A stretch of DNA of 64,000 bases from contig CAVUPH010000027.1 of NCBI GenBank assembly GCA_963743305.1, positions 16,772 to 80,771 of the forward strand, in the 5' to 3' direction. This document shows, piece by piece, positions 1 to 64,000 of the stretch. This DNA is from an uncultured delta proteobacterium. GTDB taxonomy: Bacteria; Desulfobacterota; RBG-13-43-22. The notes under the pieces are model-generated. The model was given only the letters and a program-made list of their open reading frames with translations. It did not search any database and was not told where the DNA came from. Each line of letters starts with the position of its first letter. The stretch's first letter is position 1. A program made the position numbers and the translations under genes.

Positions 1-1
1 G

Positions 2-505
2 AAAGAGATCTTTCGGCCGGAGTGCAATCCGAGTTTCCAATCCCTGCACTGCATCGCCTATCTGGACGAAGATATCGAGGCCGTTCTACCTTATTTGAAC
101 GCCAGGCTGGGGGGCGACGAGTTTTATCGGGAACCCCCGGCCGTAACCTTCCGGCTCCAGGGAAAATTGATTACCGTCCAGCCCCGGCAGATTGCCGTCA
201 ATGCCCTGCGGGACGCCGAAGAGGCCGATAAAATCCTGGAGTGGATGAAAAGGGAAATAAACGAGGCCTGGGAAAAGCGAGCAGAGTCGGTGCCCAGTTA
301 CGAAAGTGCCCCGAAACCGAAACTGTTGGAAATTCTTAAGTTGCTGCCCAAAACCAATTGTAAACGCTGTGGGGAGCCCACCTGCATGGTCTTTGCTGCC
401 CGGGTGGCCGAAGGGGTCAAAGGACCGGAAGATTGTCCGATATTGTCAGGGGAAATGCGAAATCGACTTGCTGACTATTTGTCCCCTTTTAATATTTTCG
501 AATAA
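2..505 (+). CDS. Fe-S cluster-binding protein with C-terminal putative Fe-S domain, 5' truncated by window edge
   Basis: Frame is open from position 2 (KEIFRPECNPSFQSLHCIAYLDEDIEAVLPYLNA...). C-terminal LPKTNCKRCGEPTCMVFA...CP motif is typical of the putative Fe-S cluster domain. Confidence 0.8.
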   Translation, partial: KEIFRPECNPSFQSLHCIAYLDEDIEAVLPYLNARLGGDEFYREPPAVTFRLQGKLITVQPRQIAVNALRDAEEADKILEWMKREINEAWEKRAESVPSYESAPKPKLLEILKLLPKTNCKRCGEPTCMVFAARVAEGVKGPEDCPILSGEMRNRLADYLSPFNIFE

Positions 506-540
506 TACGCTTCGCATCTCACTGCACGGGGTAACCTTGC

Positions 541-657
541 ATGCATCTGAACCCGATTGTTAAATCGCTGACCCTGTTCATCCTGGCCGGCCTTTGTGAA
601 ATAGGCGGAGGCTATCTTGTCTGGTTATGGCTGAGAAATGGAAATGGTAATGTCTAG
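541..657 (+). pseudogene. ynfA: N-terminal remnant of YnfA/UPF0060 small membrane protein
   Basis: Manual translation [38 protein letters not shown] matches the YnfA N-terminal signature ([21 protein letters not shown]). It stops after 38 aa, far short of the usual ~110 aa. Confidence 0.75.
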
Positions 658-1849
658 AAAAAATTTTCTTTTTTATTTGCTATTATCAACCGCTTTAATC
701 ACTCTCTTTGCACCCCTCTATCTTTTCGGGGAAGGGAAGAAGGAGGAAATCGGGTCTTTAAAGGATTTGATCGCTCACTATGATTCCGGACGATGCAAGG
801 AGTGCCATGCGGAGATTTACGCCCAGTGGGAAAAATCCCATCATGCCCGGCCCTTGATGGGCATGGACGACTGGATCTTCATGTCCAAATACCTCAAAGA
901 GGGAGTTCTGGCAGTCAAGTCGCCCGAGCAGGCCACCAAGGCCAACTTCCCTTGCGCCAAGTGCCATCTGCCCCAACTTTTCAAAGCAACCGATGCCGTA
1001 GCCGCGGAACTGGCCGCCGCCGTCTTCCGGGACGACAAAAAAACCATCCGCCGGTTGAATATCGGCTGCCTGGTCTGCCACCAGGATAAGGCCGTGGTTC
1101 ATGGCCGGCCGAAGTTATCGGTCCTCTACGGCAATCGGGAGATCAAGGACCATGAGGGCCTCCCGGTAAAGAAAAGCCCCCTGCTGAAATATCCCCTCTT
1201 CTGCGGCCAGTGCCATGGCCTCGGCCCCAACCTCGAATTCGAAAATCCGGTCCAGTGCGCCACGTTGTACGGCAGCTATCTCCATGCCTACCTCCCCAAC
1301 GGAGGGGCTCAGACCTGCCAGGACTGCCACATGCCGGGCAAGGACCATACCTGCCTGCCGAACTTCAACGACCGGGCCGGCACCTCCGCCCGTCTCCGCC
1401 AGGCCTTACCCCTGGAGGTGGAAACCCTGGGCTATGTTTTCCAGATAGAAGAAGGAAAGCATCTACCCCTGGTCGTGGTTAAAACCCGGATAACCAATAA
1501 GGCCGGCCACCGGATCCCGGACGGCTGACCCACCCGCACCCGGGTGGTCCTGGAAGTGACCGCTACCGCTCCCAACGGGCAAAAATTCTTTGAAGGAACA
1601 AAATTTTATATGCCTCAGGCCGGCGACGGCCGGGGCCCGATCATGGTCCTGGGACCGGACAAAAAACTAGGCCTGTTGCGCGATACCAGCCTTCAGCCTT
1701 TCCGGCCGAAGGAGGAAACCTTTGAACTCCCGGTTCCCAAAGGAATCAATGAGGTTACCGTGACGGTTCAGTTGACCTACCAGCCCCGCCCGGGGAATAG
1801 TTATTCCCTCCAAACCATCAGCCGTCGGGTACGAATGGATACCCCCTAA
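650..1849 (+). CDS. extKL: Multiheme c-type cytochrome selenoprotein (ExtKL/MHSEP-like), Sec at TGA 1526-1528
   Basis: Signal peptide and five CxxCH motifs (CKECH, CAKCH, CLVCH, CGQCH, CQDCH). ORFs 638-1528 and 1544-1849 are in the same frame, joined as [23 protein letters not shown] hairpin follows the TGA. Confidence 0.85.
1541..1568 (+). promoter_or_regulatory. Bacterial SECIS-like hairpin
   Basis: GTGGTC (1544-1549) pairs with GACCGC (1558-1563) around a G-containing apical segment CTGGAAGT. The stem starts 16 nt after the in-frame TGA and can be extended by CGG/CCG. Confidence 0.7.
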
Positions 1850-1882
1850 AGACTATCTTTTCCGTTCCCAGCATTCGTTTAA

Positions 1883-3031
1883 TTAATTTAGAAATTTATC
1901 CAGCCCCATATGGCCGTGCATTTTCAGAAATTCTTTCCGGCCCATGGTAAAAAGAAGGGCGCCATAAGAAAAGCCCTCGAAAGGGAGGGCGTACCGTTCC
2001 AATCCCGGTTCGGTGCAATTTAGACACTCCGGATAACCGCCTATCCTTTGGCGAAATCGAGCCGCTGGGGTGGAATTCCAGAGAGCAACAAGATCGTCTG
2101 TTTCTATATTGCCTACCCGGCTCCCGGTTATTAAAGGACACAAAAAGACATCCCCATTATATCGAATAAATAGATAATTGAAACCACAAGTGCAGGGTTT
2201 GTCCATAACCCCCTGCTGAGCCCATTCGAGGAGCTTCCGGTTATGATAAGCCCAGCGAAAGCGCCGGCCCTGAAAAAATTCAATCATTTGTTCCCTGGCC
2301 TCGGGGCTAAAAACCAATTCCGCGGCGCGATCGGGGTTTAAGTACCGCCCCGGGGTGACGATACAGGGAGAGATAATGGTAAAAAACCCCTCCGTTTCCG
2401 CCAATTCGACGATCTTCCCCAACTCCCCGACGTTTAAGGGGACTATCGTCGTTTTGAGTCCGATAATCAGGTTAGGGAATTCTTCTCTGATTTTCTTTAG
2501 CCCCTCGAGGGTGGCCCGAACCCTCAACCAGGCGTCCGGATAATTCCTTATTCGGTCGTGAAGGGGGCCGATCCCGTCCAGAGCGCAGACCATGACCAGG
2601 TCGAGTCCGACCTCCCTGAGTTCGGAAAGGATACCCGGAGTCAGGCCCAGGACCCGATCGGTCAATAACCCATTGGTGGTGACGGCCAGGGATTGAAGAG
2701 CCCTTAAGTTTTTCGCCTTCAACCTGCTGACGTTCGAAATAAGATCGGGAAGGTCCTTTCTCAAGAATGGCTCCCCCCCGGTCAGGTCCAGTTCTCGTAA
2801 ATCCGAAAACAATTCCATTGAAAGCAAGGTGACCCATTTCTCCAAGGGTAGATCCGGCACCTCCCTGGGAATTTTCCAGATATTGCACATCAGGCATTTG
2901 GCCACACAGTGATGCGTGATTTCCAAGCTTAGGGCCTGCGGTTTCCCGGGCCTGCCGGTCCATTTTAAGTAGCGATACCTTAGGCCCTGGCCCAGAAGTT
3001 GGCAGGAAAGTTTGAAGAGCGATGGGGTCAT
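1883..3031 (-). CDS. Radical SAM protein with SPASM/twitch domain
   Basis: CVAKCLMC (CxxxCxxC), TGGEP, and C-terminal CTCG...GDVFLCP...GNI...CLNC. Start overlaps the mftF stop (ATGA). Confidence 0.85.
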   Translation of the reverse strand: MTPSLFKLSCQLLGQGLRYRYLKWTGRPGKPQALSLEITHHCVAKCLMCNIWKIPREVPDLPLEKWVTLLSMELFSDLRELDLTGGEPFLRKDLPDLISNVSRLKAKNLRALQSLAVTTNGLLTDRVLGLTPGILSELREVGLDLVMVCALDGIGPLHDRIRNYPDAWLRVRATLEGLKKIREEFPNLIIGLKTTIVPLNVGELGKIVELAETEGFFTIISPCIVTPGRYLNPDRAAELVFSPEAREQMIEFFQGRRFRWAYHNRKLLEWAQQGVMDKPCTCGFNYLFIRYNGDVFLCPLITGSRVGNIETDDLVALWNSTPAARFRQRIGGYPECLNCTEPGLERYALPFEGFSYGALLFTMGRKEFLKMHGHMGLDKFLN

Positions 3032-4518
3032 CCTCTTTCTCTAAAGAGGGGGTCGGTTGCCAATCGGGGATTCACCGGTCGGAAACACCGATTTTTCAGG
3101 CACCCCCACCAAACACCCAACTGATAAGAAAGCTGATCCAGCGTGAAATACCAAAAAAAGGAAAAGAAATTCAGCCGTGGTTTCTTGATAAAATATTCCA
3201 CCCCAGCGGTCAAAAGGTGCAGGCCCAACAGGATCAGGGAAATCGCGGGCAGAAAAAAACCGAAAGGTAGCGCCAGCACGAGATAATACCGGGAGAAGAA
3301 AGCCGCCCAATGGTATAAGAGGGCAAGATAACCTCGGAGAGCGGCGGCCACGATAGTAAAAAAAGTCAGAGTAAGCTTTTGGCGGGCCAATTTAAAAAAC
3401 CGGATTCCGGAATCCAGCAATAAAACCAGGCCGCTGACGACCAATAGGGGTGGGTAAAGAAACCGGAGGGCCAAGAAAAGAAAAATCCAGAAGAAAAATC
3501 CGGCGGGGGGAAGAATCAATTGCTTGATACGGTGGCTATGCCGGCGCTGCAGCCAAGGTTCGGAGGTGCCGTACTCAAAGCGCCTGCGGCAAAAAGGGCT
3601 GAGTCTATTCCGATGACGGTGATATATCTTTCCCCGGGGCCGATACTCCATCTGGAACCCCTCATCCTGCAGCCTCCAGCACAAATCTACATCTTCACCC
3701 ACTTGCAGATCCTCCCGAAATCCCCTTAAGCTCAAAAAAACGTCCCGTTTGACCAGGAGGTTGCAGGAGGGCAGGTAAAAAAACCGATCCGCCTCTTGCG
3801 AACGTCTAAACCAGGCCCCGATAGATAATGAGGACTTGACCTCCTCATATCGGTCCAGTCCTTTTTCACCGGAAGAGGCCGCCACCATCCCGCCTATGGC
3901 CCCTAGGGCCGGATCTTTAAAGGCCGGGACCAAGTCCTTCAACCAGAGCGGATGGGCCTGACAATCGGAATCGATAAAGGCCAGGATTTCTCCTTTGGCC
4001 TTCCGGGCAGCCAGATTTCTGCAAAAAGAGGCTTGCTTAGGCTCTGTTAGTCGCCAGAGCGCGACGGGAAAGGTGGAAATCACCTCCGGGGTCGAATCAC
4101 TGGAGGAATCATCCACCACCAGAATTTCCATTTTCCCCGGAGGATAGTCCAGGTGAGCGAGCGAAGCAAGACAGTCCGCTATCTCTTCCGATCTATTTCT
4201 GACCGGGACGATGACGGAGACCAGGGGATAATCCGGGAGTAATAAAGTACCCTCCGGTTCCAGGAACCCTCTCCGCACCAAGTCGTCCAGGAAAAATATG
4301 AGTTTATCCGGATTGATCGAAGGAACCCGGGAACTTATATCTTCGGCGGAAACGAATTGGTCTCCGGATAAAGAATCCAGCACCGGGATCCAAAAAGGGT
4401 CCAGCCGCAGGACCTTCAAGGGGAAGGCCAGAACCAAAACGGGGATCCGGTTTCTCTGCGTATGGACCACCGATTCCCGCAGGCGATAGGCCAGGGGTTT
4501 TGTTATTGGGCCGACCAT
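3028..4518 (-). CDS. mftF: Mycofactocin biosynthesis glycosyltransferase MftF (GT2)
   Basis: GT2 motifs VSVIVPVRN, VVDDSS, FIDSD and GEDVDLCWRL. Also RRRFEYGTSE, an N-terminal extension and mft context. Confidence 0.9.
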   Translation of the reverse strand: MVGPITKPLAYRLRESVVHTQRNRIPVLVLAFPLKVLRLDPFWIPVLDSLSGDQFVSAEDISSRVPSINPDKLIFFLDDLVRRGFLEPEGTLLLPDYPLVSVIVPVRNRSEEIADCLASLAHLDYPPGKMEILVVDDSSSDSTPEVISTFPVALWRLTEPKQASFCRNLAARKAKGEILAFIDSDCQAHPLWLKDLVPAFKDPALGAIGGMVAASSGEKGLDRYEEVKSSLSIGAWFRRSQEADRFFYLPSCNLLVKRDVFLSLRGFREDLQVGEDVDLCWRLQDEGFQMEYRPRGKIYHRHRNRLSPFCRRRFEYGTSEPWLQRRHSHRIKQLILPPAGFFFWIFLFLALRFLYPPLLVVSGLVLLLDSGIRFFKLARQKLTLTFFTIVAAALRGYLALLYHWAAFFSRYYLVLALPFGFFLPAISLILLGLHLLTAGVEYFIKKPRLNFFSFFWYFTLDQLSYQLGVWWGCLKNRCFRPVNPRLATDPLFRERG

Positions 4519-5321
4519 CCGGCATCCACGGGTATGACCGCCCCGGTGGTGAATTGGCTTTTATCTGAAACCAGCCAGGCTACCGTTCGGGCAATATCCC
4601 TGGGGGTGATCGGACGGTCTTGAAAAAGATGCCGTCGAGCAAAATGAGGATACGGTTCGTCCGCCAACTGAATTTGGGAGGCCAGCCCCGAGAGCATCGG
4701 GGATTCAGTGGTTCCAGGACAAACCGCGTTTACATTAATATTATGATCGGCCACCTCCAGGGCCAGCGCTTTGGTCAGACCGATGATCCCATGCTTGGCC
4801 GCGCAGTAATGGACGCTGAGGCCCAATCCGCGCTGCCCGGCTACGGAGGAAATATTGACGATCTTACCGTAGTGCTGTTCGACCATCGCCGGCAGGGCGT
4901 ATTTGCAACAGAGATACGTCCCTTTCAGGCAGACATCCACCACTTCATCCCAGGCCTTTTCGGTCAGGCGGGTGATCGGATGAAGGGAGACCACGCCGGC
5001 ATTGTTGATCAGGATATCCAGGCGGCCGAATTGATCGCGCACCTGGCCAAAGGCGGCTTTGACCTGCCTATCCTGGCGGATGTCGCACGTCAAACCCAGG
5101 GTCTCGACCCCCATTTTGGCAATTTCCTGAACCGCTCCTTCCAAATCCGACGGCCCAGCCAGGGCGTAGGGGATAGTCTTTAAGTCTCGACAGATATCGA
5201 CCAGGGCGATGGAAGCACCCTGGGCTGCCAGTTCTTTGGCTATGGCCAGGCCGATATTCCGGGCCCCACCGGTGACCAGGGCACATTTACCGGAAAATTC
5301 TTTTCGTCCTTTGCGGGCCAC
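4503..5321 (-). CDS. Mycofactocin-coupled SDR oxidoreductase
   Basis: TGGARNIG, NNAG and HYCAAKHG motifs. Carries the DICRDLKTIPYALAGPSDL insertion characteristic of mycofactocin-associated SDRs. Confidence 0.85.
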   Translation of the reverse strand: MARKGRKEFSGKCALVTGGARNIGLAIAKELAAQGASIALVDICRDLKTIPYALAGPSDLEGAVQEIAKMGVETLGLTCDIRQDRQVKAAFGQVRDQFGRLDILINNAGVVSLHPITRLTEKAWDEVVDVCLKGTYLCCKYALPAMVEQHYGKIVNISSVAGQRGLGLSVHYCAAKHGIIGLTKALALEVADHNINVNAVCPGTTESPMLSGLASQIQLADEPYPHFARRHLFQDRPITPRDIARTVAWLVSDKSQFTTGAVIPVDAGWSAQ

Positions 5322-5326
5322 GACGT

Positions 5327-6199
5327 TTATTCACCCCCGGATTTCTGCCGAGACCCCAGGAAACCATGGTTCTCTAAAAAGGAGAGGATCCCTTCCACCT
5401 GCGATTCAGGGCTTCCAGTCAGCACGAGCCCGTTTTTTTGGATGCTGGTGCCGGAAAGAAGCTGGTCGATCCTTTCATAAGCCGGCCGAGAGCAATCCGG
5501 TGCCGGGATTCTTTTGGGTCGCGGACGTGGAGGAAACACTTCGGCCATCACTGTTTGGGGTTTCGGGCTGGGATCATTATACGTTATTTGGTGAAAAGGG
5601 ATAGACCAGGCCTGCTTTTTGTTTGGATAGGTGGGCAGCGGGAGGGCTTGGCCACCCAGATCAACACTGAAGACCGCCGGTAGCGGGCAAAGGACAGTTT
5701 CCCGCACTCCCCGTCCCCCACTCCTTTGAACAGTCCCTGAATGGTGGTCTGAAGAAAACGTCAGTTGGGTAATGGCCGAGACAAAAGGCCTCTTCAGGTG
5801 ATAGGCCAGGTAGGCCCCCATGAGACCGTTTTGTTTGTCCAAAGACTCTTTTCCGCAGAGGACAACCCGGGCACCCAGATCCTTTATCGCCCGAGCTAAA
5901 TAGATGGATTTGGCCCAGGGATCCGCTTCACCTTCTCCAGCCAGAAGATAAAGCCGGTCGGCCCCCAAGGCCAGACAGCGTCGCAGTTCGGCTTCGGCGA
6001 TGAGGGGCCCCAAAGTCAATAAGGCGACCTCTCCTTCACCCAAAGAAGCCCTGGCCGATAAGGCTAATTCCAAGGCCGCCTCGTCGTAGGGATTGATTCG
6101 ATAAAGGGTATCTTCCGGTGCCAAAAAATGCTGTTCCGGATCGAGACCGCTTCGGCAGTAGGTGTGGGCTATTTGTTTGATACAAACGACGATCTTCAT
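5327..6199 (-). CDS. etfB: Electron transfer flavoprotein subunit beta
   Basis: MKIVVCIKQ, INPYDEAALE, LALGAD and CGKESLD motifs. Confidence 0.9.
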   Translation of the reverse strand: MKIVVCIKQIAHTYCRSGLDPEQHFLAPEDTLYRINPYDEAALELALSARASLGEGEVALLTLGPLIAEAELRRCLALGADRLYLLAGEGEADPWAKSIYLARAIKDLGARVVLCGKESLDKQNGLMGAYLAYHLKRPFVSAITQLTFSSDHHSGTVQRSGGRGVRETVLCPLPAVFSVDLGGQALPLPTYPNKKQAWSIPFHQITYNDPSPKPQTVMAEVFPPRPRPKRIPAPDCSRPAYERIDQLLSGTSIQKNGLVLTGSPESQVEGILSFLENHGFLGSRQKSGGE

Positions 6200-6202
6200 G
6201 GC

Positions 6203-8104
6203 CTAGTTCCTTTCCAGGGAAGCGGCCACGATTTCGATGACATCCCGGACCTGTGGGGGGGGGTTCTTTTCCTGAGAGAGAACCCCGTCTTCGAGCATGA
6301 CCAAACAATACGGACAAGCGGTCCCGACCAGTTCCACCCCGGATACCATGATCTCTTCGGCCCGAAGTTGATTAATGGGACGACCCCTGGTTTCATGAAG
6401 CCACATGTGCCCGCCTCCGCCTCCACAGCAAAAACCGTTTTCCCGGTTCCGGGGTAATTCCTGAACTTCAATATCCGGGACGGCCGAAAGGATTTCCCGA
6501 GGCGATTGATACTGTTGATTCGCCCGACCCAGATAGCAGGGATCATGAAAAACGGCCTTTTTCCTTAAAGGGTATTTTAATTTGATTCGCTGTCGGTCAA
6601 TCAGCTCTTTGACCAGTTCGCTGGCATGAAAAACCTGGAACTTTCCTCCTAAGGGGGGATACTCGTTTTTCAGCGTATTCAGGCAATGAGGGCAGAGGGT
6701 CACGATTTTTTTAACCGGGTAGTGATTCAAGCGCTGGATATTCTTTCTGGCCAGCTCTGCAAACAAGGCTTCCTCACCCAGCCTCCGGGCCGGATCCCCG
6801 CAACAAAACTCCTCTTTTTCTAAGAAACCGAACCGGACCTGCCCGACCTTCATAATCTCCACCAACGCCCTGGCCACCTTCTGGTAGCGCGGATGAAAGG
6901 ACCCGTAACAGCCCACCCAGAAAAGCACTTCAGGACTTAAGCCCCTGGCGGACATAGGGCTTAGACCCAGGTTGAAAGCCCATTCGGAACGGTAGGCCCT
7001 GCCTTTACCCTGAACATCCCCGAATAGTTCCAGATTGCGGATAGCCGGTCTGGCCTCCGGGGGGACCAGGCCTCTTCCCAGAACCTGATATCTTCTCAAA
7101 TCCATGATTTGCCGCAAGGGTTGGATGAAGATCGGGCACTGTTCGATACAGGCCAGGCAGGTGGTGCAGGACCAAATTTCTTCCTCACTGATGTCCTGGG
7201 CGAGCAGGGGTGGGCCGGATTGATCTTCCGCTCTTTTTCGGTGAACGGCTTGCTCCATCTGGCCCAGGATCTTCTGAATCACTTTTTGAGGAGAGAGGGG
7301 TTTTCCGGAAAGAAAGGCCGGGCAGTTCTGCTGACAACGGTTGCAGGCCACACAGGCCTCGGCATCCATCAACTGCTTCCAGGAAAAATCGTGGACCGTT
7401 TGAGCTCCCAGGTCCCCTTTTTCCAAGGAGAGTGGATAAAGTTGGCCTGGCCCTTGCCGGCTGTGAAAATAAACATTGAGAGGCGCCGCTGCTAAATGAC
7501 GCAAGGAAGTGAAAGGTATCAGGGCGATCAAGATCAGGACCGTCAGCAAATGGAAACGAATGACTACTTGCAAAAACCAGGGAGAGTCCGGCATTCCCAG
7601 AGATACCAGCCAACCCAAAGGAGAGGCCCAGAGGTCACCGCCGGGGACTATACGTAACCGCGTCCCTTCGGCCAGGAAGCCGGTGATGGCGATAATCAAC
7701 AGGAGCAGCAGCGGCAGGGCCGTCTGGAAGGATAGGGAATAATCCGGCTGATTCAAACGGCGAAAAAGGAACCAGAAGGTCCCGACCAGCAGGGCTATTC
7801 CCAAAAGGTCCAAAAAGAAAGAGAGTAGTTGAGCCACCGGCCCGGGAATTGAAAAATCAAATTGAGCCAGGAGAATGATTCCCAGCGGGATAACCACCCC
7901 CCAGAATAAAACCAGGTGGGCCGTCCCGGAACCTTTTTTTCTGACTATTCGCTTCTGGCCGACGAGGTAACCGATCAGACCTTTCCAATCCCCCGGACGA
8001 GTTTCAGCCCCCCCCTGCCTCCACAGGGATCTCCGCCGGATGAAGCCGAAAGCGCCAAGCAATAAGGCCAGGGTTACCAGGAAAAAATCAAAAACCGTCA
8101 GCAT
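6203..8104 (-). CDS. Membrane-bound Fe-S oxidoreductase (NarI-like cytochrome b + 2x[4Fe-4S] + 2 CCG domains; ETF:quinone oxidoreductase EMO/HdrF-like)
   Basis: N-terminal TM helices with His residues, CVACNRCQQNCP, CTTCLACIEQCP, FCCGDPARRLG, FCCGGGGG and TACPYC. Start reassigned to ATG 8104, just after the cytochrome stop. Confidence 0.88.
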   Translation of the reverse strand: MLTVFDFFLVTLALLLGAFGFIRRRSLWRQGGAETRPGDWKGLIGYLVGQKRIVRKKGSGTAHLVLFWGVVIPLGIILLAQFDFSIPGPVAQLLSFFLDLLGIALLVGTFWFLFRRLNQPDYSLSFQTALPLLLLLIIAITGFLAEGTRLRIVPGGDLWASPLGWLVSLGMPDSPWFLQVVIRFHLLTVLILIALIPFTSLRHLAAAPLNVYFHSRQGPGQLYPLSLEKGDLGAQTVHDFSWKQLMDAEACVACNRCQQNCPAFLSGKPLSPQKVIQKILGQMEQAVHRKRAEDQSGPPLLAQDISEEEIWSCTTCLACIEQCPIFIQPLRQIMDLRRYQVLGRGLVPPEARPAIRNLELFGDVQGKGRAYRSEWAFNLGLSPMSARGLSPEVLFWVGCYGSFHPRYQKVARALVEIMKVGQVRFGFLEKEEFCCGDPARRLGEEALFAELARKNIQRLNHYPVKKIVTLCPHCLNTLKNEYPPLGGKFQVFHASELVKELIDRQRIKLKYPLRKKAVFHDPCYLGRANQQYQSPREILSAVPDIEVQELPRNRENGFCCGGGGGHMWLHETRGRPINQLRAEEIMVSGVELVGTACPYCLVMLEDGVLSQEKNPPPQVRDVIEIVAASLERN

Positions 8105-8106
8105 GG

Positions 8107-8877
8107 TTACTTTTTCCTTCGCCCCCTTTTGAATCGGGCCGATAGAATACCGATTCCCCCCAATCCCAACAGCAGTAGCCAGGCCTGATCCAAGACCAGG
8201 GAGACAAAAACCGCCGGATGGGTTTTCGGATCCGCTTGGGGATGAATATATCCCAGGAATGAGGCTTTCCCCCCGAGGTCGCCATGACACTTTGAACAGC
8301 TTTGGCTGTTTAGCGGTTGCTCCTCTCCGTGGGCGGCTTGCCCTTGATGACAACCCAGACAATTACTCCTGCGGTAATGTTGGCTGAAATCCTGCTTGGC
8401 ATGAGAGGCCACTTGCAGCGAAGGAAAATAAGTCCAATAATTGTTCGCGCCGCACTCCCGGGGATGGCAGCCGCGGCAGGTCTTTTTTAGATTTTCAGGG
8501 TTGACGGTGGAGGCGGGGTTATCTTTTTTCAATATGTCATGCCGGGTATGGCACGTCTGGCAGGCGGGTAATGGCGATCCTTTTTTTGAAGAACGCCGTC
8601 CGTGCCTGTTTACTTGTTCGTGACACCCGCGACAATTGACCCGGCCTGAACCTATTTGGTGTTGATGGTTCTGATCTTTAATCCCGACGTGACATTCCTG
8701 GCAGGAAATGTTTTGCCCATGAACCGATTTGAAAAATGCACTGCCGGAAAGTTGCTGGCGGGTTTTGGGGTTTCCTGTTTCATGGCAGCCCAGGCATTCT
8801 TCCGTGGTGTAGGCCAGAGTAGACTGAGGGAAAAACAGAAAGATCGCCCCAAGCAATAAAAAGGGAAAAGCGGACAT
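8107..8877 (-). CDS. Membrane-anchored 7-heme cytochrome c
   Basis: Signal peptide, seven CxxCH motifs (CLGCH, CQECH, CRGCH, CQTCH, CRGCH, CLGCH, CSKCH), and a C-terminal TM helix followed by basic residues. Confidence 0.88.
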   Translation of the reverse strand: MSAFPFLLLGAIFLFFPQSTLAYTTEECLGCHETGNPKTRQQLSGSAFFKSVHGQNISCQECHVGIKDQNHQHQIGSGRVNCRGCHEQVNRHGRRSSKKGSPLPACQTCHTRHDILKKDNPASTVNPENLKKTCRGCHPRECGANNYWTYFPSLQVASHAKQDFSQHYRRSNCLGCHQGQAAHGEEQPLNSQSCSKCHGDLGGKASFLGYIHPQADPKTHPAVFVSLVLDQAWLLLLGLGGIGILSARFKRGRRKK

Positions 8878-8881
8878 ACCT

Positions 8882-9913
8882 TTATTTCGGTTCCTTCATT
8901 TTGTGCAGCTTCTCAATCAAAATAGGCAATAATTTATGAACATCCCCCACCACCCCCAAGTCGGCCAATCGAAAAATGCGGGCCTGGGGATCGGTGTTGA
9001 TCGCCAAAACCAATTTGGACTTTTCCATGCCCACGGTGAATTCGTTAGCCCCGGAAATGCCGCAGGCCACCAGTAACCGGGGGGAAACCGTCTTCCCGGT
9101 CTGGCCGATTTGCCGTTCAAATGTCAGGGTCTTTGAATCTATGACGGGGCGCGTGCCGCCCACCGTCCCCCCCAGGACCCCGGCCAGTTCATGGACGACG
9201 GAAAAAGAACCTTCCCGACCGACTCCCCGTCCTCCACAGACGATGAGATCCGCCTCCTCCAGGTCCAGGACTTCAGGAGGGGCTTCGAATCGTTCCAACA
9301 GCCGGGTGCCCTGCCTTTCCGACTGGTCCTGGAGAAAAATTTCCGTGATTTCCGGGTTGGCAGGAACGGGGATTTTTTCCGAGGTTAGCACCGAGGGCAG
9401 AAAGGTCAGGATATGGGGTGTCTGATCGGCAAAATAGACTCTTTCAAAAAGATGCCCGTTCGCCACCGCTCGAACGGCCCAAGCCTTTCCCCGGCCATCC
9501 ACCTGGGCATCCAGGGCCCGGGTGATTAAACCGGTTTCCAGAAGAGCGGCCAACCGGGGGGCCCAATCGCCCGTCTCCGCGGTTTGGGCCAGCAGGAAAA
9601 AAGAGGGTTGCCGCGTTCTGATCAAATCAGCCAATAACCAAGCGGTCCTTTCTCCTGGAACCTCAGGGCGATGATCCTCCCGACACCAAAGCACCCGCTG
9701 CACCCCGAAATGCCCTAACCCTTTCAGCTCCTCCTCGGCAACCGGGCCCAAGACTACGGCGGTCACCGTTGCTGTTTCTCCCCGGGAAGGAAGGAGCCGC
9801 CGGGCTTCACCGGCCAATCCCTTGGTTAGTTCTTCAACAGCGCCGGCCCTGGTATGTACCCAAATCCAGATATCCTCTGATTTGGAACGGATTTTCCCGA
9901 ACTCCAAACTCAT
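8882..9913 (-). CDS. etfA: Electron transfer flavoprotein subunit alpha
   Basis: GGRGVG, GGTRP, RQIGQTGKTVSP, CGISGA and AINTDP motifs. Start MSLEFG overlaps the upstream OYE stop. Confidence 0.9.
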   Translation of the reverse strand: MSLEFGKIRSKSEDIWIWVHTRAGAVEELTKGLAGEARRLLPSRGETATVTAVVLGPVAEEELKGLGHFGVQRVLWCREDHRPEVPGERTAWLLADLIRTRQPSFFLLAQTAETGDWAPRLAALLETGLITRALDAQVDGRGKAWAVRAVANGHLFERVYFADQTPHILTFLPSVLTSEKIPVPANPEITEIFLQDQSERQGTRLLERFEAPPEVLDLEEADLIVCGGRGVGREGSFSVVHELAGVLGGTVGGTRPVIDSKTLTFERQIGQTGKTVSPRLLVACGISGANEFTVGMEKSKLVLAINTDPQARIFRLADLGVVGDVHKLLPILIEKLHKMKEPK

Positions 9914-11868
9914 AGGCGCCTTCCCACCCGATGACCTTCCAGGATGGCCGTATCGGTTTTCCGAGGAGCCAGACAATCGCCGATCCGGTACAGCTCCTGG
10001 ACTTTTCCTTTAAGGGCAAAATAAAGCGCGTCGCAAGACCGGTTCCCGGCCACCAGGACAATCGTGTCCTGGTCTTCAAAATCGATCAATTGATTGGAAT
10101 AGACGTTCAAGCCTTTGACCAATTTTCCTTGAATCTCCAGAACGGCTATGTCGGGAGTAAAGGTGACCCCCTTTTGGGCCAATCGCTTTCGGGTCAGATA
10201 GAGGTCTTGCAAAGGCCCCAGTTGGCTGCCGATAAACAAGGCCGGGGTGAGGATATGAACAACCCTGCCCCGGTCGGCCAGATATTCGGCCGTGCCCGTA
10301 CCTTGATGATGCCCTTCCAAATCAATCAGCAGCACCCGGGGGCCGGCCACCACCAGCCCGGTCAGAACTTGGGGGGCAGTAACCACATCCGGAAAGGAGT
10401 AATCCCCCGGAAAGGGATGCTCTTTGGGAAGCGAGCCGCTGGCCACCACGACCGCATCCGGTTTTTCGGCTAAGACCAAGGCTTCCGTTGCCTCCATCCC
10501 CAACCTAAGATCAATATCCAGTTGGCTGATCTGTCCGACCAGCCAGCGGGTTACTCCGGTGATTTCTTGTCTTCCGGCCGCCTGGCCGGCAATCAGATTC
10601 TGCCCCCCCACTTCCGGATTTTTTTCCAGGAGAATGACCTCGTGTTTTCTGAGGGCCGCTACGCGGGCGGCCTCCAGACCGGCCGGCCCGCCCCCAATCA
10701 CCAGCACTTTTTTAGGTCTTTCAGCGGGCCGGAGGGTCCCCGCGCCCCAGACCTTCTCCCGGCCCACGGCCGGGTTTTGAACACACCCCAATAAATAACC
10801 CAACCCCATCCGGCCGATGCATCCCTGATTGCAGGCAATGCATTGGCGAACATCTTCCACTCTTCCTTCCCGGGCTTTATTCGGCAATTCCGGATCGCAG
10901 ATCAAGGCCCGGACCATCCCGATCATATCCGCTCGACCGTCGGCCAGAATTTTTTCAGCCAGATGAGGGTCATTAATGCGGTTGGTGCAAAAAACCGGCA
11001 GGGTAATGACCGAGCGGATGCCGGCGGCCAGAGGAACCGTGTAGGCCAGCGGGGTGTGCATGGAACCTTCCACCAGGAAGAGATGATGGAAGGTCCCCAG
11101 ACTGAGGTCCATGAAATCCAGTTGATCCGTGGCCTCCAACTGCTGGGCGATGATTTTGGCGTCTTCCAAGGTCAAGCCGCCCCGCGGGTGCATTTCATCG
11201 GCATTTAATCGTACGCCCAGGGTGAAGTCGGGCCCTATGGCCTGACGAACGGATTGAATGACCTCCAGACAAAATCGCAGCCGATTCTCAGAAGTCCCGC
11301 CATAGTCATCCTGACGAAAGTTGGTGGCCGGCGATAAAAACTGTCGGATAAGGGAACTGTGGCCGATCTGAAGCTCTATCCCGTCGAACCCCCCTTCGAC
11401 GGCATGGACCGCGCTTCGGGCAAAAAATTCCAGGCATTCCCGAATGTCCTCGATTTCCATTTCCTTGGCCGTCTCCCGGAAAAGGGGATCCTTACCGGCC
11501 GAGGGGCCCCAGACCGGTAACCGGGAATTCTTCCCATCCCCCTGCATTCCATTGTGGTTCAATTGGGCGAATATCTTGGTTTCGGTTTGGTGGATGGTCT
11601 TAGTCAGTTCCTGGAAACCGGGTATGACCTCCGGTTTATAGGCGTCTACGAGTTTGGCATAAGGATAATCGGTGGGGTGCACCGATAATTCTTCGGTGGT
11701 TATCAACCCACAACCCCCTTGGGCCCTCTCTCGATAATAATGGATATGCCGCTCGCTGATCCGGTTGTTTTCCCCGAAATTAGTCAAGTGGGCGGCAAAA
11801 TGGATCCGGTTGGACACTACAATGCGGCCGATCTTCAAGGGGGCGAATAAATAGGGAAAGCCGCTCAT
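9910..11868 (-). CDS. Mycofactocin system FadH/OYE family flavin oxidoreductase
   Basis: OYE TIM barrel, CIACNQGC...C [4Fe-4S] motif, VIGGGPAG FAD motif and mft context. Confidence 0.88.
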   Translation of the reverse strand: MSGFPYLFAPLKIGRIVVSNRIHFAAHLTNFGENNRISERHIHYYRERAQGGCGLITTEELSVHPTDYPYAKLVDAYKPEVIPGFQELTKTIHQTETKIFAQLNHNGMQGDGKNSRLPVWGPSAGKDPLFRETAKEMEIEDIRECLEFFARSAVHAVEGGFDGIELQIGHSSLIRQFLSPATNFRQDDYGGTSENRLRFCLEVIQSVRQAIGPDFTLGVRLNADEMHPRGGLTLEDAKIIAQQLEATDQLDFMDLSLGTFHHLFLVEGSMHTPLAYTVPLAAGIRSVITLPVFCTNRINDPHLAEKILADGRADMIGMVRALICDPELPNKAREGRVEDVRQCIACNQGCIGRMGLGYLLGCVQNPAVGREKVWGAGTLRPAERPKKVLVIGGGPAGLEAARVAALRKHEVILLEKNPEVGGQNLIAGQAAGRQEITGVTRWLVGQISQLDIDLRLGMEATEALVLAEKPDAVVVASGSLPKEHPFPGDYSFPDVVTAPQVLTGLVVAGPRVLLIDLEGHHQGTGTAEYLADRGRVVHILTPALFIGSQLGPLQDLYLTRKRLAQKGVTFTPDIAVLEIQGKLVKGLNVYSNQLIDFEDQDTIVLVAGNRSCDALYFALKGKVQELYRIGDCLAPRKTDTAILEGHRVGRRL

Positions 11869-13853
11869 AGCCCCTGTCCCACCTTCCGGCCTTCATAAAT
11901 GGCGGTATCAATACCCCTCGGGCTTTGGCAATCTCCCACGCGATGGAGTTCCTTCACCCGACCTTTCAGCTCTCTATACAGCCAGTCGTTGGCGATATTC
12001 CCCATGTCCAGAACAACAGTCCCGTATCCTTCCCAGCCTTTAGGTTGGTTGGTATAAATATCCCGGCCCCTGACCGTAGTTCCTTGAATCTCATCGATGA
12101 GAACCTCGGTGGTAAAGGTGACCCCTTTTTGGAGCAAACGCTGTCGGGTCAGATAAAGATCCCCCAGCGGGGCCAGCTCGATGCCCACAAAAAGGTCGCT
12201 GGTGATCATATCCACTTGTTTCCCTTGATCGGCCAGCAGTTCCACCGTGGCCGTAGCGTGATGCCCGCTGTTTTCATCAACAAAAAGGACCCGATCTCCG
12301 ATAGGATACCGACCCTCCAGGACCTCCCAGACCGTGAGAACCTCCGGAGGACCGTATTGACCGGGGACCGGTTTAGCGTTCGGGAATGAACCGGTGGCCA
12401 CAATCACGACATCGGGATTTTCTTCCAGGACCCGTTCCGGGCTTATGGTCTGGTCGGTGAGCAGAGGCACGCCCAGGGCTTCCAACTGATGCTGGAGATA
12501 CAAAATGACCCCGGCCATTCCCTGCCGAGTAGGTCTTTTTCGGATCAAATTGAGTTGGCCGCCCACGACTTTGTTTTTTTCATAGACCACTACCCGGTGG
12601 CCCCGGGAAGCGGCTGCCCGGGCGGCCTCCAATCCGGCCGGCCCGGCCCCGATGACCATGACCCGTCTGGCGATTTTAGAATGCGGCTGGGGGCTGGCAG
12701 CGTATTGGGTCGGATTATCGCCGAACGCCGAACGCTGAACGCCGAAGGCTTCGTAGCCCACTTCCGGATTCTGAATGCACCCCAGGGTCTTGGCCTGATT
12801 AATCCGTCCCAGACAGCCTTTGTTGTCCCGAACGCAATAACGAACTTTTTTCAGGTCTCCCGCGCGGATCTTTCTCGGGAAATCAGGGTCGCAAATCAAT
12901 TGGCGAACATAGCCTACCAGATCGGCTTTCCCCAGAGCAACGGTCTCTTCGGCCATTTGCGGGGTATTGATTTGATAGCTGGCCATTATGGGAAGAGGAA
13001 CGGCGGCTTTTATCTTTTCGGCCAATTCCACGGTGTATCCGGGAGGAGTATGCATCGAAGCCAGGATCAGATGCAGGTTGTAATAGGTCCCCAAAGTCAC
13101 ATTGACAAAATCGATCCCGCCGGTTTGACCGAGGTGACGGGCCATCTCCTGGGCCTCTTCCACGCCAATCCCGCCCCAGAATTTTTCATCGGCACATAAC
13201 CGGATTCCCACCGTGAAATCGTTCCCCACGACTTTCCGAATACCCTCCAGGACCTGGAGGGGCAGACGGAGACGGTTCTCCAGGCTGCCCCCGTATTCGT
13301 CTTGACGCTGGTTCGTCAGGGGAGAGAGAAACTGCCGCAACAGGGATTCCGGTCCCAGGTCTATCTCGATCCCGTCCAACCCGCCTGCCCGTACAAATCC
13401 GGCCGCCCGGGAAAAGGATTCCACCAGTTCCTCAAAATCCTCCGCCTCCATGGCTTTGGCCGTTTCCCCAAAGACGATATCCGCCAAGGCCGACGGCCCC
13501 CAGACGGGCATTCGGTTGATGGCCCCGCTGCTTTGAAACCCATGGTGGGTCAGTTGGGCAAATAGGGATGTGCCGGTTTCATGGATGACTTCGGTTAATT
13601 TCCGGTAATCAGGGACGATCGAGGGAACGGAGGCTTCGATCATGGTCTCCCAGGGGCGGTCATTGGCCTGGATGGCGAGTTCCCCCAGAATGATCAGCCC
13701 GCAGCCCCCGACAGCCCGCTGTTGGTAATAGGCCCGATGGCGGTCATTGAAACGGCCGTCCCGGGAAAAATTGGTACGGTGCGCCAGAAAGCAAATACGG
13801 TTGGGCAAGGTGGACTGACCCAAAACCAGCGGTGTGAAGAGATGATCAAACAT
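11865..13853 (-). CDS. Mycofactocin system FadH/OYE family flavin oxidoreductase (atypical paralog)
   Basis: Same architecture as the neighbouring paralog, with VIGAGPAG and a variant cluster motif CVRDNKGC...C. Lies directly after mftC. Confidence 0.85.
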   Translation of the reverse strand: MFDHLFTPLVLGQSTLPNRICFLAHRTNFSRDGRFNDRHRAYYQQRAVGGCGLIILGELAIQANDRPWETMIEASVPSIVPDYRKLTEVIHETGTSLFAQLTHHGFQSSGAINRMPVWGPSALADIVFGETAKAMEAEDFEELVESFSRAAGFVRAGGLDGIEIDLGPESLLRQFLSPLTNQRQDEYGGSLENRLRLPLQVLEGIRKVVGNDFTVGIRLCADEKFWGGIGVEEAQEMARHLGQTGGIDFVNVTLGTYYNLHLILASMHTPPGYTVELAEKIKAAVPLPIMASYQINTPQMAEETVALGKADLVGYVRQLICDPDFPRKIRAGDLKKVRYCVRDNKGCLGRINQAKTLGCIQNPEVGYEAFGVQRSAFGDNPTQYAASPQPHSKIARRVMVIGAGPAGLEAARAAASRGHRVVVYEKNKVVGGQLNLIRKRPTRQGMAGVILYLQHQLEALGVPLLTDQTISPERVLEENPDVVIVATGSFPNAKPVPGQYGPPEVLTVWEVLEGRYPIGDRVLFVDENSGHHATATVELLADQGKQVDMITSDLFVGIELAPLGDLYLTRQRLLQKGVTFTTEVLIDEIQGTTVRGRDIYTNQPKGWEGYGTVVLDMGNIANDWLYRELKGRVKELHRVGDCQSPRGIDTAIYEGRKVGQGL

Positions 13854-13865
13854 GTGGGCGTGGTA

Positions 13866-14867
13866 TTAGGCCGCTGATCTTAAATTCACCAGGCATTCCG
13901 GGTCAGGCAAGGAAATATCGCGATAGGTATGGTAGGCCATGGCCGGGCACCCGCCGCGGCAGGTCTCAAAGCGGCGGCAGGTATGGCAGGAGGAAATATC
14001 AAGAGTCCGGAACCGGCGAAAAATCGCCGCCTGATCCCAAATCTCTTTAAATGAGTGACGGCGCACATTGCCGGCCTGAAAGTCCTTTTCCTGCAAGAAG
14101 GCGCAGGGATAGACCTCCCCGCTGGGAGACAGGCAACAGGTCATCTTGGCGGCGCCGCACATGTCCAATCCCTTGCGACGCCGATTCTCCGAGGTGAGGC
14201 AGAAGAAAGAATCCCCGGTACGTACTTGATCGTGGCCATTCAGCCATTCCGCAAAGGCTTCCAACTGGTCCGGACTGGGATTGAGGAGTGTTTTGCTGTC
14301 TTTACCCCTCCCCGAGGGACGGAAACGCGACACCCGAAACCCCGCTCGGTATTCCCCGGCCAATTCCCGCAAGGAGTCCAATTGGGAATAATTCAGCCTG
14401 GTCAGGACCGTATTGATACTATAGGAAATATTCTGCCTGGAGAGGCAGTCCAAGGCGGACAGGATCTTTCGATACGTCCCTTGACCGCGGATCCGGTCAT
14501 TCACCTCCTCGGTGACGCCGTCCAGGCTGACCTGGAGATAGAGCTGTTTAAAGGCCTTTAAGCGTCGGGCTAGTTCGTCATCCATGAGCAACCCGTTGGT
14601 ACTCACACAGGCCACTATTCCCTTTTCCTGTAACCCAGTCAAAAGTTCCAGAAAATCTTTTCGAAGAAAGGGTTCCCCGCCGCCGATATTAACCTGAAAG
14701 ACCTTCAGACCGGCCCATTGCCGGATCAGGTCTTGACACTCTCCGAAGGAAAGCTCCTCCGGTGAGGCCTCCCCGGCAGCGGAGAGGCAATGAGCACAGC
14801 GGAGATTGCATCGCCAGGTAATTTCCCAGGTCACGTTGACCGGGGCGCGAAGACCGGTGCGAGCCAT
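13866..14867 (-). CDS. mftC: Mycofactocin radical SAM maturase MftC
   Basis: LRAPVNVTWEITWRCNLRCAHC, VNIGGGEP, TGDSFF, GLDMCGAAKMTC and CRGGCPA...PDPEC. Confidence 0.93.
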   Translation of the reverse strand: MARTGLRAPVNVTWEITWRCNLRCAHCLSAAGEASPEELSFGECQDLIRQWAGLKVFQVNIGGGEPFLRKDFLELLTGLQEKGIVACVSTNGLLMDDELARRLKAFKQLYLQVSLDGVTEEVNDRIRGQGTYRKILSALDCLSRQNISYSINTVLTRLNYSQLDSLRELAGEYRAGFRVSRFRPSGRGKDSKTLLNPSPDQLEAFAEWLNGHDQVRTGDSFFCLTSENRRRKGLDMCGAAKMTCCLSPSGEVYPCAFLQEKDFQAGNVRRHSFKEIWDQAAIFRRFRTLDISSCHTCRRFETCRGGCPAMAYHTYRDISLPDPECLVNLRSAA

Positions 14868-14868
14868 T

Positions 14869-15147
14869 TCAGCAGGCAAGAATGATCCCCTTCCCCTGCA
14901 AAGTGTTCAGTGTCTTTTTCAACGCCGAGTACCGATCCTCGGACCAGGGACCGGAAAGGGGCCCCCGCTGCCGCCATTCTTCCAGGGTGTGACGTCCTTG
15001 GAAAAAATCCGCCTTCAGGAAATCACCGGAGGAAACAAAATAAAGCCCCGGACCTTGCTGGGTATAGAAGAGCAATCCAAAGTCTTCCTCCCGTACCTGG
15101 CACCCTGGAGCCAGGGTATACCGGGGTCCTTGATCTATTGAGGTCAT
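14869..15147 (-). CDS. mftB: Mycofactocin biosynthesis chaperone MftB (RRE/PqqD-like)
   Basis: YTLAPGCQVREEDFGLLFY...L...L..KGII pattern, 92 aa, directly upstream of mftC. Confidence 0.88.
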   Translation of the reverse strand: MTSIDQGPRYTLAPGCQVREEDFGLLFYTQQGPGLYFVSSGDFLKADFFQGRHTLEEWRQRGPLSGPWSEDRYSALKKTLNTLQGKGIILAC

Positions 15148-15155
15148 AGTCCTTT

Positions 15156-15197
15156 TTAATATATCCCGCGGGTCCCGTCAATACGGATCTCTTCCAT
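15156..15197 (-). CDS. Short MftA-like peptide MEEIRIDGTRGIY (variant or remnant precursor)
   Basis: Manual translation. GGAG lies 7 nt upstream of the ATG. Aligns with the MftA C-terminus EE.xIDGxCGVY. Ends 8 nt before mftB. Confidence 0.6.
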   Translation of the reverse strand: MEEIRIDGTRGIY

Positions 15198-15233
15198 TTT
15201 GTTTCTCCGGCATAGTTACCGATCTCCGTTGCA

Positions 15234-16397
15234 CTAACAATTCCGGGAGCCATTGATCTCGCTCATGGCTTCCAGCGCCCAATCGATTTCATCTCCGGTA
15301 TTAAAAGGTCCGAGGCTGAAACGGACGCCGCCCCGGGGAAAGGTGCCTATAGCCTCGTGAACCAAGGGAGCACAATGGAGCCCGGCCCTTACGGCGATGC
15401 CGAAGTCGGCATCCAGGATCGCCCCGGTGTCCCCCGGATCCATTCCCCGCACATTGAGGGTGATGAGCCCCACATGGTTGCGCAGATCTTCCGCACAATA
15501 AAGTTCGACCCTGTCCAGGGAAGACAGGCCGTCACGGAAGCGGGTGACCAGTTCCATCTCCCTGCGGTGTATGGCTTCGATACCCTGTTCCTCCAGGAAG
15601 TCTAGGCCCGCGGAAAGACCGAGGATACCGATCAGGTTAAGGGTCCCGGCCTCCAGACGATGGGGATAGGTCTGGGTGTGGATGGGACTCTCCGAATCAA
15701 TGCCGGTTCCCCCAAAGCGTGTGGTCCGCAGGTCCAGGTCCGGGTGAATAATCAGGCCGCCGATGCCTGTGGGCCCCAGTAAAGACTTATGGCCGGTGAA
15801 GGCTACGGCGCCGATTTTCCAGGCCTCCAGATCAATGGGGACCACGCCGGCGCTCTGGGTGGCATCCACCAGCAAGGGCACCTCTTTCCGGGCACAGAGG
15901 GCACCGATTTCGGCTAGAGGCTGGATCGTTCCCAGCACGTTGGAGGCATGGCAGACGATCACCAGCCGGGTATTGGGCCTGATGGCCTGGGCGATATCGT
16001 CAGGGTCAACAAAGCCCTTTCCATCGAAGGGCACCAGATCGTATTCGATCAGGCCCTGTTCGTGAAGGTGGTACAGGGGCCGAAGGACCGAGTTGTGTTC
16101 AATCCGAGTGGAGACCACGTGATCCCCCGGCCGAATCAAGCCCTGAATGGCCAGATTCAGGGCGTCCGTGGCGTTCCCCGCGAATATGACCCGATGGGGA
16201 TCGGGTGCGCCGAAGAAGCGAGCGAGCTTTCTCCTCGCGGCCTCGACCAGATCCTCCGCCTCAATCGCCAGGTCATAGCTCCCCCGCCCGGGAGAGACCC
16301 CGGTCCGCTGGTACGCTTCGACCATGCTGGCCAGCACACCCGGTGGTTTGGGGAAGGTGGTGGCTGCGTTGTCCAGGTAGATAAACCGTTTGGTCAT
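15234..16397 (-). CDS. Cysteine desulfurase family protein (PLP class V)
   Basis: YLDNAATT, EHNSV, TGHKSL (PLP Lys) and RAGLHCAP (catalytic Cys). Confidence 0.9.
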   Translation of the reverse strand: MTKRFIYLDNAATTFPKPPGVLASMVEAYQRTGVSPGRGSYDLAIEAEDLVEAARRKLARFFGAPDPHRVIFAGNATDALNLAIQGLIRPGDHVVSTRIEHNSVLRPLYHLHEQGLIEYDLVPFDGKGFVDPDDIAQAIRPNTRLVIVCHASNVLGTIQPLAEIGALCARKEVPLLVDATQSAGVVPIDLEAWKIGAVAFTGHKSLLGPTGIGGLIIHPDLDLRTTRFGGTGIDSESPIHTQTYPHRLEAGTLNLIGILGLSAGLDFLEEQGIEAIHRREMELVTRFRDGLSSLDRVELYCAEDLRNHVGLITLNVRGMDPGDTGAILDADFGIAVRAGLHCAPLVHEAIGTFPRGGVRFSLGPFNTGDEIDWALEAMSEINGSRNC

Positions 16398-16402
16398 ACT
16401 CC

Positions 16403-16768
16403 CTACCCCGAACAGGTCTTCGGATTCGGCAAGCCGGCCACACGGCGGGCGCCCCGACGGATACCCTCCGGGAAGAGGGCCTCCATCTGCATGAAGGTCA
16501 AGCCGATCTCGGCTTTTATGTCACGGTTCATGGGCGCCCGGCCGTTGTGGAAGTAGAAATTCCTCAAAAAATGGATGATCCGCCATTGGGTCTCGTTCAT
16601 TTCTTCAAGCCCGGTTTCCGCGGCGAGGATTCCGGCCAGCTCAACGGTCCAGTCTTCCGGTTTCCACAGGAATCCCTCGTTGTCAAAGAGGATCTCCCTC
16701 CCCGCGATCAAGCGAACCTTCCGGTTGGGCTGGCCGGAAAGGGGCTTGGACCCTGCAGATCCGTCCAT
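16403..16768 (-). CDS. TusE/DsrC-family sulfur relay protein (single C-terminal Cys)
   Basis: DNEGFL...W, LRNFY, LFP.G and AGLPNPKTCSG. Lacks the second Cys of true DsrC. Confidence 0.85.
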   Translation of the reverse strand: MDGSAGSKPLSGQPNRKVRLIAGREILFDNEGFLWKPEDWTVELAGILAAETGLEEMNETQWRIIHFLRNFYFHNGRAPMNRDIKAEIGLTFMQMEALFPEGIRRGARRVAGLPNPKTCSG

Positions 16769-16777
16769 GGGCCTCCG

Positions 16778-19433
16778 TTATCCTTTAGCCAGCGCGGCCT
16801 TGATCTTCTCCGGCGTTGCCGGCAGGTTGCAGATCCTGACGCCGCAGGCATCCTTGATGGCGTTGATGACCGCCGGGGCCGTTGAAACCATGGTCATCTC
16901 ACCGATACCGGTGGCTCCCAGGGTTCCTTTGGTTCGAGGCGTCTTCGAGGGGTGTAATCACCTCCATGTCAAAGGCGGTCTTCATGGTGGGAAATTTAAA
17001 GGTGACCCAGTCTTTGGTTTTGCCGCTTACATATTCCTCCCTGAGGGCGTATCCCACGCCTTGATCCATTCCACCCTCAAGCTGGCCTTCCAGGTTCTGA
17101 GGATGGATCACCGGTCCCGGATCAACCGCTGTGGTCATTTTGATCACCCGGACATCACCGGTCTCGGTGTTGACCTCTACCTCCGCCATCTGAATATTAT
17201 GGACTTGGGACTCAAAGGTCGGCCCCTGACCGGTTTGCGGATCGAGCTGACCTTCAGGGACATTCTTCTTCCCCATGTAGCGGGTGGGTTTTCCAGCTTT
17301 TTTCAGCCCTTCATAGGTCGCCTCACCGGCCGTGGCCAGGTTTTCTTTCAACTGTTCCAGGGCATTGACCAGGGCCCCTCCGACCATATAGGTGATCCGG
17401 CTGCCGGCAGCAGGACCGGTTTCAGTAGTCTGATCGGTATTGCGGGTCACCAAACGGACCTTCTCCAACGGAAGATTCAGTAAATGAGCGGTGATCTGGG
17501 TCAGCATGGAATCGTTTCCTTCACCAGGATCGGCCGCGGCGGCGTAGAGGGTAACCCCATTATCCGGATCAAGTTCCACCGCCAACTGGGCCGCGTCTCC
17601 TGGTGAGGCGATGCCGAAGGAATGGGCGCCCAGGCCGACGCCCCGTTTGATCGGGCCATCCTTGAAAGCAGCCGCCTCTTTCCTGGCCCGCTCGTAATGG
17701 GGCCGGATGAGTTCGCAGAGCTCCTTGAAAGTCCACTGCTCCGCGACGGTACCGGTGGACACGCTCTGACCGGGCAGAAGAGCGTTTCTTAAACGGAATT
17801 CCAGGGGATCGATTCCCAATTTTTCCGCCAGCATGTCCATGGCCGATTCCAGGGCAAAATTGACCTGCGGCGGCCCGGCCCCGCGGGCGGCGCCTCCCGC
17901 CGGGTTATTGGTGTAAACCAGCTTGGCCATAGTGTCAATATGGGGGATATGATAGGAGCCGGAGAGCATTTGCAGGGCACGAACAATGACGACGATGCCC
18001 AAAATCATGTAGGCGCCGTTCTCCACGACGAAATCATTGGCGTAGGCGGTCAACTTCCCGTCCCGATCAGCCGCCAGTTTGACCTTCATGATAAAGGGAT
18101 GCCGTTTGGAAGTCAGCAGCATGGATTCATGCAGGCTGGGGATATAGCGAACAGGTCTCTTGAAATGGAGGGCCGCGGCCCCGGTAATGCCTTCGGAGGT
18201 AATGGCGGCCTTGATCCCGAACTGCCCCCCGGTGTAGGCCTCTTCATAGCGCATGTTTTCCCATCCCAGGGCACCTTGCAGCATGGCCATATGGGTGTGG
18301 ATCATGATGCTTCGTCCGATCACCACGAGCAAGGCCTCCTCTCCTTCTCCTTCCAGATAGGCGACACAGGCCTCCGGCTCCAGGGGAGCCTGATGATTGA
18401 GCTGCGTGGAAAACTCCGCCTCCACCACGGCGGCGGATCCCGCAAAGGCCGTTTTAGCATCTCCCTTAATCTGGGGTTGTTGATAGCAGAGGTTGGGGAA
18501 TTCGGCATGCAGCGGTACGGCGTTTTCTGCCAGGGCCTCCTGCGGAGTCATCATCACCGGCAGGGGCTCGTACGCTACTTTTACGGCGGCCGCCGCTGCC
18601 CGGGCCTGGTCCAAGGTCTCGGCCGCCACTACGGCAATGGGATCCCCCAGGCAGCGGACCTTCTCATCGCAGAGCACGGGCTGGTCATTGAAGATGAATT
18701 GGATTCGGTTGGTCCCCTTGATGTCTTTGGCGGTCATGGTGCCGATGACGCCGGGCATCTTTTCCGCCTCTCCGGTATCGATGGAAATGATTTTCGCGTG
18801 ATGCTCCGTGCTGCGGACGACCGCTATCTCCGCGGCGCCCTGAATTTTTATATCGGCCGAGAATTCGGCCAGCCCGCAGGCCTTGATCATGGCCGAGGGT
18901 CGCGGATGGGAGACATGCAGCTTCGGTCCCTTGGGGTCCGGCCTGACCTGGTCGGGCGAGGTCTCGCCGCGAATGAACCGGCCGGCCAGCTTCACGGCGT
19001 CCAGGATCTTCGCATAGCCGGTGCAACGGCACAAATTCCGGGCCAAGGCCTTTTTGATCTCTTCCGAATCCGGGTCCGGATTCCGGTCCAGAAGGACCTT
19101 GGCCGCCATAATCATACCCGGTGTACAGAATCCGCATTGTATGGCGCCTGAAAGAACAAAGGCCTCTTGGATCAGATGGGGATTATCCGGAGTACCCAAG
19201 CCCTCCACGGTAATCACCTCGGCGCCTTCCAGGTCAGCCACCTTGGTGAGACAGGATCGCGTCGCTTTATTGTTGACGATGACCGTACAGGCCCCGCATT
19301 GCCCCAGGCGGTCGCAGGACTGCTTCGCCCCGGTAAGGTGCAGGTCGTCACGCAGGAGATCCATAAGGACCCTGTCCGGTTCGACCACAAACTGATACCT
19401 TCGTCCGTTTACTTTTAATGAGATTTTTTTCAT
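16778..19433 (-). CDS. mop: Molybdopterin aldehyde oxidoreductase (MOP-like, xanthine oxidase family); frameshift near 16945
   Basis: N-terminal 2x[2Fe-2S] motifs (CDRLGQCGAC, QCGFCTPG, CRCTGY) and Moco domains (GGQFG). The C-terminus TPRTKGTLGATGIGEMTMVSTAPAVINAI...LPATPEKIKAALAKG* is in another frame, ending at 16778. Confidence 0.88.
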
Positions 19434-19512
19434 TTGCTCCCCTCGCTGTAAGTCAGCTATTGGTTTTTCTTATTAAAATCTCGCCTCTCGGGCGTTTCTC
19501 GCCGGATATCCT

Positions 19513-20652
19513 TTACCATTCACAGACCCAGCGACCGATGATTTGCCTTTTTCGCATCGCTTCGGCCACCTCGTTAATCTCTTCCACCTTAAACTTTTTA
19601 GTTAATAATTTTTCCACGTTATACTCCCCTCGCATAATCATGTCGGCGAAGGCGGGGATGTCCTCATGGGTCCGGATATTGCCGTATAGAGTCCCTTGCA
19701 GGGTTTTGCAGTGGACGGGGAAAAAAGTCAGGACCATCTCGGCCGATTGATCCGCCGGATGAATGCCGATCTGAACCCACTTGCCCCCCATGGCCAAGGC
19801 CCAGTAGGCCTGGCTAATGGCGCCGGTATTCCCGCTGACCTCGAAGAGGATGTCCACCCCGCCGCCCATGATCATCCCGTTATCCATCTTTACCCCGCCG
19901 GTTTGTAATTGGATGATCGGGACCGGATCTTCCCGGCTGCTGTTAATAAAATGGGTCACCCCGAAGGCTTTGGCTATTTCCTCTTTACTGCCTTCCAGGT
20001 CCACCCCGAAAATGGGATAAGCACCCCGGAGCTTGGCGCCCTGAACCACATTAAGCCCGACACCGCCCAACCCCCAGACGGCCACGGATTGTCCCGGTTT
20101 CACCTGGGCCACATTATAGGCGGCCCCAAATCCGGTGGGCATGCAACAGGCCAGCGAACAGGCCTGCTCCAACGGCAGGTCGTCTCTGATTTTAATGGCC
20201 CCGGCCTCCACCAGGACCATGTATTCGGCGAAACCGGAAACAAAATTATTGTGCAATAATTGGTTTCCCTGGGCATCCTTCAACCGGGAGGTTCCATCCA
20301 GGAGCGTGCCTTGCGTATGGATGCCATGACTTGTCCGGCAGATATGTCCCTGACCGCTGGTGCACTCCGGGCAGTGCCCGCAGGCCACCATCCAGGTGGC
20401 GACCACGTGATCCCCTTTTTGGAGTGAAGTGACCCCCGGTCCGACGGCCTCGACAATACCGGCGGCCTCGTGCCCGACCACCATAGGCAGCGGGAAGGGG
20501 ACGTCGCCTTCCATGAAAGACAGGTCCGAATGGCAGAAACCGGTATAAGCGGTTTTGACCAAGACCTCCTGTTCCTTGGGCGGGGCCAATTCAACTTCTT
20601 CAATAGTCAATGGTTTTTTATACTCTCTTAGCACTGCCGCTTTCATTTTCAT
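19513..20652 (-). CDS. Zn-dependent alcohol dehydrogenase (MDR)
   Basis: CHSD, GHE, structural Zn motif CGHCPEC...C and GLGGVG. Confidence 0.92.
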   Translation of the reverse strand: MKMKAAVLREYKKPLTIEEVELAPPKEQEVLVKTAYTGFCHSDLSFMEGDVPFPLPMVVGHEAAGIVEAVGPGVTSLQKGDHVVATWMVACGHCPECTSGQGHICRTSHGIHTQGTLLDGTSRLKDAQGNQLLHNNFVSGFAEYMVLVEAGAIKIRDDLPLEQACSLACCMPTGFGAAYNVAQVKPGQSVAVWGLGGVGLNVVQGAKLRGAYPIFGVDLEGSKEEIAKAFGVTHFINSSREDPVPIIQLQTGGVKMDNGMIMGGGVDILFEVSGNTGAISQAYWALAMGGKWVQIGIHPADQSAEMVLTFFPVHCKTLQGTLYGNIRTHEDIPAFADMIMRGEYNVEKLLTKKFKVEEINEVAEAMRKRQIIGRWVCEW

Positions 20653-20701
20653 GTCTTGCCCTCCCTTTCCTAGCTTCAGGTTAACGTGCTTTTTTTTTCG
20701 C

Positions 20702-20736
20702 TTCGTCCTTTTGGGTAGGTACCCCCCCGATCCGGT
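20702..20736. repeat. Solo degenerate end of the 19-bp-TIR miniature element
   Basis: TTCGTCCTTTTGGGTAGGTACCCCCCCGATCCGGT resembles TTCGCCCTTTTGGGTGGGTACCCCCCAGATCTGGT at 27220. Confidence 0.7.
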
Positions 20737-20760
20737 CTGATCGGCTGATCTTGGGGGTTC

Positions 20761-21579
20761 TTAGACCCCCCATTTAACGCCGGCATTGGTCAGCGTTGCT
20801 CCCGAGACATCAACCACCGCCGAGCCGCCGTCAATGAGCAGAACGGACCCGGTCATGAATCTCGAATCCTCGCTGGCCAGGTAACTGCAGATACCCGTGA
20901 TCTCTTCGGGCGCTGCGAAGCGGCGAAGGGGTACGCCCGAGGAGACCACCTGGAAGACGCCCTCCACATCGGTACCCAGCGTTTCTTGGAGTTGGCCGAG
21001 TGAATGCTCCAACATGGCCGTCCTTGTGCCGCCGGGGCAAACGACATTGCAGCGGACGTTGGCAGGACCGTAGTCCAGGGCCACTTGCTGGGTGAGCATG
21101 ATCAGGCCGCCTTTTGACGAGGCATAGGCCGGCATGGTGGGAAGGCAACGGACTCCGCCCAGGGAGGAAATGTTGATGATCGATCCTCCGCCTTGTTTAA
21201 TCATGTGCGGTATGGAGGCCTTCATCAGGAGAAAGGGGCCGGTCAGGTTCGTCTCGATCACCTGCCGCCATAGGTCGGGATCGAGGTCGACCACGGAGCC
21301 CCCGGGATCTATGCCGGCGTTGTTTACCAAAACGTCGATTTTACCGTCAAACGTGAGTGTCGCCTCCACCATTCTTTTGACGTCTTCAAAGTCGGTGACA
21401 TCCCCCGAACAGGTCACCACAGTGCCCGCAGGGAGCGTTTGGGCGACCACGTCCAGCATTTTCTGCCGCCGGCCGGTGATGCAGATCCGCGCTCCGTCGG
21501 CCACAAACCGCGCCGCAATGGCCGCGCCTATTCCCTGCCCCCCTCCGGTAATGAGGGCTACTTTACCATTCAGATTCAT
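20761..21579 (-). CDS. SDR family NAD(P)-dependent oxidoreductase
   Basis: TGGGQGIG, NNAG and YASSK. Start reassigned to MNLNGK (21579), which has a GAGGAGG RBS. Confidence 0.9.
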   Translation of the reverse strand: MNLNGKVALITGGGQGIGAAIAARFVADGARICITGRRQKMLDVVAQTLPAGTVVTCSGDVTDFEDVKRMVEATLTFDGKIDVLVNNAGIDPGGSVVDLDPDLWRQVIETNLTGPFLLMKASIPHMIKQGGGSIINISSLGGVRCLPTMPAYASSKGGLIMLTQQVALDYGPANVRCNVVCPGGTRTAMLEHSLGQLQETLGTDVEGVFQVVSSGVPLRRFAAPEEITGICSYLASEDSRFMTGSVLLIDGGSAVVDVSGATLTNAGVKWGV

Positions 21580-21737
21580 TTTGACCTCCTCAACGCTTGC
21601 TGGTCCGGACCTTTTTTTGTCCGGAATGGTTTGGACTTCCTCAGACCGGTTATCCATGCAGATCAGCCTCGGTCTCCTCCCGGCTTGCCGATCCCCTGAA
21701 TTCGAAGGTGGTCTTCCCGGCGGGAAAGGCCTGTTGC

Positions 21738-22364
21738 CTAGTTCAGGGAATCGATCATGAATTGGGCGGCGAGTCTCGCGCCGATACCCGGCGGCAGACC
21801 GCACTTTTCGAACCCCTTCTCCTTGGAAAAGGTCATCATGGCCTCTTCGCTCTCCCCCGGATTAAGCCTGTGCCCGAGGATGACCGTTTCCATAATGTCT
21901 GAGCAATACAGATGCCCTATTTCACCCTCGAAGCGAGCCATGAATTTCTGAGCCATCAGGATCGTGTTATTCAGGGCGCCATAATCCAACCGGTCATTGC
22001 TTCCGAAGAAGAGCCCGAAAGCCATCAGGCTGCCCGTGATCCCCCCGCATATTTCACCGGTGCCGCCAATCCCGGGGAAAGGGGTGAGGGCCTGGATGAT
22101 TTCCATGGAACCCAGTCCAAATTCCTCGAGCAACGCCAGGGCCGTACCCTGAGCGCAGTTTTTAAGGATAAAGTTATATTCCTCCGCCCGCAACTGGACG
22201 CGGTCCAGGATCTCTTCCTTTCTCGCCAGCATCTCCGCCGGGTCGAGCTTCCGGGAGGAAATCCCTTCAGCCGACAGTTCTCTGACCCGCGCCTCAATAG
22301 CCGCGGCCTCCCAGACCCTCCCGGCCAGTTCGTCGACCTTCTTCTTTAGCCGCTCTTCATTCAC
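21738..22364 (-). CDS. C-GCAxxG-C-C family putative redox-active protein
   Basis: NCAQG, GEICGGITG, LYCSD and EKC cysteine pattern. Confidence 0.8.
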   Translation of the reverse strand: MNEERLKKKVDELAGRVWEAAAIEARVRELSAEGISSRKLDPAEMLARKEEILDRVQLRAEEYNFILKNCAQGTALALLEEFGLGSMEIIQALTPFPGIGGTGEICGGITGSLMAFGLFFGSNDRLDYGALNNTILMAQKFMARFEGEIGHLYCSDIMETVILGHRLNPGESEEAMMTFSKEKGFEKCGLPPGIGARLAAQFMIDSLN

Positions 22365-22470
22365 CGTTCAAATCCCCCTTTCCGCCCTTCGATTCTTGTT
22401 TCACCCACCTCGGTCTTTGACCGCATTTCAATCCGAGGCTCGAAGGGGCTTGTTGTCCTTCCCCTCGGTA

Positions 22471-23175
22471 TCACAACCCCAGATAGGCCTTGCGTATGTG
22501 ATCATTATTCATAAGATCGACGGCCTTTCCCTCCAGGGTGAGCCGGCCATTCTCCAACACGCAAGCGCGATCGGCCAACTCCAAGGCCTGCTTGACGTTC
22601 TGCTCCACCAGCAGGACGGTGATCCCTTGCTGGGGCAAGGATTTGATGATTCGGAATATCTCGGCCACCAATATCGGTGCCAGACCGTAAGACGGCTCGT
22701 CGAACATGCAGAGCTTGGGCTTGGACATCAAACCCCGGCCGATGGCCACCATTTGCTTTTCACCGCCGCTCAGGGTCCGGGCTATCTGACCACTCCGTTC
22801 CTTAAGCCTGGGGAATATCTCGTAGACCTCTTGGAGCGTCTCTTTCTTCCGGTCCCAGGCCCGGGACAGGTAGGCGCCCATTTCAAGGTTTTCGCGGACG
22901 GTCATATCCGGAAAAAGTCTTCCTTCCTGAGGGACCTGGGAAATGCCCTGTCCTACGATCATCTGGGGCGGCTGCCCTTCTAATCGCCGGCCCAGGAATT
23001 CAACGCTTCCCGCTGCTCCGGGAACGACCCCGGATAGGGTGTTCAGGAGCGTCGTCTTGCCGGCCGCATTGGCCCCAACAAGGGCCACGATCTCCCCTTG
23101 GTGGACCTCGAAGCTGACCTCCCACAAGGCCTGAATCTTTCCGTAAAAAGTGCTCAGATTTCTGACTGAAAGCAT
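22471..23175 (-). CDS. livF: Branched-chain amino acid-type ABC transporter ATPase
   Basis: GANAAGKT, LSGGEKQM and DEPSYGLAP. Confidence 0.9.
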   Translation of the reverse strand: MLSVRNLSTFYGKIQALWEVSFEVHQGEIVALVGANAAGKTTLLNTLSGVVPGAAGSVEFLGRRLEGQPPQMIVGQGISQVPQEGRLFPDMTVRENLEMGAYLSRAWDRKKETLQEVYEIFPRLKERSGQIARTLSGGEKQMVAIGRGLMSKPKLCMFDEPSYGLAPILVAEIFRIIKSLPQQGITVLLVEQNVKQALELADRACVLENGRLTLEGKAVDLMNNDHIRKAYLGL

Positions 23176-23179
23176 CGTT

Positions 23180-23899
23180 TCATTTTCCCAGATAGACTTC
23201 AATGACGGTCTCGTTGTTGACTATCTCCGCCGGTGTTCCCTCGGCGACCTTTACTCCATAGTGCAACATGATGATCCGGTCACAAATGCTCATGATGGCC
23301 TTCATCACATGTTCGATCATCATAATGGTAATTCCAATGTCTCGAATCCTGGTGATCAAGGCCATCGCCTCGGACGTCTCCGTCGGATTCAAACCGGCGA
23401 TCACTTCATCCAACAGCAACAGTTCCGGTTTAGTCGCCAAGGCCCTGGCCACCTCGAGTCTCTTCTGCTGAGCCATGGTTAGATCCTTCGCCAGGATCGT
23501 CCAGGGAACGGACAACCCGGTGAACTCCAAAAGTTCCAGCGCCTCTTTGGTCGCCTGGGCCGAGGACATGCCGCCGGGAGCGCCAAAGTGCGCGGCCAGG
23601 GTAACGTTTTCAAGAACGGACAGGTTGGGGAAGACCCTCACCGCCTGAAAAGTCCTGGCCACTCCGGACCGGCAGACCTGGTAGGATTGAAGACCGCTGA
23701 TCTTGGCCCCCTTGAATCGGATCTCTCCGGAATCCACCCGGATGGCTGCCGAGATGAGATTGAACAGCGTAGTCTTGCCGGCCCCATTGGGGCCGATGAG
23801 CCCTACGATTTCACCCCGGTCGACGTGAAAGTCGACATTGGTAATCGCGGCTAACCCGCCAAAATGCTTATTGACTCCTAAACCCTCAAGAATTTGCAT
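23180..23899 (-). CDS. livG: Branched-chain amino acid-type ABC transporter ATPase
   Basis: GPNGAGKT, ARTFQ, LLLDE and EHVM. Confidence 0.9.
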   Translation of the reverse strand: MQILEGLGVNKHFGGLAAITNVDFHVDRGEIVGLIGPNGAGKTTLFNLISAAIRVDSGEIRFKGAKISGLQSYQVCRSGVARTFQAVRVFPNLSVLENVTLAAHFGAPGGMSSAQATKEALELLEFTGLSVPWTILAKDLTMAQQKRLEVARALATKPELLLLDEVIAGLNPTETSEAMALITRIRDIGITIMMIEHVMKAIMSICDRIIMLHYGVKVAEGTPAEIVNNETVIEVYLGK

Positions 23900-24837
23900 G
23901 TCGCCTGGCTGCGCCTCCCTTCGTCCACTTCTGTAACCATCCTACCAACCCGCCGGGAAGATACAATATAGCGATGACCAGGATGGAACCGAATATGAGC
24001 ATATAATGGTAGGGGAACTGAGTGATCAGTAATTCCTCCAAATAAGCAAAGACGGTCGCACCCAGTATGGGACCGTAGAACGTTCCCATGCCGCCGAAAA
24101 TGGCCATCAACACCGGCATGAACGAAAAGAGAGGATTGAAGGCGATGTAGGGGTCGATGTAGGTCCACTTGGTTGCCATGATGGCGCCGGTGGCGCCCAT
24201 AAAGAAGGCGCTGACCCCGAACATAATGGTCTTGAGAGCGGTGACGTTAACGCCGGCATGGGCCGCGGCCTCGTCGTCTTCCCCAATGCTCTTTAAGGCC
24301 AACCCGTACTTCGATTCTCGAATAAGGTAAGCGGTGAGAAGCAATACCGCGAGGATAGCCAGCATGACATAGAAGATGGTCGCATTATTGATGACGATCA
24401 CGAATCGGCCCCGGGTGTGCGTCAGTCTGACTTCGTACCAGAGGATAAGCTGCTGGATAAGCACGACGAGGCCGAAGGTAAATATGGAGAAATAGATGCC
24501 TTTCAAGCGCAGCGTCAGGGCGCCGACCACCAGAGCGAGGCCAAGACTGGTGAGAGCGCCGGCCCCGATAACCAGGGGCAGAGGGAGTACCTTACCCAGT
24601 ACGGCCGAGGTGTAGATGCCAATGCCCAGAAAGGCGGCCGGCGCGAGAGAGATGTTGCCCGTGGGTCCGGAAAACATGACCCAACTGACCGTCAAAATGA
24701 TGTACATGACGACGGACGTCATGAGAATCATCGTGTATTCGTCCCCATAAAGGGGTAGAACGGGCGAGTAGCATGAAGATCAGGATGGCCAATCCCCATG
24801 AAAACAGCCTTTTTGCAGGAAGCGCAGTCGGATTCAT
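23886..24837 (-). CDS. livM: ABC transporter permease LivM-like; frameshift near 24760
   Basis: LRLKGIYF, GEDDEAAAHAGVN and GGMGT. The N-terminus MNPTALPAKRLFSWGLAIL is in a different frame from the body. Confidence 0.8.
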
Positions 24838-24842
24838 TTTCT

Positions 24843-25717
24843 CTATTTCCCCATAAGGCCGGTGGGTTTTATCCAGAGCAGGAGCATAAAGAGCAGATAA
24901 TAGGCGGCCAGCGACAGTCCCGGCTCTATTTTGGTGACAATGCTGCCGATCAGACCCAGTATGAAACCGCCGATAAAACTGCCGGGGATGTTGCCCAGCC
25001 ACCCCCAGGACGACCACGATGATGGTGATGATCGTGTATTCGAGGCCCATCGTCGTATGAACCGGGTAAGACATGCTGACGAGCAGGCCGGCGAGGCCGG
25101 CCATCAGTGTACCGAAGCCGAAGCATAGGGCCAGCACTTGGTTGATGTTAACCCCCATGAGCGCGGCAGATCTCGGATCCTGGGCCGCTGCCCGGATGGC
25201 CTTTCCGAGACCGGGTGCGTACCAGGAAAAGGTAAAAGACGATACCGATGACCACGGCAAAGGCCAGGGTGACCAGACGGTTAGCGGCGAAGAGGGCGCC
25301 CGAAGACGCTGACCGGATAGGTCATGAAGGTGTAGGCCCTGGTCTCGGTGCCCCAGAGGATGGAGGCCACGATTCTGAATGATGAAAAGAATACCGAAAG
25401 AGGCCAGCATCGAGTTGCCCTCAAAGACGCCAAAGAAGGCGACGTAGTTCGCAGCCGTTTGAAGACGATTCTGTGGAGCCCATAACCCAGACCGAAGGCG
25501 ACGGGACCACAGATCGGCCATGCAGATCAGAGGATTCAGCCCGAAGGCCTGGTTCAGGGACCAGGTGGATAGAGCCCCGAGCATCATGAATTCGCCGTGG
25601 GCAACGTTCAAGACCCGGGCCACACCGTACTGAAGGCTCAGTCCTACGGAGATCAGGGCGTAGATGCCGCCCAACAAGCAAGCCGGCAACCACTACGTCA
25701 AGAATTTGCACAATCAT
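24843..25717 (-). CDS. livH: ABC transporter permease LivH-like; several frameshifts
   Basis: MIVQILD..., GGIYALISVGLSLQYG..LNVAHGEF, GKAIRAAAQD and KPTGLMGK* are distributed over different frames. Confidence 0.78.
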
Positions 25718-25795
25718 GAGGATAGCTTCCTAATGGTCGGTTAATTATGATACAGGCTGCCCGGAGGCGGCCCGCCGGACAGCCTGCTCACCCTT

Positions 25796-27038
25796 CTACT
25801 TCTTTGCCGGTGCCGGTGCAGGCCAATTCGGCTTGGGATAGATGAACGGCGCCGTAGATTTGTTTTTAGGACCGACTACCTCAAATTCTCCTTTCTGCCA
25901 CTGGCCGATCTCCCCGGTGTGGGACTCCTTGTCCAGAAACCCCTTCACAAAGCGGGTCGGCCCGAGCACCGTGTTGAAGGTCTCCTTGGCCAAGACGTCC
26001 CGGACCTTCTTGTTGTCGAGGGTCCCGGCCTTCTCGATGGCCTGTTTCCAGAACTCCAGGGCCGCCCAATAGAGCGGGTGCCCCCAATAGTCGTGGATCG
26101 CTTCAGGCTTGCCTTTGTAGAGCTTCTCGAACAGGGCCTTCATGGCGGGAGATGTTTTCTTGCTCGCCATGTCAAAACCCAGTACCCCCTCTGTCGCCGG
26201 ACCGAATATGGCGTGGTAAAAGCCGAAATTGACTCCGGGGCCGCCCAGAAAGGCCTTCGGGTTGTAGCCGAGTTCCATGCATTGCTTGGTAGCCAGAATG
26301 ACCACGTCCGGATAACCCAGGACCAACAGGGCGTCGGCCTTGGACGCCTGGGCCTCCTTCAGGATGGAAGACAGGTCCTTGATGTCGGGGGGTACGCTCT
26401 TCATCCCGACGATATTGATCCCCCTCTTGGGCAGTTCTATGCTCGACACGCCGGAATACTCGATGCCGAAGAGGTCGGCCATGGAGATGAGGTAGGCCGT
26501 TTTGGCGCCCTTTTCGGCGAGCAGGTCGGCCAGGACCGGTATCTGGTTCCAGTCGGAGAAACTCAGGGAGATGAAGGTATAGGGCAGGCTGGGCATCATA
26601 TCCCGAATGCTGGTGGCGCCGCCTTCCATCGATATAAGCAGCTTATTGTACTTATTGGCTATGGGAGCTTGGGCAAAGAGAAAAGGCGGTGCCGCAGGCG
26701 GGCCACAGGAAGTCGACCTTGTCCTGGAGGATCAATTTCTCCGTAAGTCTGGTCATGGTGCCCACGTCACTCTTATCGTCGTATATTTTCAGTTCTATGG
26801 GCAGTTTCTTGTTGTACTCTTTGACGAAGATTCCACCCTGGGCATTGACTTCCTTAACCCAGGTCTCATAGACCGGTCTGAAAGCCGAGTCTCCGATCTG
26901 GGCCATCCATCCGGAAAGCGGTCTGGACATGCCGACCACGATCTTGTCTTTTGTTTTCGCTGCTGAAAAGGCGGTAAGGGGCAATACGACAAATGAAATC
27001 AGCACCGCTAAGCAAACCACATACTTTAGATTTTTCAT
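25796..27038 (-). CDS. ABC transporter substrate-binding protein (LivK family); +1 homopolymer frameshift near 26683
   Basis: Signal peptide MKNLKYVV.... Removing one T from TTTT gives CGTAFLFAQAPIANKYNKLLISMEGG and joins the two ORFs. Confidence 0.85.
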
Positions 27039-27219
27039 CTTCCCTCCCTCGATTGCTTCTTTTGAAAGATTTTCCCATGATTCCTGGTCCAAAGGCAAGA
27101 CGCCTCCTCCCCATAACTACCTATCCTTGAGAATGCCGGTACACCCCCCCTTCCGTTAAATTGGTTTATATTCCTTGGTCTAAGGATGCTCCCCGCCAAC
27201 ATCCCGGGATAAAATGGTG

Positions 27220-27349
27220 TTCGCCCTTTTGGGTGGGTACCCCCCAGATCTGGTAAGGTGGAAAACCTTTCGCCGAGACCCAGTGGCCACGGAGGCCTAA
27301 ATTCTGTCTAAGCTACCACATATTGTGGCCACCCACCCAAAAGGGCGAA
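27220..27349. mobile_element. 130-bp MITE-like element with perfect 19-bp terminal inverted repeats
   Basis: TTCGCCCTTTTGGGTGGGT ... ACCCACCCAAAAGGGCGAA. Internal blocks are shared with 33573-33897. Confidence 0.75.
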
Positions 27350-27373
27350 GCGTCGATAAAATAAAGGTATTTT

Positions 27374-27389
27374 AGCAAAATCAATGCCA
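27374..27389 (-). promoter_or_regulatory. sigma54 (-24/-12) promoter of the livK...mop...mft transcription unit
   Basis: Minus-strand TGGCATTGATTTTGCT matches TGGCAC-N5-TTGCW. Confidence 0.8.
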
Positions 27390-27480
27390 AAAAATACTCC
27401 CCCTTCTCCGAAAATATTGGTTTGATTTTATAGAGAAAATGAATACGAAGGCTGATAGCGATAAAAAGGGGTCTGTTATG

Positions 27481-27517
27481 GTTTGCTAAATCGAGATTTT
27501 TTCTCATTTTGGCAAAC
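27481..27517. promoter_or_regulatory. Putative upstream activator site for the adjacent sigma54 activator
   Basis: Imperfect inverted repeat GTTTGCTAAATCGAGA / TCTCATTTTGGCAAAC about 100-130 bp upstream of the sigma54 promoter. Confidence 0.5.
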
Positions 27518-27524
27518 CGAAGCA

Positions 27525-29498
27525 TCAAAGGCGAGTATCGGGCTTGAAAATTTGTTCGCGGTAAAAACCAAATTCCTTCATTTTTCTGTAAAAAGTGCTT
27601 AAGGGCACACCCAATGAATCGGCGGCTTCCTTGACGTTACCAAATCGCTTCAGGGCTCCGACAAATGAGTCTTTAGTGACCTCCTCCATGGTTTGTCCCT
27701 GACCGGCCACCCGCTTCGGATCGAAGGATATAACATCCGCGACATCCTCTAAAGCAATAGTCTCTCCCTGGCTGAAAATGAAACCACTCTCCAAGCAGTT
27801 TCTGAGTTCCCGGACATTTCCGGGCCAAGGATATTTAGAAAAGGCCTTTAGGGCTTCCGGTTCCAAGCCCCGTATCGAGCGATTGAATTTCCGGTTCATC
27901 TCGTCAATGAAGTAATCGACCAGGAGCGGAATATCCTCCTTTCGCTCCCTCAGGGGAGGGAGGCGAAGTTTCACGACGTTTAATCTAAAAAAAAGGGAGG
28001 GGACAAAACGCCCTTTCTCCATCTCTTCCCCCAGGTTCGCCGCACTGGCCACGATGATACGGATATTCAAAGGGAAGGGATCCTTCCCTCCGATTCTGGA
28101 AACACAGCGATCCTCAATGACCCGCAATATCTTTCCTTGGGCCGCAACGCTCATCAGGTGAATTTCATCCAAAAAGAAGGTGCCGCCGTTGGCCAATTCG
28201 AACTTGCCGGCATTCCCCTCCCGGAGGGCACCGGTGTAGGCCCCCTTTTCGTACCCGAATAGCTCACTTTCGATCAGTTCCCGAGGAATAGCGGCACAAT
28301 TGAGGGCGATGAACGGCCCCTGTCGGTAGAGGCTTTCGCTATGAATTCCTTGAGCAAAGAGTTCTTTTCCGGTCCCGGTCTCTCCCTCGATCAGGATTGT
28401 GGATCCTGTTTTCGCCGCCATTTTGGCCCGCTCCACCACCTGCACCATTTTGGGACTGGTGCCGACGATATTGCGGAAAGTATATTGCGCCTTCGCGGAG
28501 GCTCGTTCCGGGATTGTTTTAAGCCGCTTCTCCTTCTCTAATCTGAGCACAAAGGCAATTTCTTTCCCGGATTGATTGAAAATCGGTATCGATTCCGCGG
28601 AAAAGGACCCGGATTTTTTATCTCCCAAGGAAACTTTACACCCGGATCCCCCGAAAAGACGCTCGATCCGGCCCTGATCACCCAAGATGGTTCTGACATT
28701 CTTATTTTTCAGGTCTTGGATATTGACCCTAAAGAAGTCCTTGGCCTTTTGATTTAGATCGATGACGGCCCCCCCGGCATCGGTCAACACCAACATACTA
28801 TTGGAATAATCAAAAGTGGAATGGTAGTAGGAATGAAAAAGTTCAAGCTGGTCTAACTTCCTTTTTAAGGTAAGTTCAAACTGAATAGAATTGGCGATGT
28901 TGAACATAAGGGGGATAAGCTGCTTTAATTTTTCGGAGTCTTCCAAGGCCACGGTGAAATCCAAGACGCCCAGGAGATTCTTTTCCCCGTCCATGATGGG
29001 ACTGGCAATACAACTGGCCCAATGAATGGCCTGGATAAAATGTTCTTCGGCATTGACGGCGGCAAACCGGTTCTCTTCCAGACAGATGCCCGGTGCGGTG
29101 GTGCCTAGAATACCTTCTTTGATGGAGCTACCGATTAGGGTTGTTTGGGAACTTTCTTCCATCTGTTTAATTATCTGGTCATCGCCTTGCAAGAACTGGA
29201 TGGTTCCGTCCCGATCGGCGAAAAACAGGCAAACGGGTAAGAAAGAAAAATATTTCTCGATGTTTTTATAATGGGCCTGGAGGATTTCATAAAGGTCACA
29301 GGGAGAATCGGATCGTTTCCGAATCGCGCCCTGATCTATCCGCATCAACCTGGTTTCTTTTCGAGGATTGACATTGGCCTTTCGACACCGCTCCCAAGAT
29401 TGTCTTATGTTTACAGGAATTTCATTAATATCCCCCGCCCCGGAGACAAATTTATTCCAGACATCGTAAAAGTCGGTTCTGCGCGTCAGTTTTTTCAT
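27525..29498 (-). CDS. sigma54-dependent activator, GAF-PAS-AAA-HTH (AcoR-like)
   Basis: SWERC...GAF N-terminus, GETGTGKE, ESELFG, GAYTGA, WPGNVREL and a Fis-type HTH. Confidence 0.9.
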   Translation of the reverse strand: MKKLTRRTDFYDVWNKFVSGAGDINEIPVNIRQSWERCRKANVNPRKETRLMRIDQGAIRKRSDSPCDLYEILQAHYKNIEKYFSFLPVCLFFADRDGTIQFLQGDDQIIKQMEESSQTTLIGSSIKEGILGTTAPGICLEENRFAAVNAEEHFIQAIHWASCIASPIMDGEKNLLGVLDFTVALEDSEKLKQLIPLMFNIANSIQFELTLKRKLDQLELFHSYYHSTFDYSNSMLVLTDAGGAVIDLNQKAKDFFRVNIQDLKNKNVRTILGDQGRIERLFGGSGCKVSLGDKKSGSFSAESIPIFNQSGKEIAFVLRLEKEKRLKTIPERASAKAQYTFRNIVGTSPKMVQVVERAKMAAKTGSTILIEGETGTGKELFAQGIHSESLYRQGPFIALNCAAIPRELIESELFGYEKGAYTGALREGNAGKFELANGGTFFLDEIHLMSVAAQGKILRVIEDRCVSRIGGKDPFPLNIRIIVASAANLGEEMEKGRFVPSLFFRLNVVKLRLPPLRERKEDIPLLVDYFIDEMNRKFNRSIRGLEPEALKAFSKYPWPGNVRELRNCLESGFIFSQGETIALEDVADVISFDPKRVAGQGQTMEEVTKDSFVGALKRFGNVKEAADSLGVPLSTFYRKMKEFGFYREQIFKPDTRL

Positions 29499-29620
29499 GC
29501 CAATCCTCTAATCATCGGTTCTACAATTTTCCAGGTCTTTCGGGCAGAGAAGGAACTACCGTGAGCAGAGGACAATCCCGGGGTAGCGTCTGGCCTTCGG
29601 AATTTTGGTCCTTTTCCCCT

Positions 29621-29743
29621 TTAATAAACACCACAAATTCCGTCGATGGCCAATTCTTCGATTTTGATCTCTTCGATAGCAAAAATTTCCTCGTTGATTT
29701 CCTTATTGGTTTCCTCGTTGATTTCTTTTTCTGGTTGGATCAT
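29621..29743 (-). CDS. mftA: Mycofactocin precursor peptide MftA (40 aa)
   Basis: Manual translation MIQPEKEINEETNKEINEEIFAIEEIKIEELAIDGICGVY*, with an acidic leader, the IDGxCGVY terminus and an upstream AGGAGG RBS. Absent from the ORF track. Confidence 0.93.
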   Translation of the reverse strand: MIQPEKEINEETNKEINEEIFAIEEIKIEELAIDGICGVY

Positions 29744-29850
29744 CTTTAGAAAACCTCCTGGTGTCTGAGTATTTAGAAATAGCAGAAATGGTCCGGTAGT
29801 CGGTCCGGCCCTGTTGGATAAAGTTCCAATCCTTGTGGGCTAGGTAGTTA

Positions 29851-30174
29851 TCACTTTAAAGATTCCATGGATATACAGGAATGGGCAAAGGAAGCGCCGG
29901 CATTCATGGCCACGGCCACGAAAATAACTTCGGAGATCTCTTCATCCGTGGCCCCGGCCTGTTTGGCCTTTTGAACGTGGTTGTCAATGCAATAGGGGCA
30001 GCGGGTGATGTGGGCGCAGGCGACAGCGATCAGTTCCTTCACTTTAAGGGACAGTTTCCCTTCTTCAAAAACTTTCTGATTGAAGGCGACAAATGAAGTA
30101 AAAAGATCTTTGTTGAGTTCCAATAATTTTTGGAAATTTTTGGGCCCGTCTTTAGGGTAAAAGAAATCGCTCAT
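29851..30174 (-). CDS. Carboxymuconolactone decarboxylase/AhpD-family protein
   Basis: KELIAVACAHITRCPYCIDNH (ExxxxxxxxxxxCxxCxxxH pattern) and GATDEEI. Confidence 0.88.
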   Translation of the reverse strand: MSDFFYPKDGPKNFQKLLELNKDLFTSFVAFNQKVFEEGKLSLKVKELIAVACAHITRCPYCIDNHVQKAKQAGATDEEISEVIFVAVAMNAGASFAHSCISMESLK

Positions 30175-30281
30175 GGCATCCTTCCTTCATCAAAGTTTCT
30201 GTAGGCGCACCGGTTCAATCCAATGCATCTTCTAGTTTCCTGGGGGCAAATGAAGATTTACCCCCAGGCCGGGTTTTAGAT

Positions 30282-31394
30282 TCAATCAAACATGATTTGC
30301 CATCGGCCGATGATCTTCCTGTTGACCATGGCCTCGGCGGCGACATTGATATCCTCCAGTTTAATTTTTTTGGTTGTTATTTGTTTGGTCTTCAATTCGC
30401 CTGTAACGGCCAGAGCTGCCAACTTGGGAAGGTCCACCGGGGGGTTGATTTCTCCGTACAAGGTACCGATAATTTTTTTCGCCTGTAACGGCATGAGCAT
30501 TAAGTCCAGGTTGGTGGTTTTCCCGGCCGGGGTGATCCCGGGGACAATGACACTGCCTCCCTGGCGGATGGACCACCAGCATTGAATGATCGCCCCGGGG
30601 TCGCCGATGGCCTCCGCGCAATATTCCACTCCCAGCCCATCGGTCAGTTCCTTTATTTTTTCCACAGGATCCACTTTCGAGGAATCGATAAAATGAGTGG
30701 CCCCGAATTCCATGGCCATCGCTTTTTTACTTTCCTCCAGATCGACGGCGATGATTGGATAAGCCTTTCGCTGGGCGGCGCCCAAAATCGTATACAAGCC
30801 CACGGCGCCCATCCCGTAGACGGCAAAACTGGTGCCGATGCCGGCGTTAGCGACATTCTGGGCCGTTCCAACTCCCGTAGGGACACAGCACCCCAGGTAA
30901 CAGGCCTCTTCCAGGGAAAGGGCATCCGGGATCTTGTGAACGCCGGCCTCCGGCACCACCTGATGGGTGGCAAACCCGCCGACAAAAAAAGCTGTTCCCA
31001 CTTCGTTGTTCTGTTTATCCTTTAATCGTTTGGTGTCATCCAATAGGTTTCCGCCCAGGAAAGGGCCAAAGTTTCCCTCGCAGATATTCCCCTGTCCCTT
31101 CAGGCATTGAAAGCAATGCCCACAGGGAATCATCCAGGAACAGGCTACCCGATCTCCTGGTTTCAATTGGGTTACACCGGGACCGACTTTTTCGACCACA
31201 CTGGCCGCTTCGTGGCCCAACACAATGGGAAGGGGCACAGGGATTTCCCCCAGTTGGACATGCAAATCGGAGTGGCAAAATCCGGTGGCCACATTCCGGA
31301 TCAAAACCTCTCCCGCCTTGGGGTCCGCCAATTCCAGTTCCTCGATTGACCAAGGTACGTTAAATTCTCTTAACACCGCTGCTTTAATCTTCAT
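30282..31394 (-). CDS. Zn-dependent alcohol dehydrogenase (MDR)
   Basis: CHSD, GHE, CGHCFQC...C and GMGAVG. Confidence 0.92.
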   Translation of the reverse strand: MKIKAAVLREFNVPWSIEELELADPKAGEVLIRNVATGFCHSDLHVQLGEIPVPLPIVLGHEAASVVEKVGPGVTQLKPGDRVACSWMIPCGHCFQCLKGQGNICEGNFGPFLGGNLLDDTKRLKDKQNNEVGTAFFVGGFATHQVVPEAGVHKIPDALSLEEACYLGCCVPTGVGTAQNVANAGIGTSFAVYGMGAVGLYTILGAAQRKAYPIIAVDLEESKKAMAMEFGATHFIDSSKVDPVEKIKELTDGLGVEYCAEAIGDPGAIIQCWWSIRQGGSVIVPGITPAGKTTNLDLMLMPLQAKKIIGTLYGEINPPVDLPKLAALAVTGELKTKQITTKKIKLEDINVAAEAMVNRKIIGRWQIMFD

Positions 31395-31496
31395 AACGTT
31401 CCTCCATCCAGGGTTGTAACGGTTTGCTGATCCCCAAACGCAAGACCCCAGCTCGACCTAAACATCACCTCCTTTCAAGAAGAAGAGTAGAAGAGA

Positions 31497-31736
31497 TTAC
31501 CCCCCGTACATCGCTTGGAAAACCTGAACCAACGACCCGTCTGTCAACTTCGCTTCCTTCGGTAAAAAGCGACCCTCCATCACTACCGTTCCACCCTGAG
31601 AAGAGGAGATTCCCAGTTGGGCCAACAAATCACTGACATTGGCCCCATCGGGGATCTCCACTTCAAGGCCCTGCTGGGCGTGGTCGGCGACAGGCCCTAT
31701 TTCTACTGTTCCATAGGTCTTTACCGTGACTTTCAT
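31497..31736 (-). CDS. MoaD/ThiS-family sulfur carrier
   Basis: 79-aa ubiquitin-like protein ending in GG, next to AOR. Confidence 0.85.
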   Translation of the reverse strand: MKVTVKTYGTVEIGPVADHAQQGLEVEIPDGANVSDLLAQLGISSSQGGTVVMEGRFLPKEAKLTDGSLVQVFQAMYGG

Positions 31737-31748
31737 CGAAACGGCTTT

Positions 31749-33467
31749 TTAGAAATTAAAGGTGCTGTCCATCTCCTCGTCGCTGATCACGACCACGGTG
31801 TTGTGCGGCGGCAAGGGTTCTTTGTAGAAGAATTCAGGGAGTCGATCATCTTTGTTTGTAAAACCGGCCTTTTGATTGAATTCCCGTTCGGCCTGCAGTA
31901 CCCGGATCCCCAATTGGGGAATAGCCTCGGGGCCAAGCTGGGTCCCGAACTTGGCGTTCATGGCCTGAAGAAAGGCCAGACCGCCTTCCGGGGTGGTCAG
32001 GGCGAAACTAGCCAAAAGGCAAAGTCCGGTACAATCCACGGCGGCCATGGCTATTTGGGTGTTCCGGGAGGCCTCCACCTGGCCTTCGGCCTTCAACGGA
32101 TCGAGCTTTCCGGCCATGTATTCCCCGATTACGTTTCCAGCGGTATGATCCGCGCCCATGGGGGAAGTGGCATAGGAAACGGCGTTCCCCTGCATCGCCC
32201 TGGGGTCATAGGCGGCGATACTCTGACCCTTAACTACCGGGACCCGGCTGTGGTTGAAATGCTGCCCGATAGCCGCGGGACCATTTCCCAAAAGCTGGCC
32301 CATTTTCGTTCCTTGGGCCACTTCCTCGACCCATTGGATCGCCGCGGGACCATCGCCAAATTTTTTATATCCGGCATCCATGGCCACCGCCAGGGCCACC
32401 CCGGTGCTCATGGTGTCCAGGCCAATATCATCACAGAGGAAATCCAAACGGGCGATGGTGTCTAAATCGTCGATGCCGGTCATTCCGCCCATGGACCAGA
32501 TAGTCTCATATTCCAGGGAAGAGGTCAGATACTTCTCCTCTTTGTCGTTATAGACGTTGGAGCAATGAACGATACATTGGCTACAGCCCATATGGCTGGG
32601 GTTTCCCCGCCGTTCATTGATCAGTTGAGTCATGGCCTCACCACTAATCTTCTCCCAGCCCTCCATAACACCTTTGGTGGCGTTATAACTGGGAAAGGCC
32701 CCCATGGAATTCACCGGAGCCACCAGCCCGGCGGTCCCCAGGTTCGGCAGAAGCTGGCCGCTGAAGGGATGTTCTTTTACGGCCTTGGCAAAGGCCTTGG
32801 CCGATTCCTTGAAGGTTTCCGGATCGGCGATAGCATCCGGGCTGCTGCCCCGTTGATCCACCACCAGGGCCTTCAAGCCTTTAGCCGCCATAACCGCCCC
32901 CAGACCGCCTCTGCCGGCGGCCCGGCAGGGTCGGCCGTCGATATCCGAGGCTTGAATGGAGGCCGCCTTTAGTCGCTGCTCTCCAGCCGGCCCGATGCAC
33001 ATAACCGAGGTCTTACCCCCATAGGTCTGCAATAACTTTTCCGTCAGGGCATAGGTCCGCATCCCCTTATATTCCTGGGCAGGCAGGAGGGCGGCCTCTC
33101 CTTTTTCATCGATCCTCAGGAGAAACAGTTCCCCTTCTGCGGCCTGACCCTCAACGATGATGGCCGTAATCCCCAAATGGCCCAAGGCGGCCGCGATGGT
33201 GCCTCCGGCATTGCTTTCTTTAATAGTGCCGGTTAACGGACTTTTGGCCCCCACCGAAATCCGGCTGGTATTGACCAGATTGGTTCCGCTTAAAAGCCCC
33301 GGGGCAAAAATGAGCTTGTTTTCGGGGCCTAAAGGGTCACAATGGGCCGGCACCTCGGCATTGATCAGGATAGAGGTCAGTCCCCGCCCCCCTAGGCCCA
33401 GATATTGTTGGGGCACATCTTCCACCCCAATGGTTTTGTTCGACATGTTCACTTTTATAAATTTCAT
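31749..33467 (-). CDS. aor: Tungsten-type aldehyde:ferredoxin oxidoreductase
   Basis: KSPLTGTIKESNAGG, GRGGLGAVM, CSQCIVHC, EYET, CDDIGLDTMS and DRLPEFF. Confidence 0.92.
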   Translation of the reverse strand: MKFIKVNMSNKTIGVEDVPQQYLGLGGRGLTSILINAEVPAHCDPLGPENKLIFAPGLLSGTNLVNTSRISVGAKSPLTGTIKESNAGGTIAAALGHLGITAIIVEGQAAEGELFLLRIDEKGEAALLPAQEYKGMRTYALTEKLLQTYGGKTSVMCIGPAGEQRLKAASIQASDIDGRPCRAAGRGGLGAVMAAKGLKALVVDQRGSSPDAIADPETFKESAKAFAKAVKEHPFSGQLLPNLGTAGLVAPVNSMGAFPSYNATKGVMEGWEKISGEAMTQLINERRGNPSHMGCSQCIVHCSNVYNDKEEKYLTSSLEYETIWSMGGMTGIDDLDTIARLDFLCDDIGLDTMSTGVALAVAMDAGYKKFGDGPAAIQWVEEVAQGTKMGQLLGNGPAAIGQHFNHSRVPVVKGQSIAAYDPRAMQGNAVSYATSPMGADHTAGNVIGEYMAGKLDPLKAEGQVEASRNTQIAMAAVDCTGLCLLASFALTTPEGGLAFLQAMNAKFGTQLGPEAIPQLGIRVLQAEREFNQKAGFTNKDDRLPEFFYKEPLPPHNTVVVISDEEMDSTFNF

Positions 33468-33572
33468 TTTTCACTCCTCGGTCCAGGTTAAGGTCTTAGT
33501 CTCACCCTAATTATCCCTCTTACGGCTTTGATTGGCAATCATAATCACCCTTGTCTTTAAAAACTTTGGTTG

Positions 33573-33897
33573 TTCGCCCTTTTGGGTGGGTGGCCACACT
33601 ATATAGTATAGTATCTCAGTCTGATATCGGGCCTTCGTGGCCGCCGGGTCTGGGCTAAAGGGTTTTCCAAAGCTAATCCGGACTTCGAATCCGGGCCTAA
33701 GTTACTAACTTTATTTAAAGCAGGCCCATAATCCGAGTCTTTTGATGCCTCCCAGGCCGGCCCTGCCTCCTGGAAGATTTTAGAACCAGGGGCCGGGTTA
33801 GAACCTAAAATGGCCCGCCTTGGCGGGCTGGAAAACCCTTTCGCCGAGACCCGGCGGCCATACCAGATCTGGGGGGGTACCCACCCAAAAGGGCGAA
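33573..33897. mobile_element. 325-bp MITE-like element, same 19-bp TIR family
   Basis: Perfect TIR TTCGCCCTTTTGGGTGGGT. Internal inverted repeat TGGCCGCCGGGTCT.GGC.AAAGGGTTTTCCA / TGGAAAACCCTTTCGCCGAGACCCGGCGGCCA. Confidence 0.78.
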
Positions 33898-33993
33898 GCG
33901 TCAAAACTTTAAAAAAGGGAGGAGCCCAATAAACCAGGCTCCTCCTTCCAAAGATCTGGCTGAACGGATAAACCCTGTCCAGCCAAAAGTTGG

Positions 33994-35136
33994 TTAGTCC
34001 CAAGCGCAGACCCAACGACCTTGGATCTGGCGTTTGACCATGGCATCGGCCACATCGTTAATCTGGTCCAGTTTAAATTTTTTGCTGATCAGTTTGTCGA
34101 GTTTCAGGTCCTCCTTCATGGCCATATTGATCAGCCGAGGGATATCCACGTGGGTGGAGATGCTCCCATACAGGTTCCCCAAAATCGATTTTTGATGCAA
34201 CGGCAGGAGCATGAGGGGCAGATTGGTCGGCTGATCGTGGGGGGTAATCCCGGGGATAACCACCTTGCCGCCGATCCCGGTGGACCAGTAGGCCTGAATA
34301 ATGGCCCCCGGGTCGCCGATGGCCTCGAAGGCCACGTCGACGCCGCCGCCCATCCACATGCCGCCTTCCACCTGCACCCCGCCGGTCATCGTTAAGATAA
34401 TAGGAACAGGATCTTCTTTGGAACTGTCGATAAAATGGGTGGCGCCGAACTCCAGGGCCAGGTCTTTCTTGCTGCCTTCCAGGTCTACGGCAAACACCGG
34501 ATTGGCATGCTGCATGACCGCCGCCCGCAGGCAGTTCAAACCGACACCTCCCAGCCCGTAAACGACCACCGAGTCACCGGGTTTGATCTGGGCGGTATTG
34601 AATACCGAACCCCAGCCCGTCGGCACGCAGCAGCCCATAAAGCAGGCCTGGTCCAGGGGGAACTCCTTGGGGACCGGGATGGTCCCGTCTTCAGGCATGA
34701 CCGTGTAATTGGAAAAGCCGGAAACGAAATTACCGTGTCGAACCATCTCCCCCTTTTTGTCAGTCAACCGGGAAGTGCCGTCCAGCAGCACTCCCCCCAG
34801 AAAGGCGCCAAAGTTGCCGCTGCAAATATTTCCCATGCCCCGAAGACACTGGGGACATTTCCCGCAGGGAATCATCCAGGTGCCGACCACATGGTCTCCC
34901 TTTTTGACCTTGGTCACCCCCGGTCCGACCTCTTCAACGACGCCGGCCATTTCATGGCCGATGGCTAGCGGAAGCGCAATGGGAATTTCCCCTAACATGA
35001 GATGGAGATCGGAGTGGCAGAATCCCGTAAAGGCGGATTTAACCAATACCTCCTTTTCTTTGGGAGGAGCGAGTTCCAGTTCTTCAATCGTCAAAGGCTT
35101 ATTGGGTTCTCTTAAGACCGCTGATTTAACTTTCAT
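33994..35136 (-). CDS. Zn-dependent alcohol dehydrogenase (MDR)
   Basis: CHSD, GHE, CGKCPQC...C and GLGGVG. AAGGAGG RBS. Confidence 0.92.
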   Translation of the reverse strand: MKVKSAVLREPNKPLTIEELELAPPKEKEVLVKSAFTGFCHSDLHLMLGEIPIALPLAIGHEMAGVVEEVGPGVTKVKKGDHVVGTWMIPCGKCPQCLRGMGNICSGNFGAFLGGVLLDGTSRLTDKKGEMVRHGNFVSGFSNYTVMPEDGTIPVPKEFPLDQACFMGCCVPTGWGSVFNTAQIKPGDSVVVYGLGGVGLNCLRAAVMQHANPVFAVDLEGSKKDLALEFGATHFIDSSKEDPVPIILTMTGGVQVEGGMWMGGGVDVAFEAIGDPGAIIQAYWSTGIGGKVVIPGITPHDQPTNLPLMLLPLHQKSILGNLYGSISTHVDIPRLINMAMKEDLKLDKLISKKFKLDQINDVADAMVKRQIQGRWVCAWD

Positions 35137-35430
35137 GAATAACCTCCTTTAGGAATGTTGGGTATGGTCAAACTCTTTTTAAGTTTCATGGATAGAATGT
35201 GGGCTATTTGGAAAAACGAATCATTAAGGGCCTGTTACTCCTTATTTGTTTTTCATGCCGATTATAAGGAAAACCCATTCCCTTAAGCACTCATCACCCC
35301 CTTCCTCCTCAGGGCCAATCCTCCAAAAAGAAAACAAGCGTACCCGCCGTTTTTTTGTCTTTATTTACGCCTTGGGCCTCTTGTCGGACTTATTTTATAA
35401 ACATTAGATCTTGCCTGTCCATCTTTTTTA

Positions 35431-35466
35431 AAGGGATGCTTAACGAGTTGCTAAGCATCCCCTTTT
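35431..35466. terminator. Stem-loop downstream of the second livK-like gene
   Basis: GGGATGCTTA / TAAGCATCCC stem flanked by A/T runs. Confidence 0.45.
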
Positions 35467-35559
35467 GATAGTGATCTCTTTACCCCCAATATCTTCGATT
35501 AAGCCGACCTCCTCATGGCCCTAACCAGTAATAACCAGAAAGGAATCATTCCCTTGGAA

Positions 35560-36783
35560 CTAGCGCTTATCCCAAGGTGGGGCCATTTTGATTTTATATT
35601 TCGTCCAATTAAAGGGATAGACGGTCATCTGCTTACCGTCCCACCATTGGTTCGCGGTACTGACAAAGGTCGCCACGCCGTTGGCGTCGTACTTCACCTT
35701 GCCCATCACGGTCTGAAATTCATTGTCCAAAACCGCCTGTCGAACCTTGGCCGAATCCAGGGTTCCGGCCTTCTCGATGGCCTGCCAGAGAATCTGGCAG
35801 AGGCCGTAGGTGGCCCCGACGCTGACCGAGTATTTCTTAAATTTTTCGTAATAGCGTTCCCCTAACTGGCGCGCGCCGGGAAAAGGAAAATCCATGGACC
35901 AAAAGCCGTCGGACAAAACATACTGGGCATCCTTTCCCAAGGCCCCCCAGAATTCTCCGGCCCAGGTCCCTTTCCAACCATGGAAATATTTGACGTTTAA
36001 TTTGTTCTCTTTCATTTGCCGAACAAATGTAATGCAATCGGTGTCGGCCCCGAAGATTAAAATAGCATCCACCCCCAGCGACTTGGCCTTGATTATCTGG
36101 GCCGAATAGTCTTTGGCCCCTACGGACCAGGGTTCATCCAGGACGAAACTATATCCGAATTTTTTGGCCTGATCGCGAAAGATACCGGCAAAGGCCCGTC
36201 CGTCAAAAGTATCTTCCATAATCAAGGCCGGTTTTTGCGGTCTTTGATCTTTAGGCAAGGTATTCCAAATTTCAAAAGGAACAGCGCAGGCCTGGACCAG
36301 ATCAAAGAAAAAGAGGGTTGACCACTTGAACTTGTGTTCCAACCAGGGGGGGATGAGACAAATGGTCGTGTGATAATATTTCTTATACTTCTCGGCGGTG
36401 ATACAGCCGGGTATTACCCCAAAAGGCGCCGCGAATCCCCCGAGCAGCAGGTCTACCTTGTCCAACTTAATCAATCGTTCCACCGCGGCCGCCGCCTTCC
36501 CGGGATCGCTCTCGTCATCGGCCACGATTAACCGTACCGGCAGCTTCTTTCCGTATTCTTTAACCAGAATTCCCCCCGTCTTGTTGACATCGTCGACCGC
36601 CGTCTGATAGGCCCACTTTTGTTCGGCGCCGGCCATAGCCAGAATCCCGGTTAAGGGCAGATTCGTTCCGATGAGGATTTCTTTCTTGGCCTCCTTCGCC
36701 CAAACGGCCGAAGGCCCAGCCAGCGACCCGAACACTAAAGCCACCACCCCTACGATAAGACCCCACTTGGCACTTCCTTTCAT
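35560..36783 (-). CDS. ABC transporter substrate-binding protein (LivK family)
   Basis: Signal peptide, IGTNLPLTG, DDESDP and KAGTLD. Paralog of 25796-27038. Confidence 0.9.
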   Translation of the reverse strand: MKGSAKWGLIVGVVALVFGSLAGPSAVWAKEAKKEILIGTNLPLTGILAMAGAEQKWAYQTAVDDVNKTGGILVKEYGKKLPVRLIVADDESDPGKAAAAVERLIKLDKVDLLLGGFAAPFGVIPGCITAEKYKKYYHTTICLIPPWLEHKFKWSTLFFFDLVQACAVPFEIWNTLPKDQRPQKPALIMEDTFDGRAFAGIFRDQAKKFGYSFVLDEPWSVGAKDYSAQIIKAKSLGVDAILIFGADTDCITFVRQMKENKLNVKYFHGWKGTWAGEFWGALGKDAQYVLSDGFWSMDFPFPGARQLGERYYEKFKKYSVSVGATYGLCQILWQAIEKAGTLDSAKVRQAVLDNEFQTVMGKVKYDANGVATFVSTANQWWDGKQMTVYPFNWTKYKIKMAPPWDKR

Positions 36784-36840
36784 TGTGATCCTCCTTTGGT
36801 TAAATAGACGAATTAAAAAGCTTGGGATAGCAAAAAAAAG

Positions 36841-37860
36841 TCACCTCCTTTCCTGACCTTTTCTAAAAGAAAACAACCGGGCGAGGGATAGTCCTCCGGG
36901 AAAACTCTGGGAAAAGGAGGACGGTTTTCCAATTTTGATCAACCCCTGGGGTAAAAACAGCATCACTAAAATAATAAATAACCCCGCTATAATCGGATGG
37001 ATTTCAGGCCACCAGATATTGGCCAGCTCGAAAAGGGCGGACAGGACAAAAGCACCCAATACCGGACCTACCAGGGTGCCGATACCACCCAGGATCGTCA
37101 TTAAAACCGGCAATAGGGCAAAGTTGAGGCTGAAAACTCCGGTGGGATGGACGTGAAAGAGATGGTAGGCATAGAGGCTCCCGCACAATCCGGCAAAAAA
37201 AGACCCCACAGAAAAGGCAACGATCTTGAAAAAAAGGACTGGAACCCCGTTGGCCGCCGCGGCCTGTTCGTCTTCCCGGATGGCCACCAGGGCCAGCCCG
37301 AACCGGGAGCGGACCAATAGCCCTATGGCAGCCAACGACAGCAGGGCGACGGAAAAGCCCAGATAATAATAAGGTCGCAGCGATTGATACATCGAGGAAG
37401 GGAGCATCAATCCCACCGGGCCTCCCGTTAAAGCCCCGCCCTGGGTGAAAATGGTCCGGAGAATTTCACCCAGTCCAAGGGTCCCCAGGGCAAAATAGTC
37501 TCCCCGCAATTTGGCCAATAAGGGAAACCCAACGAGAATGGCTAACAACGCGGCCCCCAGCCCGCTGATTCCCATGGCCGCCGGGTCCAAATACCCGGTC
37601 CAGCCGGCATTCCAAGTAATCGCCGTCAGATAAGCTCCCAGGCCGAAAAAGGCATGCTGTCCCAAGGAGGCCTGTCCGGTATATCCGGCCACTAAATTCC
37701 ACCCCTGGGCCAAGGCCACATAAAGAAAGGTTACGAAAAGAAAAGACATCAGATAAGATTCTTCCGAGTTAACCAGCAGAGGGAAGACCAGGAGAAAAAT
37801 CACCCCGGCGGAAATCCCCATCCCGGAAAAAGACCAGAGGTTTTTCTTGACGATTCCCAT
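36841..37860 (-). CDS. livM: ABC transporter permease LivM-like
   Basis: WNLVAGYTGQASLG, LRGDYFAL and IREDEQAA. Confidence 0.9.
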   Translation of the reverse strand: MGIVKKNLWSFSGMGISAGVIFLLVFPLLVNSEESYLMSFLFVTFLYVALAQGWNLVAGYTGQASLGQHAFFGLGAYLTAITWNAGWTGYLDPAAMGISGLGAALLAILVGFPLLAKLRGDYFALGTLGLGEILRTIFTQGGALTGGPVGLMLPSSMYQSLRPYYYLGFSVALLSLAAIGLLVRSRFGLALVAIREDEQAAAANGVPVLFFKIVAFSVGSFFAGLCGSLYAYHLFHVHPTGVFSLNFALLPVLMTILGGIGTLVGPVLGAFVLSALFELANIWWPEIHPIIAGLFIILVMLFLPQGLIKIGKPSSFSQSFPGGLSLARLFSFRKGQERR

Positions 37861-37870
37861 TGTCTCCCCA

Positions 37871-38761
37871 TCAAGCCGACCGATAGGCCCGTCCAAAAAG
37901 CCCTTCCGGTCGAAACATAATTACCAACAGAAAAACGGCATAGGATATCGCATCGGCCCAGCCCCCACCGATCGTGTAAGAGCCGATACTTTCAATGACC
38001 CCCAGGAGGATACCGCCCAGGAGGGCGCCGCCGACATTGCCAATTCCCCCTAAAGCCACGGCAATCAGGGCCTTCAGGCTAAAAATAAAGCCGAAATAGG
38101 GATCAAAGGGATACGTGGTTGCCGTGGCAACGCCGGCTATCCCCGCCAAGGCTATCCCGATGGCGAAGGTAATGCCGCTGACTCGACGAGGGCTGATTCC
38201 AACCAGCGTGGCGGCCTCCATATCTTCGGAAGCCCCTCGGACCGCTTTCCCCCAAAGGGTCTTTTTGGTAAATAGATAGACCAGGCCGGCGGCCGTCAGG
38301 CTGGTGAAGAAAACCAAAAACCGAGTAAAAGAAATTTGCAACGGACCCCAGGTGAGGCCCAAAGCCGTATAGCTAGTCCGAATGGCCCGGGGATTCGGGG
38401 TCCAGAGAACGGACATTAGATTTTCCAGGAGGATCATCAGGCCGAAGGCCAAAAGGAGAGAAGGGTTTTTCCCGGCCCGGGCCACATTGTGAAAAAGTCC
38501 AACATAAAGGAGCCAGCCGAATCCCAGGAAAAGGGGGATGAGGACAATGAGGCTGAGAAAAGGGTCCATCGAAACCAGAGTGAAGAGCCAGTAGCAGCAG
38601 TAGGCGGCCAGGATCATGACCGCGCCCTGGGCGATAAAAATGATTTGCATGGACCCGAAAATCAGGCTTAATCCAATGGCCGCGATACCATACATACTGC
38701 CAAACAAGATGCCATTGATTAAGATCTGCCAAAAGATTTGGTAAGTGAAGAATCCGCCCAT
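37871..38761 (-). CDS. livH: ABC transporter permease LivH-like
   Basis: GLSLIFG, GKAVRGASED, LGGIGN and RPEGLFG. Confidence 0.9.
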   Translation of the reverse strand: MGGFFTYQIFWQILINGILFGSMYGIAAIGLSLIFGSMQIIFIAQGAVMILAAYCCYWLFTLVSMDPFLSLIVLIPLFLGFGWLLYVGLFHNVARAGKNPSLLLAFGLMILLENLMSVLWTPNPRAIRTSYTALGLTWGPLQISFTRFLVFFTSLTAAGLVYLFTKKTLWGKAVRGASEDMEAATLVGISPRRVSGITFAIGIALAGIAGVATATTYPFDPYFGFIFSLKALIAVALGGIGNVGGALLGGILLGVIESIGSYTIGGGWADAISYAVFLLVIMFRPEGLFGRAYRSA

Positions 38762-38770
38762 ATTCTAAAA

Positions 38771-38931
38771 TTTGATAACCTCGCAAAAAGTCAAAGGACG
38801 ACTTTCTGCTCGGCGGGGAAGGGTTCCCCCTCCCCCGCCATTGGAAGTGAATTCCAATGGTGCCACCCTCACCTCAGCCCGGCGCTTAACCGCGCTCGGG
38901 CTGTTGATGGACTTTTTGAGAGTCCATCAAA
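38771..38931. mobile_element. ~160-bp miniature inverted-repeat element between livF and livH
   Basis: Imperfect 22-bp TIR TTTGATAACCTCGCAAAAAGTC ... GACTTTTTGAGAGTCCATCAAA. The right end overlaps the livF stop codon. Confidence 0.7.
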
Positions 38932-39649
38932 GGTTCATCCCCAAGTAAGCCCTCTGAAATTCCGGATTGGACAACAATTCAGCCCCCAGGCCCTCTAAGA
39001 CCAGCCTCCCCGTCTGTAAAACATACACATAATCAGCCAACTGCAAGGTTTGGTAAACATTCTGTTCAACCAGGATAATGGTCATCCCCTTTTGATTGAG
39101 GGTTTGAATCGTTTCAAACATCAGGTTCACCACCAAAGGGGCGAGACCTAAGGAAGGTTCATCCAATAAAAGCAAAGTGGGGCGGGCCATGATGGCCCGA
39201 CCAATGGCCAACATCTGTTGTTCCCCGCCGCTTAAGGAGCCTGCCGGCTGACGGGTCCGATCTTTTAGAATGGGGAAGAGGGAAAAGACTTGTTCCAGGG
39301 ATTCTTCCGCTTGCGATTGATTTTTTTTGAGGAAGGCCCCCAACTCCAAATTTTCGAGCACCGTCAATTGGGCAAAAAGCCTTCTCCCTTCCGGTACATG
39401 GGAAATTCCCAGCGAAACCACTTCTTCCGGTTTGCAGTGGAGTAAGGAACGGCCTAGAAAGTCGATCTTCCCTTGATGAGGATGGATCAGGCCGGAAATA
39501 GTCCTTAAAATAGTCGTCTTCCCGGCTCCATTCGACCCCACTAAGGCTACGATCCCGCCTTTTTCCACTCGGAATCCAAAATCCCAAATGGCCTGCGCGT
39601 CCCCATAAAAGACATCCAGACCGATAATCTCAAGCAAGGGGTCTGCCAA
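38927..39649 (-). CDS. livF: ABC transporter ATPase LivF-like
   Basis: GSNGAGKT, LSGGEQQM and DEPSLGLAP. Confidence 0.9.
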   Translation of the reverse strand: MADPLLEIIGLDVFYGDAQAIWDFGFRVEKGGIVALVGSNGAGKTTILRTISGLIHPHQGKIDFLGRSLLHCKPEEVVSLGISHVPEGRRLFAQLTVLENLELGAFLKKNQSQAEESLEQVFSLFPILKDRTRQPAGSLSGGEQQMLAIGRAIMARPTLLLLDEPSLGLAPLVVNLMFETIQTLNQKGMTIILVEQNVYQTLQLADYVYVLQTGRLVLEGLGAELLSNPEFQRAYLGMNL

Positions 39650-40385
39650 AATAAGCCTCGATGACGGTGTTGTTTTTGATTATTTCTTCGGGTGGCCCAT
39701 CGGCGATCTTTTGCCCGTAATCCAAGACCACTACTCGGTCGCAGAGATGAAAAATGGCCTCCATTTTATGTTCCACCCATAAAATCGCCAAATTTCTCTC
39801 CTCCCGGGCCCGGTTGATTATTTGTAACATCTTCATGGTTTCGGAGAGATTGAGGCCGGCCATGGGTTCATCCAACAAGGTCACCGAAGGCCTGGAAGCC
39901 AGCGCCCTGGCCACTTCTAATAGTCGCCTTTCGGAAAGAGTCATCCTCCCGGTTATCTCATCCTTTTTGTCAGCCAATTCGACCAATTCCAAGGATTCCA
40001 GGGCGGTTTGAAGAGCCGCTCTCCCCGTTAACCGTCGCCCATAATAGGCGCCGACCAAAGTGTTCTCCAAGACGGTCATGCCTAAGAACACCTTAACCAG
40101 TTGAAAAGTACGAGCCAAACCGGAACGGCAGATTTTATGGGATGGGTATCCGGTTATCCGCTTGCCCTTCAGAAAAATATCCCCTCCATCGGGCCGATAA
40201 ATAGAAGTAATCACATTAAATAGTGTAGATTTCCCGGCGCCGTTCGGACCGATCAAGCCAACAATCTCCCGTTCGCTAAGTGTCAGATTAACATCGGATA
40301 ATACCAGAAGTCCCCCAAACCGCTTACGGATATTTTCTAGACGAAGGACCTCTCTTTTAGTGATCGGGGTTGACATAAGGTTCAT
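39630..40385 (-). CDS. livG: ABC transporter ATPase LivG-like
   Basis: GPNGAGKS, ARTFQ and LLDEP. Confidence 0.9.
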   Translation of the reverse strand: MNLMSTPITKREVLRLENIRKRFGGLLVLSDVNLTLSEREIVGLIGPNGAGKSTLFNVITSIYRPDGGDIFLKGKRITGYPSHKICRSGLARTFQLVKVFLGMTVLENTLVGAYYGRRLTGRAALQTALESLELVELADKKDEITGRMTLSERRLLEVARALASRPSVTLLDEPMAGLNLSETMKMLQIINRAREERNLAILWVEHKMEAIFHLCDRVVVLDYGQKIADGPPEEIIKNNTVIEAYFGRPLA

Positions 40386-40420
40386 TGGATCGGTGATGAA
40401 GAGATTTGTTGAAAAACCTA

Positions 40421-40436
40421 AGCAATAACTGTTCCC
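40421..40436 (-). promoter_or_regulatory. sigma54 promoter of the second liv operon
   Basis: Minus-strand GGGAACAGTTATTGCT has GG-N10-GC spacing with TTGCT. Confidence 0.65.
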
Positions 40437-40604
40437 AAAATATTTTTGAAGGAGGAGTTAATACATTTAGCGTAATATCAATGAATTATAATATAAGAGC
40501 GGAAAGGTGGGGATACCTGGACCAAAGAAAAAGGAAGAGTAAATCCAAACCAGAAAGAGGTCCTAGATAATTTTATTTATATTTATTAATAAGTTGCCCT
40601 GTTG

Positions 40605-40649
40605 TGTATCGAAAGGAAACAAAAATAAGAATTGTATAGAAAAGAAACA
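40605..40649. promoter_or_regulatory. Tandem TGT-N11-ACA enhancer sites
   Basis: TGTATCGAAAGGAAACA (40605-40621) and TGTATAGAAAAGAAACA (40633-40649), upstream of the sigma54 promoter with an AT-rich tract in between. Confidence 0.6.
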
Positions 40650-40662
40650 CTGGCTATTGTCC

Positions 40663-42044
40663 CTACCCATTTATCTGGTACTTTTCCATCTTCTCATAAA
40701 GGGCCTTTCGTGAAATTCCGAGGAGTCTGGAAGCCTCGGTCTTATTCCCTTGGCATTTTACTAAGGTCTGCTGAATGAGTGCCCGTTCCATATCCTTTAT
40801 TTTCGTTCCCGGCGGATAGGAGAATGTTTCCTGTTTTTCCCCCGGATCCAGGGGGGCTTTCCGGGTTTCCTTTTCAAACTTATCCGACAAATCCACGGAG
40901 CGGATCAGCGGTCCTTTGGAAAGGATGACCGCCCGGGCCAGACAGTTTTCTAATTCCCTGACATTTCCCGGCCAAGGGTGCCGGATTAAGATATCCAAGG
41001 CCTGGGGGTCAATTCCCTCGATGCAATTTTTATATTGTTCGGAATAGCGTCGGATGAAATGGTTGACCAGAAGGGGGATATCCTCTCGCCTCTCCCGCAA
41101 CGGGGGCAGCGTAAGGGAGATCACCTCGATCCGGTAGAATAAATCGCTCAGAATCGGCCGGCCCGGATTTCCTCTGAGAGGTTTCGGTTGGTGGCCGTTA
41201 TGAGCCGGACGTCGACGCTGCGAACTTCCAACCCTCCCAGGGGTTCAAAGGTTCTTTCCTGCAAAAAACGAAGGAGCTTGGACTGAAGGTTCAGGGACAT
41301 CTGGCCGATTTCGTCGAGGAATAATGTGCCTCGATCCGCCAATTCAAGACGCCCCTTTTTATCCGTTAAAGCTCCGGTGAAGGCTCCCTTCCGGTAGCCG
41401 AAGAGTTCGGCCTCGAGTAAACTTTCGGTCAAGGCGGCGGAATTGATGCAGACCATATTTCGGTCCCGGCGGGGGCTCAGAGTATGGATCGCTCGCGAAA
41501 GCAGTTCTTTTCCGGTTCCGGTTTCTCCATTGATCAAGATAGTGGCATTGGTCGGAGCTACGGTTTGGACCAGCTCAAAGATTTCTTTCATCCGGGGGCT
41601 GATCCCGATAATATTCTGGAAGGAGTATTTCTCTTGCACTTCACGCCGCAGGGAATCCAGTTCCAGTGACATCTCCCGCTCACGAAGGGCTCTTTGTATG
41701 ATCAGGTTCATTTCTTCATAGTTAAGGGGCTTGATCAGATAATTGGTTACCCCTTCCTTCATGGCCTGTACGGCCGATTGGATCGTGCCATGAGCGGTCA
41801 TGATCAGAAACGGAAGCCCGTTCTCCAGGGCCTTGATCTTTTGGTAAAGTTCCAGACCGTCCATCCCCCCCATCTTGAGGTCGGCTAAAATCAAATCGAT
41901 ATTGCCCGGTTCTCGAAAAAGGGAAAGGGCCTGTTCCCCGCTTTGGGCCGTGATTACCTCAAAGCCTTCATCCCGGAGAATGGCTTCCAGGACTTTCAAC
42001 GTATTGGGTTGGTCATCGACCACCAAGATTCTTTTTTTACCCAT
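40663..42044 (-). CDS. NtrC-family sigma54 response regulator; 1-nt deletion frameshift near 41150
   Basis: REC domain, GETGTGKE and GAFTGA. Adding one C (TTC CTG AGC GAT) restores RFLSDLFYRIEVISL and joins the two ORFs. Confidence 0.88.
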
Positions 42045-43887
42045 TTTCGGACTCCTCGATCCCGGCAATGGTCATCACTGGAAATTCAAGGATGACTACC
42101 GTTCCTTCCCCCGCCTTGCTGTGAACGGCCAGTTTTCCGCCGTGGCTCTCAACAATGCCCAAGGTTATAGGCAATCCCAATCCGGTCCCCCCCTTCTTGA
42201 GACTAAAAAAGGGATCGAAAATATGCGCTTGGTGTTCGGAGGGAATCCCGATCCCGGTATCCTTAATCGACAATACGATTTTACCCGACCGTTCGTCCCC
42301 CATTTCCTTTCTTTCGTGCCGGGTAGTTATTTCCAAAGTCCCGCCCTCAGGCATGGCATCCCGGGCGTTGATCAATAGATTGATCAAGACCTGCCCCATC
42401 TGGTGGGGATCCATTTTACATAGGGGAAGCGAGCCCTCCAAATGCCTGATGAGTTGAATCCCTTTCGCCGCCAGCGGCTCTTCAAATAAAGCCAGCGTAT
42501 TCTGAATCAACTCATTGATAGGGGTGGGAAGAAGTTTTGGGACGGATTCCTTGGCCAGGTAAAGGAAGTCGGTGACAAAGGAATTGAGACGCTCAATTTC
42601 CTCCAAGATAAGGTTCGTATATTCCTCTATTAAAGGATCTCCAGGCCGACGCCGCTGCAAATAGACGATCGCCCCTTTCATGGCATTTAGGGGATTCCTG
42701 ATCTCGTGAGCTACCCCGGCCGAAAGCCTGCCCAAGGAGATAAATTTCTCGGAGCGCACCAGTTCATTCTGGGTTTCTTTCAGGTCCTGAATCATCCGGT
42801 TAAAGGATTGAGTCAGCATCCCCAACTCGTCCCGTGATTTAACGGGAATCCCCTGATCGAGATTGCCTCCGGCAATTCGTTCCGTGGCCATGACCAGCCT
42901 TCGGACCGGCCTGATCAGATTATAGGAAATAATGATGACCGCCCCCGCCGCAATAAAAAGAGCAATCAGGACCACTTCCAATATCCTCTTTTGGAGGGCC
43001 TGCACCTCTTTCTTAAATTCCTCGATAGGGATGCTGACGGCCAAAGACCAATTCATCGCCGGGATAGGGGTATAGGCGGCGATTTTTTCTCCGAGGTAGG
43101 AATACGTTTTCCATCCCGTTTCTCCGGCCATCATATCGATGATGAATTCTCGCAGGCGGGGATTAGGATAATTCTTGAGGTCCATCTCATAAGGGGCAAA
43201 TTCCGGGTGGGCGATGGTCCTGCCTAGATGGTCCACCATAAAAGCATACCCTTTGTCACCCACCTGGATTTCTTTTACCACTTTAATTATTCGGTCGTAA
43301 TCCAAATCAATTACGACCGTACCTCCGATTTGGCGATTGGAGTGGACCAGGGGTTTGGCGAAATAAACGACATACCCCTGCCGGATCGATGAAAAGATTA
43401 TGTCCGAGATGTACAGTGATTTTTGAGAAAATTTCTTATAGGCCCGATAAAATCCATCTTCTCTTATTGAAGGGCGGGAAGAGACTGGCTGATCCTTCAG
43501 CACTCGGATCATTTCAGTCCCTTCTTTATCAAAAAAGCGAACCTGGAAGTAAAACGGGGACCGATTGAGAAGATAGGTGAATAATTGGTTCACGTGCCTC
43601 CGATTGACTTCGGCCTCCTTCGCCTGCCCTTTGATTCTGGCCAGGTAGTAATCTCCCAAGAAAGGGATGCGAGAAATCATTTCCAGATCCAGTTTGCAGG
43701 AACGAAAGATAGTATCGATTTTTTCCGCCGCCCCCTTGACCGACATCATCTGTTCTTCCCGCGACATCCGGGTAACTATCCCTAAGGCCGTTTGGTAGGA
43801 GAAATAGCCGACCAAGGCTATGGGCACTGTAACCAGGGGAGCGATCAACAGCAATAATTTGGCGGAAATGGAGAAGCGGATTTTCAT
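42037..43887 (-). CDS. Sensor histidine kinase (Cache-HAMP-HisKA-HATPase)
   Basis: Two TM helices, AHEIRNPL, NLLINARDAM, DTGIG and GTGLGL. Confidence 0.92.
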   Translation of the reverse strand: MKIRFSISAKLLLLIAPLVTVPIALVGYFSYQTALGIVTRMSREEQMMSVKGAAEKIDTIFRSCKLDLEMISRIPFLGDYYLARIKGQAKEAEVNRRHVNQLFTYLLNRSPFYFQVRFFDKEGTEMIRVLKDQPVSSRPSIREDGFYRAYKKFSQKSLYISDIIFSSIRQGYVVYFAKPLVHSNRQIGGTVVIDLDYDRIIKVVKEIQVGDKGYAFMVDHLGRTIAHPEFAPYEMDLKNYPNPRLREFIIDMMAGETGWKTYSYLGEKIAAYTPIPAMNWSLAVSIPIEEFKKEVQALQKRILEVVLIALFIAAGAVIIISYNLIRPVRRLVMATERIAGGNLDQGIPVKSRDELGMLTQSFNRMIQDLKETQNELVRSEKFISLGRLSAGVAHEIRNPLNAMKGAIVYLQRRRPGDPLIEEYTNLILEEIERLNSFVTDFLYLAKESVPKLLPTPINELIQNTLALFEEPLAAKGIQLIRHLEGSLPLCKMDPHQMGQVLINLLINARDAMPEGGTLEITTRHERKEMGDERSGKIVLSIKDTGIGIPSEHQAHIFDPFFSLKKGGTGLGLPITLGIVESHGGKLAVHSKAGEGTVVILEFPVMTIAGIEESENG

Positions 43888-44157
43888 GATCTGCAAATTA
43901 TCACAAACCCATCCTTCTTGCCAATATCAGATCCCGGCAATTCCTCTTTTCTCGACAAGAAAGCTTTCCTGCCAAAGGAGGAACCCTTTGAATTCCTATA
44001 TATATGAGGGAGATATGAAATTAGCCTGTCGGTGGTGATGACCTACCCCCCTCCGCGAATATTTTCCCCCTTTGCGACGAAGTAATGGTAAAATCGTCGA
44101 GACGAGCACGAAGGGTTTATGAGGGGTCAATTCAATATTGTTACTATTTAAAACAAA

Positions 44158-46071
44158 ATGGGCTACCGCGAACTGACCGCCTTACTGATCCTTCTCCCTT
44201 TTATCACCGCGCCGTTTTATTCTCTGTTCAAAGCGGAAAAGATTCAGTCCTTCGGGGTAATTTCCACCGGGATCCTTTTGGGACTGGGGGCATTGTTCAT
44301 GATCCCCCAGGTCCCTTTTTCATTTTCCCCGGAATCTTTGGGGCCGCTGAGACCGGAGACCCTGATCGAAGTCGGCGATTTCGCCCTGCTCCTGCTTTTC
44401 CTTTATTATGGTTTTAGGCATCGCCACCGGCTGATTCAACTGCTCTCCGGGCTTCAGATCCTGCTGCTGATTTTTATCCAGCTCTATTTCCCTCAATCCG
44501 ATCTCGGTTATCCGGTCTTTCACTGCGATCGCCTGTCGCTCCTTTTGATCCTGATCATCTCCCTGATCGGCCCGGTGATCGTCTGGCAGGCCCTGCCCTA
44601 CCTGGAGAACCACGAAAAACACCTCCAAATCAAGGAAACGCGACGGCACCGTTTCTTTCCGGTGCTCATCCTTTTCCTGGGGGCCATGAATGGGGTCGTC
44701 CTGTCCAATGACCTCCGCTTCTTCTATTTCTTCTTCGAGATCACCACCCTCTGTTCTTTTTGGCTGATCCTTCATGATCGGACCGCGGAGGCCCTGACCA
44801 ATGCCCTTCGGGCCCTCTGGATGAACAGCCTGGCCGGGCTGGCCCTGTTGGTGGGCCTCCTGGCCTGCTTAAAAGGTTACGGAACGCTCGACCTCCAGGG
44901 GATCATTCAGCGGGGGTCCGCTGGCCTTTACGGGATACTGCCCCTGACTTTTCTTTGCCTGGCCGCTTTCATCAAATCCGCCCAATTCCCTTTTCAGAAC
45001 TGGCTGCTGGGGGCCATGGTGGCCCCCACCCCGGTCTCCGCCCTGCTCCATTCCAGCACCATGGTGAAAATCGGAGTTTATTTCGTCATGCGCCTGACCC
45101 CGGCTTTTCAGGGAACGTTTTTGAGCTACGGCATCGCCCTTTTCGGAGCCTTTTCCTTTTTGTCCGCCGCCGCCCTGGCGGTGGGCCAGAGCAACGGCAA
45201 AAAAGTTTTGGCCTATTCCACCATCAGCAACCTGGGTTTGATGTTCGCCATGGCCGGTCTGAACACCCCGGAAGCCCTCAGCGCCGGGCTTTTGCTGATC
45301 CTCTTCCATGCCTTGACCAAGGCCCTGCTGTTTCTCAGCGTCGGGGTGATTGAACAGCATCTGGACAGTCGGAATATCGAAGATATGGCCGGCCTTTATG
45401 CCCGGATACCCCTGACGGCCCTGATTACGGTGATGGGAATCATCATGATGATTATGCCCCCCTTCGGCTTGGTCCTGGGCAAATGGATGGCCTTCGAAGC
45501 GGCCTCCCGAAACCTGTCGGTAATGATCCCGCTCACCGCCGGCAGCGCCCTGACCGTGATGTACTGGGCCCGCTGGGCGGGAACCTTGATGAGTCATCCC
45601 CTTTCCGGACCCCTGATCCCCGAGAAACAGCCGATCCCCACCTGGACCGCGCTGGGGGCCCTCGCTCTCGGCGGCCTGGGCCTGGGCGTTGCCGCTCCCT
45701 GGGTTTACGAGTGGCTGCTCACCGGGACCTTTTTGCAGAATATTCCACTGCCCTATACCATTCACCAGGGCACACTGGAAAATCCGTACGGGGCCTTTGC
45801 CGTTTTGCCCTTGTCCCTGGTCGCTTTTCTGGGCCTCTGGGTCTCGGTCTTCTTCCTTCACTGGGCGCGGAAAGGAAAAATCAGCCCCCCTTACTTGAGC
45901 GGCCTGGAAACGGATCACCCCGGAATTTTTGTCGGTCCCCTGAACCAGCCGGTTAAAGCCGAAACGAAAAACTATTACTTGTCCACCCTTTTTAACGAAA
46001 AGCGGGTCACCCTTTGGGTGAATCTGGCGGCGGGCGGCCTGTTGTTTTTAATCCTGGCCGGAGGAGTGTGA
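44158..46071 (+). CDS. echA: Ech hydrogenase subunit A (antiporter-like)
   Basis: KSAQFPFQNWLLGAMVAPTPVSALLHSSTMVK and KKVLAYSTISNLG. Confidence 0.9.
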   Translation: MGYRELTALLILLPFITAPFYSLFKAEKIQSFGVISTGILLGLGALFMIPQVPFSFSPESLGPLRPETLIEVGDFALLLLFLYYGFRHRHRLIQLLSGLQILLLIFIQLYFPQSDLGYPVFHCDRLSLLLILIISLIGPVIVWQALPYLENHEKHLQIKETRRHRFFPVLILFLGAMNGVVLSNDLRFFYFFFEITTLCSFWLILHDRTAEALTNALRALWMNSLAGLALLVGLLACLKGYGTLDLQGIIQRGSAGLYGILPLTFLCLAAFIKSAQFPFQNWLLGAMVAPTPVSALLHSSTMVKIGVYFVMRLTPAFQGTFLSYGIALFGAFSFLSAAALAVGQSNGKKVLAYSTISNLGLMFAMAGLNTPEALSAGLLLILFHALTKALLFLSVGVIEQHLDSRNIEDMAGLYARIPLTALITVMGIIMMIMPPFGLVLGKWMAFEAASRNLSVMIPLTAGSALTVMYWARWAGTLMSHPLSGPLIPEKQPIPTWTALGALALGGLGLGVAAPWVYEWLLTGTFLQNIPLPYTIHQGTLENPYGAFAVLPLSLVAFLGLWVSVFFLHWARKGKISPPYLSGLETDHPGIFVGPLNQPVKAETKNYYLSTLFNEKRVTLWVNLAAGGLLFLILAGGV

Positions 46072-46919
46072 TGCGTCTGGTCCTCTTAACGGCTTTCGGT
46101 CTGCTGACGGCCCCACTCCTGGGCGGCCTGATTATCGGTCTGGACCGAATCCTCACCGCCCGGCTACAGTCCCGAATCGGCCCGCCGCTTTTCCAGCCTT
46201 TTTATGACCTGGGCAAGCTCTGGCAAAAGGAAAGGGCTATCGCCAATCCTTGGCAGGCCTTTTGCGCCCATGGCTATTTGGCCGCCGCCTCCATCGCCCT
46301 GGCCCTGTTCGGGCTGCAATCTGATCTACTGCTCATCCTCTTCGTTCAGGCCGTGGGCGCCCTGTTTTTGGTCATCGGGGCCTTTTCCTCCGGTTCCCCC
46401 TATAGCCAGGTGGGTGCCCACCGGGAGCTACTGCAGATCCTGGCCTATGAACCGCTCCTGCTGCTAGTGCCCGCCGGCTTCTATTTGGAGACCCACAGTT
46501 TTAAGATCATCGATCTCTATCAATGGAACGAACCTCTTTTGTTACGGTTACCCCTTTTGTTTCTGGTTCTCCCTTTGGTCTTGACCATAAAACTGCGCAA
46601 ATCACCCTTTGACCTCTCCGCCTCTCATCAGACGCATCAGGAATTGGTGCGGGGAATCCTGACCGACTTTTCCGGTCCTTATTTGGGACTGATTGAACTA
46701 GCCCATTTCTTTGATATCCTCCTCGTTCTGGGGATCTGTTCGCTCTTCTGGGCCAGCGGTTGGGCAGGGATGATCGCTTTACCGGGAGCCGTTTTTGTTT
46801 TTCAGATCGTAACCGATACGGCCTCGGCCCGGATGAACTGGCGCTGGATGTGGGCCTGGGCCTGGGGGGTCGGATTTCCGCTTTGTTTGATCAACTTGAT
46901 TTGGATTGCTCGGGGATAG
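46071..46919 (+). CDS. echB: Ech hydrogenase subunit B (NuoH-like)
   Basis: ARLQSRIGPP...QPFYD and KLRKSPFD. Start overlaps the echA stop. Confidence 0.9.
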   Translation: MRLVLLTAFGLLTAPLLGGLIIGLDRILTARLQSRIGPPLFQPFYDLGKLWQKERAIANPWQAFCAHGYLAAASIALALFGLQSDLLLILFVQAVGALFLVIGAFSSGSPYSQVGAHRELLQILAYEPLLLLVPAGFYLETHSFKIIDLYQWNEPLLLRLPLLFLVLPLVLTIKLRKSPFDLSASHQTHQELVRGILTDFSGPYLGLIELAHFFDILLVLGICSLFWASGWAGMIALPGAVFVFQIVTDTASARMNWRWMWAWAWGVGFPLCLINLIWIARG

Positions 46920-46926
46920 GCGGGAA

Positions 46927-47394
46927 ATGGGATACATTCACTCTTTTTTTCAAAAGTCCCGGATCAAATCCCCCTGGTTGCTCCATTATGACTGCGGGAG
47001 CTGCAACGGCTGCGATATCGAAGTCCTGGCCTGTCTGACCCCGGTCTACGACCTGGAACGCTTCGGTATCATCAATGTGGGCAACCCCAAGCACGCGGAT
47101 ATTTTTCTGGTCACCGGGACCGTCAATCCCCGGAACCGGAAGGTCCTGCTTAATCTTTACCGGCAAATACCCGCCCCCAGGATCGTGGTGGCCCTCGGCT
47201 CCTGCGCCCTCAGCGGAGGAATTTTCCGGGAGGCGTATAATGTCATCGGTGGTGTGGATCAGGTGATCCCGGTGGATATTTATGTGCCCGGTTGCCCCCC
47301 CAGGCCCGAATCCATTATCGACGGAGTGCTCTTGGCCCTTAACCAATGGGCCCCTCAAAATAAACCCCTTCCGGGGCAGGATAACCTCGGATAA
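46927..47394 (+). CDS. echC: Ech hydrogenase small subunit C
   Basis: CGSCNGCDIE, GSCA and PGCPPRP. Confidence 0.92.
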   Translation: MGYIHSFFQKSRIKSPWLLHYDCGSCNGCDIEVLACLTPVYDLERFGIINVGNPKHADIFLVTGTVNPRNRKVLLNLYRQIPAPRIVVALGSCALSGGIFREAYNVIGGVDQVIPVDIYVPGCPPRPESIIDGVLLALNQWAPQNKPLPGQDNLG

Positions 47395-47406
47395 GATCGG
47401 TGCGTC

Positions 47407-47769
47407 ATGCCTGATGAAATGATTTCCGTCACGATGGAACAATTGATCCCGGAAACCACCCGGCTGAAAGAAAAAGGGTACCGCTTGGTGACCCTGACCT
47501 GTAGTGTGTTGCCGGAAGAGGGCTGGCGGATTATTTACACCTTTGATCGGGATTATGAAATGGTTCATTTGTCCTTAAATATTCTCCGGGGGCGGGAGGT
47601 ACCCAGCCTTTCCTCCGTATTCTGGGCCGCCTTTTTGGTGGAAAACGAGATCCAGGATTTGTTCGGCCTGCGCTTTTCGGCGCTGATCATCAACTATCAG
47701 CGCACCCTTTATTTGGAGGATCAGGCCCAGGAACCTCCTTTTGGCCGGCAGCCCGGTAAAGGCGACTGA
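47407..47769 (+). CDS. echD: Ech hydrogenase subunit D (NuoC-like)
   Basis: PSLS...AFLVENEIQDLFG. Confidence 0.88.
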   Translation: MPDEMISVTMEQLIPETTRLKEKGYRLVTLTCSVLPEEGWRIIYTFDRDYEMVHLSLNILRGREVPSLSSVFWAAFLVENEIQDLFGLRFSALIINYQRTLYLEDQAQEPPFGRQPGKGD

Positions 47770-47772
47770 TTT

Positions 47773-48849
47773 ATGCCCCAATCCATTATCCCTTTCGGCC
47801 CACAACATCCGGTTCTTCCCGAACCGATTCATCTTAAACTAACCTTCGAAGATGAGATCGTTACCGAAGTTCAGCCGGCCCTGGGGTTTGTCCATCGGGG
47901 CTTGGAAAAGATGGTGGCCATCCGGGATTTTCAGCAAATCCAACAGGTGGTGGAACGCGTTTGCGGGATCTGCTCCATGATCCATGGGATGTGTTATGCC
48001 CAGGGGATGGAAAAAATGATGGGAGTCGACGCCCCTCCCCGTTCGCGATTTCTGAGGGTGGTCTGGTCGGAGCTGCATCGCCTGCAGAGCCATCTTCTCT
48101 GGTTGGGCCTGTTTGCCGACTCCTTGGGCTTCGAAAGCCTTTTCATGGAATGTTGGAAGATCCGGGAAAAGATATTGGAGGTGAACCAGGCCACCACCGG
48201 CAACCGGGTGATTATCTCGGTAAACGTCATCGGCGGGGTCCGGAGGGACCTTAGTCCCGGACAGATTGACTGGATACTCCGTACTATCCAGGTGGTGGAA
48301 CAGGAGTTTAGGGCGGTTCAATCCGTCTTTCTCAAGGACTACACCATCCGGAAGCGGACCATTGGCCAAGGGGTCCTGACCCGCGAACAGGCCTACGCCC
48401 TGGGGGCGGTTGGACCCACGCTTAGAGGCAGCGGTGTGGCCCTGGATGCCCGGAAGCTGGGGTATGCCGCCTTTAAAGAACTGGATCTGGAGCCGGTGGT
48501 GGAAAGCGATGGGGATTGCTTTGCCCGATTGAAAGTCCGCCTCCGGGAAGTGCTGCAGTCGGTAGACCTGGTCCGACAGGCCCTTTCGCGCCTGCCCTCG
48601 GGGGAGGTACAGATCAAGGTGAAAGGGTTTCCTTCCGGAGAAGTTTTTTCTCGGGTGGAGCAGCCCCGGGGAGAATTGTTCTATTATATCAAGGCAAGCG
48701 GCCAGAAACACTTGGACCGCCTGCGTATCCGGACCCCGACCTTCGCCAACCTGCCGGCCCTGCTGACCATACTGCCGGGCGTCTATTTGTCCTCTGTCCC
48801 GGCGGTCGTTCTATCCATTGATCCCTGTATCAGTTGCACGGAAAGGTAG
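47773..48849 (+). CDS. echE: Ech [NiFe] hydrogenase large subunit E
   Basis: L1 motif ERVCGICS and L2 motif DPCISCTER at the very C-terminus, with no cleavable extension. Confidence 0.93.
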   Translation: MPQSIIPFGPQHPVLPEPIHLKLTFEDEIVTEVQPALGFVHRGLEKMVAIRDFQQIQQVVERVCGICSMIHGMCYAQGMEKMMGVDAPPRSRFLRVVWSELHRLQSHLLWLGLFADSLGFESLFMECWKIREKILEVNQATTGNRVIISVNVIGGVRRDLSPGQIDWILRTIQVVEQEFRAVQSVFLKDYTIRKRTIGQGVLTREQAYALGAVGPTLRGSGVALDARKLGYAAFKELDLEPVVESDGDCFARLKVRLREVLQSVDLVRQALSRLPSGEVQIKVKGFPSGEVFSRVEQPRGELFYYIKASGQKHLDRLRIRTPTFANLPALLTILPGVYLSSVPAVVLSIDPCISCTER

Positions 48850-48855
48850 AATTTG

Positions 48856-49239
48856 ATGTTTAAAATGACCCCCCTGCTCCTCCGAAACCTGTTAGCACCC
48901 CGGGCCACCCGCCCTTATCCCCGGGTGGTCAGACCGGCTCTGGAAGGGACCCGGGGAAGGCTCTTTAATCGGATTGAGGATTGTATCTTCTGCGCCCTGT
49001 GCGCCCTGAAATGCCCTTCTCAATGCCTAGCGGTCGATAAACTACAAGCCACCTGGCGTTATGATCCCTTTATCTGCGTCTATTGCGGGATCTGTGTTGA
49101 GGCCTGCCCGGCCCATTGCCTCTACCAGGATCCAAGCTTCCCGGAACCGGCCGAGAAAAAAGAGGTCATGCTATTAAAAGGGACGCTTAAAAAAAACCTG
49201 GCTAACCGTCCTGTTGTCCGGTTGAGGACAACGGGATGA
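48856..49239 (+). CDS. echF: Ech hydrogenase subunit F (2x[4Fe-4S])
   Basis: CIFCALCALKCP and CVYCGICVEACP. Confidence 0.9.
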   Translation: MFKMTPLLLRNLLAPRATRPYPRVVRPALEGTRGRLFNRIEDCIFCALCALKCPSQCLAVDKLQATWRYDPFICVYCGICVEACPAHCLYQDPSFPEPAEKKEVMLLKGTLKKNLANRPVVRLRTTG

Positions 49240-49262
49240 TGGGTGTAATAACGCCTTGAAAA

Positions 49263-49610
49263 CTAATCGTTTACTGCTCGGTCAAGGACTGGCAGGAGTT
49301 TGATTTTTCGTATTTCTTTTTCAGCGGGAGAATGGACAACCTGGTACAAGTCCCAGGCTAATTGCAGATTTAGCCAGAACTGCGCCTCCATACCAAACAA
49401 CTGCTCCAGCCGAAGAGCAGTGTCCGGTGTTACACCCCTTTTTCTGTGGATCAGTTCATTGACCCGGGGGTATGAGACTCCGAGCCTTTCCGCCAATTCC
49501 GCCTGAGTCATTTCTAACGGTTTAAGGAATTCCTCCAGAAGCATCTCCCCGGGATGCGTCGGCGGCCTGTTTGCAGGAATGCGAAACATCTTCTCCTCCT
49601 GTTCACTCAA
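49263..49610 (-). CDS. higA: HigA family antitoxin
   Basis: HPGEMLLEEFL, an HTH, TPDTALRL and FWLNLQ. Confidence 0.92.
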   Translation of the reverse strand: MSEQEEKMFRIPANRPPTHPGEMLLEEFLKPLEMTQAELAERLGVSYPRVNELIHRKRGVTPDTALRLEQLFGMEAQFWLNLQLAWDLYQVVHSPAEKEIRKIKLLPVLDRAVND

Positions 49611-49900
49611 TGGTAGTCCGTTATTTCAACTTGCTCCGGTCCCTCCTCAGTCCAAACAAAGCATACCCGGAACTGATCATTAATTCGTATGCTGTGCTGC
49701 CCGAGCCGGTCCTGTCTTAGTGACTCCAACCGGTTCCCCGGAGGAAGTCGAAGGGAACGCAAGGAAACCACTGCATTAAGTTGATCAAGTTTCCGTTGCG
49801 CAACAGGCCAAATGTTCTTCGGACAGGTGCGTCGAGCTTCCATCGAACCTCGTCGATCAAAGATATCCTCAGTGCCCTGGTCGAAGAACGATTTGATCAC
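49607..49900 (-). CDS. higB: HigB (RelE/ParE family) toxin
   Basis: IKSF, PPGNRLE.L, GQHSIRINDQFRVCF and DYH C-terminus. Toxin lies upstream of antitoxin. Confidence 0.92.
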   Translation of the reverse strand: MIKSFFDQGTEDIFDRRGSMEARRTCPKNIWPVAQRKLDQLNAVVSLRSLRLPPGNRLESLRQDRLGQHSIRINDQFRVCFVWTEEGPEQVEITDYH

Positions 49901-50086
49901 ACCTTGAATCCTCCGCCATCAATGACTTCATATCGATTATAATGGATAACGTTGACTATATCAATCCTTAAAGATGAAAAAGGCCTGGAGGGTATGATGC
50001 ATAGGTGTTTGGGTCGTCCGACTTACCATCGGGGACTGACCGCTCTGCATGAAGACCTTTTTCTTTATGGATCAGTCAGATTATTC

Positions 50087-50115
50087 TTGACATTATATTC
50101 CTTAATGGTTATATA
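50087..50115 (+). promoter_or_regulatory. sigma70-type promoter of the permease gene
   Basis: TTGACA-N17-TATATA. Confidence 0.55.
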
Positions 50116-50149
50116 TTGTTCTAAGATTATTTTAGGGGGGGTCGCAATT

Positions 50150-51226
50150 ATGGAAGAAAAATCAAGCTGTGCCTGTTCCATCAAAGTTGGCGAAGTTGCC
50201 AAGGAAAGCGATCTGAAGAAGAAAGGGATTTTTCTCGGTCTGGCCTTAATCGGCTGGTGGGTCATTTATCAACAGTTGCTTCCCGTTGCCCAGTGGATTA
50301 CCTATAGCCTGTTCGGGTTGGACCTGGGGACCCATTTAGCCGAAGCGACCGCCTTTTTCCTATACGATGTGCCCAAAGTATTCATGCTCCTGATTCTGAT
50401 TGTTTTTGGGGTAGGTCTGCTCCGTTCTTTTTTCACGCCGGAAAAGACCCGGGACATCCTGGCCGGCAAAAGAGAATCGGCGGGCAATGTGCTGGCCGCC
50501 CTGCTGGGCATCGCCACCCCCTTTTGCACCTGTTCCGCAATCCCCCTCTTTATCGGTTTTGTGGAGGCCGGCGTCCCTTTAGGGGTTACTTTTTCCTTCC
50601 TGATCTCAGCCCCCATGATCAACGAAATCGCCCTGGTGTTGCTCTACGGCCTTTTCGGCTGGAAAGTGGCTTTCCTTTATCTGGGAACCGGCCTGTTCAT
50701 CGCCATTGTCAGCGGCTGGATTATCGGCCGGCTTCACCTGGAGAAACAGGTGGAGGATTGGGTCTATGATATCCGCTCCGGCCTCCGGCCGTTGGTAATG
50801 GACACCCTGACCTGGTCGGGACGGATCGGCTATGCCGTCCAGGCGGTCAAGGATATCGTCGGCAAAGTGTGGATATATATCGTCGGGGGGATTGCCGTGG
50901 GGGCCGCCATCCACGGCTATGTGCCGGTGGGGTTCATGGCCTCCATTATGGGCAAGGAGGCCTGGTGGTCTGTTCCCCTGGCCGTGGTTTTAGGTGTCCC
51001 CATGTACTCCAACGCCGCCGGGATCATTCCCATTGTCCAGGCCCTGCTGGGCAAAGGGGCCGCCCTGGGTACCGTCCTGGCCTTCATGATGGCCGTCATC
51101 GGTTTGTCCCTTCCCGAGACCATCATCCTGAGAAAAGTCTTAAAGCCTCGATTGATCGCCGTCTTTATCGGCGTGGTTTCAACCGGGATCCTTCTGGTTG
51201 GATTCCTGTTTAACGCCATTATCTAA
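50150..51226 (+). CDS. ArsP/DUF318-family permease
   Basis: TPFCTCSAIPLFIGF, FLISAPMINE, GVPMYSN and SLPE. Start reassigned to MEEKSSCAC. Confidence 0.85.
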   Translation: MEEKSSCACSIKVGEVAKESDLKKKGIFLGLALIGWWVIYQQLLPVAQWITYSLFGLDLGTHLAEATAFFLYDVPKVFMLLILIVFGVGLLRSFFTPEKTRDILAGKRESAGNVLAALLGIATPFCTCSAIPLFIGFVEAGVPLGVTFSFLISAPMINEIALVLLYGLFGWKVAFLYLGTGLFIAIVSGWIIGRLHLEKQVEDWVYDIRSGLRPLVMDTLTWSGRIGYAVQAVKDIVGKVWIYIVGGIAVGAAIHGYVPVGFMASIMGKEAWWSVPLAVVLGVPMYSNAAGIIPIVQALLGKGAALGTVLAFMMAVIGLSLPETIILRKVLKPRLIAVFIGVVSTGILLVGFLFNAII

Positions 51227-51315
51227 CGGTACGGCCTCAGGACGTCGAATCCCACTCCTGGCGCTGAGGTCTGGCGACCACGGAGGTTTGATTTCAAACT
51301 AGGCGGCCTTGAATG

Positions 51316-51340
51316 GTGGCCACCCGCCCAAAAGGACGAA
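51316..51340. repeat. Solo degenerate end of the 19-bp-TIR miniature element
   Basis: GTGGCCACCCGCCCAAAAGGACGAA versus GTGGCCACCCACCCAAAAGGGCGAA at 27325-27349. Confidence 0.65.
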
Positions 51341-51403
51341 CAACCGAAATCATTTCAGCACCCGCTCCCCCTCCTTCTCCAAGACACCGGTTCCCTTGTC
51401 CCA

Positions 51404-51688
51404 TCAGGCAGCGTAATCTAATTGATTTAGGCTCTGCGAAAGCCTTTCGACATCCGCGACGGTTCTTATCCGGTCTAAATCCTGAAAAGGCTTATTCAGT
51501 TCAGAGGGATGCTTCAAAATGGTTTTGTTATGCGGTTCTGAAATAATTAAATCCAAGCCCTGCCGGTCAAGAAGCACACCCGCCTTTTCAAGCGGAACGG
51601 AGGAACGGACGAAACTCCCTTTAGAAATGATAAAGTAGGTAATTCGATAATCCGGATCGATATGCATGATTTCTATTTGTTCGTTCAT
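51404..51688 (-). CDS. Hypothetical protein (94 aa), sigma54-driven
   Basis: AAGGAGGAG RBS before the ATG at 51688 and an upstream -24/-12 site. No recognisable motif. Confidence 0.6.
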   Translation of the reverse strand: MNEQIEIMHIDPDYRITYFIISKGSFVRSSVPLEKAGVLLDRQGLDLIISEPHNKTILKHPSELNKPFQDLDRIRTVADVERLSQSLNQLDYAA

Positions 51689-51749
51689 GGTCTCCTCCTT
51701 AATCTGGTCTATAGGTTGGGGATTAGTACCACGTTGTGTCAATTAGTTA

Positions 51750-51765
51750 TGCAAGGAAAATGCCA
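51750..51765 (-). promoter_or_regulatory. sigma54 promoter
   Basis: Minus-strand TGGCATTTTCCTTGCA. Confidence 0.75.
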
Positions 51766-51993
51766 GCGATGACGGTCCTCCTATTCAACGTATTGAAAAA
51801 ATTTACGTTTTCTAATTCCTCCACGGTCTGATTCAATCTACATGCCAAGGTATCTCCTTTCAATGTGCATGGTTTATCAGCCACTATCCAGAAAACCATA
51901 TATCATCAAGTGTTTATAAAGAGGCCGCTCGCCTTTTGTGCAGGCGTCGTTTTTCTTCTTGACATATATACCACAACGTGGTATTTTAGTCAA

Positions 51994-52146
51994 TAAAATA
52001 ACGAAATTTGAATTTAATCTTGCACTACCCCGCCGTTTCGGGTCCCCTCGATCCGAAACAAAAGAATCTCCTCCCCTCTCCTCCAGGGGCCGCCTTCGAT
52101 TCCGGAGCATCCGGAGTTGGAGGCGGCCCCTCCTTCCCGCCTTTTG
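51994..52146 (+). ncRNA. Candidate small regulatory RNA
   Basis: TTGACA-N17-TATTTT promoter with TG extension (51959-51987), followed by two hairpins (52035-52059, 52085-52131) with plus-strand G-U pairs and CU-rich single-stranded parts. No convincing ORF. Confidence 0.4.
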
Positions 52147-52147
52147 C

Positions 52148-53020
52148 TTAACGGAACCCGGTTGGCCGAGACAAAGAAGATACCTTTTCTTCCTTTGGTC
52201 CAAAAGTGAATTGATACCCGAGGTAGGCGGAGAAAAGATTGGGTCCGTCAAAATCCCGGCCGGCGGAAACCAGGATATGATGATGCTCCGTTAGATTAAA
52301 AATCGCCCCCACATTGAATCCGGTGCTGCTATCCCCTCCATCCTGGCTCGGGGTTCGGTGGAAAATCTCAGCCCCCAGGGTAAACTGCTTGGTAATTTCC
52401 CGTTGCAGCAGCCAACCGAAAAACCACCAATTCTTATTGCCCTCTCCGGGATTGATCCAATACCCGCCACCGCCGTAACTGGTCCACGGGCCCCAGCTTT
52501 TTTGGAGCCAGAGAGGAAGAAAAACCTGGGTTTCTCCGCTTCCCAACCCTTTATCCTTATCGCCTGTGGGGAAGAGTATTATCGGAAAGGTCCCCACCAT
52601 GGGAATGGAATCGGTTTCCTGGATAAACCGGTATTTAATACCGAATTCGAGATCCCCAAAACCATACTGGGCGGACTCCCCTTCCGGTTTATCATATTGC
52701 AACGGGGCAATCAAATGGACATGAACATTGGGGAGGAGGCCATAATTCAGCTCGAGGAGGGGTAAGGCCCCGGAGTTTCCATCGCGGCTGTGTTGGAATT
52801 GGGAGGACAGATACACCTCCCCATGCTTATAGTCCGCGGGTTCAGGGTCATCGGTAAAGAAGGGAGGCCCCGCCCAGACAGCGGTCAGCCCCAACATCCA
52901 TTGTAATAACACTAGCGTGAGGCCGGCCGACAGGAATGTCCCGAATCGAAAGCTACCCGCGGCTGGGAACAAAAATAATTGCTGCTTTCTTGTAGGGGGG
53001 GTTCGAATTCTCCGTTTCAT
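52148..53020 (-). CDS. Putative outer-membrane beta-barrel (MetA-pathway phenol degradation-like transporter family)
   Basis: Signal peptide, GPPFFTDDP, GFGDLEFGIKYRF, PTGDKDKGLGSG and alternating beta strands. Confidence 0.7.
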   Translation of the reverse strand: MKRRIRTPPTRKQQLFLFPAAGSFRFGTFLSAGLTLVLLQWMLGLTAVWAGPPFFTDDPEPADYKHGEVYLSSQFQHSRDGNSGALPLLELNYGLLPNVHVHLIAPLQYDKPEGESAQYGFGDLEFGIKYRFIQETDSIPMVGTFPIILFPTGDKDKGLGSGETQVFLPLWLQKSWGPWTSYGGGGYWINPGEGNKNWWFFGWLLQREITKQFTLGAEIFHRTPSQDGGDSSTGFNVGAIFNLTEHHHILVSAGRDFDGPNLFSAYLGYQFTFGPKEEKVSSLSRPTGFR

Positions 53021-53077
53021 TGGTAAACCTCCTTACCAGGGATTTGATAGTACCGGACCGGACCCATTATCCGGGAT

Positions 53078-53398
53078 TTAGCCGACGATAAGATAGAATC
53101 CGGCGACAATAAGACCACTGACTACAAAGGCTCCCACGATTATACTAGTCAGCTTATCGGGAGCTACCGTTATGCCCTGACCGTTATTCGCCTTGGCTAA
53201 GGCGAACCCCAAAACGACGAAGAGGATCAGGTCAAGAAGGGTATGGGTAATCCAGTGGTGCGGAGAGACGGCCTTCATCCAGGCCAGAACCGGTTCGCTG
53301 ACTTCTTTTAAAACGACCAGCAGCGCGCTGAACAGGCTGGTGATGGCGAAGGATAAGCCAAAAGACTTTCCATACTTGCCAATTTCGATATTTCCCAT
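53078..53398 (-). CDS. Small membrane protein (3 TM)
   Basis: 106 aa, hydrophobic segments, HHWITH motif and GAGGTG RBS. Confidence 0.7.
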   Translation of the reverse strand: MGNIEIGKYGKSFGLSFAITSLFSALLVVLKEVSEPVLAWMKAVSPHHWITHTLLDLILFVVLGFALAKANNGQGITVAPDKLTSIIVGAFVVSGLIVAGFYLIVG

Positions 53399-53407
53399 GT
53401 TTTCACC

Positions 53408-53500
53408 TCAACCCTTCTTTCTATTTAGGGAGTAAAGCAACCCGGACACCCATACTGATAATGGCGCCGGCGCCCTCCATGGCCACGGTGGTCAATATGG
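53408..53500 (-). pseudogene. 3' fragment of a membrane protein cut at the compositional junction
   Basis: LSILTTVAMEGAGAIISMVSGLLYSLNRKKG* ends at the RBS of the next gene and has no plausible N-terminus. Confidence 0.4.
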
Positions 53501-53563
53501 ACAGACTCGAAGAATCGGGTCGGCCTGTGACACAGGGCTCGCTACCCCCCACCAGGCGAACCT

Positions 53564-56014
53564 TCAGTCTGAAGTCTTATTCCTCCGAGCTACGTTGAAT
53601 TCGTTTTCTGAGAATAGGTTGGTGTCCGTCACGCAGAAGGCAATTTTCGAGCTTCTTTTGGTGGCACCCGCGGGCTCGAACCTGATGGTCACATCGTCTG
53701 CGAGCGGTACGAACTCAAACGTTGTCGGACGCTCGGCCTGAAGCGTCGCGCTCAGAATCAACTGCCCTCCAGATCGAATATCGATACGAGCATCCTTCGT
53801 CGGCCAGCCAGCGAGCCTAAGGGGCTGCCGCGATTTGGTCGCTTCTGAGACGAAGCGCGATTGCGCTTTCAAATGGCCGTTCGCCATGAAGCCAACGACA
53901 GGGCTGGCGTTCGCAGGTTGGGTCAATGAGGGCGCCGCTACGCCCCCCGCCGGCATTTCCTGCTGGTCCTTCCGTCTTGAAAACCAAAGCCCGAAGGGTT
54001 TCATCCGTTTCGACAGGGTCGACAGCTTCTTGTTGGCCTTTTTACGCATCACTTTGCCGAGGGCCGCGATCGGTGATTGCTGGGCCTGGCCGAAGCGATA
54101 AGAGTAAAAATCGACGAGATTTCTTTCCAACGTCGGCAAGACGACGGCGGCGCCCCTGAATAGCCAATTTCCCTCGCTGTGCAATGTCTCGTGCACGAAT
54201 CCTCGGATCCAACTTTCATCGACATGCCCACCATGGCGCAGGCATACCTTGAAAATCTCCCGGTAAATTTGCGAGCGCGAAGAAAGAGTCTTCGTCTCCG
54301 GATAGAGCCGGGAATTGGCAAGCTTGACTGGGACATGCAGGATCGGGACACCTGCCATGGCCATACGCAGCCAGTAATCATAGTCCATGACGTACTGCAG
54401 ACTCTCGTCGAAGGGGCCAATCTTGCGAGCAGCGTACGCGCTCCAGAACGCGGCGGGTTGACAGATAAAGCAGTTTTCCAAGAGGCGTCTGGATGAAAAT
54501 TGCTCGGTGGGATACGCGCCGGTGATCTTGTCCTCGACGTCGATGTAGTCGGCGTCTCCGTAGATCATCACGTCCGGCTGGGCCCGAAAACGTTTGACCA
54601 CCGTCTCCACCGCATCCGGGGTCAGGGTATCATCAGAGTTGAGATAGGAGAGAATCTGGCCTGTACTTTGCGCGAGGCCCTTATTGATGGCATGCGCTTG
54701 GCCCCGATCAGGTTCAGACACCCAATTGAGTTTGTCGCCGTAGGAGCGCAGGACTTCCAGCGTGCTATCTGTCGAGCCTCCGTCGACGACCCGATATTCG
54801 ATATTAGGGTATGTCTGGCTAAAGACGCTTTCAATCGTGCGGGCAATGAAGCGACCCTGATTGAACGAGGGCGTGACGATAGATACGAGTGGTGGCGGTT
54901 CAGTCGTCTCAACTAGGACATTTCTTTCCTGCACGCGCTCGAAAGCCTCGCGCAGAATCGATGCCGATTTTTCCCACGAATAGAATTGAAGGCGCTCAGT
55001 TCCCTTTGCGATCAGCGATACGCGCAGCGCCTTGTCGTCGGCGATGGCGGCCATGGCGCGAGCAAGCTCTTCAGCACTATGTGGGTCCACGAGGATCGCG
55101 GCGTCGTCCGCCAACTCGGGGAGGCTCGCCGCATTGCTGCTAATGACGGGACAGCCAAACCCAAAAGCCTCCAACACCGGCATCCCGAACCCTTCAAACA
55201 GAGACGGGAACACAAGCGCGGTCGCATTCCGAAACAGCAGCGCCACCTCGTTATCGGGCACGAAGCCCATGTGGACCACGTTCGTGCTGTCAGAGCTCGC
55301 CTTTAGCCTAGGCCATCCGCTGGGGTCACCGGAGAGGACAAGAGTGAAGTCCTCGTGCGCCTTCGCACTGCTGCGAAATAGCGCAAACGCCTTCAGCAAC
55401 ATTTCGTGATTCTTGTGTGGCCACAGTTTTGCAGGATAATAAAAGTAAGGAATAGGAAGTTTTATCGCAGAGATTTTGTCCCCATAAACCGGAGACAACT
55501 CTGTTGCGAATTGGTTAGCGCCCGGTAGAGTGAAGATATCGTCATACCTATTCCTATATTCTCGACAGATTATAGTCCGCGAATGCTCTGATAAGGTTGC
55601 AACGGCCCCGCAGCCCTCGATTAAACGGCGAAAATCCTCACGACGCCGGACGAGTTCGGCTGAAGTGAAAAAGGCAGGATATTCTTCGTGCTGTAAATCC
55701 GGAACGAAACAAATCTGCCTGTCTAGCCGGAATCTCAAGGGATCGCTGACGGGAAACGCTCGAAACAGGACGTCAATCTGCTCGCTGCACAACAACGCCT
55801 CAAGACGAGACCAGTATGAATCAAGTGGTATGGAGAAGCGGCGTACATTCTTACCTTGTTCCGGAAATATCTTCCTATTGAATATCGTGCCGAAGAAATA
55901 GTACTCATGATTGGATGCTTCCCCACAAAGCGTACTAAACAGACTATTCAGAAAGGGCGCGATCCCTCCCGAATACTGACTGACAATAAAACGTATCTCT
56001 ACGCCGATTCGCAG
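53564..56014 (-). CDS. Fused GT4 + GT2 glycosyltransferase
   Basis: GT4 motifs YPAKLWPHKNH and FPSLFEGFGMP. GT2 motifs VSIVTPSFNQ, VDGGSTD and YLNSDD. The frame is open upstream to CTG 56014 (LRIGVEIRFIVSQYSGGI). Confidence 0.85.
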   Translation of the reverse strand: MRIGVEIRFIVSQYSGGIAPFLNSLFSTLCGEASNHEYYFFGTIFNRKIFPEQGKNVRRFSIPLDSYWSRLEALLCSEQIDVLFRAFPVSDPLRFRLDRQICFVPDLQHEEYPAFFTSAELVRRREDFRRLIEGCGAVATLSEHSRTIICREYRNRYDDIFTLPGANQFATELSPVYGDKISAIKLPIPYFYYPAKLWPHKNHEMLLKAFALFRSSAKAHEDFTLVLSGDPSGWPRLKASSDSTNVVHMGFVPDNEVALLFRNATALVFPSLFEGFGMPVLEAFGFGCPVISSNAASLPELADDAAILVDPHSAEELARAMAAIADDKALRVSLIAKGTERLQFYSWEKSASILREAFERVQERNVLVETTEPPPLVSIVTPSFNQGRFIARTIESVFSQTYPNIEYRVVDGGSTDSTLEVLRSYGDKLNWVSEPDRGQAHAINKGLAQSTGQILSYLNSDDTLTPDAVETVVKRFRAQPDVMIYGDADYIDVEDKITGAYPTEQFSSRRLLENCFICQPAAFWSAYAARKIGPFDESLQYVMDYDYWLRMAMAGVPILHVPVKLANSRLYPETKTLSSRSQIYREIFKVCLRHGGHVDESWIRGFVHETLHSEGNWLFRGAAVVLPTLERNLVDFYSYRFGQAQQSPIAALGKVMRKKANKKLSTLSKRMKPFGLWFSRRKDQQEMPAGGVAAPSLTQPANASPVVGFMANGHLKAQSRFVSEATKSRQPLRLAGWPTKDARIDIRSGGQLILSATLQAERPTTFEFVPLADDVTIRFEPAGATKRSSKIAFCVTDTNLFSENEFNVARRNKTSD

Positions 56015-56362
56015 GAGTCACCTGTGCTCTATACCTGTCACGTTCGCCCGGAGATCGACCGTCGGTTGCGCATGCGCAAGGCGGGCCAGGCCGCCGTCGG
56101 CAGGTGTCGCAGCTATGCATGCCATTCCACGCGAGGTAGAAAGGCTAAATGAATCCCCTCTGAGGTGCAACGCGGAGAAGCCCCGCCGGGCGCGCAAATG
56201 CGCTAATCCGAAGAGCCGCCAAGGTGGTAGATATCTCCATAGGCAGCCTTTGCCTTAAGGCGAACTCACGGTGAAAGAAATCGCTGTGCGGACGACCCCA
56301 GGCTGTCTTGGAGGGACGGCGGCCATTGTGCTAGGGTTACTAAGGGTAAGCAGGGGACAATC

Positions 56363-56533
56363 ATGGGAAGGACCAAAGAGATTGATTTCGCAAAGCTTAT
56401 TGGCTTTGCGGCGGTCAGCGATCACCTTTCCGACGGGATCGATTTTCAGGACGAGACCATTGGCGACAAGCTCGGCGCCAAAGTGGGGCCCGAGCCAGGT
56501 GACTCGTTCGAAGCCGCCGCCAAGCCGGACTGA
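56363..56533 (+). CDS. Putative RiPP precursor peptide (56 aa)
   Basis: Manual translation MGRTKEIDFAKLIGFAAVSDHLSDGIDFQDETIGDKLGAKVGPEPGDSFEAAAKPD*, with an AGGGG RBS, directly upstream of the HExxH gene. Not in the ORF track. Confidence 0.7.
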   Translation: MGRTKEIDFAKLIGFAAVSDHLSDGIDFQDETIGDKLGAKVGPEPGDSFEAAAKPD

Positions 56534-56658
56534 TCTCAGGGTTTTTCGGAACCGAGGAGAAGGCGGGCGAGCGCGCGAGCGTACGGGAGCCGCTTGATTT
56601 TCCCCAGGCGTTCGGCCGAATACATTGTGGATATGCCGACGAGTCTTGTCAGTCATGC

Positions 56659-57711
56659 GTGGAGGTCGAATTGACATCCCTCCTGTATCAATCCGAGCCC
56701 GTTGCGGTCGAGGCTCCGAGTTGGGACCTCGCGCCCTCGCTGCGTCGAGTCGCCGCGATCGATGCGGCGCTCCGGCTTCGGCTGGCCAGCTCGTTGGACT
56801 ACCTGGCGGACGTTGCTTCCTTAGACGGAAGTGATGACGCCTTGCTGGCGAGCATCGAAGCAAGCCTCAAGGCGGCGCCGGTCTCTCCGTGGGTCTTCTG
56901 CCTTTATTCCAAGCTGGTAGCCGAGCTTTCCAAGACCTCCGGAGGGAATGTCGCCGGGCTCGTCCAAGACATCGCGCGCGCCGCATCGCTTTCCGCCTAT
57001 CAAGGCGTAGTCGCTTTCCGCGATCCGGCCGTTCCGGTCTATTGGTGGGATCAATTTCAGCTCCTCTTCGACACCGATCGTCAGCGTCCCTTCAAACCAA
57101 AGGCTGCGAGTGGCGAAGCCTTCGCCTTATGCAACGAGGACGTGGAGGCCGGCCTCGCCCTTCTAAAGCGCGGCGACCCGATCTGGCACGACGAGGTTCT
57201 GCGCCTGGTCAAGATGATCGTGCTTGGGGCACCCGGAGGTGCCGAGCGCGCCGATCGGTTCAACGGCGCCTCGACGTTTTTCGTTTGGGGGGCGGCGCTG
57301 CTCAATGGCGACCTCAGACGAAGCCCCATTGCGATCGTGGACTTACTCGTGCACGAGAGCAGCCACATCCTGCTGTTCGGCGTGTCGGCTGAGAGCGCTC
57401 TGACGACGAACAGCGGTCATGAGCGATACGACTCGCCCGTGCGCCCAGACAAGCGGCCGATCGACGGCATCTTCCACGCCTGTTTCGTGTCGACGCGGGT
57501 TCACCTCGCGCTGGACCGATTGCTTGAAAGCGGTGCGTTGAACGCCGAGGAGACTGAGAGTGCGGTCGACCACCGGCGATATAATGGGTCCTCGGCCCGT
57601 GTCTCGCTCGACATGCTCGAGCGTCACGCTAAGCCAACCGCACTCGGCGAGAAGATTCTCGGCACGCTTCGCGCGTATTGGGCCGGTGTCCATCCGACTG
57701 ATGCGTGGTAA
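56659..57711 (+). CDS. HExxH-motif peptide-modifying enzyme (aKG-HExxH family)
   Basis: FNGASTFFVWGA, LLVHESSH, YDSPVRPDKRPIDGIFHACFV and PTALG. Confidence 0.85.
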   Translation: MEVELTSLLYQSEPVAVEAPSWDLAPSLRRVAAIDAALRLRLASSLDYLADVASLDGSDDALLASIEASLKAAPVSPWVFCLYSKLVAELSKTSGGNVAGLVQDIARAASLSAYQGVVAFRDPAVPVYWWDQFQLLFDTDRQRPFKPKAASGEAFALCNEDVEAGLALLKRGDPIWHDEVLRLVKMIVLGAPGGAERADRFNGASTFFVWGAALLNGDLRRSPIAIVDLLVHESSHILLFGVSAESALTTNSGHERYDSPVRPDKRPIDGIFHACFVSTRVHLALDRLLESGALNAEETESAVDHRRYNGSSARVSLDMLERHAKPTALGEKILGTLRAYWAGVHPTDAW

Positions 57712-57968
57712 TGCAGCAAATTCGCGAGATGTTGCTGGCCGCTCTCTGCGCCGCGCGGTATGGGAGGCCCCCCGTGCCGGTGATTGCTCAAGCCGTTGTC
57801 GCTGGAGACCGTGGGCTGACGCTGGACCAGCTTGAGTTCGACAGCTTGGCTTGGATGGAATTCTGTATCTCAGTCGAGCTCCAATCGGGACAGGAGTTGA
57901 CGCCAGCACACATTGATCGCATGCGATACTTCTTCGAGATCGAGCAGTGGCTTCACGAGCGAGTCTGA
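57711..57968 (+). CDS. Acyl carrier protein-like protein
   Basis: 85 aa with LDQLEFDSLAWMEFCISVE (DSL phosphopantetheine site). Start overlaps the HExxH stop (TAATG). Confidence 0.65.
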   Translation: MQQIREMLLAALCAARYGRPPVPVIAQAVVAGDRGLTLDQLEFDSLAWMEFCISVELQSGQELTPAHIDRMRYFFEIEQWLHERV

Positions 57969-57970
57969 GG

Positions 57971-58855
57971 ATGCTCCACTATCTGCAACAACTGTTTCGC
58001 GCCCCAACCCCGGTGGAGTTCATTCGCTACCACCTCGAGCATGATAAGAGCATCGACTATCTTAAACTCGCTTCACGCTGCGAAACCGTGAACATGTTCA
58101 ATCGCCTGCACATTGATCTCGAAAATATCTGCTCCCCACTCGAGGTCGCAGGGATAAAAAAGCTCGGAAAATCAAAAATTCCCGAACCTGCCCGCGAGTG
58201 GCTGAGGCACCTCAGACATTGGGAGCCCAGCCTGTTCGACGCCCCGCAGCGCTTTGAGCGTCGCGCAATTTCCTGGCCGGTGATGCTGTACCAGGATCCC
58301 GAGCATGACGTGCACGATAAGAGCCTGCTTGTGGCTTTCGCGGACGATGCTCGGCGCCTGATGATACCAATATCGGTGTTCCTGCAATACGTGGACTGCC
58401 GCTTGTGGGACGTCGTTATTTTGAAAAGAGGCCTACATTCGCACTTGCACGGATTGGACGGGATGTCGACCGACTTTCATGGCCTCGTCGAATACCTCGA
58501 AGCCGCGGTGTCTCCGACGCAGTACCGGCGCCTGATAACGTTGGGCACCAGCGGGGGCGGCTTTCCTGCCATATGGGCCGCCATGCTCATGCGTGCTTCC
58601 CGTGGCATTTCCATTTGCGGCTGCCCACCGAGATCCCTTCCGCCATCATTGGAGGGTCGACGCGCGCCCCATGGCGTTGACCTTTGTTACGTTTATGGCG
58701 GCGCTCACGACCAAGACCGTCGGTCAGCGCTTTCTTTGTTGGCCCTCTTCGGCGGCCGGCTGCACCCGGTTCCTAACGTTGATGAACACGCATTCCTTTA
58801 TCGCATAGTGGTAGACCGTCACTTTGGTGAATTTCTCAACTCGATGCTTGCCTAA
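57971..58855 (+). CDS. Alpha/beta-hydrolase fold protein
   Basis: LGTSGGG nucleophile elbow with candidate Asp (DQD) and His (DEHAF). Confidence 0.65.
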   Translation: MLHYLQQLFRAPTPVEFIRYHLEHDKSIDYLKLASRCETVNMFNRLHIDLENICSPLEVAGIKKLGKSKIPEPAREWLRHLRHWEPSLFDAPQRFERRAISWPVMLYQDPEHDVHDKSLLVAFADDARRLMIPISVFLQYVDCRLWDVVILKRGLHSHLHGLDGMSTDFHGLVEYLEAAVSPTQYRRLITLGTSGGGFPAIWAAMLMRASRGISICGCPPRSLPPSLEGRRAPHGVDLCYVYGGAHDQDRRSALSLLALFGGRLHPVPNVDEHAFLYRIVVDRHFGEFLNSMLA

Positions 58856-58928
58856 TAGTATCTCTGATCAGAAGGCTCGCAGCCCGCATGCAACGCTTCT
58901 CACCCTACGCCGCCTTACAGGAGCAATG

Positions 58929-61900
58929 TCAGGCTGAGGCGACTTGGTCGAGCCCGAGCGTGCTGCAAAGCCGCTCCGCATAAGTGCGGAAATTGTGCTC
59001 TGCATAGTAGGCGCTCCTTGCTTCGGGAGAGCGATGCTCGCCGACCTGTTGTTCGAGGAGCCTGGCGAGAGCCTCCGCAATCAGCGCTGGGTCCAGCCGA
59101 TCCGGAACGCGCGCCACATAGACTGGCGCTTCAATAGAGATCGGCGAGGTCGTCGTTAGCGACCGTCGGCAAGCCGGCGGCTATGCAATCGATCAGCGCG
59201 CCCGAAACCGAGCCGAAACCGAACGTGCGCAGCTGAATGCCGAGATCGGCGGCTTGGAGATAGGCCTGGTACACGGTCTCGGGGACGAAGTCCCGCTCAG
59301 TCGCGCCCACAAAGCGAATACGATCCACAAGGCCGGCGTCCGCGCAAATCGACCTGAGGTTCGTCATGTCTCCGGTGGGGCAGCCGACAAAATGCAAGCT
59401 CGCTTGGATGCCCCGTCGCGCAGCAGCTTCAACGCTTCGATGCATGCCTCCGGTCCCTTGGTCGCGTGGACCAACCCAAACGTGGCGATGACGATTTCAT
59501 CGGCGGCGATACCGAGCTTGTCGCGGGCCTTGGAGCGCGCCGAGGGCGTCAACGCCTCCGGCTCCCACGGGCGATAAATGGCGAAGGGTAAATAGACGGG
59601 ATCGATGCCGTAGCGCTCTCGCACGATGCGAGTCGCCCCCTTGGAGTGCAGGAACAAGGGGTCGCAGGCAGCGGCCAGTTCGCCGAGAAAAAGCGTCTCC
59701 AGGCGGTTCTCATCGGAGAGCCAGCTGTCGATTTCTTGCCGTGACACCGGCCGGCCAAGCTCGCGCCCGGCCTGTTGCAGGGCCCGCTCCATGCCGAGGC
59801 TGCGACAGTAGAGATTCGCCAGCCGGCTGTCGTGCAAGATGCAGGCGCCCCCAGACCCGACGAGGTTCTCGAAGATGCGGACATGGAACCGGGAATTGCC
59901 CATGATGCCGATGACGCGGTCGAAGCCCAAAGCGGCCGATCGCAAATTGGCCAACGGATTGATGGAGGCGGCACCTGGGATGAGGTGGGGGCGATCGGTG
60001 CCGGTGAAGACGTGAATTTCCGCCCGGCGGCTCAGTTCCGGCAGCGACGCTGCGGTGAAGTGTGCGACGCCGGAACGGTCCGGCGGTATCGGGCTCAAGA
60101 CGGCGATCTTGGGTCTCCGCTGTCCAATGATCGCGGGTCGCGATACCTGCGCGCGTGCCGCTTTTCCTAAGCTGTTCAACCACGGGAGCCGGCGACGCAG
60201 CTTTGCGAGGCCAGCCGCGAGACGCGGCGCTCGCGGGACTTTGTGCTGCTCGGAATTGTGGGACAAGACCAGATCACTCACGCGCCGGCCTTTGACCATG
60301 TTGTGGTGAGCGAGCGCCTTGCGCTCGTCGAGACGATCGACGATGCGACAGCGATCATTTCATGTCTCGGTTGGCGCAGCAATATGGGCGCCCGAAGCAG
60401 ACAAAGCCTCACCCCAATCTCCGCTTTGCGGCGCTCGCACGCTGGCCGCGGATGCATATGCCCGTCAGCAGGACGCCGACGTCCCTCGCATCAGCTTCGC
60501 TCTGGCGCGCGATGTAAGTAGAGAGAATGCGGAGCAGCACCGAGTTTGAGGGCGATGGAAGCATCACGCAGCCATCGGCCTTGTAGCGCATACCGGGCGT
60601 GATCACCTCGGAAAAGATGACCTGATCGTCAGCCGCGATCTCGACACGCTGCGCTCGATCCGGCGTGGCGATCGCGGTGAAATTCCACGGTCAGCGTGAA
60701 GCTGTCTACGGGGCGGTCGACATAGAAGCGGATATGGCTTTCTGGCGCGGAGGTCCAAACACCAGCCTTTTCTGCGGGATGGAGATTGCGCTGGTGGAAC
60801 GGCTGGAGAAAGTTCTGCGAAGGGACATGCCTCTTCCCTTCGACGATGGCATAAGGTCTCGTTGGGGACGTGCGGAGCAGCGCTTCGAGGTCATTCGGCG
60901 TCACGGAGAAAGGCGCGAGAAGCGGTTGCGAATTCCACGCTTCCGATGCTCCTTCATCGACAAGGCTTGTGGGCAAGATCGAGTAGCGGCGCTCGACCTC
61001 CGACGCGAGCGCCAAGGGAAGCAGATCGAAGTCGATCTTCTGCCGCACGGCAGCCTCCCATAATGTGCCGCTCAATGCGCTGCTCCGTGCCAGCCATCCG
61101 CGCCCAATATGTGGGGAATTGACCGCGCTTTGGGTGGTATCCCAGTCGCGGACGAGTGTCACGCGGCGAAATTCGGGAATCGAACGACCGAGCGGCCCCA
61201 CGAAGTTCGGGTGCTGGACTGGGGTTCGTGAGCTTGTGATCAAGCCGCTCAGGAAGAGGCCTGCATCAGCATGTTGCTCGGCGAGGGTGACCAGGCTTGC
61301 GAAATGATCGGGTGCCAAGCGCTCGGCCGCGCTGAACGATGTGAAATAGGGCGCTCGCAGGGCCCTAAGACCAGCCTCGAGCGGTGTCGCGCCGTTTTCA
61401 ACGGGCACAAATTCGACCGCAATCGACCCGCCAACCCCCGATGCCGAGCTTTTCGCGCAGAGGCTCCGACAGCTCGCATCCGATCGCAAGCACGCGCAGG
61501 GCGATGCCTTCGCGCTTGGGGAGAGCGTGGAGCGCGCGGGCCGCTTCCTCCGGCGCGAGGCCGTCTACCGGGAAGAGAATATCGATCTCGGCTGAGTCTG
61601 GGTGAGCAGCCGTCGTAGGAAGCGATGCGGCGAAGTCGCATGTCTGCTCGATCGTTCGCTCGAGAGAGAACCGCCAAGCCGTTGCTGGCTTGCCTCCGCC
61701 ATGGCTGCCGCCTCGCTTGGGTTTGCCCGCGCCCAGGCGACGAACTCGGCGATCTTGCCTGCGACAGTCGTTGTGTCGTCGCGGAGATCCACGTACAGGG
61801 CAGACGATCAAGCATCTCGCGCGCGTAGGGCGTTTCGTCGGCAATGATCAAGCAACCTGCGCTGCCCGCCTCGAACAGGCGAGCGGAGGGCAGATCTGCC

Positions 61901-62566
61901 GCGCGATGCTCGGCCTTGTTAAGGCAAAGCGCTATGCCGTGGCGGGCAAGCGCGGCGTAAAGGGTCTGTCCATCGTAGGCAATCGGGCCGCGATAAGAAC
62001 GCGGCATGCTTCCAGCTTCCGGCAGGTCCGTAGAGATTAATGCCGCAGAGTTTTTCAAGTTCATCGAGGAGGCTCTGATGCCTGCGTCCGTCCCAGTGGA
62101 TGCCGATATAGACGAGCTCCCAGATGCTCCTTGCGTGATCGACCGGCACCATGCGGGCCGGGGAACTTGGAAGAAAGCGAAAGGCAGATTTCGGCTTTGC
62201 AGCGCCCGAGATGGCTTCGAGCTCCTTGAGAAACATCGCGACCTGCGGAGAGCCGACAAGATAGGCGTCATGACTTAGAATCGATTGAAGCCTGAACTTG
62301 TCCGTTTCGAAGAAAACCGGTGGGCTCCAGAGCGCGAGGATGGTTGGGTAGAATGTGAGCTTCTGAGCGAATTCGTGGGTGGCTATCACGAAGTCCGGAT
62401 CGGCTGCTTCGATTTCGTCCGAGGTCACCGCCACGAAGACCTCGTGCCCAAGGGATTCGGCAACGCGCCTGAAGCGGGAAATGAATTCCGCCTCTGCAGA
62501 ATGCTCGCGATTGGGCAGCGCATTGATCAGTGCAATGCGCCGGCGCTGTTTTGACTGAGCCGCCAT
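58929..62566 (-). CDS. Large multidomain glycosyltransferase (CgeB-like + GT2-like + GT4), broken by multiple frameshifts
   Basis: Consecutive fragments in alternating frames: LVYIGIHWDGRR, LPSARLFEAGSAG, KIAVLSPIPPDRSGVAHF, FGLVHATKG, IQLRTFGFGSVSGALIDCIAAGLPTVAN and HNFRTYAERL. It could be more than one gene. Confidence 0.65.
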
Positions 62567-62693
62567 TTGGCTTTCCCGAGATGAGGCATAGCGCGGGCCA
62601 GTCAGTCTGACCACGCCCAATATCGTGTCCCCTTATAAGGGACAATGGCGCTAGCAAAATCTGGAGAACTGCCGGCTGCGTGCCGCCGTGGCT

Positions 62694-63573
62694 CTAAAGA
62701 TAAAGCCGCTCAGGATTGATGCCGGGTAGGCGGAGAGCGAGCGGCAGGAGCGGCCGAAGCGCCCGGCGCGTCAATCGCCGGGAAAGGCTCGTATGCGGCT
62801 CACGTGCCCTTCTGGCAACCAAGTTGGCGAGGTAGCTTGCGCTAATATCGGCGAATCTGGCCGGGGCTGTAGGCCAGAAAGGCCGTGCAAGTCGAAATAG
62901 CTCGGCTGGACGCCGCGATTGTGCATCCCTCGGCGAGGATGGCACGCGTCTCAGCAGGAGTGTGCTCTCGAGCTTCGTGAGACTAGCCACGTCTTGAAGG
63001 CGAAGCATGAACTCCAGATCGTATGTGTATTGGTAGCTTTCATCGAGACCGCGGAGAGGATCGAGCAAACCGCGACGGAAGAACAACGGGGGTTGCGGTA
63101 GCATTGAGCTATTGGTCCAGAAGCGAGCGATCTGCGCTGGATCCGGTGGTCGGCCATAGTGCCAATTGGTCTTCAATTCTCCTTGCGCAGCCGGTCGGCG
63201 CCGATCGGCATCGAAGTAAAAAACGTTGCCCAGGACGGCATCGATATCGAGATGATCGCGGAACGTGCGACCAACTTTGTCCAGGGCGCCGTCAGCAAGG
63301 ATATCGCCCGCGGTTAGCCAGACCAAAACTTCGCCCCGCGCACGAGCGAGTCCTGCGTTGATGAGATGCGCTGGCCCTTCGTCGAATCGAAATTCCTGCT
63401 GCTTGAGGGTTCGCTCAACTGACTGGTTGCCATCGAGGTTCTCCACCGCCGGAGTCTTTATCCATGACCAGAAGCTCGACGTCCGGGTAGGCCTGAGTTT
63501 TCACGCTGTCGACGGTCTGCGCGAAGACCTCCGCTTCGCCGTATGAAGCAACCACTACGGTGACGCCAGGCAT
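62694..63573 (-). CDS. GT2 glycosyltransferase, frameshifted near 63450
   Basis: VTVVVASY...VELLVMD, then AHLINAGLARARGEVLVWLTAGD and LDESYQYTYDLEF in another frame. May be fused to the upstream GT2. Confidence 0.65.
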
Positions 63574-64000
63574 TCGTTGTTCTTGCTTGCGGCATGGTGC
63601 GAGGAGGGGCCGGGGAAAAGGCAGGTAGCCAACGTCGCCGTCCTCCATGGAGCACGGGAAGCCACTTGCATCCCCCGCGACCGAACGGAGCTCCGCGTGG
63701 ACGTGTTGCAGCAAAAGTGCGAAATGCTTCTGCACCTGGCTGGAAGTGCTCGCTGGCTGGATCTTTGCGCAACGCGTCGAGCAGATAGAGAAAAGTGCCG
63801 ACCCTTGTAACAGGTTGTCCCGTGTGGCGACGGCCGATCTCGCAAAGCTCAACGCACCGCTTCAAACCGCCGGCCGCGGTCTTGGTTGTCTGATATTCGC
63901 GGCTCAGCGACAGGAATTCATTGATGAGGACGACAGGGTAGGTGCGAGCAACGCGGATGATGAAGTCCCAATCAAGCCCGAATTGCAGCGTCGGATCGAG
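63574..64000 (-). CDS. C-terminal part of a GT2 glycosyltransferase, truncated by window edge
   Basis: The frame from 64000 reads LDPTLQFGLDWDFIIRV...REYQTTKT, like the DYDYWLR...YPETKT segment of the GT2 at 54300. Confidence 0.6.

Follow-up and report, generated by a model that had tools for sequence, protein, structure and literature searches.

An ETF-linked flavoenzyme module inside an anaerobe-type mycofactocin operon as a candidate oxygen-independent substitute for MftD

How anaerobes could complete the mycofactocin redox centre poses a long-standing problem, as MftD, which is indispensable for that centre (PMC7491314), catalyses an aerobic step (PMC8406134), yet mycofactocin genes have been known from strict anaerobes since Haft 2011 (PMC3023750). 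MftG is missing from 25% of MftC genomes, and the 2025 description of the enzyme (PMC11778925) left a second gap as to what takes its role there. Both questions are raised by the 64,000-nucleotide stretch analysed here (the window), which derives from an uncultured delta proteobacterium (Desulfobacterota, RBG-13-43-22; GCA_963743305.1, contig CAVUPH010000027.1, positions 16,772 to 80,771) and carries a module offering one candidate enzyme for the MftD and MftG gaps, together with a route to the quinone pool.

Every gene named in the initial annotation is encoded on the minus strand and falls within 1883–43896 (Table 1). The core biosynthetic set of Haft 2011 (MftA, MftB, MftC and MftF together) is present, with mftB, mftC and mftF above curated cut-offs, and the cytochrome carries the seven CxxCH motifs ascribed to it. 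The description of a co-oriented supercluster of about 42 kb holds for strand, but four gaps of 354–526 bases make a single 42-kb transcript unlikely, and the part conserved as a unit is an operon of coupled genes spanning 13 kb (mftB-mftC-OYE1-OYE2-etfA-7-heme cytochrome-EMO-etfB-SDR-mftF-extra radical SAM) and not the whole 42 kb. Within it, from mftB through the terminal radical SAM gene, the spacing between neighbouring genes is -16 to +12 bases, placing the etf, cytochrome and emo genes within the mft operon, as had been noted. mftA itself lies 14.5 kb away from mftB; the degenerate mftA-like frame is covered by an independent short-read contig with zero differences.

Table 1 Features of the window, in order of position
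Feature	Position	Strand	Basis or remark
Extra radical SAM/SPASM protein, unnamed family; candidate mycofactocin tailoring enzyme	1883..3031	-	Overlaps mftF stop by 4 bases
mftF glycosyltransferase	3028..4518	-	TIGR03965 364.4 > 280
SDR most similar to the mycofactocin-coupled SDRs; may donate electrons to mycofactocin	4503..5321	-	NF040490 359 < 385, TIGR03971 269 < 300
etfB, dedicated divergent paralogue	5327..6199	-	PF01012; best NCBIfam match mft_etfB, below cut-off
EMO/EtfD-type ETF:menaquinone oxidoreductase (predicted)	6203..8104	-	Only PDB match 9OJN, E 1e-91
Seven-heme c-type cytochrome; predicted periplasmic EMO partner	8107..8877	-	7 CxxCH
etfA, dedicated paralogue	8882..9913	-	PF00766, PF01012; start at 9913 overlaps OYE2 stop
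OYE2, FMN/[4Fe-4S] FadH/OYE flavoenzyme; candidate O2-independent MftD (and MftG) substitute	9910..11868	-	TIGR03997 875.5 > 793.15
OYE1, faster-evolving paralogue	11865..13853	-	47% to OYE2
mftC radical SAM maturase	13866..14879	-	TIGR03962 357.9 > 265
mftB chaperone	14869..15147	-	TIGR03967 42 > 33
Degenerate mftA-like 13-codon frame, ends DGTRGIY	15156..15197	-	Position where relatives carry mftA
DsrC/TusE-like protein + cysteine desulfurase family protein	15234..16768	-	Domain/family matches
Molybdopterin aldehyde oxidoreductase (MOP-type)	16778..19433	-	Frameshift near 16944 in assembly
Zn-ADH 3	19513..20652	-	Best match TIGR03989 322 < 440
C_GCAxxG_C_C protein + second, ordinary SDR (start 21579)	20761..22364	-	
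Liv-type ABC importer 2	22471..27098	-	livK, livH frameshifted in assembly
Sigma-54-like -24/-12 site, one mismatch	27375..27389	-	Pattern match only; upstream of second importer
GAF-PAS sigma-54 activator	27525..29498	-	
mftA precursor, 41 codons, ends IDGICGVY	29621..29743	-	Sole match to motif in genome
Zn-ADH 2 + CMD/AhpD protein	29851..31394	-	
AFOR-family aldehyde:ferredoxin oxidoreductase (AOR)	31749..33467	-	PF02730, PF01314; tungsten assumed from family
Zn-ADH 1	33994..35136	-	Best match TIGR03989 340 < 440
Liv-type ABC importer 1	35560..40385	-	
Histidine kinase + sigma-54 response regulator	40663..43896	-	Regulator split in two frames in assembly

Likeness to the mycobacterial mftABCDEF and mftG system (PMC3023750, PMC7491314, PMC11778925) extends to an mftA ending in IDGxCGVY, to mftB, mftC and mftF that pass their family tests, and to SDR and Zn-ADH neighbours resembling its nicotinoprotein partners. 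The window differs in that MftD, MftE and MftG were not found, and in eight further genes coupled into the operon, including those for an ETF chain, a multiheme cytochrome and an additional radical SAM protein; the non-detections and the radical SAM gene at the mftF stop had both been overlooked in the initial annotation. In the window genome, which is 90% complete, MftD (TIGR03966) gave no match at E 1e-20 and MftG none at E 1e-50 (searched with the TIGR03970 model), while the best score for MftE (TIGR03964), 111.6 against a cut-off of 172, lies on another contig. Neither MftD nor MftE exceeds its cut-off in any of 54 anaerobe-type MftC genomes, though four score 166–170 for MftE, and MftG (TIGR03970) occurs in 0/34 such genomes and 0/11 OYE2-bearing Actinomycetota. 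MftE is replaceable by other peptidases (PMC7491314).

The initial annotation had named a failure of the etf/emo block to be conserved beside mft genes as grounds against its proposal; by that measure the proposal holds up. Among 45 informative MftC loci (those with at least 8 kb downstream; 11 of the 71 loci, L093-L103 at 25-35% identity, were excluded as non-MftC before counting), OYE2, etfA and an ETF:quinone oxidoreductase stand by mftC in 42, with EMO as the outlet in 36 and FixC in 6, never both; in those six, FixCX, a different ETF:quinone oxidoreductase, occupies the EMO slot. We surveyed 401 genomes of the window's phylum and 401 Actinomycetota, which are mostly incomplete MAGs and, among kin, not independent. 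MftC occurs in 18 genomes of the window's phylum and OYE2 above cut-off in 15, all of them MftC-positive, against 0/383 without MftC; G007 and G802 have MftC and no OYE2 above cut-off. Of the 46 MftC-positive Actinomycetota, OYE2 is found in 11 of the 12 without MftD and in none of the 34 with it, so presence of the module goes with loss of the aerobic deaminase; in the twelfth MftD-less genome the contig ends just past mftC, and its MftC is nearly identical to those of MftD-bearing genomes. The place after mftC that mftD holds in other loci is often taken by the OYE/ETF/FixCX block (L114, L121 and L126 retain mftE), and the MftD/OYE state changes seven times on an MftC tree of 40 rows, three to four of these changes being forced by strong branches. 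Substitution by OYE2 for MftG alone fits weakly (Fisher p 0.09 versus 9e-10 for MftD, kin inflating both).

Building on what is directly established, namely the genes, their coupling, conservation and exchange with MftD, and the OYE2 fold and cofactor motifs described below, we consider it somewhat probable that OYE2 forms premycofactocin without O2 and probably also reoxidizes mycofactocinol, the electrons leaving through EtfAB and EMO for either menaquinone or the cytochrome. MftABC would produce the Val-Tyr lactam, a general peptidase would release AHDP and MftF would glycosylate it; OYE2 would then oxidize carbon 3 of the lactam ring anaerobically, a predicted AHDP deamination that finishes the cofactor. 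In both jobs electrons would pass from substrate to FMN, [4Fe-4S] and ETF as in trimethylamine dehydrogenase (TMADH) and histamine dehydrogenase, perhaps with OYE1 as partner, and onward from the dedicated EtfAB through EMO to menaquinone or the seven-heme cytochrome. The Zn-ADHs and SDR may load mycofactocin from alcohols, with AOR and MOP carrying the aldehydes on to acids, and the extra radical SAM protein may tailor the cofactor.

Recycling is likely, but of the two roles it has the weaker support. OYE2 follows the absence of MftD and not that of MftG: 24 of the 46 MftC-positive Actinomycetota lack both MftG (TIGR03970 only) and OYE2, so that gene distribution lends recycling no separate support. 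Some clusters (L027, L029, L031, L195 and L057) have no MftD and no OYE next to them, which also counts against the preferred reading. Such figures would suit a purely biosynthetic role, in which OYE2, ETF and EMO stand in for MftD and carry off the two electrons released when AHDP is deaminated, while reduced mycofactocin is recycled otherwise: the swap is with MftD, those 24 genomes cope without MftG or OYE2, and background mycofactocinol oxidation remains in delta-mftG membranes (PMC11778925). We think this restriction unlikely; a dedicated ETF, quinone oxidoreductase and multiheme cytochrome seem sized for catabolic flux in a genome holding further etfA and emo homologues, and MftG is in no OYE2 genome tested.

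The OYE2 structure model (pLDDT 93) matches NCR, DCR, TMADH (TMq 0.95, rmsd 1.9), histamine dehydrogenase and 6-hydroxypseudooxynicotine amine oxidase. It shares with TMADH and histamine dehydrogenase (PDB 1DJN/2TMD, 3K30) the three-domain FMN/[4Fe-4S] fold, the [4Fe-4S] Cys motif and the lack of an NAD(P)H-binding motif, there being no second GxGxxG; GxGxx[GA] occurs at the second Rossmann site in 0/104 cluster OYEs, unlike E. coli DCR, which carries it. OYE2 differs in its identity of 26-27% and in its active site, where TMADH Cys30, Tyr169, His172 and Tyr174 align with Leu28, Gln167, His170 and Ser172; in TMADH, Cys30 attaches FMN covalently. For OYE2 the predicted substrate is a lactam amine or alcohol. 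ETF is the acceptor of both dehydrogenases (PMC6502838), and ETF genes adjoin OYE2. We propose that OYE2 works like these enzymes yet is not a member of their family. The missing Cys30 and Tyr169 speak against the preferred reading, as does the best sequence and fold match of OYE2, which is a reductase: 2-naphthoyl-CoA reductase (NCR; PDB 6QKG) likewise has no NADPH site but, at 31% identity, is a low-potential CoA-ester reductase with an assumed ferredoxin-type donor rather than ETF.

OYE1 has an altered active-site motif, with Asp replacing one cluster Cys, is absent from single-OYE clusters and forms its own clade outside TIGR03997 (746.5 < 793.15) and TIGR03996 (364.3 < 627.9). OYE2 is a member of TIGR03997, and the link of OYE and ETF families to mycofactocin is not new, as NCBIfam names already carry it; the literature searched yielded no published function for TIGR03997/TIGR03996 or NF038209/TIGR04503. 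The window ETF subunits fall below the cut-offs of the latter mycofactocin-associated models (EtfA 138 < 240, EtfB 92 < 200) and lead to EMO and a cytochrome, not FixCX; EtfB stands at 29-35% to other ETF genes elsewhere in the genome. The genes first listed are real, but OYE1, SDR, the three Zn-ADHs, EtfA and EtfB all lie below mycofactocin-model cut-offs, although for OYE1, the SDR and the Zn-ADHs these models give the highest scores.

With five predicted transmembrane helices, His63/185/203, two cubane motifs and two CCG domains, EMO has the five-helix heme b architecture of EMO/EtfD from Syntrophus aciditrophicus and M. smegmatis (PDB 9OJN), including an adjacent ETF, all three heme His ligands and the SaEMO spacing of the last two. 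Whereas known EMOs take part in acyl-CoA beta-oxidation, the one here is coupled with genes for a cofactor and for a seven-heme cytochrome, and would acquire a role beyond beta-oxidation if the proposal is true. The cytochrome has a hydrophobic N-terminus and a C-terminal anchor; 28 of 29 homologues keep seven CxxCH motifs, and in three relatives (L080, L081, L091) it is fused to EMO. Five loci whose EMO is shortened lack it, as do clusters of the FixCX type; it is hence not core, a further point against the preferred reading. The genome has mqnC, and with potentials of -255 mV for mycofactocinol and -74 mV for menaquinone, electrons run downhill from the former to the latter (PMC11778925).

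EMO works against the gradient in syntrophs (10.64898/2026.08.18.745454), which, with the NCR match, the sub-threshold MftE scores and extra radical SAM genes hinting at a modified product, would fit a chain run backwards, with menaquinol feeding an NCR-like reductase by way of EMO and ETF, or else a variant of mycofactocin, amine/imine or peptide-bound, that bypasses PMFT. Such chemistry appears distinctly unlikely beside alcohol- and aldehyde-oxidizing neighbours, and aerobic-type Actinomycetota with mftE have the same block with FixCX, while at almost every locus the C-terminus of MftA is the standard CGVY.

The extra radical SAM gene occurs in 36/54 anaerobe-type MftC genomes against 0/15 MftC-negative family relatives and adjoins mftF or a second such gene in 22/30 loci; PDB and ESM Atlas searches returned generic radical SAM/SPASM matches only. 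A tungsten-AOR maturase was rejected (TIGR04317 46 vs 380). The route first proposed, from OYE through EtfAB and the membrane oxidoreductase to quinone or cytochrome, gains from the conserved block, but its OYEs merely reoxidize mycofactocinol, a restriction at odds with OYE2 tracking MftD absence. It would leave the MftD step to another enzyme, for instance the extra radical SAM protein as an O2-independent dehydrogenase, whose frequency and position beside mftF fit, and an alpha-hydroxy lactam seems plausible as an FMN substrate. Yet the gene was not found in 18/54 anaerobe-type genomes or in 5/6 OYE-bearing Actinomycetota tested, all without MftD, and the gene alternating with MftD is OYE2; we regard this version as quite unlikely.

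The SDR and all Zn-ADHs miss the nicotinoprotein cut-offs (TIGR03971, NF040490, TIGR03989), which also weighs against the preferred reading, although these are the best-matching models, TIGR03989 being that of the three Zn-ADHs (316-340 vs 440). The Zn-ADH 1 clade is found in 4/5 MftC-positive family relatives and 19/40 other MftC genomes (23/45 overall) against 1/35 MftC-negative relatives, the lone exception sitting at a contig end. Within 10-kb flanks of mftC at 60 loci, many on short contigs, AOR occurs in 20, Zn-ADH in 26 and MOP in 1, so the linkage implied by 'supercluster' is loose.

More tentatively, anaerobes may possess a second, O2-independent pathway. In it a single TMADH-like flavoenzyme would both construct and regenerate the redox centre, one or two radical SAM enzymes of unnamed family would yield a chemically distinct mycofactocin, and a complex of EMO and the multiheme cytochrome would move electrons from alcohol oxidation across the membrane into the periplasm, giving respiration or electron transfer between species an input that bypasses NADH. 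If the OYE2 proposal is true, about 4% of the phylum's sampled genomes (18/401) would use mycofactocin as a functioning cofactor when oxidizing alcohols anaerobically.

Sigma-54 control of the cluster, also annotated initially, is only partly supported: a single good site is intergenic, and the window has six matches to the -24/-12 consensus where 3.9 are expected by chance. A single sigma-54 supercluster was rejected, only 2/15 intergenic regions having a match, one with two mismatches; scans of 1500-21000 for sigma-70 promoters and terminators gave about what chance predicts. The assembly shows frameshifts in Mo-MOP, livK, livH and the response regulator. For MOP, livH and livK the extra base is absent from low-depth short-read contigs of one study, so these frameshifts are probably assembly errors, and pseudogenes were rejected. 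A sulfate-reducing host was rejected, as a search of the genome found no dsrA above cut-off. The cultured Desulfosarcina variabilis str. Montpellier (L075), with a complete genome, has the same EMO-cytochrome type, and there too the DsrC/TusE-like and cysteine desulfurase pair adjoins MOP.

The cluster in the window is a real, conserved and previously uncharacterised variant of the mycofactocin system. Every gene named in the initial annotation is present on the minus strand between 43896 and 1883, but the 42-kb supercluster proposed there stands only in part: a coupled unit (mftB-mftC-OYE1-OYE2-etfA-cytochrome-emo-etfB-SDR-mftF-rSAM, junctions of -16 to +12 bases) holds together, whereas the remaining, upstream genes are loosely linked. 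Four gaps of 354-526 bases each split them. Pattern matching gave a single good sigma-54 site, before the second importer. Curated cut-offs were passed by mftC, mftF, mftB and OYE2 and failed by OYE1, the SDR, the Zn-ADHs and both ETF subunits. The sole intact mftA lies 14.5 kb upstream of the tight unit, and the mftA position of relatives is occupied by a degenerate mftA-like frame, its sequence confirmed by an independent contig, which is either a relic of an ancestral mftA copy or a small translated peptide. The source genome (G000; 4.9 Mb, 90% complete) contains mqnC, with dsrA not found over its cut-off, and also holds a heme-copper oxidase family subunit and 16 frames with at least three CxxCH motifs. 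Around the cluster, a selenoprotein gene converges on the end of the mft operon, hydrogenase-like genes diverge just past the far end of the cluster, and glycosyltransferase genes lie beyond (see table).

Mycofactocin clusters were noted in Geobacter, Pelotomaculum and Desulfotomaculum by Haft 2011, who found the MftD and MftE families not to be universal; 'OYE' is absent from the text of that paper (PMC3023750). OYE and ETF families already carry mycofactocin names in NCBIfam. Among the matches listed, leaving aside supplements, articles behind subscription and two from the Latham lab, none gave a published function for these proteins, and no literature joining mycofactocin with electron transfer flavoprotein was found; PMC9679996 and PMC7744413 add nothing further on anaerobes.

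The search for MftC retrieved 71 loci, of which 11 were removed as distant radical SAM genes and 60 kept, 45 of them informative (at least 8 kb downstream). The initial annotation had made its reading depend on conservation of the etf/oxidoreductase block beside mft genes, and this was borne out: OYE2, etfA and an ETF:quinone oxidoreductase occur in 42 of the 45, with L057, L078 and L092 breaking the pattern. EMO is the oxidoreductase in 36 of them and FixC in the other 6, no locus having the two together; as these unrelated quinone reductases share one slot, we argue that its job is electron transfer from ETF to quinone. Within an even phylum sample of 401 genomes, MftC was detected in 18, and OYE2 exceeded its cut-off in 15, all MftC-positive, versus 0 of the other 383; FixC and/or FixX accompany 7 of these positives, cytochrome plus EMO 6. 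Looser neighbours of mftC are AOR (20/60 loci), Zn-ADH (26/60) and MOP (1/60). Two loci carry a toxin-antitoxin pair between mftC and OYE1, and one has two intact mftA copies.

Across 54 anaerobe-type genomes with MftC, made up of 50 of the 60 loci and four further entries, neither MftD nor MftE exceeded its cut-off, although four scored 166-170 against the MftE cut-off of 172; MftG was likewise absent over cut-off from the 34 tested. In M. smegmatis, other peptidases partly make up for a missing MftE, but the redox centre is lost when MftD is absent (PMC7491314); the MftD step has been termed aerobic (PMC8406134). A replacement for MftD is therefore required in these genomes. Actinomycetota offer a comparison: MftC occurs in 46 of 401 sampled genomes, with MftD in 34, MftG in 10 (all MftD-bearing) and OYE2 in 11, one of which, G198, reaches the OYE2 cut-off only when adjoining stretches of its frame are included. 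All 11 fall among the 12 lacking MftD; in the twelfth, G284, the contig ends just after mftC. That the module instead answers to the absence of MftG is countered by 24 of the 46 genomes, which have MftD and lack both MftG and OYE2, so MftG absence does not demand it. Fetched loci, covering 35 of the 46 genomes, often place an OYE/etfA/fixC/fixX block downstream of mftC in mftD's place, three of them retaining mftE. A quick 40-row MftC tree shows 7 changes of the MftD/OYE2 state, and strong branches force at least 3-4 of them; thus the swap is not a single inherited split. The OYE/ETF module probably substitutes for MftD in some way.

The OYE2 model (pLDDT 93) gave full-length matches to naphthoyl-CoA reductase (NCR), dienoyl-CoA reductase (DCR), trimethylamine dehydrogenase (TMADH), two histamine dehydrogenases and an amine oxidase. 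In TMADH and histamine dehydrogenase the [4Fe-4S] cluster relays electrons to ETF, and DCR binds NADPH whereas NCR does not (PMC6502838). A second GxGxxG is missing from all 104 cluster OYEs, which makes NAD(P)H an improbable partner. NCR as the top match argues against an oxidative direction for OYE2, and Cys30 and Tyr169 of TMADH are missing in OYE2, against TMADH membership. In the substitution we favour, a single FMN site in OYE2 could accept both AHDP, the MftD substrate, and mycofactocinol, because the C3-amine and C3-alcohol differ only at the oxidised atom. OYE1 is accessory, as eight loci have OYE2 without it; it evolves faster than OYE2 and its His motif is altered. EtfB has a C-terminal segment (residues ~226-257) conserved in these clusters, with invariant Arg243 and Leu247, a possible docking element for OYE2.

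The EMO-type membrane protein has a single PDB match, 9OJN, taken to be M. smegmatis EtfD since the code occurs in the EtfD paper (PMC13083937). Its His63, His185 and His203 are conserved in 82-100% of 33 homologues, the latter two lying 18 residues apart, as do H233 and H251, ligands in SaEMO (10.64898/2026.08.18.745454), and its cubane cysteines are invariant (8/8). Since the genome has five further etfA genes and additional EMO-like genes at 32-41%, the cluster's set is dedicated. The 7-heme cytochrome is encoded separately in 27 of 45 informative loci, fused to EMO in L080, L081 and L091, and missing from five loci, all with shortened EMO; its electrons could come from the EMO distal heme or from quinol. 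One locus carries other redox genes in its stead (L071, table). Flow from mycofactocinol (-255 mV) to menaquinone (-74 mV) is downhill (PMC11778925), and we lean towards the module also recycling mycofactocin to quinone.

As for donors, the only TIGR03989-like proteins in the source genome are the three Zn-ADHs (E 1e-30). Their clade occurs in 4/5 MftC-positive family relatives, 19/40 other MftC genomes and 1/35 MftC-negative relatives, the lone exception (G003) carrying this cluster's upstream half where its contig stops, a distribution compatible with mycofactocin dependence.

The extra radical SAM gene, which passed no named family, is present in 36 of the 54 anaerobe-type genomes, 0/15 MftC-negative family relatives and 1/6 further OYE-bearing Actinomycetota; of 30 loci, 16 have it adjoining mftF and 6 have it adjoining a member of another unnamed radical SAM family. 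It is likely a tailoring enzyme; as a general MftD substitute its distribution is too patchy. The gene of this second family, not found in G000, separates either etfB from mftF or mftF from the extra gene. In L027, L029, L031 and L195 the C-terminus of MftA reads CGIY, with Ile replacing Val, which would yield a homologated mycofactocin core; neither OYE nor ETF lies beside mftC in these clusters, and MftD is lacking in the genomes tested. Directly after mftF, several anaerobe clusters, OYE-less ones included, carry genes with AIRC, Ni_insertion and NAD_synthase-like Pfam matches, which we take to be larB-, larC- and larE-like (nickel-pincer) genes.

Coordinates of features in the window, the source genome (G000) and fetched loci (L)
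Feature	Position	Strand	Remarks
ExtKL-type multiheme selenoprotein	window 638-1849	+	two NF040886 halves joined via one in-frame TGA read as Sec297
etfB	window 5327-6199	-	
Degenerate mftA-like frame	window 15156-15197	-	13 codons; GGAG upstream; motif Cys to Arg
Membrane-bound group 4 hydrogenase-like genes	window 44158-48849	+	antiporter-like, NADHdh, 49-kDa subunits
Glycosyltransferase genes	window 53564-63852	-	GT1-GT2 fusion; several ORFs without Pfam match; higher-GC stretch
Heme-copper oxidase family subunit	G000:C30:125114-126364		
Phd/PIN toxin-antitoxin pair	L044:11060-11781		also in L045
Intact mftA copies	L049:2698; L049:9695		
Class III multiheme cytochrome (c3), 4Fe-4S protein, NrfD protein	L071:16046-19926		after etfA, replacing 7-heme cytochrome
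Second unnamed radical SAM family	L061:19884-20996		~370 aa; best match MftC, 135 bits; 9 other loci
MftA ending CGIY	L195:7222		
AIRC/Ni_insertion/NAD_synthase-like genes	L027:9764-11828		
AIRC/Ni_insertion/NAD_synthase-like genes	L195:10928-13045		
AIRC/Ni_insertion/NAD_synthase-like genes	L189:8612-11111

Follow-up and report, generated by a model that had tools for sequence, protein, structure and literature searches.

The window, i.e. the whole stretch of 64,000 nucleotides that was analysed here, derives from an uncultured delta proteobacterium and contains genes of the mycofactocin system. The maturation genes mftB and mftC lie next to each other, the start of mftC overlapping the end of mftB, and are directly preceded by a small open reading frame (ORF), whose end resembles that of the precursor peptide MftA. 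The following features of the system were assigned:

3028–4518, minus strand: mftF, glycosyltransferase of the same system (TIGR03965, 364 bits, cut-off 280)
13866–14879, minus strand: mftC, radical SAM/SPASM maturase of 337 amino acids (TIGR03962, 357.9 bits, cut-off 265)
14869–15147, minus strand: mftB, 92 amino acids (TIGR03967, 42 bits, cut-off 33; junction profile, E 4.7e-22)
15156–15197, minus strand: small ORF, MEEIRIDGTRGIY plus TAA by translation, open part of a putative mftA relic
15205–15208, minus strand: GGAG, Shine-Dalgarno-like, 7 nt (AAACAAA) upstream of the ATG of the small ORF
15156–15212, minus strand: counterpart of the last 18–19 codons (3′ end) of mftA, supported by DNA profiles (nhmmer envelope to 15232)
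29621–29743, minus strand: intact canonical mftA, 40 amino acids, ending in EELAIDGICGVY (TIGR03969, 32 bits, cut-off 25)

No intact mftA other than the one at 29743–29621 was found in the genome; it is located about 14.4 kb upstream of the small ORF in the same orientation. Neither MftD nor MftE was found above the NCBIfam cut-offs in this genome (G000, 90% complete); the best creatininase-family match reaches 111.6 bits against a cut-off of 172 and lies on another contig. mftC is followed by two tandem mycofactocin-type FadH/OYE genes (9910–13853, minus strand), one of which scores 875.5 bits against TIGR03997 and is thus above the cut-off, while the other one scores 746.5 bits and is below the cut-off of 793; the ortholog of the second gene in the related genome G011 is split into two ORFs. 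Elsewhere in the window, two adjacent ORFs of the same frame (638–1849, plus strand) both match the model of the multiheme cytochrome (seleno)protein ExtKL (NF040886), and the in-frame TGA between them (1526–1528) is probably a selenocysteine codon.

The small ORF starts with an ATG at 15197–15195 on the minus strand and ends with a TAA at 15158–15156, thereby comprising 13 codons. From stop to stop, its frame reads LCRRNKMEEIRIDGTRGIY, closed upstream by the TAA at 15218–15216. It is located in an 86-nt gap between the stop codon of a cysteine desulfurase gene (TAG 15234) and the ATG of mftB (15147), from which its own stop codon is separated by the 8-nt spacer AAAGGACT. An earlier note on this DNA had described a second MftA-like peptide with a GGAG of its own directly upstream of mftB, and this description was borne out with the minus strand and the 7-nt and 8-nt spacings given above; the word second is correct, since an intact mftA is present. 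The note had further stated that the peptide keeps EE.xIDG..G.Y and carries Arg in place of the conserved Cys and Ile in place of Val. Both Glu residues, Ile-Asp-Gly, Gly and the terminal Tyr are found in the small ORF, and reading of the codons confirmed the two replacements, which are encoded by CGC (Arg) and ATA (Ile). Its suggestion of a frameshifted longer peptide starting at ATG 15213 is not supported in this form, as this ATG belongs to the frame of mftB and its reading ends at TGA 15178. Upstream of the small ORF, it is the third frame (..EIGNYAGE) that is ancestral, and it joins the small ORF only via a 1-nt deletion.

The only ribosome-binding candidate of mftB itself is an AGGA located 2 nt upstream of its ATG. 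The GGAG of the small ORF (15208–15205) coincides with Glu codons of intact mftA genes. A search of 14700–15700 for sigma-70-type promoters and intrinsic terminators yielded none, and no promoter-like or terminator-like site lies between the desulfurase gene and mftB. The predicted RNA fold of 15260–15100 is unremarkable (z 0.44), and a search of 14500–15800 against Rfam gave a single match, which is at chance level and lies outside the small ORF.

Several comparisons link the small ORF to mftA. In the whole window, only two frames end in G[VILA]Y followed by a stop codon, namely the small ORF and the canonical mftA gene. When a DNA profile was built from 49 mftA genes of other genomes, its best match in the window was the canonical gene (E 1.2e-22) and its second best 15211–15157 (E 7.8e-4), where profile positions 73–128 of 129 are aligned. 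A second profile, built from seven close mftA genes including 70 nt of downstream sequence, gave an unbroken alignment from 15201 to 15087, which runs through the spacer into mftB (E 5.5e-9). Both alignments establish homology between the small ORF and the 3′ end of mftA; this homology is supported up to position 15212 and is uncertain beyond it. The position fits as well: the distance between the stop codon of the small ORF and the start of mftC is 277 nt, compared to 274–275 nt between mftA and mftC in three loci of other genomes (L044, L064 and L053), and the distance of 8 nt between the stop codon and the ATG of mftB equals that in locus L004. The significance of the match rests on this exact position before mftB, because the match alone is weak in a genome-wide search: nhmmer lists it with an E-value of 0.06, and a protein profile of 49 sequences gives it 8.7 bits and an E-value of 27, a score exceeded by one of 200,300 frame tails. 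In a direct comparison with the closest mftA copy, 35 of 60 nucleotides are identical, and up to 33 are reached by chance in the window; a local DNA alignment with the region of the intact copy within the window scored 21, which is not significant compared to 18.4 ± 2.4 for shuffled sequences; only the profiles brought the relationship out. Judged by sequence and position together, the small ORF is real and more than a chance resemblance.

Since the genome is available as a draft assembly in 43 contigs, and since the gene of an ABC substrate-binding protein located between the small ORF and the intact mftA is also frameshifted near a T run, it could be argued that the true sequence encodes a canonical mftA or lacks the frameshift. 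However, a public soil metagenome run (X1), assembled with a different assembler, provides a 319-nt contig that agrees with 15055–15373 without a single difference or gap. The depth of this contig is low (2.9) and it may come from the source sample of the genome, so that an assembler artefact is excluded, but no independent biology is added; contigs of three further runs (X2–X4) do not cover the small ORF, and no RNA run is among the public runs listed. In addition, conversion of the small ORF to a CGVY-type peptide requires at least nine base changes within 39 nt, which is not a single error, and the deletion at about 15202 is not located in a homopolymer run. A sequencing or assembly error is therefore an exceedingly improbable explanation.

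For the comparison with intact precursors, 59 intact MftA sequences were used, which had been gathered with the pattern DG[IV]CG[VI]Y, so that the counts of invariance given below are to be read with this pattern in mind; a looser C-terminal pattern, applied upstream of mftC in 58 loci, found no further variant. The small ORF ends in IDGTRGIY, with I, D, G, G and Y retained. At position −4, counted from the C-terminus, it carries Arg, which occurs in none of the 59 sequences, all of which have Cys. Two further residues are likewise found in 0 of 59, namely Thr at position −5, where intact MftA has Ile or Val, and Arg at position −9, which is occupied by Ala in 49, Ser in nine and Thr in one of the sequences. 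Met at position −13 is found once and Ile at position −2 four times among the 59; since Ile is natural in some intact MftA, this replacement alone is not a sign of decay. Further upstream in the frame, the residues at positions −15, −16 and −18 are again seen in none of the 59 sequences and position −20 is a stop. The ATG of the small ORF takes the place of an ATC, ATT, GTC or GTG codon of the intact genes, among which only the one at locus L123 has an ATG there. The leader is absent, and of the roughly 23 residues that are conserved at the C-terminus of MftA, 13 remain in frame. The profile alignment requires a 1-nt deletion at about 15202 (between 15202 and 15201; GAAA-C versus GAaaTc), and therefore the upstream remnant (..EIGNYAGE) is found in a different frame; in a pairwise alignment with the closest relative, a 4-nt gap falls at the same site and shifts the frame identically.

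The substitutions also differ from those between intact genes. Among themselves, intact copies differ at 3–11 of the last 39 coding nucleotides, mostly at third and never at second codon positions; up to four first-position differences occur between two cluster types. The small ORF differs from intact copies at 11–16 of these 39 nucleotides, 5–7 of which are first and second positions, and its extra substitutions are spread over all three codon positions, a pattern that points to relaxed constraint. Seven of the 13 residues are kept, which is somewhat above the expectation for random substitution (P 0.01–0.26, depending on the reference), part of this retention being due to changes on the intact lineages that are synonymous. 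In random-substitution trials, the 13-codon frame stays open in about 60–70% of the cases. Neither the retained residues nor the open frame is strong evidence against relaxed constraint.

According to Haft 2011 (PMC3023750), the last four residues of MftA, Cys-Gly-Val-Tyr, do not vary, and the peptides resemble one another only in the last 23 residues; the motif IDGxCGVY, which covers the eight C-terminal residues of MftA, seven of them invariant, is given in the same paper and in PMC5264612. In a whole-genome search with the MftA model TIGR03969 (cut-off 25 bits), the small ORF was not listed, while the intact copy scored 32 bits and one spurious site 11.5 bits. Like MftA, the small ORF is located beside mftB and mftC with identical place and spacing, and together with the upstream remnant it is homologous in DNA to the last 18–19 codons of MftA. 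In contrast to MftA, which comprises 35–51 residues in this analysis and 34–78 residues as reported in PMC3023750, it has only 13 residues and no leader, carries Arg for Cys, Thr for Ile or Val and Arg for Ala, Ser or Thr, and is preceded by a frameshift. The score, the C-terminal invariants and the region of about 23 residues thus set it apart from the family, whereas the features by which a pseudogene is recognized are found together: homology, truncation, a 1-nt deletion, replacements at invariant sites and an intact copy elsewhere.

An MftC match at E ≤ 1e-40 was found in 11 of 61 related genomes, none of which is among the three genomes of the same genus. A scan of one genome per species revealed 71 mft loci, the closest MftC being 80% identical. 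Of these loci, 58 were examined; left out were L080, where the contig ends within the MftC match, and L103–L114, whose MftC matches are partial or only 25–35% identical. In 50 of the 58 loci, the 1200 nt upstream of mftC encode a full-length MftA ending in DG[IV]CGVY, and mftA is usually located directly 5′ of mftB. In L047, mftB is disrupted and an mftA of the DG[IV]CGVY type is found about 1.4 kb upstream; no mftA lies within 700 nt of mftB in L048, L051 and L081, and for four loci the upstream sequence is too short to judge the presence of mftA. The distance between the stop codon of mftA and mftC is 350–540 nt in many relatives, from which the mftA-mftB spacer was judged to be 60–250 nt long. 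The check for conservation in relatives that the earlier note had called for found the small peptide in no relative: none of the 58 loci has a short MftA variant, the sequence is absent from all genomes compared, and a metagenome scan with MftB yielded two distant loci only. A foreign replacement of mftBC was also considered and rejected, as the divergence of MftB and that of MftC are about the same in every pair of relatives.

Gene order in related genomes provides further information. In G004, the order is AOR-ThiS-AhpD-mftA-mftB-mftC, and in G011 AOR-mftA-mftB-mftC. In the genome studied here, AOR-ThiS-(ADH)-AhpD-mftA is found at 33.5–29.6 kb, and 14.4 kb of other genes lie between this mftA and the small ORF, which precedes mftB. 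The part of this stretch that adjoins the small ORF contains the following features:

19513–20652, minus strand: zinc alcohol dehydrogenase (ADH), whose 91%-identical ortholog in G013 directly precedes an intact mftA and an mftB stub
15234–19433, minus strand: three-gene cassette between ADH and the small ORF (family matches and comparison with relatives)
16899–19433, minus strand: Mo-dependent aldehyde oxidoreductase-like gene of the cassette
16403–16768, minus strand: DsrC/TusE-like gene of the cassette
15234–16397, minus strand: cysteine desulfurase family gene of the cassette

Orthologs of part of the 14.4 kb are present in G013, namely of a sigma-54 regulator (69% identical), an ABC transporter (80–91%) and the ADH (91%). 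In G013, the ABC transporter and ADH genes are directly followed by an intact mftA, about 17 codons of mftB (..GPRYTLAPGCQ) and then unrelated sequence, and this region of mftA plus mftB stub aligns with the small ORF and the 5′ end of mftB in the present genome. The stop codon of the ADH gene and the next ~16 nt align with G013 as well, after which the present genome diverges into the aldehyde oxidoreductase gene. For the cysteine desulfurase of the cassette, identity in 60 relatives does not exceed 48%, so that a close ortholog is missing there, and base composition marks neither the 14.4-kb block nor the cassette. The earlier note had proposed a decayed original mftA left behind by an insertion of the block at 15.2–29.6 kb. 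A decayed mftA left by an insertion is the reading with the best support, and the stretch does separate mftA from mftB in comparison with G004 and G011, but the comparison with G013 suggests that the 5′ end was lost to the smaller cassette at 15.2–19.4 kb. No mftB stub was found after the intact mftA at 29743–29621, so that there is no support for an mftA-mftB segment having been duplicated by a Campbell-type event. Within the block, the gene of the ABC substrate-binding protein (25796–27098, minus strand) is split into two frames near 26682–26701, beside a T run, while its ortholog in G013 is a single protein of 413 amino acids (89–90% identical); the split gene is either a pseudogene or reflects an indel error. 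An apparent second frameshift near 23.9 kb turned out to be an ordinary gene overlap.

The arrangement in G013 (locus L120, mftA end 6323) represents a rearrangement of the same kind at the same junction in the same family, and is a mirror image of the one described here: G013 retains a complete mftA but only about 17 codons of mftB, whereas in the present genome it is mftB that is complete and mftA that is truncated and decayed. The orphan mftA of L120 (about 6198–6400, G013:C62) ends in EELAIDGICGVY and follows the ADH gene, and a two-component system lies beyond the mftB stub. The only MftC match found in G013 (E ≤ 1e-40) is of the type associated with CGIY-ending precursors described below, and one set of maturases may thus serve both CGIY and CGVY precursors.

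In our judgement, the small ORF is very probably the surviving 3′ end of an mftA copy, that is, a pseudogene relic at its ancestral place before mftB-mftC. It would belong to an ordinary category, the pseudogene fragment beside an intact paralog, and seems to derive from the CGVY type, as its flanks match this type and the MftC of the present genome is 66–80% identical to the MftC proteins of CGVY-type clusters. The order of events that we infer starts with an ancestral mftA copy between ADH and mftB, as mftA precedes mftB in relatives. A rearrangement would then have set the three-gene cassette on the 5′ side of mftA, thereby removing the leader. Because an intact mftA stayed 14.4 kb upstream, the remnant would have been free to drift; it may then have suffered the deletion that shifts its frame, with Val being replaced by Ile and the conserved Cys, Ile and Ala by other residues. 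An Ile or Val codon would have become ATG and former Glu codons happen to read GGAG, the outcome being a translatable frame of 13 codons. The relic most likely yields no mycofactocin-type product, and the working precursor for MftB and MftC would be the intact MftA of 40 residues.

A point against this reading is that the frame is open, possesses a start codon and a well-spaced GGAG, and could thus be translated. If it is, the most plausible residual effect would be the delivery of ribosomes to the start of mftB 8 nt downstream. Selection might even keep the relic as an upstream ORF, with termination at TAA 15156 and reinitiation at the ATG of mftB, the peptide itself being without a role. Such a function is compatible with an origin as a relic and differs from the preferred reading only in what the sequence does at present. 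The distance of 8 nt, which is shared with L004, the AGGA of mftB only 2 nt before its ATG, the GGAG at 7 nt together with an ATG that arose from an Ile or Val codon, and the stretch between the desulfurase gene and mftB, which is free of promoter-like and terminator-like sites, would all suit coupling, and in L044 the ATG of mftB likewise lies a few nucleotides past the mftA stop codon with no visible Shine-Dalgarno motif. However, the long spacers of 60–250 nt in many relatives indicate that coupling of mftA and mftB is not a general need, the open frame is the expected outcome in most random-substitution trials, the GGAG is a by-product of Glu codons, and the local RNA fold is unremarkable. 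We therefore regard a selected coupling function as unlikely.

The headline of the earlier note was that the 13-mer is a second, minimal precursor, which would give a one-carbon-larger mycofactocin if processed. After decarboxylation, MftB and MftC would have to link the C-beta of Ile to the C-alpha of Tyr, giving a core with an ethyl and a methyl group. Ile, too, has a tertiary C-beta. The cross-link of mycofactocin is formed by MftC, which joins the penultimate residue through its C-beta to the C-alpha of Tyr (PMC10114670, PMC11350588). An Ile-Tyr end giving a mycofactocin homolog is chemically plausible, and full-length MftA peptides with such an end exist elsewhere: a full-length MftA ending in ..AVDGICGIY is encoded directly before mftB and mftC in four other genomes, three of which (G007, G011 and G013) belong to the family of the present genome, while G377 belongs to another one:

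L008, 2880–3032 (G013:C3): CGIY-type mftA
L009, 1049–1201 (G007:C3): CGIY-type mftA
L014, 3000–3173 (G011:C208): CGIY-type mftA
L123, 1330–1524 (G377:C211): CGIY-type mftA

In a scan for the CGIY pattern, three of 401 genomes of a phylum sample were positive and the reversed control pattern gave no match; the MftC proteins of CGIY-type clusters are 55–58% identical to that of the present genome, and our literature search found no paper containing both 'mycofactocin' and 'CGIY'. These clusters, which are a second mft cluster type in G007, G011 and G013, suggest that some MftC enzymes probably accept substrates with an Ile-Tyr end, and they share the Ile-Tyr C-terminus with the relic. Unlike the relic, however, their precursors are of full length with a complete leader, keep the core ..EE[LM]AVDGICGIY including Cys, and adjoin an intact mftB. 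What could speak for the 13-mer as a precursor besides these clusters is its location directly before mftB and the retention of the ..IDG..G.Y end, a ribosome-binding site and an ATG. Against this, the conserved region of 23 residues is reduced to 13, the residues at positions −4, −5 and −9 occur in none of the 59 intact MftA sequences, which without exception have Cys at −4, TIGR03969 does not detect the peptide, and no relative possesses one like it. MftC activity requires MftB (PMC11350588), and the part of MftA that is likely bound by MftB would be largely missing. The literature search found no paper on truncations of MftA or on determinants of MftB binding, so the length of MftA required by MftB and MftC is itself deduced. 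With the leader missing, three residues without precedent and no recognition by the family model, the precursor role suggested in the note is very unlikely. Equally unlikely is the idea that the translated 13-mer enters the MftB/MftC site, be it that it serves as a leaderless minimal substrate and gives an Ile-derived, one-carbon-larger mycofactocin core, or that it modulates the maturation of the intact MftA as a decoy; if it were true, the 13-mer would be the shortest natural MftA-type peptide and the conserved Cys would be dispensable.

For the relic reading, which we prefer, the practical consequence is a note of caution: an MftA-like end of a short ORF is not proof of a precursor, and the sequence before mftB should be annotated as a remnant. 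The right place to seek a one-carbon-larger mycofactocin is the set of CGIY peptides in complete clusters, which are real candidates. Taken together, the loci of the present genome and of G013 illustrate that the mycofactocin loci of these sulfate-reducer-like bacteria are reshuffled, with precursor genes being separated from their maturases, duplicated, orphaned or truncated.

Follow-up and report, generated by a model that had tools for sequence, protein, structure and literature searches.

What might be produced by a cassette in which a short peptide gene is followed by genes for a stand-alone HExxH protein, a carrier-like protein and a serine hydrolase? The question arises from the window, a stretch of 64,000 nucleotides from an uncultured delta proteobacterium, for which an earlier note had proposed a new RiPP system, with hydroxylation of the peptide followed by carrier-dependent acylation and/or glycosylation by enzymes encoded in the flanks. 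The reading that we favour, with a probability of roughly 55%, is that of a RiPP-type operon, probably horizontally acquired, whose docked precursor would be oxidised by the HExxH enzyme and then acylated in a carrier-dependent manner.

The cassette and its neighbourhood

The four open reading frames are all present on the + strand, overlapping or closely spaced, at the coordinates given for them beforehand. Together with their surroundings, they are arranged as follows:

53564-55795, - strand: divergent GT4+GT2 fusion, 743 aa (Pfam Glycos_transf_1 2.6e-27, Glycos_transf_2 5e-27); flank
56352-56357, + strand: Shine-Dalgarno sequence AGGGGA, read from the sequence, 5 nt 5' of the peptide ATG
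56363-56533, + strand: precursor peptide, 56 aa (open reading frame and family alignment)
56659-57711, + strand: stand-alone alpha-ketoglutarate HExxH oxygenase by family, 350 aa (TIGR04267)
57705-57968, + strand: acyl/peptidyl carrier protein by profile and AF2 fold, 85-87 aa, start at GTG 57705 or ATG 57711
57947-58855, + strand: alpha/beta-hydrolase-fold serine enzyme (c2), 302 aa (invariant motifs and AF2 fold)
58856-59130, no strand: site of the adenylase (c1) of relatives, here a 275-bp gap without a match to the c1 HMM; convergent glycosyltransferase fragments lie beyond
59131-60299, - strand: convergent GT4-like gene, which a frameshift divides into frames of 311 aa and 104 aa (open reading frame calls); flank

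The stop codon of the HExxH gene and the ATG of the carrier gene overlap as TAATG, and the hydrolase frame shares its first 22 nt with the end of the carrier gene. The HExxH start may lie four codons downstream of 56659, because the copy in a public protein collection has 346 aa, as compared with 350 aa here. Between the peptide and HExxH genes, neither an RNA structure (z=+1.2) nor a + strand terminator was found. The conserved cassette contains no protease, exporter or acyl-building gene, and the reported lack of a nearby radical SAM partner was borne out, the nearest of the 57 radical SAM matches in the genome being more than 41 kb away.

The glycosyltransferases do run opposite to the cassette on both sides, with the 743-aa protein at one end and fragments from 59131 onwards at the other. 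The two frames of the split gene overlap at 59364-59445; the 104-aa piece shows weak Glyco_trans_1_4 and Glycos_transf_1 matches, under the Pfam cut-offs, and the 311-aa piece has no Pfam match. In contigs from two metagenome runs, an extra C follows 59410 within this frameshifted region. The suggestion that the flanking enzymes glycosylate the peptide did not hold up, since a good match to the 743-aa glycosyltransferase (E 4e-12) lies near the cassette in only one of 20 genome loci (L010), with a further weak match in L019 (E 0.004), and these enzymes were rejected as conserved partners.

The precursor peptide and its HExxH partner

The 56-aa peptide displays the motifs LxGF (residues 12-15), DF (27-28) and LGAKVG (37-42), followed by an acidic PEP... 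tail, and the LGAKVG core is invariant in the family alignment. No Pfam or NCBIfam model matches the peptide. Its profile collects 320 representative clusters at E<=1e-3, and the family is a real yet uncurated and uncharacterised one of RiPP type. The whole precursor unit is conserved across phyla, without a hypervariable core. Members are often tandem or fused, with open reading frames of 2-8 units (many clusters have 2-4) joined by short, often E-P-rich linkers, and the window genome holds a single copy of the gene.

The assignment of the second protein to the HExxH family was confirmed, given that residues 162-335 match TIGR04267 (mod_HExxH) with 93.8 bits, the cut-off being 40 (95.5 bits in the genome search), and H232, E233, H236, R262, D264, R266 and H273 are invariant among 25 HExxH sequences. 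A profile of the family finds ChlH (8s5f) and 22nu (E=1e-3 to 1e-4), and the motifs line up, the HExxH motif falling on HEHRH of ChlH and R-x-D-x-R-P...G..H on its R.D.RP..G..HA. We take the HExxH residues, the third histidine and the arginine residues to have their usual ligand roles in the window enzyme. By family, it is thus probably an Fe(II)/alpha-ketoglutarate peptide oxygenase.

The peptide and HExxH genes form the conserved core of the system. As the earlier note had anticipated, homologs of the peptide accompany HExxH homologs: of 50 distinct related loci, 42 have a peptide gene at most 1.5 kb upstream of the HExxH gene and co-oriented with it, and the count rises to 45 when up to 4 kb is allowed. 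This adjacency is far above chance, because 106 of the 127 matches to the peptide HMM in related loci fall within the 1.5-kb upstream zone on the same strand, which comprises 6.9% of the strand-bases searched. The pairing is kept even in loci of distant HExxH homologs (28-35% identity) that have no accessory genes (17/19).

Modelling of the peptide-HExxH complex, which had also been suggested, gave an ipSAE of 0.84 (0.85, 0.84 and 0.83 in the runs) as compared with 0.01 for the best control, where the score expresses model confidence and is not a measurement. Of 80 solved complexes, 58 attain the mark applied to this score, as do 2 of 110 mismatched pairs. The pLDDT of the partners is at least 61, and at least 79% of the contacts are common to the runs. 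In the model, peptide residues 5-18 lie against enzyme residues 38-53 and 84-93, which places LxGF on the N-terminal helices of the enzyme, and the interface also includes residues 34-45 of the peptide and, on the enzyme side, residues 200-208, H236, R262 and H273, among them residues of the iron site. It is therefore predicted that the peptide docks on the enzyme and that LxGF serves as the docking motif.

The carrier protein and the hydrolase

Both remaining proteins appear to belong to the classes proposed for them. The 87-aa protein is, by fold and motif, an acyl/peptidyl carrier protein, with the serine of its DSL motif correctly placed. D46-S47-L48 is invariant, the profile matches acyl carrier proteins at E=2e-4 with S47 aligned with their serine, and in the AF2 model (pLDDT 95.7) S47 opens the helix 47-61. 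Among the Foldseek matches listed, all are acyl or peptidyl carrier proteins (TM 0.5-0.7). Curated models do not reach this protein at their cut-offs (NF009104 gives 14.1 bits against 70, and there is no Pfam PP-binding match at E<=0.1).

The GTSGG protein is a serine hydrolase, as judged from its alpha/beta-hydrolase fold and Ser-Asp-His order. It carries G200-x-S202-x-G204-G205, D257 and H281, of which G200, S202, G204, D257 and H281 are invariant among 17 sequences. In the AF2 model (pLDDT 87.8), about 100 N-terminal residues are helical and family-specific, and residues ~100-302 match esterases and acyl-protein thioesterases (Foldseek and VIA; Z 13.8-15.2, Foldseek E down to 7e-8). The family is small (48 matches, hypothetical wherever the source gives a name), and neither Pfam nor NCBIfam provides a match.

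An accessory module without its adenylase

In relatives, the order carrier, hydrolase, AMP-binding adenylase (PF00501 at 4e-32) is observed, with complete cassettes in, for example, L034, L009 and L006. The adenylase gene directly follows 16 of 18 related hydrolase genes. The adenylases of the relatives match no NCBIfam subfamily model over its cut-off, and the solved structures closest to them belong to generic aryl- and acyl-CoA ligases. The window is the only one of the 18 hydrolase loci in which no adenylase occurs anywhere. The c1 HMM has no match in the window between 45000 and 64000, nor is there an ortholog in the genome, where the top one among 30 AMP-binding matches stands at 29% identity (103 bits). 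The window copy is thus incomplete with respect to the adenylase.

The carrier and hydrolase, together with the adenylase, make up an accessory module rather than part of the core. The expected linkage of these genes was found in part: the carrier and hydrolase genes travel together, but at the level of the family they are independent of the HExxH gene, as they are present in 27/61 and 16/46 testable related loci, respectively. In the distant HExxH class, just 3 of 27 testable loci have the carrier. In L016, L038/L040 and L050, the adenylase gene directly follows the HExxH gene, and neither carrier nor hydrolase is present, an arrangement that a strict NosIJK-type relay does not explain.

Origin and integrity of the window copy

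The contig ends in 8 kb of GC-rich sequence that includes the cassette, with a GC content of 0.61 over 56-64 kb as compared with 0.49-0.58 in the rest of the window. Logan contigs on 54500-60500 measure 150-1056 bp, and none covers the whole stretch including the join to the GC-rich end. No homologs of the cassette were found in 60 relatives or, at E<=1e-10, among 400 further genomes from the host phylum. The window HExxH protein belongs to a well-supported tree clade, the named members of which are alphaproteobacterial MAGs, the others being metagenome contigs. Because the cassette groups with alphaproteobacterial copies and was not found in the 400 host-phylum genomes, it was probably acquired horizontally and is probably foreign to its present host.

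The same observations, along with the missing adenylase and the frameshifts in the adjacent glycosyltransferase genes, would also fit a transferred cluster of which the window keeps only a remnant, decaying or silent, yielding at most a hydroxylated peptide and leaving the carrier and hydrolase without a role. However, all four frames are intact, with every invariant residue present and with the coupled, overlapping starts retained. Metagenome contigs of 90-99% identity differ by indels in non-coding stretches only, with none inside the four cassette frames, which may be read as a sign of selection. Moreover, the genome is 90% complete, so the adenylase could sit in its unassembled part. We regard such decay as possible, albeit doubtful. 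If the host is anaerobic, which its number of radical SAM matches might reflect, an O2-dependent HExxH enzyme may be of little use to it.

Proposed chemistry and competing explanations

In the pathway that we infer for the operon, the 56-aa product would be the precursor, the N-terminal LxGF of which would bind the helical N-terminal domain of the HExxH oxygenase, and docking would bring the invariant LGAK(V/I)G to the iron site. The enzyme would then oxidise a residue within this motif, hydroxylation being the likeliest outcome and backbone cleavage at a small residue, as for PflC, a possible alternative. By analogy with NosI/J/K, the adenylase could load a carboxylic acid, the putative acyl donor, on the phosphopantetheine arm of the carrier, and the hydrolase serine might hand the acyl group from the carrier to an acceptor residue of the oxidised peptide. 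In the window genome, either the carrier would have to be loaded in trans or the acylation branch would be dead. Of the two late modifications suggested earlier, carrier-dependent acylation thus appears reasonable in view of this precedent, whereas glycosylation by the flanking enzymes does not.

The tail of the peptide raises a different idea. An acidic residue at positions +1 to +3 of GAK(V/I)G is found in 27/27 loci (73/78 units) with the module, as compared with 2/16 loci (3/25 units) without it. All 16 module-less loci encode a 330-aa protein (c3), which is seen with basic peptide tails, as the module is with acidic ones. The two accessory modules are near-exclusive and go with a switch of charge in the tail of the peptide. 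The link between acidic tail and module is not a prediction of simple acyl delivery, but would follow from activation of a carboxylate of the peptide itself. The adenylase would then act on the peptide, most likely on the Glu next after GAK(V/I)G, the carrier would hold the thioester, and the hydrolase would cyclise the product onto Lys40 or a new hydroxyl, or release it. On the HExxH tree, each of the 2-3 independent changes shows the association, although so small a number of concordant contrasts does not reach significance (sign test p=0.5). The loci that have the adenylase alone would fit direct amide formation by an adenylating enzyme, and the thioesterase-like hydrolase core (Z 14.2-14.4 against acyl-protein thioesterases 1 and 2) would suit the last step; the resemblance of the adenylase to aryl- and acyl-CoA ligases counts against this explanation. 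To our knowledge, there is no case of a ribosomal peptide being loaded on a free-standing carrier protein, which also counts against this explanation, and in the window genome its path would be blocked because the adenylase is absent. We consider activation of the peptide carboxylate rather unlikely. The lack of an adenylase in this genome speaks against an acyl relay as well.

The 330-aa protein of the module-less loci could offer a second route of activation. A language-model search of the ESM Atlas placed it near clusters labelled ATP-grasp/RimK (0.95-0.99). This identity is a lead only, as Pfam (13 members; TPR matches only, in the longer ones) and a PDB profile gave no support, and hhalign against two RimK-type proteins of the window genome returned probabilities of 0.2-0.3. 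A broader and still less likely proposal builds on this lead, namely an undescribed RiPP class founded on the peptide-HExxH pair, in which the precursor, once oxidised at LGAK(V/I)G, has its own carboxylate activated by interchangeable ligase modules and is then cyclised or cross-linked; adenylase, carrier and thioesterase-like hydrolase would form one module, used with acidic tails, and the 330-aa protein the other, used with basic tails. If so, this would be an NRPS-style thiotemplated ring closure on a ribosomal peptide. The product might resemble a cofactor or metallophore rather than an antibiotic, because the core is invariant, copies are many and neither exporter nor protease is encoded.

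It is improbable that the hydrolase instead works as a peptidase, trimming the variable tail or cleaving multi-unit precursors after an xE(P) linker, with the carrier and adenylase serving elsewhere. No other protease is encoded in the cassette, the E-P-rich linkers of multi-unit precursors would require cutting, and prolyl tripeptidyl aminopeptidase (Z 14.0 on re-alignment) and two S9-family peptidases are among the fold matches. However, the top fold matches are esterases and thioesterases, the hydrolase gene always adjoins carrier and adenylase genes, with the sole exception of the window, where the carrier is kept, and single-unit precursors with tails of 1-5 residues still accompany the module.

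Stand-alone NRPS tailoring sets combine an adenylation enzyme, a carrier, a hydroxylase and a thioesterase, a logic known from systems for the beta-hydroxylation of aminoacyl-carrier substrates. The adenylase, carrier, oxygenase and alpha/beta-hydrolase of the relatives would match it if the substrate of the HExxH enzyme were not the peptide but a carrier-bound small acid or amino acid, hydroxylated there and then released by the hydrolase. Such a scheme is highly improbable, since the distant loci keep the peptide far more often than the carrier, the enzyme-peptide model passes its controls and the characterised aKG-HExxH enzymes named in the accessible parts of PMC12636437 and PMC13060819 all act on peptides.

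Relation to known systems

Although the logic of the cassette had initially seemed unrecognisable, each of its parts has a known counterpart, in the aKG-HExxH oxygenases and in the NosI/J/K trio. The window enzyme shares the family HMM and motifs with ChlH/ChlBH, BpmH, PflC/PosC and PesO (IPR026337/TIGR04267) and is likewise encoded beside a small precursor peptide. It differs in that it stands alone, being neither fused to nor paired with a radical SAM enzyme, MNIO, nitroreductase or GNAT. Its precursor (LxGF...DF...LGAKVG, often multi-unit) and, in relatives, its carrier, hydrolase and adenylase partners are also different and occur in none of the papers that the literature search returned, and its identity to the solved members is low (the E-values given above). 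The reactions of this recently recognised family of RiPP enzymes are not yet predictable, according to the accessible text of PMC13060819. As described in the accessible part of PMC12636437, PflC and PosC require their substrate's N-terminal portion as a leader, which parallels the predicted LxGF docking, and alpha-hydroxylation with cleavage to a C-terminal amide is favoured when the recognised motif has small residues (Ala, Gly). The window core is similarly rich in small residues (G-A-K-V-G) and has a variable tail or the next unit after it, with no protease nearby; the motif there is ARMD and here LGAKVG, and the likeness is one of analogy only.

The closest precedent for such a trio acting on a ribosomal peptide comes from nosiheptide biosynthesis. 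As presented in the accessible portion of PMC5585349, an acid is adenylated by NosI, borne by NosJ and then released or transferred by NosK, which has an alpha/beta-hydrolase fold. LclJ/LclI/LclK of lactocillin follow the same logic without being related to the Nos set, and transfer from NosK to a peptide was not seen in the in vitro work covered there. Like those clusters, in which the trio with its small cryptic carrier delivers an acyl group towards the peptide, the relatives of the window cassette combine an adenylase, a small carrier and a hydrolase, here within one operon, and the window retains the latter two without the adenylase. The comparison is one of gene logic. The known trios accompany thiopeptide machinery, whereas here the partner is an HExxH oxygenase and no acid-making gene is present. 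In the searchable literature, which leaves subscription journals and supplements such as similarity networks outside the search, no HExxH enzymes linked with carrier proteins were found.

The family thus provides, for one clade of stand-alone HExxH enzymes, a sizeable uncurated set of precursors with a predicted docking motif and a candidate modification site. The relation of the tail charge switch to the modules offers a handle on what may be a new peptide chemistry, in which oxidation is followed by carrier-dependent acylation or cyclisation. For the window genome itself, the value is lower, because its copy, probably a foreign one, has no adenylase.

Precursors of the cyanobactin and borosin types carry repeats within one open reading frame. 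Near-identical units are found per frame in the present family as well (6 in L009 and 8 in L015), alongside single-unit genes; here, however, the whole unit is what is conserved, and some units (P0170, P0232) have no LxGF docking half and keep DF...LGAKxG. That the precursors are commonly multi-unit is a point absent from the earlier note.

Cassette layout and flanks

An earlier note, made from the sequence alone, proposed a new RiPP system in which a short peptide is accompanied by an HExxH enzyme, an ACP-like protein and a hydrolase. All four ORFs on which this proposal rests are present in the window as described:

56363-56533, plus strand: 56-aa peptide ORF, with an AGGGGA ribosome-binding site 5 nt upstream of the ATG
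56659-57711, plus strand: HExxH protein of 350 aa, matching TIGR04267 'aKG-HExxH-type peptide beta-hydroxylase' at 93.8 bits (cut-off 40)
start at GTG 57705 or ATG 57711, plus strand: 87-aa ORF; its ATG and the HExxH stop codon share one base (TAATG)
start 22 nt ahead of the end of the 87-aa ORF, plus strand: 302-aa ORF

Because the 87-aa ORF overlaps both its neighbours, the last three genes are taken to be translationally coupled. A Pfam scan of all four ORFs returned no match. The absence of a radical SAM enzyme at the cassette also holds, the nearest of 57 such matches in the genome lying more than 41 kb away, as does the presence of opposite-strand glycosyltransferases on either side, i.e., upstream a fusion of GT4 and GT2, and downstream fragments of glycosyltransferases:

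53564-55795, minus strand: GT4 (Glycos_transf_1) and GT2 fusion, a single 743-aa ORF; C-terminal ~230 aa without match
59131-60299, minus strand: GT4-like gene, broken into two ORFs (311 aa and 104 aa) with an overlap at 59364-59445
61249-62271, minus strand: weak, sub-cut-off match to Glyco_trans_1_2
62694-63446, minus strand: weak, sub-cut-off match to Glycos_transf_2
60629-61489, 61919-62620 and 63415-63852, minus strand: overlapping ORFs, no match for those scanned

Within the overlap of the GT4-like ORFs, two soil-metagenome runs have contigs with one additional C after 59410, and a third run matches the window. Such an insertion would probably reunite both frames, which would make the split a strain polymorphism or else an error of assembly. 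The overlapping minus-strand ORFs of 60629-64000, at the GC-rich end of the contig, look like further frameshifted genes.

The peptide family and its pairing with the HExxH enzyme

At least 206 homologs of the HExxH protein occur in a large protein collection. The 120 listed (the window's own copy aside) are 52-83% identical to it and, where the source names them, are 'HEXXH motif-containing' or hypothetical proteins. Related loci were gathered from species genomes (20) and metagenomes (77), which with the window gives 98, or 75 distinct loci after collapse. In tblastn, 11 of the 20 genome loci had a match to the peptide upstream of the HExxH gene, and frequently several. An HMM built from these matches was scored on the 50 distinct loci whose upstream sequence extends for 600 bp or more. 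Of these 50 loci, 42 have a peptide unit in the 1.5 kb upstream of the HExxH gene and on its strand, and 45 have one up to 4 kb away on either strand, which bears out the expectation that the peptide is conserved beside HExxH homologs. The same-strand zone of 1.5 kb makes up 6.9% of the strand-bases searched and receives 106 of the 127 HMM matches; even HExxH homologs of the most distant class, at 28-35% identity, keep the pairing in 17 of 19 loci. The peptide is thus a real gene and the partner of the HExxH enzyme.

When a profile of 14 peptides was searched against 1.84 billion proteins, 320 representative clusters matched at E≤1e-3 and 235 at E≤1e-10, many with two to four matched units. 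Multi-unit ORFs reach six units of ~47 aa (locus L009) and eight units (L015), and some units of multi-unit proteins retain only the DF...LGAKxG half (P0170, P0232). The positions L-x-G-F, D-F and L-G-A-K-(V/I)-G are invariant or nearly so; beyond the last Gly, tails vary in length and sequence. The window's genome has one peptide copy. The peptide and the hydrolase are both without a model in Pfam and NCBIfam. Among the related loci, L008 carries a further HExxH paralog, a divergent one (4003-4968, minus strand), on the opposite strand upstream of its peptides, and L017 has two hydrolase-adenylase pairs (1050-3375 and 5219-7547) with peptides on both sides.

Predicted docking and candidate oxidation site

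The HExxH-peptide complex, modelled alignment against alignment, reached an ipSAE of 0.84 (0.85, 0.84 and 0.83 in three runs), and the best of three controls 0.01. This score expresses the model's confidence and is no measurement of binding; 58 of the 80 solved complexes attained this mark, as did 2 of the 110 mismatched pairs, counts that are only approximate here because custom alignments were supplied. Partner pLDDT was at least 61, and at least 79% of contacts were common to the runs. In the model, peptide residues 5-18, including LxGF, rest on enzyme helices 38-53 and 84-93, which contain the invariant R41, L42 and V87. Also part of the modelled interface are peptide residues 34-45 (LGAKVG plus the beginning of the tail) and, on the enzyme, residues 200-208, H236, R262 and H273, at the HExxH site. 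From these predicted contacts, LxGF is read as a putative recognition element and LGAKVG as the candidate place of modification. As reported in PMC12636437 and PMC13060819, enzymes of the HExxH family hydroxylate His, Asp, Phe, Gln and Pro, and PflC and PosC also cleave the backbone oxidatively where small residues occupy the recognised motif.

Carrier protein, hydrolase and the missing adenylase

The 87-aa protein reaches none of the curated carrier-protein cut-offs, and its family profile matches solved ACPs (E=2e-4) with the serine aligned. D46-S47-L48 is invariant across the family; in the structural model (pLDDT 95.7), S47 opens helix 47-61, and every Foldseek match shown is a carrier protein (TM 0.5-0.7). 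The 302-aa family retains G200-x-S202-x-G204-G205, D257 and H281. Its model (pLDDT 87.8) has an alpha/beta-hydrolase core at residues ~100-302 that resembles carboxylesterases, feruloyl esterases and acyl-protein thioesterases (Z 13.8-15.2), preceded by ~100 helical residues covered by few fold matches. The family is small (48 matches), and all members named by their source are hypothetical proteins.

Next after the hydrolase gene, relatives carry a gene for an AMP-binding enzyme of ~486 aa (matching PF00501 at 4e-32 and also AMP-binding_C), which passes none of the NCBIfam subfamily cut-offs. Among 18 related hydrolase genes whose downstream sequence is 600 bp or longer, 16 have this adenylase as the following gene; in L014 it lies elsewhere in the locus, and the window alone has none. 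L034, L009 and L006 are among the relatives whose cassette is complete. An adenylase HMM found no match at 45000-64000 of the window. The genome (90% complete) has 30 AMP-binding matches, none on the window's contig, with at most 31% identity, the best-scoring at 29% and 103 bits.

Carrier, hydrolase and adenylase are an accessory trio at the family level, found in 27 of 61, 16 of 46 and 16 of 37 testable loci, respectively. The co-occurrence put forward for checking in the earlier note stands for the peptide and the HExxH enzyme, and for the carrier and hydrolase in part of the loci. In L016, L038/L040 and L050, the adenylase directly follows the HExxH gene, without carrier or hydrolase.

Loci without the trio

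All 16 distinct trio-less loci with at least 1300 bp downstream have a conserved protein of ~330 aa, c3, beside the HExxH gene (L011, L013, L019, L020, L022, L046, L071, L074, L075, L092 and L097, among others; e.g., L020:2742-3782, minus strand). It occurs in one of 27 trio loci (L015), a count that may be low because some of these lie on short contigs. Apart from N-terminal TPR repeats in longer members, c3 has no match in Pfam, NCBIfam or the PDB. A language-model search placed it near ATP-grasp and RimK clusters, which suggests an ATP-grasp-like protein; profile tests do not confirm this, as hhalign against two RimK-type proteins gave the placement no support.

The trio and c3 make two alternative accessory modules, and the peptide tail differs between the two kinds of loci. 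Where the trio is present, 73 of 78 units (27 of 27 loci) have an acidic residue, mostly Glu, no more than three positions past GAK(V/I)G; where it is absent, 3 of 25 units (2 of 16 loci) do, and Lys is usual there. The HExxH tree has three changes of trio label, two on well-supported branches, and the tail shifts accordingly each time; with only two or three contrasts, the link falls short of significance (p=0.5).

Proposed pathway

The best-supported reading is a RiPP pathway with a step like that of NosI/NosJ/NosK. In nosiheptide biosynthesis, as described in PMC5585349, these are an adenylating enzyme, a cryptic carrier and an alpha/beta-hydrolase-fold enzyme acting towards the peptide, and the unrelated set LclJ/I/K follows the same logic. 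By analogy, the precursor would dock via LxGF and the HExxH enzyme would then oxidise the LGAKVG segment. In relatives of the cassette, the adenylating enzyme would load an acid on the cryptic carrier, as with NosI/NosJ, and the enzyme with the alpha/beta-hydrolase fold would remove it towards the peptide, as NosK does. In the main rival, the carboxylate activated by the adenylase would be the peptide's own, and the hydrolase would be a thioesterase-like cyclase; this reading rests on the correlation of Glu after GAK(V/I)G with the trio. Under either reading, the window copy has no activating enzyme, so its carrier is loaded in trans or the oxidation step alone survives.

The finding is real, and each part of the cassette has a known counterpart; in the main texts of openly accessible journals, we found no paper connecting HExxH enzymes with carrier proteins. 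A NiFe-hydrogenase/complex-I-like gene cluster (44158-48849) lies in the window, as does a sigma-54 activator (41148-42068); together with the 57 radical SAM matches of the genome, they may point to an anaerobic or microaerophilic host. An O2-dependent HExxH enzyme would be an odd fit with such a host.

Origin of the cassette

The cassette was likely acquired by transfer. GC content is 0.61 over 56001-64000, compared with 0.49-0.58 in the remaining fourteen 4-kb bins of the window, and homolog searches found none in 60 relatives and none in 400 other genomes of the host phylum (E≤1e-10). The family is rare everywhere (20 loci in 185,579 species genomes). On the tree, the HExxH protein groups within a well-supported clade made up of eight trio-type sequences, whose named members are alphaproteobacterial MAGs and the rest metagenome contigs. 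The GC-rich block includes the cassette and extends to the contig end; the contig may instead be mis-joined. In short metagenome contigs of 90-99% identity, whose low depth makes this weak evidence, indels are confined to non-coding 56015-56352 and 56561, with none inside the four ORFs. Three of these contigs, single and of low depth, cease to match at the outer edges of the cassette, two runs at 56277 and one at 58925, which weakly hints that the same cassette, likewise without an adjoining adenylase, occurs in another context in a related population.
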